In this document: piece after piece, positions 1-64,000 of the stretch | Layout: every line of letters starts with the position of its first letter | Position numbering within the stretch: position 1 is the first letter of the stretch | Assembly: GCA_002104945.1 (NCBI GenBank) | Contig: MCFH01000076.1 | Span: 1 to 64,000 of the forward strand | Direction of reading: 5' to 3' | Length of the DNA stretch: 64,000 nucleotides | Source: Piromyces finnis finn | Taxonomy: Eukaryota; Fungi; Neocallimastigomycota | Program-made: the position numbers and the translations under genes | Notes under the pieces: generated by a model | The model's input: only the letters and a program-made list of their open reading frames with translations | Database searches by the model: none | What the model was told of the DNA's origin: nothing

Positions 1-500
1 TATTATTCATAAAAATATTATTCATAAAAATATTATTCATAAAAATATTATTCATAAAAATATTATTCATAAAAATATTATTCATATAAATATTATTCAT
101 AAAAATATTATTCATATAAATATTATTCATATAAATATTATTCATAAAAATATTATTCATAAAAATATTATTCATATAAATATTATTCATAAAAATATTA
201 TTCATATAAATATTATTCATAAAAATATTATTCATAAAAATATTATTCATAAAAATATTATTCATATAAATATTATTCATAAAAATATTATTCATAAAAA
301 TATTATTCATAAAAATATTATTCATATAAATATTATTCATAAAAATATTATTCATAAAAATAGTATTCATAAAAATATTATTCATATAAATATTATTCAT
401 AAAAATATTATTCATAAAAATATTATTCATAAAAATAGTATTCATAGTAAAACTATTCATAAAAATATTATTCATATAAATATTATTCATAAAAATATTA
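1..500. repeat. 15-bp minisatellite (TATTATTCAT-AAAAA/ATAAA), about 33 copies, runs off the window start
   Basis: Direct 15-bp periodicity with two alternating variants. Confidence 0.97.
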
Positions 501-561
501 TTTATTATAAAATATTTATTATTAAAATAGCATTTCAATTTATTTCTACTACCTGTTTCTA

Positions 562-599
562 CCTCACCCCTCACCCCTCATCCCTCATCTCTCACCCCT
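562..599. repeat. Short 7-bp tandem repeat (CCTCACC-like), about 5 copies
   Basis: cctcacc cctcacc cctcatc cctcatc tctcacc cct. Confidence 0.8.
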
Positions 600-778
600 A
601 CTATTGCCATGTGTTTTTCGTACCTTTTCGCCGCATATTGCTGTCCATTGCAATATATTGCCGTCTGAAAATTTATATTGTCTTTTTCTATCGATTGACT
701 CCCCGTCTCGCAATCTAATTGGTTCACTGATCCTAAAAATTTTGCTAAGAATTTCTCTAAAAATTAAAAAAAAAAATT

Positions 779-852
779 CACTCACGGCGGGACTCGAACC
801 CGCAATCTTCAGATTAGAAGTCTGACGCCCTATCCAATTAGGCTACGCGAGC
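779..852 (-). tRNA. tRNA-Arg(TCT): tRNA-Arg, anticodon TCT, intronless
   Basis: Full cloverleaf (GCTCGCG/CGTGAGT acceptor, TCAGA-CTTCTAA-TCTGA anticodon arm, GCGGG-TTCGAGT-CCCGC T arm), followed by a T-run terminator; identical to 61330-61403. Confidence 0.97.
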
Positions 853-864
853 CACTTTCAATTT

Positions 865-2005
865 TGTAAGAAATATTTGTGGCCATAAGTTTGCCCACAA
901 ATATTTCAATTGAAACCATGTCAAGAGTTAGAGTGGATTTAGAATTATAATTAAGTCTACTAGGTTAGGATAGGCTTAATTATATAGTAAATAATAAATT
1001 TTATAAATACAAGAGTAATAAATATAGTTTTTTAAGAAATATTTTATTTAATTTTTATAATATAAGTAAATGATAATTATTAATTTTAAATATTGAATTT
1101 ACTATATAAAAATGAGTATAATAATCTCACAAAGAACTTCTTAAAGTTGTTTTTTGTTCAACTTATTTATACTTCATTTTTAATATAATGTTGATATTAA
1201 TAAAGTATAATAATAATATAATTTAAGTTATACATGTATAATAATATAAATATAAATATTAATAAAATATAATAGTAATAATAATATAATTTTCTTTAAA
1301 TATCGATATTAATAAGTTGTTAAAAATAATATTAATAATTATTTAAATGAATCTTATTTTACTAATTGGTTTGTTTAATATTAATTAATTGTTACACTAT
1401 TTATCTCCGGATAATAAATAGCTTTCCAATTAATATTTATATTAAATAAACTATTATTAGTAAAATATTATTAAATTAATATTTTAATTAATTTAACTAA
1501 TAATTCAAAATTATGAAATTTCATGAAATGTCAAATTTCATGAATTGTGATTTTGACAAACCATATATTCTGGTCACCATTTATTGGCCAAATATATGCA
1601 TAACCATATATTAATGGTTATTAATTAAATAGGAAGTTTATTTGCTTTACCCAATCAAGTGGTAAAGAAAATAAACTCATATAGTTAAATAGTATAGTCA
1701 AAACTAACGTTAAATACTTTAGCGTTAGTATTAAAGTAAATTAATAACTATAATAATAATTAATGTAGATAATTATAATTAATAAATAAAAGATATAATT
1801 AAAATATAATTATTTAAGTAAAAGTTATTTCATAAAATATTTATATAAGTGTTTATATTTATTTTAGTGTTATAATATTTATTTTCCTTCTTTTATTATT
1901 TTTTATAAAACTTTATTTAGTTATTAACTCGTATAGAGAGGTAATAACTAACTTAATTAACTAATTTAATAACCTATTAACTAATATTATAATAAACCTT
2001 TTACA
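865..2005 (+). mobile_element. Solo LTR, family A (865-918 + 1564-2005), interrupted by solo LTR N
   Basis: TG...CA; near-identical to the LTRs of element A; TSD AATTT at 860-864 and 2006-2010. Confidence 0.93.
919..1558. mobile_element. Solo LTR N (640 bp) nested in the family A solo LTR
   Basis: TGTCAA...TTGACA inverted termini; TSD AACCA at 914-918 and 1559-1563. Confidence 0.88.
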
Positions 2006-2010
2006 AATTT

Positions 2011-2629
2011 TGTCAAAAAGCGATTTTTTATTAAAGAAAAGTGTGGTAAGCACACTAGTTATATTAATTAATAAATATAATACGCTTTCCTATTGAAGGC
2101 GTAAAGCTAATAATATTTATATAAAGAAATTTAAATAATATTTTTATTTTAGCAATAACTTAATATCAGCATATATTAAGTTATTAAAAATATTAAAATT
2201 TTTAAAGTTTTAGGTTTTATAGGAGTTTATAAATTTTATTAACTTTAGGTTAAAAAATTACTAACGCTAAAGCTTCGTAATTTTTGTCAATTTTTGTTCT
2301 TTTTATACATGAACAATTTTAATTATTACATTTTTTAATTTTAATTAATTATTATCTAATTATAAAATATTTAATTTTTATAAATTAATAATTAATATAA
2401 TTATTGTAAATAGTTAATAAATTTAAATTAAAATTTTTAATAATAAAATTTTAATAATTTTAAAAAATTTAATAATTTCAAATATTAGAAATTTTATACT
2501 TTGAAATTTTTTAATAAAAATTTAAAAAATAAATTTTTTCAAATTTTCAAATTTTCAAATTTTAAAAAAAATTTTTAATTTTTTCCATGTGTCCAAATTT
2601 TTTAAATTTTTATATATGTTATTGTGACA
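2011..2629 (-). mobile_element. Solo LTR, family B
   Basis: Near-identical to LTRs 40790-41408 and 46975-47593; TSD AATTT at 2006-2010 and 2630-2634. Confidence 0.95.
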
Positions 2630-2634
2630 AATTT

Positions 2635-3494
2635 TGTTGTTAAGGAATGAACATAAATAGTTGAATTAGCTAGAATTTTAGGAATTAACCTTCAACTATT
2701 TATATTCCTTACTAGTGTTTAACTCTATTTTTAAAATATAAAAATTATAATATATAATTTTTATACATTTTTCTAGTAATTATTAATATTTTTATTATAT
2801 AGTTATATTATTTGTATATAGTTATTTAAGACCTTTATTATTAGTATTAGTATAATTACTTATAATATTTTATACTTATAAATTTTACAAAATTTTATTA
2901 TTAAAATAGTTAGGTATTTTATTATTATTTAAGGTTTATTTTATTAATTAACTTTATTGTATAATATTTTATAATTTGAAATTATGACATAGAATTTAAT
3001 TATAATTTTTACTAAAAGAGGCAACTGTTACACACAAAACAGAAGATACCTCGACAGAAAAATTATTATTTATGTCTAAAAAAGGGCATAATTAATTGAA
3101 TAATATAATTTTATTATATGTCATAATTAAATATATAATATATGATATGCAAAAATGTTACACATATCATAAATTAAAATTTTATTAATTATAAATTAAA
3201 AATTTTTCTATTCAAATATTAAGAGATTATTCATAATATATATTAAGGATTTAATTAATATATGTTACAGTGAATGATCCATATATTATGAATGAAATCA
3301 ATTTAAATCCTTAGCTATCCAAAACCATTAAATTTCAAATAATGGATAGTTGGAAAAAGTACGAGGATTTTTGAGAAAAATTTTAAAAATTGAAAAATCA
3401 AAAATAAATTAAATGAATAAAAATTAAAATTAAATAAATTTTTATTTTTATAACTATTCAAGTGTTTTGTGATATCTTATTTGAACCGTAGCAT
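2635..3494. mobile_element. Probable LTR-derived segment D, right end unresolved
   Basis: Starts with TG directly after an AATTT copy; contains a PPT-like AAAAGAGGCAAC followed by TG at 3026; no matching terminus or TSD found. Confidence 0.4.
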
Positions 3495-3989
3495 TGTAAG
3501 AAATATTTGTGGCCATAAGTTTGCCCACAAATATTTCAATTGAAACCATATATTCTGGTCATCATTTATTGGCCAAATATATGTATAACCATATATTAAT
3601 GGTTATTAATTAAATAGGAAGTTTATTTGCTTTACCCAATCAAGTGGTAAAGAAAATAAACTCATATAGTTAAATAGTATAGTCAAAACTAACGTTAAAT
3701 ACTTTAGCGTTAGTATTAAAGTAAATTAATAGCTATAATAATAATTAATGTAGATAATTATAATAAATAAATAAAAGATATAATTAAAATATAATTATTT
3801 AAGTAAAAGTTATTTCATAAAATATTTATATAAGTGTTTATATTTATTTTAGTGTTATAATATTTATTTTCTTTCTTTTATTATTTTTTATAAAACTTTA
3901 TTTAGTTATTAACTCGTATAGAGAGGTAATAACTAACTTAATTAACTAATTAGCAACTTATTAACTAATATTATAAAAAACCTTTTACA
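3495..3989 (+). mobile_element. LTR, family A (495 bp)
   Basis: Near-identical to 39926-40420; followed by AATTT (3990-3994), but the left flank is AGCAT, so there is no clean TSD. Confidence 0.92.
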
Positions 3990-4830
3990 AATTTTATTGA
4001 TAACGGATTGTGTAAAATATTTTAAACTAAGTTCAGGTTTGTATACACTAACTAAACTAAACACTAGTTATAAATTTATTAATTATTAAACTTTTTATTT
4101 ATTAAATTATATTAAACTAAACTAAACTAAAACAACCGTTGATTACTTTACCGTGAAGGTTATTTCACCAGAGCCCTCACTAGGTAATCAATTATTAACT
4201 AATTAAATTAAAACTAATAATCTAAACTAACTATATAACTAAACTATACGATTTTCCAACTATCGTTTCAATAGTTGAAAAATTTTCTTTATTTATACTT
4301 TTTAAATAAATTGAATAAATTCTAATATACATGTTTTAATATTATAATTTTACATTGTTTACATTTATGCATTTATTAAAAGAAATTATTTGTATTAAAC
4401 TATTTAAATTCAATTTATTTACTAAAGAATTTTCTAAACTTAAAATAAAGTTTTGATTTATTTACTATATGGTTGATTATATTTCAAACATATATTTAAT
4501 TTATTTATTTCTAATTTTGAGGCTTAGTTTATAAAAAAATTTTTTTCTTATCTAAAATATTTATTGGTTAAAAATTATTTAATTTAAAAAATTTATTTTA
4601 TCATCAAAAACTTTATCTTATCATAAAATTAAATTTACATAAATTTATGTTAATGTATTGTAATACATTATTTTATCGTAACTTTAGATTTCACATAGAT
4701 TTATGTTAATGTATTGTGATATAAATCTTGTAAAGATTTACGGTACATTAATTCGATACATTGTACATTATTTTAAATGCGTATTAAAATACATTATTCT
4801 ATTAATACAATATTTTACATGCCCCTCTTC

Positions 4831-4957
4831 TTAAGTCGAGCCCCTGAGCGACTTATGTTTAAGGTATTCCTGGATCAATTGAGGGTCATCGATTTCATCT
4901 TCTTTAAGCCATGTACTTTCTGAAGGTAATAAGTTTTTCCAAACCATAAAGTAGTAC
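4831..4957 (-). pseudogene. Detached C-terminal half of the element C integrase chromodomain
   Basis: After removing J and one AGTAC copy, the frame reads ...GTKY-YFMVWKNLLPSESTWLKEDEIDDPQLIQEYLKHKSLRGST-stop. Confidence 0.9.
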
Positions 4958-6532
4958 TGTAAAAGTATAAAATTTAAAACAGATTTTATACTTAAAACAA
5001 AACAATTTTTAATAACACAAAAATAAAAAAATAAAACATTAAATTTTTATTTTAAAAAAAAAACATTTTTATTTAAACTCTTAAAAATATTATTAACTAT
5101 ATAATAGTTAATAATTAAAAAATTGAAAATAACAATTACATCGATTTAACAAATAAAAATTACATGTATTTATATTTTTTCATAATTATATTCTAATATA
5201 TTATTCTATTTAAATAAACATATATTTAATATAAAATAAACAAAACTAATTTAATTAAATAATAAAATAACAGAACTAAACTAAACTAATTCATTATACT
5301 TTTAATTCAATTTGAGTAAACTCAAAATTGAATAAAGCCCATGTATTTTCTATAAATTAATTTAATATTATCAATACTATTCTTAATATATTTCCTATTG
5401 AAATATAAATAAATCTATTTTTAAAACTAAGTTAAAATTATTAAACTATTCTAAATTTAAATAAAAAAGTATAATCTATTCTAAAATTAAATAAAAAGTA
5501 TTTGAAAAATATTTTAATTATTTAAAATATTTGAAATATTTAAATTTAATTAAAATTCTTTTATTCCTTAAACTTAAATATTTATCTTAATTTAAATTTA
5601 ACGGAATTATTATAAAATAATTTATTATTAAATTATTCCATAAAATTTACTCAAAAATTTTATAATCAGTTTTACTAAATATTAATTTATTATTTAATAA
5701 TTAATAATTAATTATTAAATAATCTAAAGATATATCTTATATCTTTACAATCTCGCCCTTTAAGTCGAGCTCCTGCGAGATTATTTTCTTGAAGAAATTT
5801 AAATAACAAATGGTTACTACTTTTTCTAAATCATAACATTGTTAAAAAAATATATAAGTATTTAATTTATTTATACTCTTATTATCATTCTTGTTACTTA
5901 TACATAATTCTAATAATTTATCTAAAACTTAATCATCAAGAATCCATTTGTTTTTATATTCAGATTATGGTTATTTATAAATTGTTTTCTATTAACATTT
6001 TTATTTAAGTATTCAAAACAAAACATTTACTTTAAGTTTCAAATTTTTATTTATTCAATTCTTCTTGATCATCATGACTTTTATAATCTTCTTATGCATG
6101 ATCAAAATTCTATTTTACAATTTTAATACTTTTTATTAATACTTATAATAATCTGTTCAACTTTCTTTGGTTTATTAGCTGAAGAAATTTCAATATTAAA
6201 TTTTAAATTAAATCCATAGTTTGTATAAAATTGAAATTGATTGATTGATTACAATAAAATATTATAAGTAGATTCCAATATAACAATCAATTCGATTTTA
6301 TTAACCAACGGTGATATTGGAACAATATCTCGTTCACCCTCTCATTTAAATGAAAAGTCTGTGATAAAATTTATATAAAATATATCAAACAGACAATTCT
6401 AAAATTATAAAGAAAATAGCATTTAAAGAGTATTAAATGTTTTTTATTATTGTACAAACTTTAAACCAAGTGGAACTTATTTTTTTTTAAAGGTTATTAT
6501 TAAGCAAATAAATATAACAAAATTCTTAGTAA

Positions 6533-9500
6533 TGTAATGAGGTATATCTAATGATAAGGGTTAGACTAGAAAATCATTAAGGTTAGATTAATGAAAATTT
6601 CATAATTATATTTTTATAACCAATCATTAAGTAATTAATTCACTTATCAAATTGTATTAAAAAAAAAAAAATAATTTTCATGTATAAAAGAGAGAATAAG
6701 AAAGATAAAATAGTTCTTTAGTGTTTTTATTAATAATTAATAAAAATTAGTTTTTTTTTTGTTTCGTCTTTAGTTTGATAATACACTGACCTAGCGAGTT
6801 AGTCGTATTATAATAATAAATTTAATAAATAAACATTATTAAAAAAAATACATATATTTGATACATTAGAGTGTGTGTGTTTATTATTATAATATTTCGT
6901 TACAATAAAAACACTCTAAGAAAAAGATCGCTACCTCAGTGCCTCGTTTATTTGCTTACTTCTAATTTTTTTTATGGATAACTCTGCTGATTTGAAGAAC
7001 GGTTTTGATGGCAACCGTCGCTACCTGAAGGGATTCTTAGCCAAAATGGACATGATCTTTATGATCCATCCTGAAATAGGAAGGGACGATGGAGAAAAGG
7101 TCTTCTACGTCGTTAGTCGCCTCTACGGGGATGCAATGAATTGGGCTGCTACCTTGATTAACAACCATGATCCTTGCTTACAGGATTATGGCGCCTTTGT
7201 TGGAAAGCTGAAGGCTGCTTTTGGTTTTCAGGATATGGTCTATACTGCCAACCAAAAGCTCAAGAAGATCAAACAACATGGCCTATCCAATACTCAAGAG
7301 TATATCAAGGAATTTAACTACTATGCTGATGAATCCACTTGGAATGAACAAGCCAAGATGGATGCTTTTGTTGATGGGTTGGACGATAGAATCGCCACCC
7401 ATATCCTTCAGATGTTTCCTGGCCCTTCTACCTTGATAAACTTACAAACAATAGCCAGTCGTATAGGAAGTAGATTGGCATGCCACCAAGAGGAAATAAA
7501 CAGAAGATCCAATAGAAGTTTCCGTTCTAAACAAAGCTTCCAATCCCGCTCCTCAGAAAGATCTACAAGTAAATCCACTCAGCCCAAGAAGGAAAATAAT
7601 TTTGGCCCCATTTCAAGTGAAGAACGTAGCCGCCGAATGAAAGAGAATCTCTGCTTATATTGTGGTAAACCTGGTCACCGATTATCTGAATGCCCTATTA
7701 GAACCAAAAAGGAAAACCATACTAATAATGCTGGGGTCCATGTTTTGAATGAACAAGAAAAATCCACTCGACTTTCGGATAACTCCTCTTTACCTCAAAC
7801 TGTTATCGATGTTGATGTTGTTCTTCCATACAAATCTGTCGGAACTAAAGTTCTCTTAGATAGTGGTTCACAATTCTGTTTGATAGACCACGCCTTTGTT
7901 AAGGCCCATGAGATCCCTATAATTACCAAAGTAAAATGCCCACAAATTATAGGTATCGGAGGTCACCAAAAGATTATCGGCCAGACTTGGCCTATAACTG
8001 TGGAACACATGAATCACTCATGCCAGTTACAATTTTACGTCGTAGAATTGCCTTCTTACTGTTGTATTCTTGGCTCTGATTGGCTGGCCCTTCACAATCC
8101 GACAATCAATTTTGCTAGTAAGGACGTTTCCTATCATTCTGAATACTGTAAGGAAAATTGCTTAAGGAAAGAATCTGCTAGCTCTACCACTTCTGAACTC
8201 GAAGACCAATCGAAGGACGAAATGTCAGTTGGAAATACACCTGAATACCCTTTCAATGTATTCACTTGTTTAGAAGAACCTGAAGTTGAGTCACCCCAAA
8301 TTCCAATTCACTACTCTCAACACTCCAAAGTGTTCGAGGAAAGGCTCGCTGATAAACTCCCTCCTCATCGCCCGTACGACTGTGAGATCAACCTGAGACC
8401 AAATAGCAACTTGTTTTATGGTCCAATCTACCGACTTACTGAGAAAGAATCAAAGGTATTAGAAGAAACCATTAATGAAAATTTAAAAAAGGGGTTTATC
8501 CGCAAATCCAAATCGCCAGCTGGTGCTCCCGTTCTGTTTGTCCCGAAGAAGAGTGGAGAACTTCGTATGTGTATCGACTACCGCCGCTTGAACGAAATCA
8601 CCATTAGGAACTCGTACCCTCTCCCATTGATCCAAGACATGTTGGATCATCTAGGAAAAGCTAAGGTGTTCTCGAAGCTAGATCTTCGATCCGCCTATAA
8701 CTTGGTAAGAATCAAAGAAGGCGATGAATATAAGACCGCCTTCACCTGTCAATTTGGCCATTTCGAATATCTGGTAATGCCTTTCGGTCTCAAGAACGCT
8801 CCTGCAGTCTTCCAACATTTTATTAACGACGTTCTTGAAGGCATTATCGGTAAATTCGTCTTTTCGTATATTGACGATATTATCATTTTCTCTGATAATA
8901 TAGCCGAACATCATGAACACGTCAATGAAGTCCTTCGTAGACTCGAAGAAGCCGGACTGTACGCTAAACTTGAAAAATGTCTATTCGACTCTCCTTGTCT
9001 TGACTTCCTTGGTCATAGAATCTCTGCCTCTGGTATCGGAATGGACCCTAATAAGGTGAAAGCCATTGCGGAATGGCCGACTCCTAAATCGGTCCATGAA
9101 CTACAATCTTTCCTAGGCTTAGCCAACTATTATCGTAGATTTATTCCTGGCTTTGCTAAGATTGCTCACCCACTCCACCAACTTTGCAAGAAGAACACCG
9201 CCTTCGTTTGGAACGATACCGCTCAAGATGCTTTTGATGCTTTGGTTAAGCATTTTATTAGTCAGCCTATCCTTGCATATCCTGATGTTGACCTACCTTT
9301 CGTTGTCGAAACCGATGCAAGTAACTTCGCCATAGGTGCTGTATTGTCTCAAGTCAACAAGTCCGACAATATTCTTCACCCTGTTGCGTTCTTTTCTAGA
9401 TCCCTTACAAACCCGGAGAAGAACTACCCTATCTATGATAAAGAACTTTTGGCTATCGTCGCGTCCTTAGAAGTGTGGAGACATTTTTTGAAAGGTGCGA

Positions 9501-11168
9501 ATCATCCTTTCAAAATTATATCAGACCACAGAAACCTCCTTTTTCAGAAGAAACCGGAGAAGATGACTCAGAGATTAATTAGATGGTCCCTTTTCCTTGC
9601 TGAATTCGATTTTGTCATTGAATATCGCCCTGGTTCCTCGAACGGGAAAACCGATGCCTTGTCAAGAAGACCTGACTATCTTGATCACTCTTGCAATTCC
9701 GATTCTAATAACTCTGTCTTTCGTCCCGAAAATTTCAGCTCCTGCTTTGCTTCATCCACTCCTTCTTCTCTTCTTGAAAAAATTGCTCTCTCTTGTAAAC
9801 TTGACAAATTCTTCATTGAGACTTCTAATCAACTTCTCAATGATAATTGTTCTTCTGACTACAAACTTAGTAACAACGTCCTCCTTTTCCAAGATAAAAT
9901 CTATGTTCCTAATGATTGCCGAGTTGAAATTCTGTCTTCTTGTCATGACTCCCCTGCTGCCGGCCATTTTGGTATTTCAAAAACTTTATCCTTGATTTCC
10001 CGTAACTACTGGTGGCCCAAAATGTATCAGGATGTTAAGGACTATGTCCGTTCTTGTGAGGTCTGCTGTCGTTCGAAATCCTCTAGACATAAACCTTACG
10101 GGTTATTATCCACTCTTCCTTTAGGTGAACGTCCCTGGTCTTCCATTGCTATGGATTTTATCACTGACCTCCCCTCTTCTCGTGGATTTACCTGTATCTT
10201 CGTTGTCATTGATCGATTGACAAAAATGGCTCACTTTATCCCTCTTGAAAAAGTTCCCACTGCTGAACGTGCTGCCGAAGCTTTCATTAACAACGTCTTC
10301 AAACTTCATGGATGCCCCTCCGACATTGTTCTCGACCAAGGTTCTCAGTTCACTTCAAAGTTTTGGAAGAAATTCTTTGCTACCCTCAAGATTGATTTGA
10401 AATACTCTTCTGCTTATCACCACCAATCCAATGGCCAGACGGAGAGAGTGAACTCCGTTGTAGAACAATATCTACGCTGCTTCTCAAATTACAAAGGCAC
10501 TAACTGGATCGAATACTTAAGCCTAGCTGAATTTAGTTACAATAATTCAGTTCAAGAATCTGCAAAACAAACACCCTTCTTCTTGAACTATGGTTTCCAT
10601 CCTAATTTTAATCCAACAATTCCAACAACAAGTGAAGTTCCAAGAGCTGAAGAATACACAAAAGAATTAAAAGAAATTATCAGCACCCTCAAGAAAAACC
10701 TTTCGGAAGCCCAAAAGAAACAAGAACATTTCGCCAATAGACATAGACAACCAGGCCCGTCATTCAAACCAGGAGAAAAGGTATGGTTAATCAATAATAA
10801 TTTAGTTAAGGGAAATAAAAAATTCACCCCTCGGAAACTCGGTCCCTATGAAATTGAACAACAAATATCAGAAGTCTCATTCAAATTGAAACTCCCTGGT
10901 AACATGAAGATTGATCCGGTATTCCATAAATCATCTCTCGAGCCTTACTTCGAAGGGAAAAGTACAAACCGAAAAGTTCAACCTCCACCACCTGTCATTA
11001 TAAACGAAGAGGAGGAATACGAAGTAGAAGAAATTCTGGACAAAAGAAGACGCTATAACAAAACTCAGTACTTGATCAAATGGAAAGGATATCCTATTTC
11101 AGAAGCCTCATGGGAACCCGAAGAAAATCTGAACTGTCCAGCAAAGCTAAGAGAATTCAACAAGACCC

Positions 11169-11200
<32 letters not shown>

Positions 11201-11982
11201 TAATAATAATAAAATTAACTAATTTTCATTAATTTTTAGACACAAATGAGGGAATATTAATTTTTAGAATAAACTTAACCGATACCGTTTTGGCGAAGCT
11301 CCCATAGGGATTTACTGGACTTACAAGCGTACCAAGAACAAGTACTATCAAACGGCCATATTGGAACCTTGCCTATGAAACCTCTAGTACTTGTTGGACA
11401 TACTTTAGTCTTGGCGCCAACCCGCCTTACATCAAAGTTACTCTACCAACCCCGACTTCGAACCCACAACCTTCTAGTTCATTGCCAACTACTCGACCAT
11501 TGTACCACACCTTTTAATTCTCATATGAAGTCAACTGCCTATTTAAAAAAAAAAAAAAAAAATTATTAGCTTATAAATTCGTCTGGAATCCGAATTTAGA
11601 GGAGGAGCTTGTAATGAGGTATATCTAATGATAAGGGTTAGACTAGAAAATCATTAAGGTTAGATTAATGAAAATTTCATAATTATATTTTTATAACCAA
11701 TCATTAAGTAATTAATTCACTTATCAAATTGTATTAAAAAAAAAAAAAATAATTTTCATGTATAAAAGAGAGAATAAGAAAGATAAAATAGTTCTTTAGT
11801 GTTTTTATTAATAATTAATAAAAATTAGTTTTTTTTTTGTTTCGTCTTTAGTTTGATAATACACTGACCTAGCGAGTTAGTCGTATTATAATAATAAATT
11901 TAATAAATAAACATTATTAAAAAAAATACATATATTTGATACATTAGAGTGTGTGTGTTTATTATTATAATATTTCGTTACA
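6533..11982 (+). mobile_element. Intact Ty3/gypsy chromovirus element H; LTRs 6533-6904 and 11610-11982
   Basis: TG...CA LTRs differing only by one A in a homopolymer as far as seen; TSD AGTAA; PPT AGAGGAGGAG. Confidence 0.97.
6974..11173 (+). CDS. gag-pol: Gag-Pol polyprotein of H (Gag with CCHC, protease, RT, RNase H, integrase, chromodomain)
   Basis: [14 protein letters not shown]; LLDSGS; YIDD; HHCC and DDE integrase motifs; [11 protein letters not shown]...YLIKWKGY...SWEPEENL. Confidence 0.97.
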
Positions 11983-12239
11983 AGTAATAAAATATTTGTA
12001 AAAAAAATTAACATTCATTAATAATAATGGAAAAACATCATTCAATAATTATATTAACTATACCACTATTTTTTTTTTAATCTTATTATTAAATAAACAA
12101 AAGTGGTATCAAGTCATCAAGTAAATACTATAATTTAATTAACAAATTTATCATTTTTAGACATTTTTAAAATACTTTTAGCATATTTATAATTCTCTTT
12201 TATTTTATAATTTATCAATATATGGTATTATAAAATTAT

Positions 12240-12720
12240 TTCTTTTTTTAAAAATTTAACAATGAATTCATAAATTTAAATATCATCAATAAAACATCAC
12301 AGAATTGATATAAACATATACATAATGTTGTACTAAATATTATTAATTATAAAGTAATTAAAATACTTCATCAAAAGCATCGCTTAAAATATTAAAATAG
12401 AGCTGATACATTTTTGAATAAAAGGTATGATAATAAATTAAAAATGCCATATAAAGATTAAAGCAATTTTAAATTCATCACCTTATTTAATTCTTACTAA
12501 GCTATTGATATATTTAAATTTAGTTTAAAAACATATTTTACTCCATTTATCTTATTTATTGATTAAAGGAATATATGAATTTCAATAATTATATCTTTTA
12601 ATTTCCTACAATCAATATATAGTAATTATAATTATCAATCTCATTATACTTCCATTAAAAAGAATTGTATAAAGATTAAAATCTTTTTTTTTTCCTTTAT
12701 AAAGTTCGTTTTATTAAGTA
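12240..12720 (-). pseudogene. Heavily decayed Ty3/gypsy reverse transcriptase remnant inside J
   Basis: Minus-strand fragments in correct order: YIDCRKLKDII, NSYIPLI, LVRIK*GDEFKIA, IPF, FKNVSALF, CFIDDI*IY, with stops and frameshifts. Confidence 0.8.
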
Positions 12721-13656
12721 CATAAAAACTATTCATTTATTAAAAACTCTTATAATTATTATACATATTACATTAATTTATATTTGTTTTATTCATTATA
12801 TTTATTACATTTATCATATTTATTAACTTATTCTATTTATTAATTTATTCTATTTATTACATTTTATTATATTTTTTTTTCATTTGTTGTATTTATTAAT
12901 TCTATTTTTTTTTAATTATTATTAATACTAACTATTATATTATCAAATTGTTACTATTACTAAAACTATTCCTCATTAATTTCTATTATAGCTATTTCTA
13001 ATTCTACAATACTAAATGAAATTAAGAACAGATCCAGAATAGATTAATTTTCTAGCTCTGATTTCACTGCCATCATATTATTAAGAATAAAAAAATATTA
13101 CACTCATTTCTTATTATATATTTATTTAACTTTATAATTATTCAATCAAAGCTACTATATTAATTTATTCAAGTTATTTGAATCTTTTAAATATAAAACT
13201 TACTTCTTAATAAAAATATAAACTTATTAACTAGATATACAATAACTTCTTTATAATAAATTCAAATCAAATTAAATTTGTGAATTTATTCTACAATTAT
13301 AAGAAATTCTTTATTTAATTAATTTATTTTAATTTATTAATTATAAAAAACATAATTTATTTAACAACTAAATTTGTAAAACCTCCTCATATTGAATTCA
13401 AATTATTTTAATTATTAATCTTAATCATTTGTTTAATGAATTATTTAATAAACTATTACAATCAAATTATCTTAATTTACTAAATATAAAAATAATTTTT
13501 TTTTTAATAAATGTATAACTTTTTAAATAACTAAATTTGTATTGACTTTTGTTGATAAATTCAAATCAAATTAAAAATGCTTTAAATTTATATTCTAATT
13601 ATTAAGAATTTTCTATTTAGTCAAATATTCAGTTATATAAAATACACATTTATATA

Positions 13657-14605
13657 AAAGAAGTCAACTCCATCCTATCAACTGGTGTCAGCGAATTCTT
13701 TATAAAGTATAAAACATGTTATTACAATGAAATTAAATTATTTTTTTTTAAGCTCGTTTTCGTATTACTTCATAATATTTTAATATATTATTTAATAAAC
13801 TTCTTAATTGTTTTATCTAATTTAATTAATAATATATAATCCTTGAATATATTTTATTTATTTATTTAGTTAATCGAATTTATATTGTATCTTCATATTA
13901 AAGAAGTCGACCTGACTCTATCCTTTAAAGAAAAGGTGTCGTCGAGTTCTTTATTTAGTATGAAGTTAAATTATTTTAAAAGTGATTTTAAATATCAAAT
14001 CATTTTCTAACTTCATTAAATAAAATTATATATTTCAAATTTTCAAGTTAAATTAATTTATAGTATTTTCAATTTAATTTATTATATACTATTTCCCAAA
14101 AAGATGTCGATCTGACTCTGTCCTCTAAAAAGGTGTCATCGAAATCTTATTATAATAAAGAATAATTTATTTATTTAACTAACTTTACACATTTATTACT
14201 TTTACTTTTATTGTAAAATTTTAATTCATTTCTTAATTTTAATTTATTATATACTATATCAAAAAGATGTCGCTCAGACTCTATCCTATCAAACGGTGTC
14301 GAGCGAGGTCTTTTAAGTATATAATAAGTTCATTTCAAAATAACAATTAATAATTCATTCAAATAAGTGAAATCAACATACTAATTCACTTATTTCTCAA
14401 TATATTTAAATAATTTTAAAATTTTATTAACTTTTTCTTAATTTTCTTTCTTTTTAAATAAGTTTTAATTTTCTTACTTTGCAATTAATTTTTTGATTTA
14501 ATTTACTCTTTTAATTGTATATATCCAATTTAATTTATAATATACTATGTATAAAAGATGTCGCTCAGACTCTATCCTATCAAACGGTGTCGAGCGAGTT
14601 CTTTT
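13657..14605. repeat. Five dispersed ~50-nt stem-loop motifs (approx. 13657-13701, 13900-13952, 14101-14148, 14262-14314, 14553-14605)
   Basis: Conserved core GACTCTRTCCT...GGTGTC closed by covarying stems; separated by AT-rich spacers. Confidence 0.88.
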
Positions 14606-15127
14606 TATAGTATATTATAATTAAATTTAATTTTAAAAGAGTTTCATCAATTTAAAAACAAGAGTATTTCATATGTATATTTCTATTAGTATTACAGATA
14701 GATTTTATATATAAAGATTTCATTGTTCCATACAGTAGAGTTACACTTATTCCAATTCCAATATAAAAAGGAAAGTTTCACAGAGTGTAAGGAAATGTGT
14801 TCTTAACAATAAAAAATTTATAACAATTTACTAAAATAACTTAGTAAATATAAAACACTTTTATCTTACTGTTAATTATTAATATTTAAAATTATTATTA
14901 AAAACACACAAATTTTAACTTAATAGGTTAGTGTTTAACGATAATTTATTAATTAATAAAAACTCAATTTTTTTTTTTAAATTTAGAAAAATCCACTCGT
15001 ATTTATATAAAAATTTTTAAAATTAATCTAAAAGATTTTTTACAACTTAAATTTCTTAACCAATCAAAGAATTTCGAGTTGATAAAAAATAAAAAAAATT
15101 AAAATAAAAATAAAAAAAGTAATTTAG

Positions 15128-15184
15128 AAGTCTCGAACTCAAGACATTCGGATCAAAGTCTTAGTTACTAACCACTAAGACAAT
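15128..15184 (-). other. tRNA-Gln(UUG)-like relic with A/B boxes in the LTR of I (second copy about 21398-21454)
   Basis: TAGTGGTTA ... TTTGATCCG ... GAGTTCGAGAC at tRNA-like spacing; no acceptor stem. Confidence 0.6.
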
Positions 15185-15449
15185 TTCTTTATTTCTATGA
15201 TTCGTTACATGGCCCTCCTCGAGGATTCGGATACCAGACGAATCGAAAAGAACTAGACTAATTTATTAAATATTTAATTGAGTGAATTTTTTTTTTTTTA
15301 CATTATAAGATTTTAATTACATGAAAATATATTTTAATATACTTAAACTAAAATTAAGAAATAATTTAATTTTTTAATCTCTCTTCTCTTTTTCATTTAC
15401 AAAAAAAAAATTAAAATCAATTATAAATATAAATTAAAGGTTTGATATT

Positions 15450-18400
15450 TCATTTGTTTTCATTAAATTTCTTGAGTAATTCTTCACAATTGAGATTTTC
15501 TTCAGGTTCCCATGAAGCCTCGTTGATAGAGTATCCTTTCCATTTTATCAAATATTGAGTTTTTCCGTAATGTTTCCTTTTATCTAGAATTTCTTCAACT
15601 TCATACTCTTCTTCGTTGTCAACAATGATGGGTGGCGGTGGATGTTGTGATCTTTCGAATTTATCCTTGAAATATGGTTCGAGATTGGAGACGTGGACAA
15701 CAGGATGTATTTTTATTGACTTCGGAAGGTTAAGTTTAAATGAAACATCAGAGATTTTCTTTGAAATTTTAAATGGACCGAGTTTTCTTGGTTTGAATTT
15801 TTTGTTTCCTTTGTGTATAATTAAAGAACTATCTAACCAAACCATATCTCCAACAATGAATTTTGGTGCGTCTTTCCTGAGTTTATCAGCATACTTCTTT
15901 TGGGACTCGATAGCAGCTTTTAAGTTTTCTTTAAGAGTATTAATCAAGGACTTAAAATCTTTTGTATATTCTTCTGCTCTTGGAACATTTGATTGGTCTG
16001 GAATAATTGGTGAATGTCTTGGATGGAAACCGTAGTTTGCATAGAATGGTGAAATTTTTGATGATTCTTGAACTGAATTATTATAACTGAATTCAGCAAG
16101 ACTAAGAAAATTTTTCCAATCGGACCCTTTATAGTTTGAGAAGCATCTTAAGTATTGTTCAATAACGGAGTTTACCCTCTCCGTCTGACCATTTGATTGA
16201 TGATGGAATGGAGAAGAAAACTTAAGATCAATAAAAAGGGAAGAACAAATAGATTGGAAAAATTTGGAGGTAAATTGAGAACCTCTATCAGTTATAATAG
16301 AAGAAGGTAACCCATGAAGACGAAATATATTATCAATGAAAGCGGAAGCTGTTTCTGATGCAGAAGGAATACCTTTAAATGGGATAAGATGAATCATTTT
16401 AGTAAGATGATCGATAGTTACCAGAATACAAGTGTAACCAGATGAAGAAGGAAGATCAGTAACAAAATCCATTGAAATAGAAGACCAAGGTCGATCGGCT
16501 ATTTCAAGGGGGTTAAGGAGACCGTAAGGTTTATGATGGGAATTTTTTGAACGGCAACAGGTTTCACAAGAGCGAACGTAGTTTTTAACATCGGTTGTAA
16601 GTGAAGGCCACCAAAAATCTCTAGAAATAAGAGAAATAGTTCTTTTAATGCCAAAGTGACCAGCGGAAGGAGAATCATGACAAAGTTTAAGAATAGAGAG
16701 GCGGCATTTGGAAGGAACGTAAATGCGATCAGCAAAAAGGAGAAAGCTATTACTTAGAGAAAATTTGTCGATTTGGGGGTGAGGAATTGGAGGCTTCCTA
16801 CAATCGAGGTAATCACAAATTTTATTATAGAGTTCATCGTTATTGTATTCGGAGAGGAAAGAATCACTTATGGTAGACACTGAAGTTACAATAGCACAAA
16901 AATTTTCAGGACGTAAAACATTGAAAGGAATATCGGATGAAGGATTTGAATTAGCGGCATAATCAGAACGACGGGAAAGAGCATCAGGTTTACCGTTAGA
17001 AGAGCCAGAACGGTAAATAATAACAAAGTTAAATTCAGAAAGAAATAGAGCCCAGCGGACAAGACGTTGAGACATCTTTTCTGGTTTCTTTTGGTAAAGG
17101 AGATTTCTATGATCCGAGTATATTTTAAAAGTAGAAGTAGAACCTTTGAGAAGGTGACGCCAAGTTTCCAGAGCTGCGACAATAGCGAGGAGTTCTTTGT
17201 CGTAAATAGGATAATTTCGTTCAGGACCAGTAAGTGAACGGGAAAAGAAAGCAACCGGATGAGTCATATTATCACTAGGAGAAACTTGAGAGAGGATTGC
17301 TCCTATAGCAAAATTACTTGAGTCGGTCTCGACAATAAATGGTAGATCTCGATTAGGAAAAATAAGAACAGGAGCAGAGACAAATAGTGACTTAAGAGTG
17401 TCAAAAGCGACTTGTGCTTCATTGGTCCATAAAAATTTAACATTCTTCTTTAAGAGTTTATGTAATGGATGAGCAATTTTTGCGAAGTTTGGAATAAATC
17501 GTCTATAATAATTAGCGAGACCAAGAAAAGATTGAACTTCTTTAACATTGGAGGGTGTAGGCCAATTTAAAATAGAAGAAACTTTGTTAGGATCCATATG
17601 GATACCATCGGCGGAAATTCTATGACCTAAAAAATCAATAAACGGAACGAAAAATTCACATTTTTCGAGCTTTGCATAGAGGCCAGCAGATCTTAAGAGT
17701 TTTAAGACGGTTTTAACATGTTTTACATGGCTTTCGTAATCTTGGGAAAAAATGATTATATCATCAATATAAGAGAAAGCAAATTTTCCGAGAACTTCTT
17801 CTAGAACGTCATTGATGAAATGTTGAAAAACCGCAGGAGCATTTTTCAACCCAAAAGGCATGACACAATATTCGAAATGACCCAGCTTACAGGTGAAAGC
17901 AGTTTTGTATTCGTCATCGCTTTTAATTCTGACTAAGTTATAAACTGAACGAAGATCCAATTTAGAAAATATTTTTCCTTTTCCGAGGTGTTCTAACATA
18001 TCTTGAATTAATGGAAGCGGATAAGAGTCTCGTATAGTGATTGAATTTAATTGCCGATAGTCAACACACATCCGAAGTTGACCATTTTTCTTAGGGACGA
18101 ATAGAACAGGAGCACCGGCAGGTGATTTAGACTTTCTGATAAAGCCCTTACTAAGGTTTTCTTTGATATATTCCTCTAAAGCGTTAGACTCAGTTTCAGT
18201 TAGAGGATAAATTGGGCCATAAAAAAGTTTGGAATTTTCTTTTAGTTTAATCTCGCAATCATACGGACGGTGAGGAGGTAGCTTATTAGCTGATATTTCA
18301 TTAAAAACATCATGAAATTCATCAAGTTCTTTAGGTAGGAATACAGATTTTGTAGAAGATTTAAGAGTGTCGGGATTTTGATCTACATTGGTGTCATTGG

Positions 18401-19808
18401 ATATAGAATTAATAGAATCAGCACTAGTATTCGAGATTGAAACAAAAGAATTAACGGATTTCTTGGGTTCTTCATTAGAAGAAACGAAAATAGGAAGTGC
18501 TGTTTGAGTATTAGAATTATTCAAGGAAGGGTCAATTGAATTACGAGATTGTACTGAAAATATAGGGAAAGCAGTTTCATTAGAAGTAAATGTAGAATAA
18601 GAGTGTAATGAATCACCAGAAATAGAAACACAATGAGAATAACAATAGTTAGAATTGAAAGTTATATCCTTTGTTGAAAAATCGATGCTTGGATTATGAA
18701 GTATCAACCAGTCAAGACCAAGTATACAACAATACCTTGGGAGGTTTGTGACGTAGAAGTTAGTTTTGCAAACGTGATCTTTATATTTGAGATTGAGAGG
18801 TGGAGTTATACCGAAAATTGCCTGATTACCACCAATGCCAATAATTTTTGGAAGATCACAATGATCGTAATAAGGGATGGAGTTCTCTTCACAATAAGCA
18901 CGATCAATTAGATTAAGTTTTGAACCTGAATCAATAAGAATTTGGACGGAATTTTCAAAGGAAATTTTGAAGTTTGCAACAAAGTCTGAATTTTCAATAG
19001 TTCTTTGACTTGGACGAATTGGTTTAGTTGGAATGGACATAAAGGAAGTATTCGAAGATTTATCCTTCTTTTGCTTTAAAGGACAATTATCAAGTGAATG
19101 ATCGGAAGAGCCACAGTACATACATAAGTTATTTTTTCTTCTTCTGTCCTTTTCAGCTTTGCTTAAAGGTCCATGAAACTTATTTTTATTAGAATTATTA
19201 TTGCTTTTCTTCGGGAAATTATTATTTCTTCTAGATTTATAGTTTTCAGAATTGCTATGACCAAAGAATTTTTTGTTAACGGCGAGTCTTGAATCAATCC
19301 TAGAAGCAATAGTTTGCATAGAAGAAAGATTCTTTGGTCCGGGAAACATCTCAATAATACGTGAAGCAACTTGGTCGACCAAACCTGCCAAAAAAGCATC
19401 CATCTTGGCTTCTTCATTCCAAGAGGAAACATCTGCATATTTATTAAATTCCATGATGTAATCGTTGGCACGGCCGATATTCTTCTGTCTAACCCTCTTA
19501 AGCATTTGGTTAGCAAAGAAAACTTCATCATTGTTCCCATAGAAGGTTTTTAATCTACTGACAAAAGCATCGTAGTTTAGGAGGCATTGATCATGATTTT
19601 CGATTAAGGTAGCTGCCCAATTCAAGGCATTTCCATACAAGCGAGAGATAATGTATAAAATTTTCGTTTCATCATTTTGGTATCTCTCAGGGTAAAGAAG
19701 AAATACTAATTCTATCTTGGCCAGGAATCCTTTTAGAAATCTTTTATCCCCAGCAAATCCATCCTTCAGAGCAGCATTGTCAAAGATGTTTTGATTAATT
19801 TCATCCAT
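15450..19808 (-). CDS. gag-pol: Gag-Pol polyprotein of I with canonical chromodomain
   Basis: [14 protein letters not shown]; LIDSGS; YIDD; integrase HHCC/DDE; [26 protein letters not shown]; close relative of H. Confidence 0.97.
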
Positions 19809-19911
19809 TTTGACTTATTATTAGAAGCTTAGATTATTTGACTTTGACTTTTGATTATTGTTAATTGATTTAGGAAGCTTAGACTACCACTTAAACTTGA
19901 GATTATACTTG

Positions 19912-19942
<31 letters not shown>

Positions 19943-21484
19943 TGTCTTGGAATTATGAATTTTGAATTGATTTAAGTTATAATTAGAATACAAAGAAAAT
20001 AATATTTTTAAGAAAATTAAAGAAAGAAAATTTAATATTGTTATTATCAAATTGAGTTACCGACCAAATTATATTTAATAGACTATTGATTAAGGGTCTT
20101 TCGTCCGATAATAGATGTTTCCGTCGCCCTATTCACGCGATCTAAGTTCCGTCACGCGCTTCAGGTTCTTACTATTACCCCTAATATGCCCCTGTTGATA
20201 AATCAATAAGGCCTGTCTATTGCTGAAATATAATTTGTTTAACTCAAAATTGATAAGAAAAGAATATTTCAATTATCAATATTAAATTAAACAAAGCCTC
20301 CAATAAAAAATATTTTTTTTTTTAATGGAACGAATTAAAAGTAAAAGAAAAAGAGAAAGATGTTCTATTAAAAAAAAGTTTTCTTCAATAATTTAAAAAT
20401 ATATGCCAAATTATATAGTGTTAGACCACCAAATATATAATTTGTTATAAACTAATATCTAAGAGTTCCTTTAGCTCTTTTACGATAAAGTAGGTAAAGT
20501 CGAATGTTAATATCTTTCGATAATAGGAAGTAATATTGTTTAATTCTTTATAATAGCTAACTCTTGTTAGTATGAAAGAATTGAACAAATTAGTTTCCCC
20601 GTGTTTCAACTATACCTAAACGCAAAAGTATTATGGTATCAAAGTCTAACTTTTGACGCGTAGGAAGTCAATATTAGTTTATTATATAATATTTTTAAAA
20701 TATTATTAAATAAATCTAATTTTCAAGAAAACTTGAAAAATAAAGTGTTTTATTAAAAACTTCGTTCCAAAAAAAATAAAAAATAATTTAAAATTTATAA
20801 AATAATTATAGTTTTTATTTTTATAAAATAACTTTGAGCGCCTCCTCCACAACTCAAGTGTTGTTACTAGCTATACTCTGTTTTTTTTTTTATAATAAAT
20901 TTTAACTATTTTATTATTTTATATTTTAATTATATATATATATATTTTTTTTAATATGTTTTAAAAGAAAAGCTTCAATAATAAAACATAAGTTTTATCT
21001 ATAACTAATTCTTTAACACTAAGGTATTAAGTCTATTATTATAAAGGAGTTTTTATTGTAAGGAAATGTGTTCTTAACAATAAAAAATTTATAACAATTT
21101 ACTAAAATAACTTAGTAAATATAAAACACTTTTATCTTACTGTTAATTATTAATATTTAAAATTATTATTAAAAACACACAAATTTTAACTTAATAGGTT
21201 AGTGTTTAACAATAATTTATTAATTAATAAAAACTCAATTTTTTTTTTAAATTTAGAAAAATCCACTCGTATTTATATAAAAATTTTTAAAATTAATCTA
21301 AAAGATTTTTTACAACTTAAATTTCTTAACCAATCAAAGAATTTCGAGTTGATAAAAAATAAAAAAAATTAAAATAAAAATAAAAAAAGTAATTTAGAAG
21401 TCTCGAACTCAAGACATTCGGATCAAAGTCTTAGTTACTAACCACTAAGACAATTTCTTTATTTCTATGATTCGTTACACAGAG

Positions 21485-21710
21485 TAGAAGTTCCACAAGC
21501 AAAGTTCCACGAGATTCGTTCAAAAGAATTCCACGAAGGAAGGATTTCACAAGGTAGTGTTCCACAAGTAGGTAAAAATTCCACAATTATAGTTCCACAA
21601 AGTAGTGTTTCACAAAATTTATTTAGAATTTCACAAAGTAGGGTAACACAAAATTAATGTTACACTGACAGAAGTTACACCATAAATAGTTCCACAAGGT
21701 AGGCTACTCA
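21485..21710. repeat. Degenerate 9-mer array (RTTYCACAA-like, about 12 copies) in the 5' leader of J
   Basis: gttccacaa, gttccacga, attccacga, atttcacaa etc. spaced 5-20 bp apart; a few further copies at 14740-14785. Confidence 0.8.
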
Positions 21711-22655
21711 AGTAGACAAAAAAAAATTTCCGAAGAGAAAAAATTTCCGAAAAGTTCCAAATTTTCTACGGTAGCAATTCCCAATGTTGTAACTTCAGAA
21801 AATAAAAATTGTTTTATTATTAAATATAAAACGTGTTTTTTAATAAGAAAAGGTAATTGTTATTGTAAAAGTATAAAATTTAAAACAGATTTTATACTTA
21901 AAACAAAACAATTTTTATTAACACAAAAATAAAAAAATAAAACATTAAATTTTTATTTTAAAAAAAAAACATTTTTATTTAAACTCTTAAAAATATTATT
22001 AACTATATAATAGTTAATAATTAAAAAATTGAAAATAACAATTACATCGATTTAACAAATAAAAATTACATGTATTTATATTTTTTCATAATTATATTCT
22101 AATATATTATTCTATTTAAATAAACATATATTTAATATAAAATAAACAAAACTAATTTAATTAAATAATAAAATAACAGAACTAAACTAAACTAATTCAT
22201 TATACTTTTAATTCAATTTGAGTAAACTCAAAATTGAATAAAGCCCATGTATTTTCTATAAATTAATTTAATATTATCAATACTATTCTTAATATATTTC
22301 CTATTGAAATATAAATAAATCTATTTTTAAAACTAAGTTAAAATTATTAAACTATTCTAAATTTAAATAAAAAAGTATAATCTATTCTAAAATTAAATAA
22401 AAAGTATTTGAAAAATATTTTAATTATTTAAAATATTTGAAATATTTAAATTTAATTAAAATTCTTTTATTCCTTAAACTTAAATATTTATCTTAATTTA
22501 AATTTAACGGAATTATTATAAAATAATTTATTATTAAATTATTCCATAAAATTTACTCAAAAATTTTATAATCAGTTTTACTAAATATTAATTTATTATT
22601 TAATAATTAATAATTAATTATTAAATAATCTAAAGATATATCTTATATCTTTACA

Positions 22656-25600
22656 AGTACTTAGTTCCATTAATAACTTTTTCACTAACTATCTTCAATG
22701 GAATTCTTCCTTCAGCAGAATCGGTAGCAATGTTTGGAATTCTAGAAGTTGATTCATTCACTTCAACTTCTCTTTCAACATAAGGTTCTAAGTTCGAAAT
22801 ATGGAAAACGGGATGACATCTTAAACTTTCTGGTAGTTCCAATTTATAAGAAACGGGTCCTGTTTTTTCAATAATCTTAAATGGTCCAAGTTTCTTATTT
22901 GTTAATTTTGGAGGTCCTTTAGGAAGTAAGTCAGGACGCTTTAACCAAACTAAGTCACCAACCTTTAACTTAGGTCCAATAAGTCTAATACAATCGGCAT
23001 ACTTCTTATATCTTTCCTTGGCTTTTTCTAAGTTCTTCTTTAAAAATTTAATATTATCTTGCATCTGAGAGGCGTGCCTGTTAGCTCTTCTATTGTCGCT
23101 ATCAGCAGGAATTTCGGTACTAAATCTTGGATTTTGCCCATAATTTGTAAAGAATGGTGTTTGATTTATGGATTGCTGAAGTGTATTATTATACGCAAAT
23201 TCAGCATAAGGCAAAAGGTTCATCCAGTTATCTTTTCTTTTGTTAATATAACATCTAAGAAATTGTTCTAAAATACTATTTACACGTTCAGTCTGCCCGT
23301 CTGTTTGAGGATGATGAGCACTCGAGATATTGTGCTTTATGTTCAACAAAGTGCATAATCTTTGCCAAAATTCTGAAGTAAACTGGGTTCCTCAATCCGA
23401 TATTATTTCATCAGGTAGACCATGTAAACGAAAAACTTCTCTAAAGAAAACATCAGCAGCAATTTGAGCAGTAGGAATCATTCTAAACGGAATAAAGTGA
23501 GCCATCTTCGTTAATCTATCCACAACAACCATTATAACTGTTTTTTCCTTTGACTTTGGCAAATCAGTTATAAAATCCATTGAAACAGAAGACCACGGTC
23601 TTTCAGGAGTAGGTAACGGCTGTAAAAGTCCATAAGGTCTATGACGCTCAACCTTAGCAGCTCCACAAACTTTACAAGAAGCAATAAACTTAACTATATC
23701 TTGAGTCATGTTTATCCAAACAAAGTTTCTTGTAATTAATTCTTTTGTTTTGATAATACCAAAATGACCATGAATTGGATTATCATGATGCATCGAGATT
23801 ATTGTATTTCTCATTTTCTTTGGTACATAAATTAAACTTTTATACAAAAGAATTCCTTCTTCACTTAACTTAAAATTTTTCATTAATTTCTTATACTTCT
23901 TATTTGCGGTAGATTTTCCTTGTAGTATTTTTATTAACTCTTTAATTTCTTCATCTTCTTTAATTTCTTTAATTAAATCTTCTTTAAGATTTCCTCGAAT
24001 AGACACAAGACATAAAGTATCTTCAATTTCTTTGACTGTAAAACAGGAATAAGCTTCTTCATCTTCTTTATTAATTTTTTCCTTTTCATAATCAGGGCGT
24101 CTTGAAAAAGCATCAGGTTTTCCACCTTCTTTACCCGGTCTATATTGTATTTTGAAGTCATAACGTGTTAAGAACAAATTCCATCGAATTTGTCTTTGCG
24201 ATAATAATTCGGGCTTCCTTGGAAAAGTAAGATTTTTATGATCTGTGTAGATCATAAATTGATGCTTAGCTCCTTCTAAGTAATGTCTCCATTGTTTCAA
24301 AGCTTCAATAACAGCCAAAAGTTCTTTATCATAAATTGGGTAGTTCTTTTCCGATTTAGTCAATCCTCTTGAATAATAACAAATTGGATGAAGCTCGTTA
24401 TTATCCGGTAATCTTTGAGATAATACGGCACCGATTGCGAAATTACTTGCATCTGTCTCAACCACAAAAGGTAATTCAGGATCAGCATGAATTAAAATTG
24501 GTTCCTCGGTAAAGAATTTCTTTAATATACAAAAAGCTTCATTACATTCTTCTGGCCAATGAAAATTGACATCTTTCTTAGTTAGATTATGTAACGGTTT
24601 AGCAATACTAGCAAAGTTTGGAATAAATCTTCTATAATAATTGCATAATCCAATAAACGACTGAACTTCTTTAACAGATGTTGGCACAGGCCATTCCATA
24701 ATAGCTTTAACCTTTTTTGGATCCATAGAGATTCCCTTATCTGAGATAACATGCCCTAAGAAAGTAGTTTCTGAAGTTTCAAATTCACATTTGCTAAGTT
24801 TCCCATAAAGACCATTTTCTTTTAATCTTTGAAGAACTTTCTTTACATGCTTTCGGTGTTCTTCCAAGTTTTTCGAATAGATAAGAATATCATCAATATA
24901 AGAAAAGGCGAATTCATCCAAGTATTCCCCGAGAACATCATTGATAAAATGTTGGAAAGTTGCAGGAGCGTTTTTTAATCCAAACGGCATGACAAGATAT
25001 TCAAAGTGACCAAATCTTGTCCTAAATGCAGTCTTATATTCATCACCTTCATTTATTCGAACTAGATTATAAGCAGACTTGAGATCAAGTTTAGTAAAAA
25101 CTTTGGCTTCTCTTAATCTATCGAATAATTCAGATATGAGAGGTAGTGGATATGAATCCCTGATTGTGTTTTCATTGAGTCTTCGGTAATCAACACACAA
25201 TCTTAAAGTTCCATCCTTTTTCCTAACAAATAGCACAGGTGCTCCAGCAGGTGAAGTAGACGGTCTTATAAATCCTTTTTCCAGATTTTCAGAAATATAC
25301 TCCTTTAGCGTATTCCTTTCTTCTTCTGTTAGAGGGTATAAAGGACCATAAAATAAGTTATCTTTATCTTTCAATCTTATTTTACAATCGTATATTCGAT
25401 GTGGAGGTAGTTCATTACACTCAACTTCATCAAATACATTTTCAAATTCCTTATATACATCTGGAATTTCTATAACATTTTCTCTAACATCTTCACCACT
25501 ATTTTCATCATTTGAAAGAACACTACATACAATATACTTTTGAACATTCTTTTTATTTAATTTTAAATTTTTACTACATTTCTTTTTAATACATGAATTT

Positions 25601-27039
25601 TTATTTTTATCTATAATTTTTCTATTTTCTTTATTCTTAATTTCACTATCTCTAATTTTTAAACTATTCTTATAATTGTTAAGTATTTCTTGTACAAGTT
25701 CCTTTTCTTTTCTTCTTTTTTCTTCTTTGGCCAATTGCGCTTCTTGATTTCTTCTTTTCATGTCTTCTGGAGTAGCACAGCAATTCAAAGAACAGAATTC
25801 GGATTTGAATTCAAGAGTTTGATCCTTAAAGCTAATTGTAGGATCGTGTTTTCTTAACCAATTCTTACCCAGAATGACAGAAATACCAGAAGGAAGATCA
25901 GTAAGGTAGAATTGAATGGATTCTTTATGATTCTTGATGTTCATGATTAAAGGAATTGTTTCATACTTCAAGAATCCATTACCACCTATACCTTCAACAA
26001 ACTTATCCTTAAACATTCTTTGGAATGGGATCTTGTACTTGTCCACGGCTTTCCAATCCAAAAAGTCTAAGTCCGAACCAGAATCCACAAGAGCCTTAAG
26101 ATACACTCCATTATTGACTTGTAATAGAATGTCATAAACATTTAACATTCTTCTTTCAGCGGTAGTAGCCATAAACGCTTTTGGTCTATTTATAACCTTA
26201 TCCTTAAGTTGAGGACAATCCTTCTTAATATGTCCAGTCCTTTTGCAGAAGAAACATTTTCTAGGCTTAGCTGAGGTGGTAGGGTTTTCTTGGTCTACAT
26301 AATTTCTATATTTTACACCATAAGAGAGGTACCTTGTTCCTAAGTCTCTGTTATATCTTCGGTTCTTCTTTCCGTCGACATCCATAGGATCCTTTCCGAA
26401 GACTTTCCATTCTACTTCTACATTGGCAGCAACAACATTAATTAACTCAGTTATCTTTCTAATTCTTGGGTAAAGGAGCTTCGCTTTTTCCTTGACTGAA
26501 GTTGGTAAACCTTCCATAAAGAAATGGATCTTTGCTTCATCATTAAAGGACGAGTCTCTAGCCATCTTTTCAAATTCCTCGCAGTAGTCCATGACGTTCT
26601 TGAATTGGCTTGATTTTAACTTTGCAAGTCGACTGTTGGCTACATCGGCACTGTTACAGGTTTTATAGCGAGCCTTCATTGCCTCAATAAAATCTTCATA
26701 GGAGTTCAACAGGGGGCTTTCTTCTCTTTCCAAGTCGGCAAACCATTCGGCGGCGGTTCCTTCCAGGTAGCATCCCAAGATATCCAGCTTGTAGGCGTCG
26801 GTAGCATCTTCTTCTAAGTTATATTTGAAATATTTCTCCAATCTTGCCAGGAAGTAAAGAAGTTCACTTCTTTTTCCTGAAAATCTTGGAGGTTTTGGGA
26901 TGAGTCTTCCCCTGGTGTTAACGCTTTTACCAGTCTCATCCTCAATGTCCATCATGGAACTCGCCTCAGAGCCTGCGTCACTGGCTCCAGCTATTCCATC
27001 ACTACGGTTGTTTATTCTTAAATAACTATTTCTATCCAT
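22656..27039 (-). pseudogene. gag-pol: Gag-Pol of element C, with in-frame TGA at 23392-23394 and chromodomain split by J
   Basis: CFFCKRTGHIKKDC; LVDSGS; YIDD; ORFs 23392-27108 and 22651-23349 share one frame (ISD*GTQF, where ISDRGTQF is expected); likely start ATG 27039. Confidence 0.93.
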
Positions 27040-29726
27040 TTTACTATTACTTAATAAACAACAAATTACTAACCAATAATTAATATTCCAATTATTCAAA
27101 CTATTCAACTTGACTATTTCTAATTATTATATTATTATATTAAAGCAACCAATAATTTAACAACTCAATTACAAAATAATTAACTAAACTAAATATTTTT
27201 TTTTTTTTTTTTTTAATTTTACTATTACTATTTATTAACTATTAATAAACTATATTTACTATCACAACAACAAATTATTCTATACCAAATAATTCAATAT
27301 TTCCCCGAAATTAACTAAAATTAATTTCTAACAACAAAAAAAATTTTTTTTTTTTTTTTTTTTTTTACTATTGCTACTTGTATACAAAGGTGAACTACTA
27401 TACTAATAAGTTGGAAAATTGTAAAATATTTTAAACTAAGTTCAGGTTTGTATACACTAACTAAACTAAACACTAGTTATAAATTTATTAATTATTAAAC
27501 TTTTTATTTATTAAATTATATTAAACTAAACTAAACTAAAACAACCGTTGATTACTTTACCGTGAAGGTTATTTCACCAGAGCCCTCACTAGGTAATCAA
27601 TTATTAACTAATTAAATTAAAACTAATAATCTAAACTAACTATATAACTAAACTATACGATTTTCCAACTATCGTTTCAATAGTTGAAAAATTTTCTTTA
27701 TTTATACTTTTTAAATAAATTGAATAAATTCTAATATACATGTTTTAATATTATAATTTTACATTGTTTACATTTATGCATTTATTAAAAGAAATTATTT
27801 GTATTAAACTATTTAAATTCAATTTATTTACTAAAGAATTTTCTAAACTTAAAATAAAGTTTTGATTTATTTACTATATGGTTGATTATATTTCAAACAT
27901 ATATTTAATTTATTTATTTCTAATTTTGAGGCTTAGTTTATAAAAAAATTTTTTTCTTATCTAAAATATTTATTGGTTAAAAATTATTTAATTTAAAAAA
28001 TTTATTTTATCATCAAAAACTTTATCTTATCATAAAATTAAATTTACATAAATTTATGTTAATGTATTGTAATACATTATTTTATCGTAACTTTAGATTT
28101 CACATAGATTTATGTTAATGTATTGTGATATAAATCTTGTAAAGATTTACGGTACATTAATTCGATACATTGTACATTATTTTAAATGCGTATTAAAATA
28201 CATTATTCTATTAATACAATATTTTACAGATTGGTAGTTATATTATAACTTTTTAACTACTTCTTCTGTTATCTTATATTGTTTTATCTCGACAGCTGTT
28301 GTACGAGCTTTAACAATATCTACTAGTTTTATTAATTTATTTTAAGTTATTTTATAATTTTAATAGTTTTATTATTTTAATAATATTTATATAGAATAAT
28401 AACACCAGATTTATTCTATAAAATATTATTTATTATTAACACAATAATTACAAATTAGACAAGTTTAATTTCGTTTTTATATTTTCTTTTATTTATTGTT
28501 CTTACGCTCTTTTTAACAATAATTTTTATTATATAAAAACTTATTTTTGTCTTTTAAATATTATTATGTATTCACTAATTAATTATATTAACTATTATTA
28601 AAATTTAACTTATTATTAATAATCTAAGTCTTCTCATTTTCTACTAAAAATTATTATTATTCTTTATAATAATAAAAATTATTTTTATAATTTAACCCAA
28701 TCAAATATATAAATTTATAAAATATTTGATTTTATGTAAATTATATTTTTATAATAAACTATATAAAATTATTTAATAATTATTTTATAATAAAATTTTC
28801 TACTAATATCAAATGTATAATATATTTATAATTATTATTTATCATTATTGTATAAGAAATAATAATTATTTGATACATAATTAATATTTCTTAGTTAAAA
28901 TCATTAATTATTAATCATTAATTAATGTTAAAAATATTAGTTTATTTAAATAATTATTCTCATTTAAATTTATTTTAATTATTTATTTTCACTTAATTTT
29001 AATATCTTAAATTACATTTAGCCATTTAATTATATTATTCATTAATATTTTATTTAATATTTTTATTAATTATATTTATGCATTTAACTAATTAATTTAA
29101 TTAATTACTTTTATTTAACTTTATATTTTTATTAATTATATTTATTCATTTAATTAATTAATTTAATTAATTACTTTTATTTAACTTTATATTTTTATCA
29201 AATATATTTAATTATTTATTTAATTAATTACTTTAAAATAATTATTCATTGTTTAGGAATCGATATTTTAAGGTTTTTTCCAATTTCTAAAATAATTGGT
29301 TTTACTTAAAATATACGATGATCAATATGTATAGAATGTTGATCGAACTTTGTTTAGGTTTTTCTTCTAATCTTTTCCTAAACAAAAAATTATTTTGTTA
29401 AGATTAGATAAAATTTTAATTTAAACTTTAAATTTATTAAATAATATAAATAAAGACTCTTGATTCCCTTCTAAGAAATCAAGAGTTATTATTATAAGAA
29501 ACAAATTATAATAATAAAAGCGTTTTTAATTTTATTTTACTTAACTTAGTTATAATAAAACATATTAACTTATTAAAGTGAAAAATTATTTCTACTCTTA
29601 TAATAAACTCGAACTTAAAGATAAGTATTAATATTTATTTTCTTTTTATTCTCAATTTATCAATAAATTGTAGTTAATAATTCTATTATATAATAATTTA
29701 TAATGGAATTATTACAAACAAAAATC

Positions 29727-31480
29727 TGTCACAATAACATATATAAAAATTTAAAAAATTTGGACACATGAAAAAAATTAAAAATTTTTTTAAAATTTGA
29801 AAATTTGAAAATTTGAAAAAATTTATTTTTTAAATTTTTATTAAAAAATTTCAAAGTATAAAATTTCTAATATTTGAAATTATTAAATTTTTAAAATTAT
29901 TAAAATTTTATTATTAAAAATTTTATTTTAAATTTATTAACTATTTACAATAATTATATTAATTATTAATTTATAAAAATTAAATATTTTATAATTAGAC
30001 AATAATTAATTAAAATTAAAAAATGTAATAATTAAAATTGTTCATGTATAAAAAGAACAAAAATTGACAAAAATTACGAAGCTTTAGCGTTAGTAATTTT
30101 TTAACTTAAAGTTAATAAAATTTATAAACTCCTATAAAACCTAAAACTTTAAAAATTTTAATATTTTTAATAACTTAATATATGCTGATATTAAGTTATT
30201 GCTAAAATAAAAATATTATTTAAATTTCTTTATATAAATATTATTAGCTTTACGCCTTCAATAGGAAAGCGTATTATATTTATTAATTAATATATGTTAA
30301 GTTTTTGGGTTTGGTTATGCGGCCAGGTCAGAATGTTATTAATTATATAGTAAAAATGTTTTTTAAGAAATTAAATTTAATTATAAAATAACACCTTAAA
30401 CTCCCAAATGAAAAATGAAAAATTTATATTTACTTTAAAATAACTTTTTATAAATTTTTTATTTATTTAATAATAATAATATAAATGATATTATAAGTAA
30501 CTATATAATTAAGATTATAACTATAATCTTTACAAAGAATTAAAATCGAATTCAATTCATTCTCTTTTATATTCTTTGTTCAGATTATTAAATTGATATT
30601 AATAAGAATAAAGTATTACATGTAATATATTAGTAATATAATTAAATAAGTAATAAGATTGTTTGTTTGTTTGTTTGCTTGTCATGACATAAAATAAAAT
30701 AAACATATGATTAATCATTTAAACAGTTGATCCTAATTAGTAATTATAAAAACTATTCAATTAATAATTCATCATTATTAATTGATATTACCATAACATA
30801 TTTGTTATAATTAAATAATTATTATTTTCAAAATTATTTCTAATAAAACTTGCCGTTAACCTATTTTATAATAATTAAGATTATTTAATTTATAGGTGTT
30901 AACTGTTACACCTAAATGGGTCTAGTTCTATTTTTAGTAACAATCGTTATCATTAATTAAATTAATATAACTAAAATTCCTATTGATATATTTTTAATTT
31001 CATCAAGTCATAAGAAATATTTATGATCCATACTTGATATCATATTGATTTTAATTTACCTAATAAAATCTTTAAATGATCATAACTTCCTTAAATGATC
31101 AGTTAGAAGGACCGCGATTGTACCAAATTGTAGCTTTCTTCCTAAGCTTTCCAATAAACCTAGTTTCATCACCGTAGCACTTACAGCCGTAGCGATCGTT
31201 TTTGGCGAGTTACACCTTATTTCGTACTTGCTTATTTTTGGTTAAGGGTTATAGTGTATTGATATTAAATTTTTGAAATCATAACCCTTTCACTGAATCA
31301 AAATTTAAAAGGTGACTTTTAAAAGTGTTTTAAAATAATTATTGAAATTATTTAATTATAATTATTATGTTTAATTAATTATAGATATTATCTGAATTTG
31401 TTTTAAATCCAGTTAATATCTTCACAATATAACTAGTGTGCTTACCACACTTTTCTTTAATAAAAAATCGCTTTTTGACA
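29727..31480 (+). mobile_element. Solo LTR, family B (29727-30294 + 31432-31480), split by G
   Basis: Reverse complement of the B LTRs; TSD AAATC (29722-29726; the right copy is restored after removing F). Confidence 0.92.
30295..31426. mobile_element. Insertion G (1132 bp), probable solo LTR
   Basis: TG...CA; TSD ATATA at 30290-30294 and 31427-31431. Confidence 0.8.
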
Positions 31481-32139
31481 ATGGTACGTATTATTTAATA
31501 ATACCATAAATTTAATTATTTATTTTATTTCCAGGAGTCGAACAAAAGGGATTTATACAAAATAATATATTCTAATAAAAGAATAAAAAAAATGATTATT
31601 TGTATATTTATTTATATTATAACTAATAATTATTTTTTAGTGTTATTAATTATTTTGCTTTTACTTTTATTATTTTTAACAATTTATACACAAAGTATTT
31701 GAATATAAGAAAAAAAAAGGATTAAACATAAAAAAAATCTTATTTGTAACTTTCTCTTTTATTTTATTAATAAAAATAATTTTAAGTACATTTATATATT
31801 TAATATAAAAAATATTTTTAGTTAAAACAGATATAAAAATTCTCAATAATTAATTATATTTATCAAAGAACTCTCCTTTCTTAATAAAAGTGAATTTTTG
31901 TTATTTTTATATAAAATTTTTATAATATTTTATTGGTTATTCAATAATAGATTAAATTATTATTTTTCTTAAATAATTGCTAACCCTTAAAAATAACTAT
32001 ATAAATTTAATATTTTTAACTATATAATTTTATCACGTATCAAGATGCCTCCGCCGAAATTAAACTTCGTCTCCTGAAGTCTTATGGCAAGCATTGATAT
32101 ACGATAAAACAAAGGAAAATTTTAGTATTATCATTATTA

Positions 32140-32178
<39 letters not shown>

Positions 32179-32502
32179 TTAGATTTCGAAATTTAAATTT
32201 TTTTTTTTTTTTTTTATATATATATACTAAATAAAAATTATTATTATAATTATTATTTATAATTATTATATTAAAATTATTAATTATTATTTGATCAAAT
32301 TTACAATTTGAATTTTGAAATTTTGAAATTTTGAAATTTCACAATTACTATTAATTGAAATGTATTTTTCCATCAACTGAAATTCTTTTAAATTATTTTT
32401 GTAAGTATTAAATTTTTATATATATTTGTAATATTGTTTATTTATTATGATTACTACTATCATTTATTAGTATTATTTATTATCATTTATTATTTATTTA
32501 TT

Positions 32503-32538
<36 letters not shown>

Positions 32539-32610
32539 TTTTTATTTTATTTTATTTTATTTTATTTTATTTTTTTTTTTTTTTTTTTTGAAATTTAGAT
32601 TTTGAAATTT

Positions 32611-32649
<39 letters not shown>

Positions 32650-32668
32650 TTCCTTAAAATTTCACTTT

Positions 32669-35351
32669 TCATTCTTCATTTACATATCCTACATAAGAGG
32701 TATAATACGGAATTATATTTTTAAGGTGAATATTGCGTTCGGCTATTTCCCCTGTCTGTGGGTCACATACCGTCACAGTGTTGAATTGTCGTTTAATAAT
32801 TTTTAAAGGTCCAATTTTCGACGATTGAAGTGTTTTATCAAAACAAGGTCTCCGGGTTTAAATTCACTTCTTAATCTCCTTATTTGTTTTCTTCTATCCC
32901 TCCAAACCTCATTTGCAGTCTCAATATTGTTTATTGCTTCCTGAATCCAGTTATGGTGAGTAATAAATTTTCTAAGGTAGTATTCATCATCTGTTTCTTC
33001 AGGTCCTTTTTTATCTAAATTTATTGATAATTCAAATGGTTGCATATCTCTGCGACCATATAATAATTCAAAACTACTAAATTTTGTTACTTCATTTTTA
33101 GCAGTTCGAAGTGCCCATAAAGCGCTAGGTAATATATCGTCCCATTCTTCATTATTTTTTCCTAACACTCTTAAATATTTTGAAATTTCTTTATTTCTGT
33201 TTTCAATTTGTCCATTTGAAGCAGGATGGTAAGTTGTAATATATTGTACAAACACATCATTAAGATCTAGGAATGCTTTAGTTCTATCTGAACTAAATTG
33301 TGGTCCATTATCTGTAACCAAGACTTCTGGAATACCATGCCTACAAAACACTTCCGTTAAAAATCTTATCACATCTTCAGATTCAGTTTTTATTAATGGG
33401 GAAGCCTCTACCCATTTAGTCATATAGTCCACTAAAGCAATAATATACCTTGAGCCTCTTTTAGTGGTATTTAAAGGTCCTATTAAGTCCAAACTAACAC
33501 GAGTAAAAGGAAGTTCTGGTGGAGTAGCAATATTTTCAGGATATTTATTTAATGGTTGCACTTTACATGTTTGACATTTATGGCAACCTTTGATGAATAA
33601 TTTTATATCTTTAGACATTCCTTTCCAATAATAATCTCTACATAACCTATGATATGTTTTATAAATACCTTCATGTCCTATTGCATGAGCTTGAGCTATT
33701 AATCGGATTTTCTCATTATTATCAGTAATTATTTTCCTAAAATTATCTCCATGTTTATAATATTCTATTCCATCAATTAAAATAATTCTTTTTTTTATAA
33801 AGTCATTGAAAAAATTATTTAACATTACTCTTTGTTCATTACTATCACCTACACGAATATCTCCATTTACGTCTTTATTTTCAACTATCACGTTTGCTAT
33901 TTCTTTACTAATATCAACATTTTTACTAACATTTATAATATCGTCATCAAATCTAACTTTCTTTTTTATTTTACTTTTTGTAGTAACTATTTTATTTTTA
34001 TTTCCAACTTCATTAGAATAATCATTAGCATTATTAAATTCAGAAATATTAATTTTACTATTTTTTTTTTCATCATTATTAATAATTACAGGGGTTTGAG
34101 AACTCTCCATTCTAGATAAAGCGTCTGCTAGAACATTCTTCTTCCCCTCCTCAAATTGAACAATCACCCTTAATGCACTAAATTCAGTAATCCATTTTAT
34201 GTGGCGGCTTGTTGTTGGTTCCTTATTTTTGAAAATGCTGACTAAAGGTTTGTGATCTGTAATTAATAAAGTATCAAAATTATTACCTGTAATAAATGAT
34301 TTAAATTTCATAACACAATAATAGGCGGCAGTTCCCTCAAGTTCAGTAATACTATAATGTCTTTCAGTATCAGATAGGGTACGACTCTGGTAGTATAATG
34401 GTTTCTCAAATTTATCTTTGTCCAATTGTATTAAAACACCACCGATACCACTTCTAGAAGCATCCGTTCTTATAATAAAGGGTTTGCTAAAATCAGGCGG
34501 AGAAAGAATTGGAGCCGAAGCTAACTTTAATTTTAAATTTTCAAAAGAATTAGAACAAGAATCGGACCATTCGTAAGGAATACCTTTTTTAGTGAGCTCG
34601 TATAGTGGTTGAGCTACTTGTGCAAAGTTAGAAATAAACTTACGGTAATACCCAACTGCACCTAAAAAGGAACGAAGTTGTTTAATGTTTTTAGGTGGAA
34701 TCCAATTTAATATAACATTTATTTTCGAGTCCAAAGGTTTTAAACCATCAACAGAAAGTAGATGACCTAATAATTCAACTTCTTGCTTAAAGAAATTACA
34801 TTTATCAATATTTATTTTCAAACCATTATCTTTTAAAATTTGAAATACAGAAGCTAAGTCAGTGACATGTTGTTCTAGAGAATTAGAAAAAATAACTAAA
34901 TCATCAATATAAACGAACACAGACTTTCCAATTAAATCAAAAAATATTCTGTTCATTTCCCTTTGGAAAGTCGCAGGTGCATTACACAAACCGAAGGGCA
35001 TAACAACAAAATTATAATTACCAAAAATAGTGGTAAAACAAGTTTTATCTTTATCATCAGGATGCATTGGAATCTGATGGTATCCTGAGAACAAATCAAT
35101 AGTACTTAAAACTGCGGCATTATTACCTACATAATACAGAATGTCGTCTATAAGGGGGAGAGCATAGGAGTCTTTAATTGTAAAATTATTCAACATTCGG
35201 TAATCTACACACATTCTTACTTGGTTATTCTTTTTCGGAACCAAAACTACAGGTGAAGACCAAGGTGAATGGGATGGTTCAATAAGACCATTCTCTATGA
35301 GCTTAGTAAGTTCTACCTTTAGAGCATCAGCTTTAACTTTCGGTAATCTAT
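32669..35351 (-). pseudogene. pol: F pol, 3' part (RT, RNase H, integrase); small deletion frameshifts the GPY/F tail
   Basis: YIDD; TDASRSGIGG; integrase LDLIGP / TDNGPQF / GQIENRN; RRKLD joined out of frame to GPLKIIKR...VNEE-stop. Confidence 0.9.
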
Positions 35352-35955
35352 TGTAATGTTGAACACTGAAAGAATAGATTAGGATATCTATTCTATTACA
35401 ATAACACAAAATTTGAAAAATAAAATAAAAAATTGTTTTATAAAATATCTTTTATTATAATAGAATTTTAATAATAACAATTACATCGATAAAATGATGA
35501 AAAATATCTTCTATTTATATTTTTCCTAAATACATTTATATTATATTATAACTATTTATTTCTTATATATTATTATTTAAAATCTACACTAAAATCTTAA
35601 TTATTAATAAATATTTAAACTATAACTATTTTTAGTAAAATACAATTGGCAATTCAAATTAAGTACTATTTAATTTGAATATGTGCCCATGTATTATTGA
35701 TATATTAATCATTTATTATTTATCTATTTCTATAAAAAAACAATACTAAAACTAGGGATTTAAATTGAGAATATTAATTTACTTGTTAAACATTAAAAAT
35801 AAATTAATAAATTATTTTGTTTTAAACTTTAATTATTAATAAATAAATTATGTCTCATTTTCTTTTTCTGAATATAATTTGTGTAACTTAAACAATAATA
35901 CTTGTGGCTTAAGTTACATTAAAGATATCAAACAGAGGCGTTTGATATCTTTACA
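35352..35955. mobile_element. Solo LTR, family M (604 bp), inserted in F pol
   Basis: TG...CA; TSD TCTAT; removal restores IKQRAYRLPK; similar to 62355-62970. Confidence 0.95.
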
Positions 35956-37968
35956 TCTATAGGCTCTCTGTTTAATCGGTTTAGTATTTGGTAGCAAGTC
36001 AATATGATGAGGAAGTAATTTAGTATTACCTAAATCATCTGTTTTAATGGCTATTACCTCCATAAAGTTGTTAAAGACATCCTTCATCTTGTTTTGAATA
36101 TCCAAAGGTAATACAGTAATAATATTATTTATTATGTTTCTTTTAATTTCTAAATTATTCAATTTTATATCTAAACCTTGATTATTAGTAGTTGATTCAC
36201 TAGTGACTGTAATTAATGCTGGTAATATCCCATAAGTTGAAAGGTAATAATCATCAAAATTAGTGTGCTTAACATTATCAGTATTATTCTGTTCTTTATC
36301 ATCATTAACTTCAGTTTGATTATTGTCATTTCCATTATTGTATATATTAATATCGTAGCACAAATTGGTAAGTTTAATTGGATTATTACTTAAATCCATA
36401 AAATATAAAGTATCATCCACTAAGTTAATAACAAATCGATTTCTTTTTAAAGAATCAACCCCAATTAGTATATCAAAAATGTCATCTTTGTCTACTAGTC
36501 TAAAATATTCAGAAAAGGTAAGATCACCGATTTTTATACTTAATTCATAAATACTAGAATTTGAATTATTATTAGAGAAGGCTTGTAGAAAAGTTTCAGT
36601 AATTGTACCAATACAAGGTTTGTTGATTTGAAATTTCTTTAATGCTGATTTAGTAATTAAATTAACACTAGAGCAGGTATCCAAGAAAATTTCAGCATTA
36701 TTATTTTCAACTTCACCAGGTACTTTAATAATTTTATTTCTACTAAAAAGTGACATAACATTTAATGCTGGGTTTTTAAATGAAGTTAACTTTAAAGATT
36801 TTATAAATTCACTTCTAAATTTAGGGAACCAGTCTAGCAAATTTACTAACTTAGTTTTGACTTCCGTTGATACAATATCCCGAATCAAATCTTCAATGTA
36901 CATGTTTTCCAACTTTTCAAGTATTTTAATATGCTTTTCATTTTTAGTCAATGATTCATCTGCTTTATTATTATCTTCATTAATTTCACTAACTAGATTT
37001 GAAAGTTCGTTTATTCTATCTAACTTATTTTTCTTCTTTGCATTTGTTATATTAGGTTGATTAATAAATGACAAATCAAGAAACTGCAATTTTTCTGTTT
37101 TCCTTTTCTTATCAGATTGAGCGTCATCATCAGTAGTGTCATTATAGGAATTTTTCCTCTTAGGATTGGTTGGTTTTGTTTTATAACTATTATCAAATGT
37201 TGTAATATTATCTTTCCTCAATTTATTTCCAATTTCATCATCAATATAGTTAGAGTTATTTTCACTAATTTTATCAGCATGTATTCTTTTTCCTGATTTG
37301 ACAGTAGGATTACTTTTCTTTGTTGGTTCACCTTGCTCATCACTACTGCTCTTATCCTTTTCATTATTAAGTTGATCTTCATGATTATCAGTATTATTTA
37401 CTTTAGGGTTATTAATATTTACTGGTTCATTCATCCCCACATCTATCTCGCTTGTAAGTGGGACTACTTCGTCGTCATCATTTATATCCGTTTTATTGTG
37501 ATTCATTGCCGCGGTAGATATTGGTACAGGATTATCTTTTAATTTACCCGGTGGTACTTTATATGGGGTAAATGTTTTCTTATCATTATTCTTATTCTTT
37601 CTAGTAGCAACAGCAACAATTTCAGGGTACATATCACTAATTCCATTCTGGTTTGATACATTCATAGAATAATCAGTATTCATCCCATTATTATTTTCAG
37701 CTTTATACTTTTCATTGTTGGAATAATTAAAACTAGTTCCGTAAGAAGTAGTATTCTTATTATTTAAATTAATCTCTTTTTGAGCATAATTAGTATTATT
37801 TTCATATTGATTATTAGAATACTGTATATTATCATTATTATAAAGTGGATTTTTATTATTTGAATAATTGAATAAATTTATATTTTTATTATCTTTATTT
37901 TCATTATATTTTCCATTAATGACGGTTTGATTATTGGGAGTTATCCTTCTCCCTAATTGGAGTTTAAA
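35956..37968 (-). pseudogene. pol: F pol, 5' part (Asn-rich spacer and aspartic protease), reached by -1 frameshift
   Basis: Frame is open from the slippery site at 37962-37968; FLDTCSSVNLI and ILIGVDSL protease motifs. Confidence 0.85.
37936..37968 (-). promoter_or_regulatory. Programmed -1 ribosomal frameshift signal of F
   Basis: T TTA AAC in gag frame, 8-nt spacer, then GGGAG-8nt-CTCCC hairpin; the -1 frame continues into pol. Confidence 0.8.
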
Positions 37969-39203
37969 TGCTTAACATTGTTAATTCCATCTTTATTATT
38001 TACTTCTTTATTATTAGTACCGTTTTGAAACATCCTAATCTGTTCCATAGAATATGGACAGACACTGGCTTTGTGACCATGCTGTTTACATCTATAGCAC
38101 TGAATGGCCCTAAGCTTATTACCATAAGTATTGTTTTGTAAGCCAGGGTTAGAATTATACCCTCCACTAATAGTATTATTTCTATTATAATTAATATTAT
38201 TATTATATCCTTGGTGATTATCTGCATTAATATTTCCATTTTCATCTTTATTAAATTCAATATTTCCATTATTAGAGTTATTATTATTGAAATTGCGAAA
38301 ATTACTAAATTTGGTTTGATTAAAATTATTAGCGTTTTTAATATATCCTATTTTGTTAATATTTCCGAATCGATTATTGTTTCTAGGATTGCCACTATTA
38401 TTGAGGTTAGGACTATTTTCATAAGTGTTGTAATTACTATACCCTAAGTGATTATTATAATTATTATGATTATTGTAAAAATTTCTAGGTTGATCGTACA
38501 TATCCATATTCTTATAATTTCTTCCATAATTCATATTAGGATAATCATCTGGGTAGCTATGATTAGTAAGGGTACTATATATTGGATGATTCAAAAGAGA
38601 GGAATATCCATAGTTTTGGGTTAACATGTTTATGTTAGCAGTATTAGCATTATTATTAGTGTTAATATAACTATTATTCATTGTTTTCTTCTCGGCCTTT
38701 TCAGCTCTTTCAGCCACTTTAAAAGCTTCTGTTAATGTTTCACATTCTGAAATAATAACCTGAGAGTGTGGATATACTCTCGTTTTAATAGCATTTAAAT
38801 AATCTTCTACAGATATCAACCTCATATAATCATGATCTAAATGATAGTATAATTTTAAATATCTATAGTTGAAATTTTTTATTGTTTCATTATCCCTAAT
38901 TTTCAGAAGTTTTAGGTTAGAACATTTTTCATTAGGAGTTATCTCTAAGTACTCTTCTATGGCTACTTGGATTTCTTTGAATTTTGGGTAATGCATTTCG
39001 TTGTTTCTCCTTTTTACTAAAGAATTTAATACTTCTTTAATATCACAGTCAACAGCCTCCTTAGCCCATATAAAAATTCTTCTAGGCTCAGTTATGTCAT
39101 AGATTTCCATTATCCGAGAAAATTCTTCCATCCAACTATCCACATCCTTTCCATATTCATTTAACTGTGGGATAGCCCTTTGTAATTTTGATGCATCCAT
39201 CAT
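37953..39203 (-). CDS. gag: Gag of element F
   Basis: 416-aa ORF after the PBS; CYRCKQHGHKASVC zinc knuckle. Confidence 0.9.
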   Translation of the reverse strand: MMDASKLQRAIPQLNEYGKDVDSWMEEFSRIMEIYDITEPRRIFIWAKEAVDCDIKEVLNSLVKRRNNEMHYPKFKEIQVAIEEYLEITPNEKCSNLKLLKIRDNETIKNFNYRYLKLYYHLDHDYMRLISVEDYLNAIKTRVYPHSQVIISECETLTEAFKVAERAEKAEKKTMNNSYINTNNNANTANINMLTQNYGYSSLLNHPIYSTLTNHSYPDDYPNMNYGRNYKNMDMYDQPRNFYNNHNNYNNHLGYSNYNTYENSPNLNNSGNPRNNNRFGNINKIGYIKNANNFNQTKFSNFRNFNNNNSNNGNIEFNKDENGNINADNHQGYNNNINYNRNNTISGGYNSNPGLQNNTYGNKLRAIQCYRCKQHGHKASVCPYSMEQIRMFQNGTNNKEVNNKDGINNVKHLNSN

Positions 39204-39331
39204 TTTTTATTTATTTATTTATTATTTATATATTTATATTTCCTTTTTTTTTATATATATATATATATATATAAGTTCTTCTAAATATTATTATTATCTT
39301 TTATTGTTTTTCATATTATTTTGTTTTGCTC

Positions 39332-39348
39332 GCCCGGATTCTCCACCA
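39332..39348 (-). promoter_or_regulatory. Primer binding site of F, complementary to a tRNA-Ala-like 3' end
   Basis: TGGTGGAGAATCCGGGC, 8 nt downstream of the 5' LTR. Confidence 0.8.
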
Positions 39349-41808
39349 AAAATTTATGGTACGTATTATTTAATAATACCATAAATTTAATTATTTATTT
39401 TATTTCCAGGAGTCGAACAAAAGGGATTTATACAAAATAATATATTCTAATAAAAGAATAAAAAAAATGATTATTTGTATATTTATTTATATTATAACTA
39501 ATAATTATTTTTTAGTGTTATTAATTATTTTGCTTTTACTTTTATTATTTTTAACAATTTATACACAAAGTATTTGAATATAAGAAAAAAAAAGGATTAA
39601 ACATAAAAAAAATCTTATTTGTAACTTTCTCTTTTATTTTATTAATAAAAATAATTTTAAGTACATTTATATATTTAATATAAAAAATATTTTTAGTTAA
39701 AACAGATATAAAAATTCTCAATAATTAATTATATTTATCAAAGAACTCTCCTTTCTTAATAAAAGTGAATTTTTGTTATTTTTATATAAAATTTTTATAA
39801 TATTTTATTGGTTATTCAATAATAGATTAAATTATTATTTTTCTTAAATAATTGCTAACCCTTAAAAATAACTATATAAATTTAATATTTTTAACTATAT
39901 AATTTTATCACGTATCAACAAAATCTGTAAGAAATATTTGTGGCCATAAGTTTGCCCACAAATATTTCAATTGAAACCATATATTCTGGTCATCATTTAT
40001 TGGCCAAATATATGTATAACCATATATTAATGGTTATTAATTAAATAGGAAGTTTATCTGCTTTACCCAATCAAGTGGTAAAGAAAATAAACTCATATAG
40101 TTAAATAGTATAGTCAAAACTAACGTTAAATACTTTAGCGTTAGTATTAAAGTAAATTAATAGCTATAATAATAATTAATGTAGATAATTATAATAAATA
40201 AATAAAAGATATAATTAAAATATAATTATTTAAGTAAAAGTTATTTCATAAAATATTTATATAAGCGTTTATATTTATTTTAGTGTTATAATATTTATTT
40301 TCTTTCTTTTATTATTTTTTATAAAACTTTATTTAGTTATTAACTCGTATAGAAAGGTAATAACTAACTTAATTAACTAATTAGCAACTTATTAACTAAT
40401 ATTATAAAAAACCTTTTACAATACTAACGCTTTATAGTTAGTTCTTACGTTAGCTTAGTTTTAATTAGGTTAGTTTTATTAAAGTTCTTAAAAAACATAT
40501 TTTATTTTATTTAAATTATTGTTTAATAATAATCATTTACAATATTTTATATAATATTCAAATATTATATTTAAAAGAAGTAAATTTATTATTAAAAATA
40601 ATTATTTTTTAATAGTTTAGTAATAAAAAGTTCATTATTTTAAAATTTAAAATTCACTATAATCATATTTTATATAATAAATTCTTTAATTTATTGAAAG
40701 AATTTATTTTAGAGTTAGAAATGAAAAATACAGGTAAGTCGCCTAACCCTCGAGGTGTCCATAAATTGGACACAAAAACATCATTCGTATGTCAAAAAGC
40801 GATTTTTTTATTAAAGAAAAGTGTGGTAAGCACACTAGTTATATTAATTAACAAATATAATACGCTTTCCTATTGAAGGCGTAAAGCTAATAATATTTAT
40901 ATAAAGAAAATTAAATAATATTTTTATTTTAGCAATAACTTAATATCAGCATATATTAAGTTATTAAAAATATTAAAATTTTTAAAGTTTTAGGTTTTAT
41001 AGAAGTTTATAAATTTTATTAACTTTAAGTTAAAAAATTACTAACGCTAAAGCTTCGTAATTTTTGTCAATTTTTGTTCTTTTTATACATGAACAATTTT
41101 AATTATTACATTTTTTAATTTTAATTAATTATTATCTAATTATAAAATATTTAATTTTTATAAATTAATAATTAATATAATTATTGTAAATAGTTAATAA
41201 ATTTAAAATAAAATTTTTAATAATAAAATTTTAATAATTTTAAAAAATTTAATAATTTCAAATATTAGAAATTTTATACTTTGAAATTTTTTAATAAAAA
41301 TTTAAAAAATAAATTTTTTCAAATTTTCAAATTTTCAAATTTTGAAAAAATTTTTAATTTTTTCCATGTGTCCAAATTTTTTAAATTTTTATATATGTTA
41401 TTGTGACACTGCCCGTCCTAAGGGTCGTTTCGCCGGACGACCCAAAAATTTATGGACACTGGCACGTCATAATAATTTGGACATGGACACTTCCACGACA
41501 CTTAGAAAAATTTTGAGAATTTTCAAAAAATGGAAATTCACAATTTTTGAAAAAAAATCTAAGTGTTGAAAAAGTGAAGTGTAAAAGTGTTCAAGAAAAG
41601 TTGAGAGGGTATCACGTGGATTCTTCAGAAATGGAGACTACACGTGAAGGTTAGGGAAATGATATGACTCGAGGGGAAGCGGATTTTGGGGTGCGGAAAA
41701 GGTTGCGAAATTTGAGGGTTGAGGGCAAAGGCGAAAGAGGGTGGTTGGGTAGCGGAATAGTGGTTGGTAGTTGTAGTGGTGGCGACTAGTGGGTAGCGGA
41801 GTTGTGGG

Positions 41809-41990
41809 TAGTAGGTGGGGTAGTGGCGATAGGTGGGTAGTGAAGGAGTAAGAGTGGTAGACACTAGTAGGTGGGGTAGTGGCGATAGGTGGGTAGTGAA
41901 GGAGTAAGAGTGGTAGACACTAGTAGGTGGGGTAGTGGCGATAGGTGGGTAGTGAAGGAGTAAGGGTGGTAGACACTAGTAGGTGGGGTA
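41809..41990. repeat. 56-bp G-rich tandem repeat, about 3.25 copies, in the 3' UTR of B
   Basis: Units start at 41809, 41865, 41921 and 41977. Confidence 0.95.
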
Positions 41991-42009
41991 CTAATAAGTG
42001 GGGTCCAGA

Positions 42010-45000
42010 TTAAGAATCTGGGACGGAATTGGTGAATTGTTGGTAAGCGCGACGTTGGTAATCAGCTAAAAGGGTGCTGTAGTAGTCATCCTTATCAATG
42101 GTGTCAGCATTGATCCAACGTTGAGATAAGTCAGTAAAAGTGACTAAGTACTCGTAAAAATGACCCGATTTACGAGAACTAAGGATCTTGGTGATTTCAT
42201 TGGAGTTGGGATGGTTGAGCAATAGATGGTGAGGAGTGGGATGATATGGTTCGAGTTCACTGATGTGGAATACGGGGTAGACACGAGGGAAAGGTGAGGT
42301 AGATAAATCAAGGCGGTAGTTGAGCTTAGATTCATCGACACCAGTGACCTTGTATGGACCATACTTGCGGGTTTGGAGCTTGAACGCTAATGGAGGATGA
42401 TAATTAGCGGGTTTGCGAAGCCAAACAAGATCGTGGACCTTGAAGCGCTTAAAGTTGTGATAAAGGTGCTTATCCTTTTCATCGAGATAACGGGTACGAC
42501 TGACTTCGAGAGTATGCTTAAGGTCAGCTAAATTATGGGAGAAGCTATCGATGAGGGGATGAAGTCCTAAAGAAGAAACAAGGTCTGCAACTTGTGGGTT
42601 TGCGTGAACTTGATAATTATAAACGGAGAGAAATGGTGGTTGCTTGGTGGAAGCATGGATGGAGTTGTTGTAGCAAAATTCAGCTAAGTACAAATGATCC
42701 ATCCAACTGAGATCATCAAATTGAGCTAAGTAGCAACGAAGATAAGTTTCAACGTAGTCGTTGTTACGTTCTACTTGTCCAACAGTGCGGTGATGGCCAG
42801 TAGTAGCAGAGTGGTGATCGATATTAAAGAATTCCATCAAGTGGGACCAAAGACGACTTTCGAACTGAGTACCACGGTCTGTAACAATAGATAAGGGGAA
42901 TCCGTGCAGTTTGAAAATATGGTTAAGAAAAGCAGTAGCAGTTTCCTTAGCAGTGGGTAAATGTTTGAACCCAACTAAGTGTATCATCTTAGTTAAGTAG
43001 CAAGTAGTAACCATTATGGTACCTTGATGGTGGTTCGGATTGGTAGAGTCGAATGGTAAGGTAGAATTACAAGGTCTTGATGGTAAGTCCGTGATAAAGT
43101 CCATTTGTAGGTGTTGCCATGGAAGTTCCGGAAGAGGGACACGGATCATATTACCATAAGGAGCATGGTGATCGGTTTTCATTGCCTTGCATACACTACA
43201 GCTTCGAATATAAGACTCGACATCTTGACGCATATTAACCCAATAGAAATTACGTTTAAGAATGTCATAAGTCTTATCGACTCCCAAGTGACCGGCAGTG
43301 GGTGCATCATGGTTGAGCTTAATAACTAAGAGTCTTAGTTGACTTGGAACATATACTTGCTCCGGATGTTTGGTTCTTATTAAAAGGCCATCTTGAAGAA
43401 TCCAAGGATGATCACTATTTGGAACTTCAAGATCCTTAAGAATCTGACAAGCGGTTTCATCTTGAAGGTAGCACTGCTTAATGTCGTCAATGAAGCTAGT
43501 TTCCATAGAGAAGTAGCATTCATCTTCGTTGAATCCTTCTAATTGAGTTGGTTTAAGTAAGGACGATTCACTTATATCCTTACCAACTGTGAGCATATGG
43601 TCGGATCTACGAGAGAGAGCATCAGCTTTACCATTTTTCTTTCCTGGTCGATAGATAATCTTGAAATCAAAGGTAGCAAAGTATTCTTGCCAACGAGCTT
43701 GTCTTTGGGATAGAAGTTGCGGTTTGGTAGCAAAAAGCAAGTTTCGATGGTCTGAATAAACGGTAATAGGATATTTTGCACCTTGAAGTAAGTGACGCCA
43801 TTCGATAAAAGCTTGACGAATTGCTAAGAGTTCCTTTTCGGTGATAGAGTAATTAAGTTCTGCATCATGAAGGGTTTTAGAAAAGTAATAAACTGGATGC
43901 AGGTCTCCATCATCACCTTTTTGTGAAAGTACTCCCCCGATAGCAAAGTCACTTGCGTCACATTCAACTATGAATGGTTTATCATGATCAGGACAAAGTA
44001 AAACTGGGGCTGAAGTAAGAAATTCTTTAAGTTGATTAAATGCTCTATTACACTCGTCTGTCCATATGAAAGTGACGCCTTTCTTAGTTAAATTGTATAA
44101 TGGTTTTGCAATTTTAGAAAAGTTAGAGATAAAGCGACGGTAGTAATTGCATAACCCTAAGAAGGACTGAACTTCTTTCACAGTAGTAGGGATAGGCCAG
44201 TTCTTAACTGCTTCAATTTTGTGAGGATCAGTTTTGATTCCCTCCTTACTGATTACGTGACCCAAAAATTCGATTTCAGCTTTGTGAAACTCACATTTTT
44301 TGAGTTTCGCAACTAAGTTGTTTTCAATGATTAATTGAAGAACATTTCTAACATGTTGAACATGTTCTTCAAGGGTCTTGGAGTAGATAATGATATCATC
44401 CAAGTACACTTGAACGTACTTATTAATTTGATCACTAAAGATATCATTAATGAAAGCTTGGAAAACTGCAGGAGCATTAGTTAGTCCAAAAGGCATGACT
44501 AAGTACTCAAAGTGACCAAATGCCGTCCTGAATGCAGTCTTGTACTCGTCACCTTCTTTAATCCTAATTAAATTATAAGCTGACTTGAGGTCTAACTTAG
44601 TGAAATAGTTAGCACCTTTCATTGATTCAAAGACTGATAGGATTAAAGGTAGCGGATAGGCATTCTTGATAGTTTGGTCGTTGAGCTTGCGATAGTCAAC
44701 GCAAAATCTTAGACTACCATCCTTCTTATCTTGGAGTAGAACTGGATGTCCAGCAGGAGATCGGGATTTTCTAATGAATCCTTTATTCAAGTTTTCTTCA
44801 ATATACTCCTTAATAAATTGACGTTCAGTAGGAGTAGTTGGATAAATTGGCCCATAAAATAATGAAGCATTAGGTTTCAAATCGATAGAACAATCATATA
44901 CACGATGTTCAGGAAGTTCATCGGCTCGTTCTTCATTGAAGGCTTCATATAAATCTTCATATTCCAAAGGTATACCGTTGATAGATTCTACTAGTTCAGG

Positions 45001-46893
45001 ATTCTGATCATCGGCTATGAAGACTGTTTCTGTTGGAATGGAAGTTGATTTATCTAGATTTGAGTCTTCGAGTTCCGTGATAAACATAACTTCATGAAGA
45101 GGTGTAGATTTCTTCAAATCATTCCTAAAGTTAGGAGATTTAATCTCAGATCCATTATGGTTGGAGAAAGGAACAGGACCAATTTTAACTGTAAAGGAAT
45201 GGTCAGGTTGTGTTAAGATACAGAAGAAGTTGGTTTTCATGAACTTAGAACCTAGGAGAATCGAAGAAGGAAGCTGATCAGCTACGTGGCATCGAAGTTT
45301 GTATTGACGAACTTCTTCTCGAGTTCCTCCTATAGAAGATAAGTTCATTACAATGTTGAACTCTTCTGTGATGTAATGCATTAGGACATTACCTCCCATG
45401 ACCTTTACAACAGTATCAGCTGGTATGGTCTTAATTCCTAGTTTCTTCACTAAATCCATATGGATTACATTGGTAGTAGAGCCGGAATCTAAGAGAGACG
45501 AAGTGATAACCTGTCTAGATCCTTTAGAAGTTTTTACACTAGTCTTCACGATGGGATACTTCTCCGGATCAGGATTTGGTAGCTCTAAGATATCTTGCTC
45601 TTCTACTTCACAGAGATAGCTGGAGTATGAAGTACCATTATTAGGTTTAGTACTTTTATTGGGATTTTGGGTACTAGACTTGCTATCCAAGTTACTGGAG
45701 CCTTTTCCTTTTTGGTTAGACGGGCGATTGTTGTTATTGTTGTTCCTTTGGTTGTTATTACGATTGTTAGTCTTGTTAGGGTTCTTGGAATAAAGACTGC
45801 CATGAATACCTAATAAATTAGCTATTAAGGGCTCTTTGTCCTTGTAGTTAGCTTGTCTTTCCAAAGTATCATCGTAATAAGTATCCTTGGAAGCATCATA
45901 TTTGATTAGAAGATTCTTCAGTTCTTCTAACGTCTGTCTATCCGAAGTTAATTTACTAAAGGCGTGGTTCACGGTAGGTCGAACTTGGAAAAGCATGATG
46001 GTTAATTGAATGTCTTCGGAACATCCAATTAATTTGACATATTGGGAGAATTTTCCTAAGTATTCGGAAGCTTTTCCCCAACTATGTCTGAGCTTCATCA
46101 GGTCGATTTTGGTGATGTTGATATCCTTCGGGTTAAGGAATCTCTTACTTAAAGCTTCGTAAAGAACTTTTCTATTCGGATGAGATTCCTGGAAGTCTGC
46201 TTGTTCAACATCGTACCAATCTGCAGCATCACCAGTAAGACAATCTTCAATGAAGTTTACTTTCATAGCTTCATTGTTTCCATAGAACTTGATGTGTCTT
46301 AAGAAGTGGTGTTCGCATCGACGGATGAATCTACGTAATTGAATACTTTCTCCTGAGTAAGAAAGCATTTTTTCAGCGACGTTTGGAGGCGAAGCATCTC
46401 CCATGATGACGTCACCGTCAGGTTCGTGAGGGGTAGTAGCAGAAGGAGTAACGGGAGTAGACAACTCATCAACTCTTTGAGTAGCCTTGCTGATATGAGC
46501 TTTGATATCAGCGAGTTGATTGTCTTTCCTAGCATCGTTGACTTCTAAGGTAGCCATCTTACCCATAATAACTTGAGTAGAGTTTTCCAAAACAGTCAAA
46601 CGATCATTGAGACTTTCGTTTTCCCTTCTGGTAGCTTGAATATCAACCTTTAACTGATTGATATTCCCAGTTAAGGTAGCAGTTAAAGACTCAATGAGGG
46701 CCTTGAGATCCTCATTAGTAGTTGGCTTCTGAGTAGGATTACTCGTAGAAGCATTAGCTTGTCCGGAATGATTAGGCATCTTTGATTTTCTTACGGGAGT
46801 ATTTCCTGGGGAACGTTCTCTCTTGGTAGTTTGTAGGCGATTAAAAAATTCTTTTGTATCCACTTTAATAGGTGTAAGTGGAGACTTTTCCAT
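42010..46893 (-). CDS. gag-pol: Gag-Pol polyprotein of B
   Basis: LLDSGS; YLDD; CDASDFAIGG; HHCC/DDE; divergent chromodomain-like tail; no CCHC in Gag. Confidence 0.96.
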   Translation of the reverse strand: MEKSPLTPIKVDTKEFFNRLQTTKRERSPGNTPVRKSKMPNHSGQANASTSNPTQKPTTNEDLKALIESLTATLTGNINQLKVDIQATRRENESLNDRLTVLENSTQVIMGKMATLEVNDARKDNQLADIKAHISKATQRVDELSTPVTPSATTPHEPDGDVIMGDASPPNVAEKMLSYSGESIQLRRFIRRCEHHFLRHIKFYGNNEAMKVNFIEDCLTGDAADWYDVEQADFQESHPNRKVLYEALSKRFLNPKDINITKIDLMKLRHSWGKASEYLGKFSQYVKLIGCSEDIQLTIMLFQVRPTVNHAFSKLTSDRQTLEELKNLLIKYDASKDTYYDDTLERQANYKDKEPLIANLLGIHGSLYSKNPNKTNNRNNNQRNNNNNNRPSNQKGKGSSNLDSKSSTQNPNKSTKPNNGTSYSSYLCEVEEQDILELPNPDPEKYPIVKTSVKTSKGSRQVITSSLLDSGSTTNVIHMDLVKKLGIKTIPADTVVKVMGGNVLMHYITEEFNIVMNLSSIGGTREEVRQYKLRCHVADQLPSSILLGSKFMKTNFFCILTQPDHSFTVKIGPVPFSNHNGSEIKSPNFRNDLKKSTPLHEVMFITELEDSNLDKSTSIPTETVFIADDQNPELVESINGIPLEYEDLYEAFNEERADELPEHRVYDCSIDLKPNASLFYGPIYPTTPTERQFIKEYIEENLNKGFIRKSRSPAGHPVLLQDKKDGSLRFCVDYRKLNDQTIKNAYPLPLILSVFESMKGANYFTKLDLKSAYNLIRIKEGDEYKTAFRTAFGHFEYLVMPFGLTNAPAVFQAFINDIFSDQINKYVQVYLDDIIIYSKTLEEHVQHVRNVLQLIIENNLVAKLKKCEFHKAEIEFLGHVISKEGIKTDPHKIEAVKNWPIPTTVKEVQSFLGLCNYYRRFISNFSKIAKPLYNLTKKGVTFIWTDECNRAFNQLKEFLTSAPVLLCPDHDKPFIVECDASDFAIGGVLSQKGDDGDLHPVYYFSKTLHDAELNYSITEKELLAIRQAFIEWRHLLQGAKYPITVYSDHRNLLFATKPQLLSQRQARWQEYFATFDFKIIYRPGKKNGKADALSRRSDHMLTVGKDISESSLLKPTQLEGFNEDECYFSMETSFIDDIKQCYLQDETACQILKDLEVPNSDHPWILQDGLLIRTKHPEQVYVPSQLRLLVIKLNHDAPTAGHLGVDKTYDILKRNFYWVNMRQDVESYIRSCSVCKAMKTDHHAPYGNMIRVPLPELPWQHLQMDFITDLPSRPCNSTLPFDSTNPNHHQGTIMVTTCYLTKMIHLVGFKHLPTAKETATAFLNHIFKLHGFPLSIVTDRGTQFESRLWSHLMEFFNIDHHSATTGHHRTVGQVERNNDYVETYLRCYLAQFDDLSWMDHLYLAEFCYNNSIHASTKQPPFLSVYNYQVHANPQVADLVSSLGLHPLIDSFSHNLADLKHTLEVSRTRYLDEKDKHLYHNFKRFKVHDLVWLRKPANYHPPLAFKLQTRKYGPYKVTGVDESKLNYRLDLSTSPFPRVYPVFHISELEPYHPTPHHLLLNHPNSNEITKILSSRKSGHFYEYLVTFTDLSQRWINADTIDKDDYYSTLLADYQRRAYQQFTNSVPDS

Positions 46894-49803
46894 TAAACTT
46901 TAATTATTATATTTAGTTATTAATAATTACTAACTAATTGGTGCTTAGCGCACTTTTATAATAAGCGTTAGTAATGTCAAAAAGCGATTTTTTTATTAAA
47001 GAAAAGTGTGGTAAGCACACTAGTTATATTAATTAACAAATATAATACGCTTTCCTATTGAAGGCGTAAAGCTAATAATATTTATATAAAGAAAATTAAA
47101 TAATATTTTTATTTTAGCAATAACTTAATATCAGCATATATTAAGTTATTAAAAATATTAAAATTTTTAAAGTTTTAGGTTTTATAGAAGTTTATAAATT
47201 TTATTAACTTTAAGTTAAAAAATTACTAACGCTAAAGCTTCGTAATTTTTGTCAATTTTTGTTCTTTTTATACATGAACAATTTTAATTATTACATTTTT
47301 TAATTTTAATTAATTATTATCTAATTATAAAATATTTAATTTTTATAAATTAATAATTAATATAATTATTGTAAATAGTTAATAAATTTAAAATAAAATT
47401 TTTAATAATAAAATTTTAATAATTTTAAAAAATTTAATAATTTCAAATATTAGAAATTTTATACTTTGAAATTTTTTAATAAAAATTTAAAAAATAAATT
47501 TTTTCAAATTTTCAAATTTTCAAATTTTGAAAAAATTTTTAATTTTTTCCATGTGTCCAAATTTTTTAAATTTTTATATATGTTATTGTGACATCGTAAG
47601 GGACGGGACCCGTCCTGACGCGGCGAGCGCGGATGGCATGGATGGTGTAGAGGGAATGTCACGGGTTCGAACCCCGGTGCTTCTCGAAAGCACTGAGGTC
47701 GAATCTAATCAGAATTTACAGGTTCAACAGGGGGATTCTATGCCCGCCCCTGTTGATCCTTCTTTCTTTTTTACTAATAATAGTGAGGTAAACCCAATGC
47801 AACACATTGAAGTTCTTCTTAATAGATGGGTTTCGGAAATATCTAGCCAGTTTGCTAGTATGGGAAACCGTCTGGGTGCTATGGAAGAACAACTTCGTGG
47901 TATTGAGGTTTACAAGAGCGAGATAAACGATGCTCTTCAGCAAAAATTTGTTGAAGTGGATCAAAGGTTGGAAGCTAATGAGTCGGCTAGCCAAGTTAGC
48001 TTGGAAGAGCTGCATGCTGTGGAAAATGCCTTTACTGCAGAACATGAGGAAAGGTTACAAGACCACCAGCAAGTGCTAAACAACCAAGAAACGTTGTACC
48101 GCCAATCTAGTGCCTTTGTCTCTTATAAAAAAGAGCTTGAAGAAGAGATGGCCAGATTGAGGGAGCAACGAAACGCTCTAGAAGAAAGAGAAAAATTGTT
48201 CGAGGCTAAAGTCGAAGCCATGAACAGAAGAGCTGAAGCCAGAGCTCATGAAAGAACATCCTATCAAACCGGTGGTATGGGTAATCCTCATGGTGCTGGA
48301 ACTAGTAGTAGCACCAACCCTACGGAATACTCCGAGGATGGGGACGTAAAGATGTTCGACTGGCGAGTACATAGGTATGAAGAAAAAGTGCCTATGTTTG
48401 ATAATAATGGGATAGACTTAGAGGGTTTTCAAGAGAAGTGCTTACGTCATTTCAAACGTTACCCATATGACTATGGTAACGACGAAAAGGCAAAGGTTAG
48501 CTTCATTGAAGATCATCTAGGTGGGAAAGTATTGAGATGGTATAGACTTAGAGAGAGGATGCTGCAGCGTAGGAATCCTGATGCTGAAAGACTATTCCTC
48601 CACCTTCAAGATAAGTTTCCACCAGAGTCTCCCCATGAACTCTGCAAGTCAAAGTTGCTTAAGCTCACACATGAGTGGGGAAAAGCATACGATTACTTGG
48701 AAGAGTTCAATGAATTGACGGAAACACTTGGGCTCCCTGAAAATGTTAGGAGACAGGTGTTAATACAACAGGTCAGGCCTTCTGTCAGGGAAGCGTTCTA
48801 TGATATCCCTGAACAGGAACGTACGCTGGAAACATTAAGTGAAGTCTTGTTAAAGTGCGATGATCACCAAGCAGTCTTCCGTAATGAAACCATAGAAAAG
48901 TACGACAAAAGAGACCGCCAGACCACTATTATGGCATTGTTGGACATTACAGACCCATGTAGGCCATCTAGATGGGCTGAGTTGAAGCAGAAGAACAACA
49001 AGCCAAATAATAAGCCTAAAGTTGAGCAGACCAACACTCAGGCTTACGCAAAAAACAATAACGGTACTAAAGAACGTCGTGAATCCTTAAATAAGTCAAG
49101 CTTTAGAAGAAGTTCTAGCTTCCAACCAAGGCAAGGACCTTCTAGTATGGGAAATAACCCATTACCTAAGGCTATGGCAAGTCAAACGACGGTCAATAAC
49201 AGTTACTACAGTCAGAACCAACTAGTAGCTGAAATAAATGCAAGAAGCAAACCTCGAGATATAAAAAGGGTAGAAGTCTTGTATGATACTGGTTCCACTA
49301 CAAACCTCATTCACCCAAATTTGGCAAAGAAGCTCGGGTTAAAAGTAGTGGACAAACCAGCCATATTCAGAACTGTGAATGGAGATATCGAGTTAAAGCA
49401 GTTCTCAGATGACTTGCAGTTGAAGTTATGGTTAACTCCATCTGGCGAACAAGAAGCTAAACCATACTGCTTCAACACAAGTTGTCACCTATCCGACAAC
49501 ATGCCGGAGATGATCATTGTGGGACTGGGCTTCATGGATGAGCACTTTATCTACAGAGGTTATGATAAAGATGCACAAGTGAGGTACTTCGTGGTAGATA
49601 ATGATAAGGATAAAGGACATACCAACAGTTATGGTGTAAATGGTGGCGATATCTACTACTGTACTCAATTAAGTCCCATAACTACAGTTACTAATGCAAA
49701 AGCAAGAAGGCCTCTGGTAACTGTAACTGCGGAAAACATAGAAGCCGAAATCGTGGGTAATGGTAGCCACAAGGCTACAAAGGAAACCAGAAACGGAAGT
49801 TCC

Positions 49804-50103
49804 AGAGGGTTGGCGTCGAGTTCCAACTTAGAGAAAAATCCCGTTTCAGTAGGGTTGGTACAGAGTGCTAGCTTAGAGAAAAAATGTGTTTCCGGAGGGT
49901 TGACACGAAGTTCTGACTTAGAGAAAAATCCCGTTTCAGTAGGGTTGGTACAGAGTGTTGACTTAGAGAAAAAATGTGATTCCGGAGGGTTGGCATTTGA
50001 ATCCAACTTAGAGAAAACTTGTGTTTCAGTAGGGTTGGTACAAGAGTCGAACTTAGAGAAAAATCACATTTACGTAGGGTTGGTACAGGAAGAAAACTTA
50101 AAC
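49804..50103 (+). repeat. 45-bp (15-aa) coding tandem repeat, about 6.7 copies, between protease and RT of A
   Basis: xGLxxxxxLEKxxxS units, e.g. VGLVQSASLEKKCVS / GGLTRSSDLEKNPVS. Confidence 0.93.
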
Positions 50104-53100
50104 GAAAATCAACCCACACCTGAAGAAATCGTGGAGAAGTACTACCACAATTTCAAAGAAGCATTTAATGAAGAGATAGCTAACCAGCTACCAGAACACC
50201 GTCCTTACGACTGTAAGATCGACCTGGAGCCGGATGCTAGTCTCCATAAAGGGCCTATATATCCCTTCAATCCAGAAGAGGAAAAAGCATTGAAGGAATA
50301 TATAGAGGAAAACCTGGCAAAGGGCTTCATCAGGAAGTCAGAGAGTCCTGCAGGTTATCCTGTGTTATTCGTGCCCAAAAAGAGTGGTGAAAGACGATTA
50401 TGTACTGATTATAGGCGTCTTAATAAGGTAACAGTGCGTAACTCCTTCCCCTTACCACTCATCAGTCAAGTGTTCGAGGCTATGAAAGGCGCGACTATCT
50501 TCTCCAAGTTGGATTTGAAGTCTGCCTACAACCTCGTGCGTATTCGTGAAGGTGACGAATACAAGACGGCATTCTCAACCAAGTTTGGGCATTATGAATA
50601 TCTAGTGATGCCATTTGGGTTGACTAATGCTCCTGCCACGTTCCAAGGGTTCATTAATACGGTGCTGGCAGAGGAAATCAATGACTGCTGTCAAGTGTAC
50701 TTGGATGATATCATCATCTACTCCAAGTCACTTGAAGAGCATGTAGGGCATGTAAAAAGAGTCCTACAAAAGCTAATAGATAATCGTCTAGTAGCTAAAT
50801 TAGCGAAGTGTGAGTTCCACAAGGAAGAACTTGCATTCCTGGGTCATGTAGTTGGAAAATATGGTATTAAAACCGACCCAGAGAAGTTAAAAGCTGTAGC
50901 AAGTTGGCCACAACCAACCAACCTCAAAGAACTACAGTCATTCCTCGGATTCTGCAACTATTATAGGAAGTTTATAAAGGACTTCTCTAAGATAGCAAGG
51001 CCGTTATATGCTATGACGTCCAAAAAGGTACAGTTCCTGTGGAATGAAGAACGCATCCAGGCGTTCGAGAAGTTAAAAGAAATGCTGTTGTCTCCACCAG
51101 TATTAGCGTATCCTGACCATGACCGTCAGTTCATAGTGGAGTGCGACGCTAGTAACTACGCGATGGGTGGTGTACTATCACAACTAGGCGATGACAATGA
51201 ACTACACCCTGTGTATTACTATTCCAAGAAGCTTACGAAAGCAGAAATCAACTACTCCATCACGGAAAAGGAGTTGTTGGCTATTAGGAATGCTTTCATC
51301 GAGTGGCGACACCTGTTGATGGGTGCGAAACATAAGGTCCTAGTATATAGTGACCATAGGAATCTCCTGTTCGCCACAAAACCACAGTTGTTGACAGCAA
51401 GACAGGCAAGATGGCAAGAGCTGTTTGCTGCATACAACTTCGAAATAATATATCGGCCAGGAAAAATGAATGGTAGAGCCGATATCCTATCAAGAATGGT
51501 ATCTCCAGAACAGGTACAACTGGAGATGGAAAAAGCTAGCCTCCTTCGACCTGAACAGGTAAAAGAATTTCCACCCGTGGAAGAAGAGTGCTATGCGGTG
51601 TTAGAAGTAAGCTTTGTGGGAGAATTGAAACAAGCTTACAACACGGATGAGCTTGCTAGGGAAATTAGAGATGGTCTTGACGCAAAAAGAGGCCACAAGC
51701 TCATCAAAAAGAAGTGGTTGATGGTTAATGGGTTGATTGTTAGGAAGGATGCACCAGAACGTACATATGTACCAAAGGTGTTAAGGGAAACAATCATAAA
51801 ACTTAACCATGATAGTGAAACAGCGGGTCACTTAGGAAAGGATAAGACTTACGACCTGATAGCCAGAAACTATTACTGGCCAAAAATGAAGGATGACATT
51901 GCGGGTTATATTAAAGCTTGTACCATATGTTGTACCCAAAAGGACAACAGACACAAGCCGTACGGTAGCGCTGCTAGGGTAAAAGTTGCAGACTTACCTT
52001 GGCAAGAAGTAGAAATTGACTTCCTGACGGACCTACCTATTAAGGAACGCAGAAAACCAGGTAGTAGTCCCTCAGAACCTCCAGAAGTCACTAGAAGAGG
52101 TTGTATCATGGTTTGTAGCGATAAGTTAACCAAGATGATACACTTAGTGGGTTTTAGGAGTATGCCTACTGCTAAAGAAACAGCCTTAGCATACTTACAA
52201 CATGTATTCAAGTTACATGGTTGTCCCAAATCGGTTACTACGGATCGTGGTGTCCAGTTCACTAGTAAGTTGTGGAAGGACATTATGGGGTTCTTTGGCG
52301 TAGAAGTAAACCTTGCTACTACTGGCCATCATGAAACAGTTGGTCAGGTAGAACGTAACAACTCCTACGTAAGTATGTACCTTAGATGCTTTGTGAAGAC
52401 CTTTGATGACGACGAATGGTTGAAGTACTTGTACTTAGCTGAGTTCTGTTATAATAATGCAGTGCACAGTTCTACTAAGCAGTCCCCATTCCTAGCCTTG
52501 TATAACTACCAGGTACATATGAACCCTCAAGATTCAGAACTTGTCCACTCCCTTGGCGAAGCTCCTGTATTAGATAGCTTCGCTCACAACTTAGGTAACT
52601 TAAAGCACATGCTGGACATATCAAGAACACGGTTCTTAGACCACTTGGACCATAGAAGAGAACTTAACTACCCTAAAATTAGACTCATGGATTTGGTGTG
52701 GTTAAGAAAACCAGAAAATTACAACCCTCTTCCCTTCTACAAGCTACAAGCAAGAAAGTACGGTCCCTTCAAGGTTATTGGAATTGATGAAAGCAAGCTT
52801 AACTACCGGTTGGATATCAGCAAGTCACCTTTCCCCAACGTCTACCCAGTGTTTCATATCAGTGAACTTGAACCATACCATAACAAACCTGAAGAACTAA
52901 CACCTGCACCAGTGGGCTACCAGAAAATCATCAAAATCATGAATGCTAGAAGAAAGAAGGATAACTACCAATACTTAGCTACCTTTAGTGACTTTAGGCA
53001 AGAGTGGGTTGATGCTGATATCATTGACAAGAACTCCCACTATGATAAGCTACTCAAGGAATTTCAAGATAAATGCTACCAGGAATTCATGGTTAGTGTC

Positions 53101-55535
53101 CAAAACCCTACCTAGGTTTTCTCCTTAGGGGGGCATTGTAAGAAATATTTGTGGCCATAAGTTTGCCCACAAATATTTCAATTGAAACCATATATTCTGG
53201 TCATCATTTATTGGCCAAATATATGTATAACCATATATTAATGGTTATTAATTAAATAGGAAGTTTATCTGCTTTACCCAATCAAGTGGTAAAGAAAATA
53301 AACTCATATAGTTAAATAGTATAGTCAAAACTAACGTTAAATACTTTAGCGTTAGTATTAAAGTAAATTAATAGCTATAATAATAATTAATGTAGATAAT
53401 TATAATTAATAAATAAAAGATATAATTAAAATATAATTATTTAAGTAAAAGTTATTTCATAAAATATTTATATAAGCGTTTATATTTATTTTAGTGTTAT
53501 AATATTTATTTTCTTTCTTTTATTATTTTTTATAAAACTTTATTTAGTTATTAACTCGTATAGAGAGGTAATAACTAACTTTGTAAAAGTTTTACTAAAC
53601 TTATAATTTAATATTAAAATATTAAATTAAATAAAAGGTTAAAAGATAACTAGGTTAGAAAAAAAAATGTTTTATTAAAATAATCTTAATTGATTTATAA
53701 ATGAATAATTATATTATGTATTATAGTTAAAATAATTCCTTTTTATTTTATTTAAAGAATATATATAATAATAAGATTATTTAATAGTAATACTTATTAA
53801 GTATTAATAAGATAATAATCTTTACAAAGATTTAATTCATAAAACTATTCTAAACTATTTATACTATTTGTAATTTTACATTTAATACTAAAATAACTTT
53901 TTAGTACATGATTATATTCATAATATATTTTATAATACTAAGGCTAAACTTAAGACTTACTACTAATTATTAAAAATAACTATTGTTTATATATTTATAA
54001 TATTAATTATTTCTTAATTATAATATAATTCATTGAATATAATATTAATAATTATAATCTTTTAATTCAAAGATTATAAATTATGTTATTGAAATAATTA
54101 TTATAAAATAAAGTTAATTAGTTCCGGAAAATAATTTTAATTTAATTAAACAATATTTTTTTTATACTTTGAGTGAATGATTTATGTTTGATATATCAGG
54201 GGTGATCATTCTCTGAATAAACAATTAATCATTGCTAACAAAATATCTTTAAATTGGAATATCTCGTGAACCAGCAGAGATATTGACCTGATTTTAAGAT
54301 ATGTTGTTTGTCTCGAGCGTGGCTTTCTAACGAACTTAATTATAACCAAAATATTTTTATTCAAAAATCGTCATTCGTTGAGGAGATACGCGTGTTTTTT
54401 CTTATTCCATTTTAACGATAAGGGTTAAAGTTATTTATTATAAAAATTATTAAGGGTTAAGGTCATATTTTAACCTTTTCTAAATTTTTAAATATTTCTT
54501 AATAAAATTTTATAATTTATTTGAAAATAAAATATTTGTTGATTTTGAATTTTCATAAGTGATTTCACAATTCCAAGTGATCTTGAAATTGTAATTTCAC
54601 TAGTATTCGTGACATCGCTCCGCCAAAAAAAATCGAATACCAGGCGATTGGAATAATATAAAATAAAGTTGTATAATAAAGTATAATTGAAATAAATTGA
54701 AGTAGTATATATTAAATATAAACCAATATATAGTTGTATGTGTAACATGAAATAAAATGGTAACTAAATAAAGAATATATTTAATATAATATGTTGAATA
54801 TATTGCAATATATGAAATAAAATTAAAAAACATTTTCTTGTGTAACATTCAGTCAAATTCATAAAATTTTTGAAAGAAATGTTGAAATTTAAATTGATCA
54901 TTGAGTGAAAAAATTGAAATTCGTACGAAAAATTAAAATTTGAATAAGAAATATTATTCCTAGGATATTGAAACACTTTTTATTTTTGAAAAATGTTAAC
55001 ATTTGCTAAAATAATTGAAATTTCAAAAATTGATCAAATAAACTTTAATTAATATGATTTTGAAAAAAAAAAATTTTTGAAATTTTTGAAAAATTTTTAA
55101 TAATAAAAAATTTTTTCATTAAATACAAAAAAAATTTTGAACTAAACTTTTGAAAAAATGTCACTGAAAGAATATTGATTTTAATGATCGATCGAGATAG
55201 TGACAATATTGAAATTGATACTATTGAATAGAGAATAAAATAAGCATTAACAACATATAAATATTTGTAATTGTACTGCTAAAATAAATTGAAAATTATT
55301 CTCTTTAAATATTTAATTTTCATTATAAAAATTTTGTGTTTTAAATTAAATAAATTGATAAAATTGTTGGATCAAAAATTATTGAATTGAAATTTAACAT
55401 TCATAGAAAAAAATTTTTGAAATTTGTGTTGAAATGTATTAGATGAGTAATACAAATTATAATAAAACATAATGTTAGTGAAAGATATTAATAAATTTTT
55501 AAAAAAATAAAATTGTTGAAATGCAATTTAAAGAA

Positions 55536-58500
55536 TTAGATTTTGTGTTTTCTAATACTTTTATTGAATTGAATTAATAATTCTTGATATCTTGGGTCAC
55601 TTTCTATTACTGTAGCAGGAACCCAGTGCCAACTTAGGCGGTGATTATAACGAATTTTATATTCGTAGCGTTTTTCTTTATAATTTGTCCTAAAGTCACC
55701 AATTTCTATAATTTCTGCATTAGTTTCTTTATATTTAAATCTATTTTTAAATTTATCTGGCGTAGATACATAAGGTTCAAGTTCCGATATGTGAAATACA
55801 GGGTGGTGTTTTGGAAAAGGTGATTTTGAAATATCTATTTTATAATTACCATTGTTTAAAACTTCTAAAACCTTGTAAGGACCATACTTACGAGGCGCTA
55901 GTTTGGTATTTTCAGTAGTAGCAAAAGCAGGAGGTGCATGAATCCAAACTTTTTGTCCTTCATTCAATTCAGGAGCAATAATTCTTTTCTTATCGGCAGC
56001 TCTTTTGTATAAATCTTGAGATCTAAGCAAAACATCTTTAACTAAAAGGAAATTTTTACTAACATCTTTAATGTATTTAAAGTTTGAATCAGAACCTTGA
56101 AACAAAAAGACATCATCCATAGGTGGGTGGAATCCATAATTAATGAAAAATGGAGTTTGTTTTGTAGATTCATGAACAGTATTATTATAAACAAATTCAG
56201 CTAGATGTAACCATTCAATCCAGTCATCGTGGAAAAATGTTCTTGAATAGCAACGTAAATATTGTTCAATGAAAGAGTTACAACGTTCTACTTGACCAAC
56301 GGTCTCATGGTGATCTGTGGTAGCTATTTTTGGCTTAACACGCAATTTTTCCATAATTTCTATCCATAAAGCACTAGTAAATTGTGTTCCTCTGTCCGTA
56401 TAAATATCTGTAGGTAGTCCATGGAGTTTAAAAATATTTTTTAGGAAAGCTTTGGCAGTTTCTTCAGCTGTAGGTATTTCTTTGAACGGAATAAGGTGAA
56501 TCATTTTTGAAAAGCGATCTACAACAACCATTATAACGGAAAACTTTTTTGATTCAGGGAGACCACAAAGAAAATCGATTTCAATAGATTTCCAAGGGCG
56601 ATCAGGAATTTCTAAAGGTCTTAAAAGATCATATCTTTTATGTCTATTAACTTTATTTCTGGAACATTGTTCGCAAGAATTGACAAAATTTACGATATCT
56701 TGATGCATTTTGGGCCACCAAAAATTACGGTTAATTAGTTCTTCAGTTCTTCGAATACCTAAATGTCCAGCAGTAGCGTTATCATGGTACCTGGTTAAAA
56801 TATCTACATGAAGTTTTTCTGGTACATAAATTAAATTATTATATAAAATTAAATTATTTTTTATTTTAAATTTTTCCATTTTTCTGAAAGGTCTGTAAAA
56901 GTAACCTTGATTAGCATTATTAGGACTAAAGTAAAGATAAATATTATTCGCATTTTCATCATCCTTATAATTTTCTATTATTTGATCAATGAGAGAACCA
57001 ACAATACCAACAAAACATGGAGTATCGGGAACGTTTTTATAATCTAATATATGTTCTGGTTTAGGTTCAACATTATTTTTCTCGTAATCAGGTCTTCTTG
57101 ACAAACTATCAGGTTTACCATTTTTTCTTCCTTGGCGGTATATTAATTGAAAATTATATTCTTGGAAAAATAAATGCCAACGATGTTGACGTTGGTTTCC
57201 GACTTTACCACCTAAGGTGTATAGAAGGTTTTTATGGTCAGTAAAAACGGTTACTTGGTATTTAGCACCTAGTAATAAATGTCTCCAGGTAGAAAATGCA
57301 CATTTTATAGCTAAAAGTTCCTTTTCAGTAATTGAATAATTTAATTCAGCATTGTTTAAACATCTTGAATAATATGCTACAGGATGTAATTTGTTATCTT
57401 CATCCTTTTGAGAAAGTATACAACCAATGGCAAAATTACTAGCATCGCATTCGACAATAAATGGTTTGGTTGGATCTGGATGTAATAAAATAGGTGAAGA
57501 GATTAGTCTCTTTTTTAATTCTAAAAATGAGTTATTACATTTATCATTCCAATTAAAACTAGTATTTTTCTTTGTTAAATTGTGAAGCGGTTTAGCAATA
57601 GTAGCAAAATCTTTTATAAATCTTCTATAATAGTTGCATAATCCAACAAAGCGTTGAACATCTTTTACACAATTAGGTGTAGGCCATTCTTGGACAGATT
57701 TAATTTTCTTTGGATCAGTAGATATACCATTGCCTGATATAACGTGTCCTAAAAATTCAACTTCTGGCTTGTGAAATTCACATTTCTTTAATTTAGCAAA
57801 TAAATTATTTTTGAGCAATGTTTGGAGAACAGTACGAACATGTTGTATATGTTCATCTAATGTTTCCGAGTAAATCAGAATATCATCTAAATATAAAATA
57901 ACAAATTTTTCTAAATAAGGGCGTAATACTGAATTAATAAATGATTGAAATGTAGCAGGGGCATTTCTTAAACCAAAAGGCATTACTAAATATTCATAGT
58001 GACCATATTTAGTTCTAAAAGCTGTCTTATATTCGTCTCCTTCACGAATACGCACTAAATTGTAAGCAGAACGAAGATCTAATTTTGAAAAGAATTTAGC
58101 ACCTTTCACTCTTTCGATAATATCAGTAATTAGAGGAAGTGGGTAAGAATTGCGAATTGTAACTGCATTTAATTTTTTGTAATCAATACAAAGACGTAAC
58201 GATCCATCCTTCTTTTTCTGAAATAAAACAGGATAACCAGCTGGAGATTCAGATGGTCTAATGAATCCTTTCTTGAGATTTTCATCTATGTATTCTTTAA
58301 GAACTTGGGATTCATCTTCAGATAGAGGATATATAGGACCATAATGTAAAGAAGCATCTTTTTGTAAAACGATTTTACAATCCGTTAGCCTATGTGGTGG
58401 TAGTTTATCAGCCTTAACCTTGCTGAAAACTTCCGCTAAATCACGATATGGTTCTGGTACTTCTTCTAATTTGAAGTCTTCTTCATTATCATCTTCATCA

Positions 58501-59243
58501 TCAGTATTATAATCTTTTTCACTATTAGCTAAAAATGAGTGAATAAAGTAATTATAGCTGAAATTTTGATATTTTGGTTTAGAGTAATTTTTCAAATTAT
58601 TAAAAGATGTATTGGAAGTTAATTTATTATGATTAATGTTTTTAATTTTTAAATTTTTGGATTTATTCAATCGGTTTTTATTAATTTTATATATAATTTT
58701 ATTAGAATTTAATTTTTTAAAATTGTTAAAATTTAAACTTGAATATACAAAATTTTTATTATAATTAAAATGTAGTTGATATTTGTGTAAAAATTTATTG
58801 CCTAATAACAAATCTGTTGGAAGATTTTTAATAATTAGAAATTTTTCTTTAAAAGTAATTAAAAATTTTGAATGATTAATATAGATAGTAGTCTTAAAAT
58901 ATAAGAAGGTGTATGTATCAATAAATATTGAACCACTAATTCCATTTATTTCAATTGAGTGTAATAATTTGTGTGGTTTTAGTTTTAATTTATTGACCAA
59001 GTTGATTGAAATAAAGTTGCAATATGAGCCACTATCTAAAATTAAATTGTATTGATTTTTATTAATTGAATTTTTTAAATCATAAAGTTTGTTTAATTTA
59101 ATTGGGATAAAAAATTTTAAGTTGAAAAATGTTGTAGGCAATTTTTTATTTATTTTAGAGTCATATGTAGGAAAGTTGTAATGTATTATTTTTGTATTAT
59201 GAACTCTCTTAGACTCTCTTGAGAGTTCATTTCTTAGTTTTTT
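55536..59243 (-). CDS. pol: Pol of E (protease, RT, RNase H, integrase, divergent chromodomain-like tail), via -1 frameshift
   Basis: LILDSGS; YLDD; HHCC/DDE; frame is open from the slippery site at 59237-59243. Confidence 0.93.
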   Translation of the reverse strand, partial: KKLRNELSRESKRVHNTKIIHYNFPTYDSKINKKLPTTFFNLKFFIPIKLNKLYDLKNSINKNQYNLILDSGSYCNFISINLVNKLKLKPHKLLHSIEINGISGSIFIDTYTFLYFKTTIYINHSKFLITFKEKFLIIKNLPTDLLLGNKFLHKYQLHFNYNKNFVYSSLNFNNFKKLNSNKIIYKINKNRLNKSKNLKIKNINHNKLTSNTSFNNLKNYSKPKYQNFSYNYFIHSFLANSEKDYNTDDEDDNEEDFKLEEVPEPYRDLAEVFSKVKADKLPPHRLTDCKIVLQKDASLHYGPIYPLSEDESQVLKEYIDENLKKGFIRPSESPAGYPVLFQKKKDGSLRLCIDYKKLNAVTIRNSYPLPLITDIIERVKGAKFFSKLDLRSAYNLVRIREGDEYKTAFRTKYGHYEYLVMPFGLRNAPATFQSFINSVLRPYLEKFVILYLDDILIYSETLDEHIQHVRTVLQTLLKNNLFAKLKKCEFHKPEVEFLGHVISGNGISTDPKKIKSVQEWPTPNCVKDVQRFVGLCNYYRRFIKDFATIAKPLHNLTKKNTSFNWNDKCNNSFLELKKRLISSPILLHPDPTKPFIVECDASNFAIGCILSQKDEDNKLHPVAYYSRCLNNAELNYSITEKELLAIKCAFSTWRHLLLGAKYQVTVFTDHKNLLYTLGGKVGNQRQHRWHLFFQEYNFQLIYRQGRKNGKPDSLSRRPDYEKNNVEPKPEHILDYKNVPDTPCFVGIVGSLIDQIIENYKDDENANNIYLYFSPNNANQGYFYRPFRKMEKFKIKNNLILYNNLIYVPEKLHVDILTRYHDNATAGHLGIRRTEELINRNFWWPKMHQDIVNFVNSCEQCSRNKVNRHKRYDLLRPLEIPDRPWKSIEIDFLCGLPESKKFSVIMVVVDRFSKMIHLIPFKEIPTAEETAKAFLKNIFKLHGLPTDIYTDRGTQFTSALWIEIMEKLRVKPKIATTDHHETVGQVERCNSFIEQYLRCYSRTFFHDDWIEWLHLAEFVYNNTVHESTKQTPFFINYGFHPPMDDVFLFQGSDSNFKYIKDVSKNFLLVKDVLLRSQDLYKRAADKKRIIAPELNEGQKVWIHAPPAFATTENTKLAPRKYGPYKVLEVLNNGNYKIDISKSPFPKHHPVFHISELEPYVSTPDKFKNRFKYKETNAEIIEIGDFRTNYKEKRYEYKIRYNHRLSWHWVPATVIESDPRYQELLIQFNKSIRKHKI
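59199..59243 (-). promoter_or_regulatory. Programmed -1 ribosomal frameshift signal of E
   Basis: A AAA AAC just before the gag stop, 6-nt spacer, 10-bp hairpin ATGAACTCTC/GAGAGTTCAT. Confidence 0.85.
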
Positions 59244-60144
59244 GAGTTCATCTTTTGAACTTTATTGACATAATTATTATTATTGTTTGAATTTTGATAA
59301 TGGGTTTTATTCTTATTGAATTTCCTATTGTTTCTCTTATTGTAATGTTGATTTTTATTATTATTATTATTGATATTTAATTTATTATTAGTAGCAAGAG
59401 AATTTTCAAAAATTATACACTTTGTAACCATTTCACTTAAAGTGTTAGGTAAAATATCAGCTTTCTTAATTTCATTCTTATATTTTGGATGTAAACCATT
59501 TAAAAATATTAGTGAAAGACTAATGTCATCTATCTCTAAACAACGACTTAAATCTCTAAATTTGTTAATATAATCGTTCACTTTTCCATAAGCTTGTCTT
59601 AATTCTATTAATTGAATCATGGCTAATTTGGTACTGGTAACATTTGAAAAAGCTTTGTTTAATTCACTTAATAGTTCGTTCATAGTCATAGGAGTAATAC
59701 CATCTTTATATTTAATATGATACCAAGTTCTGGCAGAATCACGTAATCTAACAACAACAAAGTTAATTTTTACTTCTTCAGATAGTTGATTGTTAGGTGA
59801 AGTTTTAAAGGTAGCTTGGCAGAGTTCGCAGAATAACTCAGTCTGAGTAGTATCACCAGTAAAGAATCCTGGATCTGGTACTTGTTTGATAGGATAGGTT
59901 CTATTACGCATTATAACATCATGATCTTCATCATAATCAGTAGAAGATTCCTCGGTTTCAGTATAATTAGCACGACTCTTAAGTTCCTTTAACATAGCAT
60001 CCATACGTTCTAACAAGGAGGTGGTATTTTTATCCAATTGTTGAGTGATATACTTGTCTAATTCACCACAAAGATTTTTCTTAAATTCTTCTAAATCTTG
60101 AGGCTTTAGGAATTGTTGAACTGGTTTAGGTGTTGGTTGAGTCA

Positions 60145-60145
<1 letters not shown>
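59234..60145 (-). CDS. gag: Gag of element E
   Basis: 303-aa ORF following the PBS; capsid-like PDPGFFTGD motif; no CCHC. Confidence 0.88.
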
Positions 60146-60175
<30 letters not shown>

Positions 60176-61329
60176 TTAAATTAAGTTTTTTCCTAAGGTA
60201 GTTATGGTAAAAAACGCGGTAAAGATTATTGTAAAAGTTTTACTAAACTTATAATTTAATATTAAAATATTAAATTAAATAAAAGGTTAAAAGATAACTA
60301 GGTTAGAAAAAAAAATGTTTTATTAAAATAATCTTAATTGATTTATAAATGAATAATTATATTATGTATTATAGTTAAAATAATTCCTTTTTATTTTATT
60401 TAAAGAATATATATAATAATAAGATTATTTAATAGTAATACTTATTAAGTATTAATAAGATAATAATCTTTACAAAGATTTAATTCATAAAACTATTCTA
60501 AACTATTTATACTATTTGTAATTTTACATTTAATACTAAAATAACTTTTTAGTACATGATTATATTCATAATATATTTTATAATACTAAGGCTAAACTTA
60601 AGACTTACTACTAATTATTAAAAATAACTATTGTTTATATATTTATAATATTAATTATTTCTTAATTATAATATAATTCATTGAATATAATATTAATAAT
60701 TATAATCTTTTAATTCAAAGATTATAAATTATGTTATTGAAATAATTATTATAAAATAAAGTTAATTAGTTCCGGAAAATAATTTTAATTTAATTAAACA
60801 ATATTTTTTTTATACTTTGAGTGAATGATTTATGTTTGATATATCAGGGGTGATCATTCTCTGAATAAACAATTAATCATTGCTAACAAAATATCTTTAA
60901 ATTGGAATATCTCGTGAACCAGCAGAGATATTGACCTGATTTTAAGATATGTTGTTTGTCTCGAGCGTGGCTTTCTAACGAACTTAATTATAACCAAAAT
61001 ATTTTTATTCAAAAATCGTCATTCGTTGAGGAGATACGCGTGTTTTTTCTTATTCCATTTTAACGATAAGGGTTAAAGTTATTTATTATAAAAATTATTA
61101 AGGGTTAAGGTCATATTTTAACCTTTTCTAAATTTTTAAATATTTCTTAATAAAATTTTATAATTTATTTGAAAATAAAATATTTGTTGATTTTGAATTT
61201 TCATAAGTGATTTCACAATTCCAAGTGATCTTGAAATTGTAATTTCACTAGTATTCGTGACAAACTTAATTAACTAATTAGCAACTTATTAACTAATATT
61301 ATAAAAAACCTTTTACAAAATTAAAAGTG

Positions 61330-61403
61330 GCTCGCGTAGCCTAATTGGATAGGGCGTCAGACTTCTAATCTGAAGATTGCGGGTTCGAGTCCCGCCGTGA
61401 GTG
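61330..61403 (+). tRNA. tRNA-Arg(TCT): tRNA-Arg, anticodon TCT, intronless
   Basis: Full cloverleaf; identical to the 779-852 copy; TTTTT shortly downstream. Confidence 0.97.
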
Positions 61404-62049
61404 ATATTTCATTTTTATATTCTGCAAAGATGAAAAATTATAATTTATAAATGCTAAGTAGATTTTATCATTAATTTTGGTAAAAAAATATATATATAAT
61501 AAAGTAATTTTATATATTTTATTTACTATTAATTAATTATATAATTATATATTATTTATTTTTTTATGTATTAATTAAATTATTTGAAAGTATAATTTTA
61601 TTTAATATTATATAAATATATATTTTTTACTACTATTAAAATGTTGTATGTCTTTTCATAATATAAGAAAAAACATTATTAAATAACTTGTATTAAATAA
61701 TAATAAAATATTAATAATAAATATAAAATAATAAATAAACTTATTGTATAAGTATTTATTCATAAAAGTATTAGTGTTATATAAGGTATTATAACAATAA
61801 TATTTAATCATAAAAGATTAAGAGTCTCAATAGTCTCAAGAAAATGTCTAATAATAAAAATAAAATTGCATATTTAAAGAAAAATTAGCAAAAGATTATA
61901 CTTCAAATAATAAAAATAAACAAAATAAAAAGTATATAAAGAAATATCCAGATGTAGTTACAAGACAAAGAAGTAACTACAAGGATATAACACCAAATTT
62001 ATTCAACGTTGATTATAATTCTACATATGAAAAGGAATTAAACAGCGTT

Positions 62050-63197
62050 GTGAAAGTAAAAATTTCAAATAAAAATTATAAAAAGGTTGTAAAATCTAAA
62101 GGAAGCTTTAGTATGTGGATGCTAGATTCAGGAGCATCAGTACACTTTACAAATAATATTAAATTATTACATAAAATTAAAAGGCATAAAGAACCAATTT
62201 ACTACGCAGATGATGAAGTTGGTTATTCCACACATATAGGAAATTTAAAATGTTATTTTAATAAAGAACAAATAATTTTAAATAATGTCCTATATGTTCC
62301 AGATATTAAAAGAAATTTGATATCTATTTCAAATTTTGTTAAAGAAGGCCTTAGTGTAATGGCGACACGGAAAGAATAGATTAGGATATCTATTCTATTA
62401 CAATAACACTAAATTTAAAATAAAAATAAAAATTGTTTTATTAAAAAATATCTTTTATTATAATAGAAATTTATTAATAACAATTACATCAATAAAATGA
62501 TGAAAAATATCTTCTATTTATATTTTTCCTAAATACATTTATATTATATTATAACTATTTATTTCTTATATATTATTATTTAAAATCTACACTAAAATCT
62601 TAATTATTAATAAATATTTAAACTATAACTATTTTTAGTAAAATACAATTGGCAATTCAAATTAAGTACTATTCAATTTGAATATGTGCCCATGTATTAT
62701 TGATATATTAACCATTTATTATTTATATATTATTTATCTATTTCTATGAAAAAAACAATACTAAAACTAGGGATTTAAATTGAGAATTTTAATTTACTTG
62801 TTAAACATTAAAAATAAATTAATAATTTATTTTGTTTTAAACTTTAATTATTAATAAATAAATTATGTCTCATTTTCTTTTTCTGAATATAATTTGTGTA
62901 ACTTAAACAATAATACTTATGGCTTAAGTTACATTAAAGATATCAAGTTGAGGCGTTTGATATCTTTACACTTAGCGTAAATTTTAAAAATATAAATAAT
63001 GCTGCTACAACATTTATTCAAGATAAAAACAAAAATAACAATATGTATCAAGAGAAGATAAACATAATGTATTTAATGTTTATATATCAAAAACTAAATT
63101 ATTTAACTACCATATACAAAATCCAATGCATTGTTATTCTATTAGGAAGTTAAATAATGACGAAAAATTACATCTTTAGCATAGAAGACTAGGTCAT
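62050..63197 (+). pseudogene. Ty1/copia-like pol relic (protease region), interrupted by an M solo LTR
   Basis: WMLDSGASVHFT and VLYVPDIKRNLISIS are typical copia protease-region motifs; frame continues briefly after 62975, then decays. Confidence 0.75.
62355..62970. mobile_element. Solo LTR, family M (616 bp)
   Basis: TG...CA; TSD CTTAG; similar to 35352-35955. Confidence 0.94.
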
Positions 63198-63858
63198 TGT
63201 AAAGATATAAAATATATCTTTAAATTATTTAATAATTAATTAATAATTATTAAATAATAATTTTGATATTTTAATGAAATTTTATGGAATAATTAAATAA
63301 AGATCAATTTTAAAATATCAAAGTTGGAAATAAAATTTGGTTAAATATTTAAATTAATGGATAATTAAATTTAAATATTTTAAATATTCAAATTAAATCT
63401 TAAAAAGTTTTTATTTAATTAAAATTAGTATAATAACTTTAGCGTAGTTTTAAATTAGCATTTCTTAATAGTAGATATATAATAAATAGAATTATTAATA
63501 TTTAATTAATAAAGTAATACATGGACTGTATTCAATTTGTAATTTACTCAAATTGAATCAAAGGTGTATTTAATTAGTTTTAGTTTAGTTTTATTATTTT
63601 ATTATTTAATTAAATGTATAATTAAATAGAACAGTATATTAAAATATATTTTACAAAAAATATAAATACATGTAAAATTTCGTAATTAAAACGATGTGAT
63701 TGTTATTGACTATAATTTAGTTAATAACTAAATAAAAGTTAATAAAAGAGAATTATAAATAAATTTTGTTTTTGTTTTTATTTTTTATTTTATTTTGTGT
63801 TTTTGTTTTATTGTAAAAATTTTATAATCTGTTTTAATTTTTTTATAAAACTTTTACA
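63198..63858 (+). mobile_element. Solo LTR related to family J (661 bp, diverged, opposite orientation to J)
   Basis: TG...CA; TSD GTCAT; reverse-complement similarity to the J LTR. Confidence 0.85.
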
Positions 63859-64000
63859 GTCATTTTCATGCAAAAAGTATTGAAAATAAATTATTAAATA
63901 TAAACATTAAAGATATTTGCGAAACATGTTCATTATCAAAATTAAAAAATCAACCATATTATAGTTCTACTAATAAAAGTACAGAAATACTTCAATTAGT

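Follow-up and report, generated by a model that had tools for sequence, protein, structure and literature searches.

Ty3/gypsy elements inserted at recurrent distances upstream of two tRNA-Arg(TCT) genes of the anaerobic gut fungus Piromyces finnis

In the window analyzed here (positions 1 to 64,000 of Piromyces finnis contig MCFH01000076.1), about 60 kb of nested Ty3/gypsy elements separate two divergent tRNA-Arg(TCT) genes that are 100% identical to each other, and insertions upstream of these genes recur at 12, 15, and 66-67 bp from the mature tRNA 5' end. Our reconstruction, based on self-BLAST and direct junction reading, confirms this pattern: the recurrent distances and target-site duplications (TSDs) on both sides are as an earlier, sequence-only reading had described them, and polymerase identities indicate that, as it had also proposed, different distances are used by distinct lineages. 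Its interpretation of the distances as three registers of the Pol III footprint is partly supported. All three distances are present, but since those of 12 and 15 bp are only 3 bp apart and both start-site-proximal, as in Ty3, they are better read as two zones, the near one with a fine split, which is real in this window and comprises few events. We consider it likely that the tRNA-Arg pair has served as repeated landing pads for elements that rely on the Pol III pre-initiation complex, and not on target sequence, to position their integrases. The Pol III machinery explains the targeting best: the far-side DNA at the 12-bp site is different at every insertion, and the three targets at -66 differ in sequence.

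The tRNA-Arg(TCT) genes and the elements between them

The coordinates of the tRNA genes and of the elements are given in Table 1. No further tRNA gene was found in the window by ARAGORN or Rfam. The 12 bp upstream of the left and right genes differ by a single base, and the 5-bp TSD that recurs there, AATTT, occupies 860-864 of the left spacer, which in the orientation of the tRNA is -12 to -8. From the residue left after the removal of all elements, we infer that the divergent genes were originally about 0.9 kb apart.

Table 1. Coordinates of the features of the window
Feature	Position	Strand	Remarks
Left target tRNA-Arg(TCT)	779..852	-	mature 5' end 852; ARAGORN, Rfam tRNA 69.9 bits
Left 12-bp spacer	853..864	-	tRNA to innermost LTR
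A solo LTR	865..2005 (865-918 + 1564-2005)	+	12-bp position; split by N; self-BLAST to other A LTRs; TSD AATTT (860-864, 2006-2010)
N solo LTR	919..1558	.	inside A solo LTR; TSD AACCA (914-918, 1559-1563)
B solo LTR, left	2011..2629	-	originally 12-bp position; TSD AATTT (2006-2010, 2630-2634)
D, proximal part of otherwise unknown LTR element	2635..3490	.	originally 12-bp position
Older A remnant	3491..3989	+	last 4 bp of A internal region (GCAT) and A 3' LTR (3495-3989)
L, first 13 bp (TGATAACGG...)	3998..4010	+	TSD TTAT (3994-3997)
M, chromovirus	4011..28228	-	809-bp LTRs 100% identical; TSD GATTG; nested P, Q, R
P, nested in M	4958-22655		TSD AGTAC
Q, nested in M	6533-11982		TSD AGTAA
R, nested in M	14786-21479		TSD CAGAG
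L, remainder	28234..28844	+	end ...TTATCA, then TTAT (28845-28848)
Probable ancestral spacer between tRNA genes	28849..29721		residue after removal of all elements
B solo LTR, right	29727..31480 (29727-30294 + 31432-31480)	+	TSD AAATC
G solo LTR	30295..31426	-	inside right B solo LTR; TSD ATATA
F, divergent Ty3/gypsy element	31482..39917	-	TSD ACAA (4 bp); start TGATACG...
S solo LTR	35353-35955		interrupts F; TSD TCTAT
Full-length A	39926..61317	+	3' LTR end 12 bp from right tRNA; nested B and E
Full-length B	40790..47593	-	nested in gag region of A; LTRs 100% identical; TSD TCGTA
Full-length E	53582..61262	-	inside A 3' LTR; 1033-bp LTRs 100% identical; TSD AACTT
Right 12-bp spacer	61318..61329	+	AAATT + 7 bp
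Right target tRNA-Arg(TCT)	61330..61403	+	ARAGORN, Rfam

Every element delimited at both ends is flanked by an exact 4- or 5-bp TSD, except full-length A, the TSD of which is imperfect (AAATC/AAATT, 4 of 5 bases). When the halves of split LTRs are rejoined, the sequence across each junction agrees with that of intact copies. Both element orientations are reported at each distance, yet the two elements at 15 bp share one orientation. The chromovirus M does not lie at any recurrent tRNA distance. LTR identity is an unreliable clock at this locus, as the LTRs of M are 100% identical while those of P, Q, and R nested in it are 99.2-99.75% identical.

Insertions close to the tRNA genes

Six insertions of families A, B, and D are located exactly 12 bp from a tRNA 5' end once later insertions are removed, with a 5-bp TSD that spans -12 to -8. 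Four of them are on the left: the A solo LTR, the left B solo LTR (98.7% identical to the LTRs of full-length B in self-BLAST), D, and the older A remnant, which is followed by AATTT (3990-3994) and matches 53133-53581 by BLAST over 3491-3939, GCAT included. D starts with TGTTG... directly after AATTT (2630-2634) and has no second copy in the window by self-BLAST; its distal part is deleted, with a direct junction to the A remnant at 3491, and its distal TSD cannot be verified. On the right, the B solo LTR occupied the 12-bp position before the arrival of F and A, and full-length A occupies it now. While all six insertions share one phosphodiester position, the sequence beyond them is a different one in every case (the end of L, the end of A, the start of D, or the end of B), so recognition has to come from the tRNA side.

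An alternative that we regard as quite improbable is that the choice of 12 or 15 bp is sequence-specific, with integrases reading a local motif (AAATT with the 7 bp that follow) or the beginning of the tRNA gene itself. Any motif would be common to both copies because they are paralogues, with upstream 12-mers one base apart and identical tRNA genes, and no third, unrelated tRNA gene with an A/B or F insertion was found. With these two paralogous targets, nearly identical over the 15 bp upstream, sequence preference and distance are not fully separable for the 12- and 15-bp classes; under sequence dependence, such insertions would be confined to sites with the motif AAATTRAAAGTG. However, the far-side sequence changes with every insertion, full-length B inserted in A between flanks unlike the motif, which indicates that B does not need it, and for related elements of fungi and amoebae that insert at this position, Pol III factors are known to provide the guidance (PMC5911963).

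This full-length copy, one of the three B copies, is far from any tRNA gene. It adjoins, at 70 bp from its end, a palindromic B-box consensus (47663..47674), the sole one in the window besides those in both tRNA genes (4 matches over both strands vs. 0.05 expected), and no tRNA-like RNA was detected there by ARAGORN or Rfam. This proximity speaks for the Pol III reading, but the corresponding distance at real tRNA genes is 64 bp, which, like the location of this copy away from a tRNA gene, counts against it.

Two insertions, F and the less secure L, are located at 15 bp, with a 4-bp TSD at -15 to -12. The distance is obtained for F, the 561-bp LTRs of which are 100% identical, once A is removed, and for L once the 12-bp stack at the left tRNA is removed. 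L is split by the 24-kb M and has the termini TGATAA...TTATCA, of which the first resembles the LTR starts of the F lineage (TGATACG / TGTTACGG / TGTTACGAG). Its distal end was picked post hoc, with 0.09 chance matches to TTATCA+TTAT expected in that stretch, and the similarity of L and F LTRs is not significant (z = 2.3). The boundary of L is moderately supported.

It is conceivable, if somewhat unlikely, that there are two zones only, with 12 and 15 bp representing one start-site-proximal site that two integrase lineages cut with a different stagger (5 vs. 4 bp) and the 15-bp distance no specificity that evolved separately, or with the F lineage not tRNA-directed at all and its position here incidental. 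The TSDs of the two classes abut, position -12 being common to both, and the 15-bp class consists of two events, one of them the weakly delimited L. In addition, none of the four external F-like loci has a tRNA or other Pol III gene, within 1-10 kb on both sides of the coding region in three of them (L069, L071, and L072, with LTR ends not fixed) and in a sequence cut 5' in the fourth (L070). On the other hand, F and L, which face the same way and have 4-bp TSDs, each place a TGATA-type end at exactly 15 bp, F from one tRNA copy and L from the other; the start of L matches the conserved LTR start of the F lineage, and the probability that TGATA stands at that position by chance is 0.0017.

Insertions at 66-67 bp

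Three insertions lie far upstream: N at 66 bp from the left tRNA (853-918), E at 67 bp from the right one (61263-61329), and G at 66 bp, as it is 54 bp from the proximal end of the right B solo LTR, which itself was 12 bp from the tRNA. Their LTRs are homologous and colinearly similar (z = 11.4 for G vs. E). Their targets (AACCA, ATATA, and AACTT) are unlike in sequence and are in different LTR ends, at the same distance.

An E-like element (polymerase 64% identical) is also present on an unrelated metagenome contig, L011, upstream of a tRNA-Val(TAC) gene, with its LTR start at 64 bp (ARAGORN) or 65 bp (Rfam, acceptor-stem reading) from the tRNA. The intervening DNA is native and there is no LTR at -12. 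This insertion at an unrelated tRNA gene in native DNA indicates that the far position is a property of the E lineage. As to the other E-like sequences, L008 and L009, with short flanks or an incomplete 5' LTR, contain no tRNA; L068, for which no tRNA was reported, was left out of the flank analysis, L073 is a collapsed assembly without a flank, and L074 is an ORF only.

The 66-67 bp distance could alternatively reflect a preference of the E lineage for a site 54-55 bp inside resident LTR ends, or for the first positioned nucleosome, with no Pol III ruler involved. All three events in the window are indeed 54-55 bp inside an LTR at the 12-bp position, and Ty1-type elements are targeted, upstream of tRNA genes, to the surfaces of nucleosomes (PMC5911963). 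We nevertheless find this improbable: the three target LTRs have different sequences and were entered at opposite ends, the L011 insertion was not into an LTR, and a single sharp position contrasts with the approximately 80-bp periodic, 1-kb-wide pattern of Ty1. A nucleosome edge fixed by TFIIIB may still be the source of the far position.

Chance combined with after-the-fact reconstruction, or misassembly of nested repeats, is an extremely unlikely explanation of the whole pattern. It could draw on the event order assumed for F and G, as the 15-bp value of the former and the 66-bp value of the latter presuppose that both inserted before A, and on the unreliability of LTR identity as a clock. 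However, the probability of six insertions at one identical position is below 1e-11, and that of three insertions within 1 bp of each other is about 2e-4 for a 200-bp zone or 7e-6 for a 1-kb zone; the L011 locus provides one external confirmation, and the exact TSDs and seamlessly rejoining split LTRs make misassembly an unlikely source.

Integrases and comparison with known systems

The order of domains is that of Ty3/gypsy in all these elements. The polymerases of A and B are 60% identical, that of E is 44-48% identical to those of A and B, and that of F is an outlier (~32%). Q, R, and M, none of which is at the recurrent distances, encode canonical chromodomains and are nested in other transposons, like chromoviruses of the Skipper-1 and Tf1/MAGGY type. 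The integrase tails of A, B, and E can be aligned to the Q and R chromodomains and derive from the same domain, but all of them miss the Pfam Chromo threshold, and most aromatic-cage positions are lost in B and E; the diverged chromodomains of the tRNA-associated Skipper-2 are a parallel (PMC5006619). In AlphaFold models of the A and E integrases (pLDDT 82.6 and 80.2), an SH3-like domain is followed by three strands and a helix, a predicted degenerate chromodomain. The top PDB match of both models is the Ty3 integrase in the TFIIIB-bound structure 7q5b, which ends in an SH3-like domain and a vestigial chromodomain, and the next matches are chromodomains at 1.3-2.6 A rmsd. In Ty3, this vestigial chromodomain serves as a 'ruler' that binds Brf1 (bioRxiv 10.1101/2021.07.27.453949).

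If the Pol III machinery positions these integrases, the cut made by the A/B lineage, and by D, would place the 5-bp duplication at -12 to -8, presumably at or beside the Pol III start site, as in yeast Ty3. As each such insertion regenerates the same tRNA-side site, the stack would grow toward the tRNA gene, its innermost element being the latest one. The F/L lineage would use the same zone 3 bp further out, and the E/G/N lineage would integrate at -62 to -67, past the region covered by TFIIIB in yeast. The predicted SH3-like and degenerate chromodomain module of A and E corresponds to that contacting TBP and Brf1 in Ty3, and its divergence may set the different distances. We infer that TFIIIB/TFIIIC acts as the tether and the chromodomain as the distance setter.

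Ty3, Tj1, Tyl3/Ylt1/Tyl6, and Tca8/beta resemble the elements described here in domain order, 5-bp TSD, both orientations, and base-precise insertion just upstream of tRNA genes. In this group, however, the site is ~15-19 bp away from the mature end, rather than 12 bp; Ty3 itself inserts at ~15 bp, near the Pol III start site (PMC5006619, PMC5911963). The P. finnis elements, known from sequence alone, further differ from this group in their very AT-rich host genome, in the B copy away from tRNA genes, and in the coexistence of several lineages with different distances at one gene.

The earlier statement that no such locus had been described was too strong, as both near and far classes are listed for dictyostelids by Spaller et al. 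2016 (PMC5006619, Table 1): DGLT-A elements (D. purpureum DGLT-A.1 to A.3 and D. discoideum DGLT-A) with an upstream distance of 10-16 bp to the tRNA gene, and two families of D. lacteum with distances of 63-64 and 55-65 bp. For the far position, we came across no other LTR precedent in the literature. Several elements stacked at one tRNA gene are also described there. By published description, the DGLT-A families are likewise Ty3/gypsy elements without a canonical chromodomain, but they belong to a different eukaryotic supergroup, and the near and far classes are in different species, whereas in P. finnis both are in one genome and at the same genes. A second zone beyond TFIIIB, ~40-64 bp upstream of tRNA genes, is also used by Dictyostelium TRE5-A, which depends on the B box (PMC5006619), and P. 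pallidum NLTR-B; these, however, are non-LTR elements, which lack an integrase, insert by target-primed reverse transcription, and use broader windows.

The P. finnis locus thus extends a known tRNA-targeting strategy to a new host group, the anaerobic gut fungi (Neocallimastigomycota), and adds a far-upstream position that has rarely been seen.

Two tRNA-Arg(TCT) genes and the nest of elements between them

The only RNA genes found in the window with ARAGORN and Rfam are two tRNA-Arg(TCT) genes, which are identical, divergent in orientation and each followed by a T-run, and whose 12-bp leaders differ at 1 position. All long open reading frames between them encode Ty3/gypsy polyproteins. The G+C content is 13-20% in the LTRs, about 13-24% in mainly non-coding 2-kb windows, and 30-43% in coding stretches. 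Downstream of the left tRNA gene, about 34 tandem 15-bp units (TATTATTCATAAAAA and its variants) occupy positions 1-510 and are followed, on the same side of this gene, by a C-rich motif of CACCCCT repeats at about 560-600.

Direct reading of each junction, combined with self-BLAST, resolved the DNA between the two genes into a fully consistent nest of 17 elements. The split LTR halves rejoin gap-free when compared with intact copies, and the target-site duplications (TSDs) are exact in all elements with two readable ends, except for full-length A, whose TSD copies differ by one mismatch. The possibility that the 60 kb represents a single composite element with tRNA-bearing terminal inverted repeats was rejected, as the homology extends no further than 12-17 bp from the genes on either side, while serial insertions account for the whole interior.

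Features of the nest and the flanking tRNA genes, in order of position (letters denote LTR-element families or copies)
Feature	Position	Strand	TSD	Remarks
tRNA-Arg(TCT), left	779-852	minus		ARAGORN and Rfam
Left spacer	from 852			12 bp, from tRNA end to A solo LTR
A solo LTR	865-2005			carries N
N	919-1558		AACCA	inside A solo LTR
B solo LTR, left	2011-2629		AATTT	TSD on both sides
D	from 2635			distal end deleted; at 3491 meets last 4 bp of A internal region
A 3' LTR remnant	3495-3989			followed by AATTT, TAT, then L
L	3998-4010 + 28234-28844		TTAT	split by M
M, chromovirus	4011-28228		GATTG	24 kb; contains P
P	4958-22655		AGTAC	inside M; contains Q and R
Q, chromovirus	6533-11982		AGTAA	inside P
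R, chromovirus	14786-21479		CAGAG	inside P
Probable remainder of original spacer	28849-29721
B solo LTR, right	29727-31480		AAATC	carries G
G	30295-31426		ATATA	inside right B solo LTR
F	31482-39917		ACAA
Full-length A	39926-61317		AAATC/AAATT	carries full-length B and E; followed by 12-bp spacer and right tRNA
Full-length B	40790-47593		TCGTA	inside full-length A
Full-length E	53582-61262		AACTT	inside full-length A
tRNA-Arg(TCT), right	61330-61403	plus		ARAGORN and Rfam

The sequence GCAT at 3491-3494, which is the polypurine-tract end of an A internal region, joins D to the A 3' LTR and points to a deletion that took the distal part of D together with most of an older A. The LTRs of M are 100% identical, yet M is older than the elements nested in it, namely P (99.75%), Q (99.2%), and R (99.5%; self-BLAST), which suggests either LTR homogenisation or differences too few for dating. 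For this reason, LTR identity was rejected as a clock for the order of F and A insertions. Solo LTRs of a further family, S, are present at 35353-35955, where one interrupts F, and at 62356-62970 (94% identical; TSDs TCTAT and CTTAG); the second copy lies downstream of the right tRNA gene, within a Ty1/copia-like fragment (Pfam Pol_BBD, 62050-62379) that it interrupts. The right flank also contains, at 63188-63745, a reverse-oriented LTR copy of P, 79-92% identical to the sequences at 5090-5751 and 21996-22665, indicating that P-type elements are present outside the tRNA-bounded nest as well. The 5' LTR of A starts with a 12-bp inverted repeat, AAATATTTGTGG ... CCACAAATATTT (871-906), and the 3' LTR of A supplies TATAAAAAA (61288-61296) at positions -30 to -22 from the right tRNA gene. 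The AT-rich DNA for a putative TFIIIB seat would thus come from the ends of resident LTRs.

Distances of insertions from tRNA genes

Distances between the proximal end of each element and the mature tRNA 5' end, calculated after the removal of later insertions, confirm by junction reading the recurrence of distances and TSDs, as well as the distance arithmetic, of the sequence-only reading. The class of 12 bp comprises six independent events (three of A, two of B, and one of D, whose distal TSD is unreadable) in both orientations, with a 5-bp TSD at -12 to -8. At each such insertion the site is formed anew next to the tRNA gene and older elements are displaced outward; the DNA beyond the 12-bp site therefore differs from one insertion to the next. 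The class of 15 bp comprises F and L, both with a 4-bp TSD at -15 to -12 and with the TGATA-type end toward the tRNA; the far end of L was located by a search for TTATCA followed by TTAT, for which 0.09 chance matches are expected. The proximal ends of N (66 bp), G (66 bp), and E (67 bp) form the third class, with three different target sequences and different LTR ends. The values of 15 bp for F and 66 bp for G presuppose that these elements were inserted before A. Six insertions at exactly the same position would arise by chance with a probability below 1e-11; for three insertions no more than 1 bp apart, the probability is about 2e-4 in a 200-bp zone and about 7e-6 in a 1-kb zone. No additional insertion hotspots were found within the window.

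The six insertions of the 12-bp class and the two of the 15-bp class, at two paralogous tRNA genes, match the start-site-directed, Ty3-like mode of insertion. Of the three fixed registers that had been proposed for different LTR families, two zones, near and far, proved robust, while the split of the near zone into 12 and 15 bp is based on few events.

The far position was also found outside the window. An E-like element of a JGI metagenome contig (L011), with a polymerase 64% identical to that of E, has its LTR start at 6349, upstream of a tRNA-Val(TAC) gene on the opposite strand, at a distance of 64 bp by the ARAGORN boundary or 65 bp both by the Rfam boundary and by direct reading of the acceptor stem. 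The DNA between this LTR and the tRNA gene is native and contains no LTR at -12, which implies that the far position requires neither a resident LTR nor the tRNA-Arg leader. Taken together, far-upstream insertion of the type described at about 55-65 bp comprises four events at three different genes and two tRNA species in the window and L011. The element in L011 is assembled as a tandem LTR-internal-LTR-internal array (6349-17539) with a 5676-bp period and 100% identity, which may reflect a genuine tandem or an artefact of assembly.

Among the E-like contigs, only the flank of L011 was usable: L073, a collapsed LTR-internal assembly, has none, and L074 consists of an ORF alone. No tRNA gene was detected in the portions of flanking DNA available for the E-like L008, L009, and L068; the LTR ends of the latter two were not placed, and the 5' LTR of L008 looks truncated. 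Neither a tRNA nor any other Pol III gene was found at four F-like loci, where the LTR ends are too decayed for TSD reading; in L069, L071, and L072 the coding region has 1-10 kb of DNA on both sides. The lack of tRNA genes at these four loci weakens the case for the tRNA-directedness of the whole F lineage. For the A/B lineage, the search yielded no external locus with flanks, and the alignment to prokaryote genomes only one mis-binned 3.2-kb contig devoid of them. The tRNA-Arg of the window had no match in metagenome DNA; the tRNA-Val of L011 matched 54 loci there, all of them in organisms that are unrelated and mostly marine, and without an AT-rich fungal context. A search of viral contigs with the E polymerase found nothing.

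Apart from the two tRNA genes, the window contains a single match to the B-box consensus, at 47663-47674 in the gag coding region of A (0.05 expected by chance). Its distance from the end of the full-length B nested in A (junction 47593-47598) is 70 bp, compared with 64 bp at the real genes; all other B copies lie next to a tRNA gene. This arrangement hints, though not firmly, that B was drawn to a cryptic TFIIIC site in A gag. A tRNA-like RNA at this B box was considered and rejected, as none was detected by ARAGORN and Rfam, also at relaxed thresholds.

Element lineages, integrase C-termini and a possible mechanism

The LTR ends (TG...CA) and the order of protease, RT, RNase H, and integrase in the polyprotein assign the elements to Ty3/gypsy (Metaviridae), and Pfam domains RVT_1, RT_RNaseH, Integrase_H2C2, rve, and SH3_Tf2-1 follow in this order in A, B, E, F, and M. 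The polymerases of A and B are 60% identical, identity to both ranges from 42 to 49% for those of E, M, Q, and R, and that of F is an outlier (~32%). Among named sequences, gene models of Orpinomyces sp. (JGI Orpsp1_1) come closest, with 69% to the polymerase of E and 68% to that of F, and short metagenome contigs carry nearer relatives, up to 86%. Together with the base composition, these matches suggest that the host is an anaerobic gut fungus (Neocallimastigomycota). LTR families were compared by local alignments with shuffled controls, since short-word BLAST gave just AT-rich noise. The LTRs of G, E, and N are colinear over 370-490 bp (z = 5-11 versus shuffles), indicating that the far class is one lineage. 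The similarity of the L and F LTRs is not significant (z = 2.3); the start of L (TGATAACGG) fits the conserved F-type LTR start, which reads TGATACG in F, with TGTTACGG and TGTTACGAG as the other forms among F and the external loci.

Beyond the SH3-like domain, the integrase tails of A, B, and E can be aligned with the canonical chromodomains found in Q and R. Those of Q and R are Pfam-positive, in agreement with the assignment of these elements as chromoviruses, while Pfam Chromo (PF00385) gave no match in the tails of A and E and E = 0.11 in that of B, which does not qualify them as such. The integrase of M has a canonical-looking chromodomain, which by direct reading is split by P (22651-23349 and 4820-4957, minus strand; TSD AGTAC). 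All three, Q, R, and M, nest in other transposons at no fixed distance from a tRNA gene. In AlphaFold models of the C-terminus (mean pLDDT of 82.6 for E and 80.2 for A), an SH3-like barrel is followed by three strands and a helix. The best PDB match to both models is the Ty3 integrase in the intasome-TFIIIB-tRNA gene complex (7q5b), followed by histone-binding chromodomains (1.3-2.6 A rmsd). The vestigial chromodomain of Ty3 binds Brf1 and downstream DNA, and was referred to by the authors of that structure, in which TFIIIB spans positions -15 to -32 from the start site, as a 'ruler' (bioRxiv 10.1101/2021.07.27.453949).

It is plausible that the near and far positions are tied to TFIIIB or to a nucleosome edge. 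A and B (and F) would dock, like Ty3, on the gene-proximal side of TFIIIB and cut at the start site. The E-type elements would insert ~20-25 bp beyond the upstream edge of TFIIIB, presuming a start site ~10-12 bp before the mature end, and could be tethered by the upstream face of TFIIIB or by some feature that TFIIIB positions. Q, R, and M, with their intact chromodomains, instead nest in other transposons, without a fixed distance. A more specific reading, which we put forward only tentatively and consider rather improbable as a whole, is that sister Ty3/gypsy lineages of one anaerobic-fungal genome have made two rulers of the same degenerate integrase chromodomain, one docked, like that of Ty3, against the side of TFIIIB that faces the gene (-12/-15) and the other on its far, Bdp1-side upstream face (about -65), and that a bare B box in the gag gene of a transposon may suffice to attract the first kind.

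Relation to known systems and significance

For Saccharomyces, Yarrowia, Candida, Schizosaccharomyces japonicus, and dictyostelids, it is established that Ty3/gypsy elements insert close to the start site (PMC5911963). In Spaller et al. 2016 (PMC5006619), DGLT-A families are placed at 10-11, 13-16, and 15 bp, and two D. lacteum families, DGLT-A.1 and DGLT-A.2, at 63-64 and 55-65 bp; the E lineage of the window is likewise far (66, 66, and 67 bp). With both classes published (PMC5911963, PMC5006619), neither position is new in kind. The nucleosome-guided pattern of Ty1, which is broad (up to about 1 kb upstream of tRNA genes) with a periodicity of ~80 bp, was not observed, as the E lineage spans 3-4 bp, albeit in a small sample. 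As noted by Spaller et al. 2016 (PMC5006619), the original distances are masked where several insertions are stacked at a single tRNA gene; earlier surveys treated such distances as undeterminable (PMC5006619, Table 1 footnote).

For anaerobic fungi, a full-text literature search found no description of retrotransposons associated with tRNA genes. Several aspects appear to be new: the host group, probably the anaerobic gut fungi; the occurrence of near and far classes together, in related lineages at the same genes of one genome; the link to a chromodomain that is predicted to be degenerate; and the recovery of original insertion distances by the removal of later insertions.

Targeted integration adjacent to Pol III genes is the model for the finding of safe sites by mobile elements and for the steering of integrase by host factors. 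To our knowledge, the targeting of Pol III genes has so far been known from a few yeasts and social amoebae. The stepwise, TSD-guided removal of insertions is a practical method that yields the original distances of stacked elements. As related elements of the same domain layout insert at base-exact but different distances from the same gene, the determinant of distance becomes directly testable, and, should the two-ruler reading be true, they would offer a naturally paired system in which to map the way an integrase gauges its distance from a transcription factor. Our results suggest the anaerobic gut fungi as a third and distant group that uses the same strategy.
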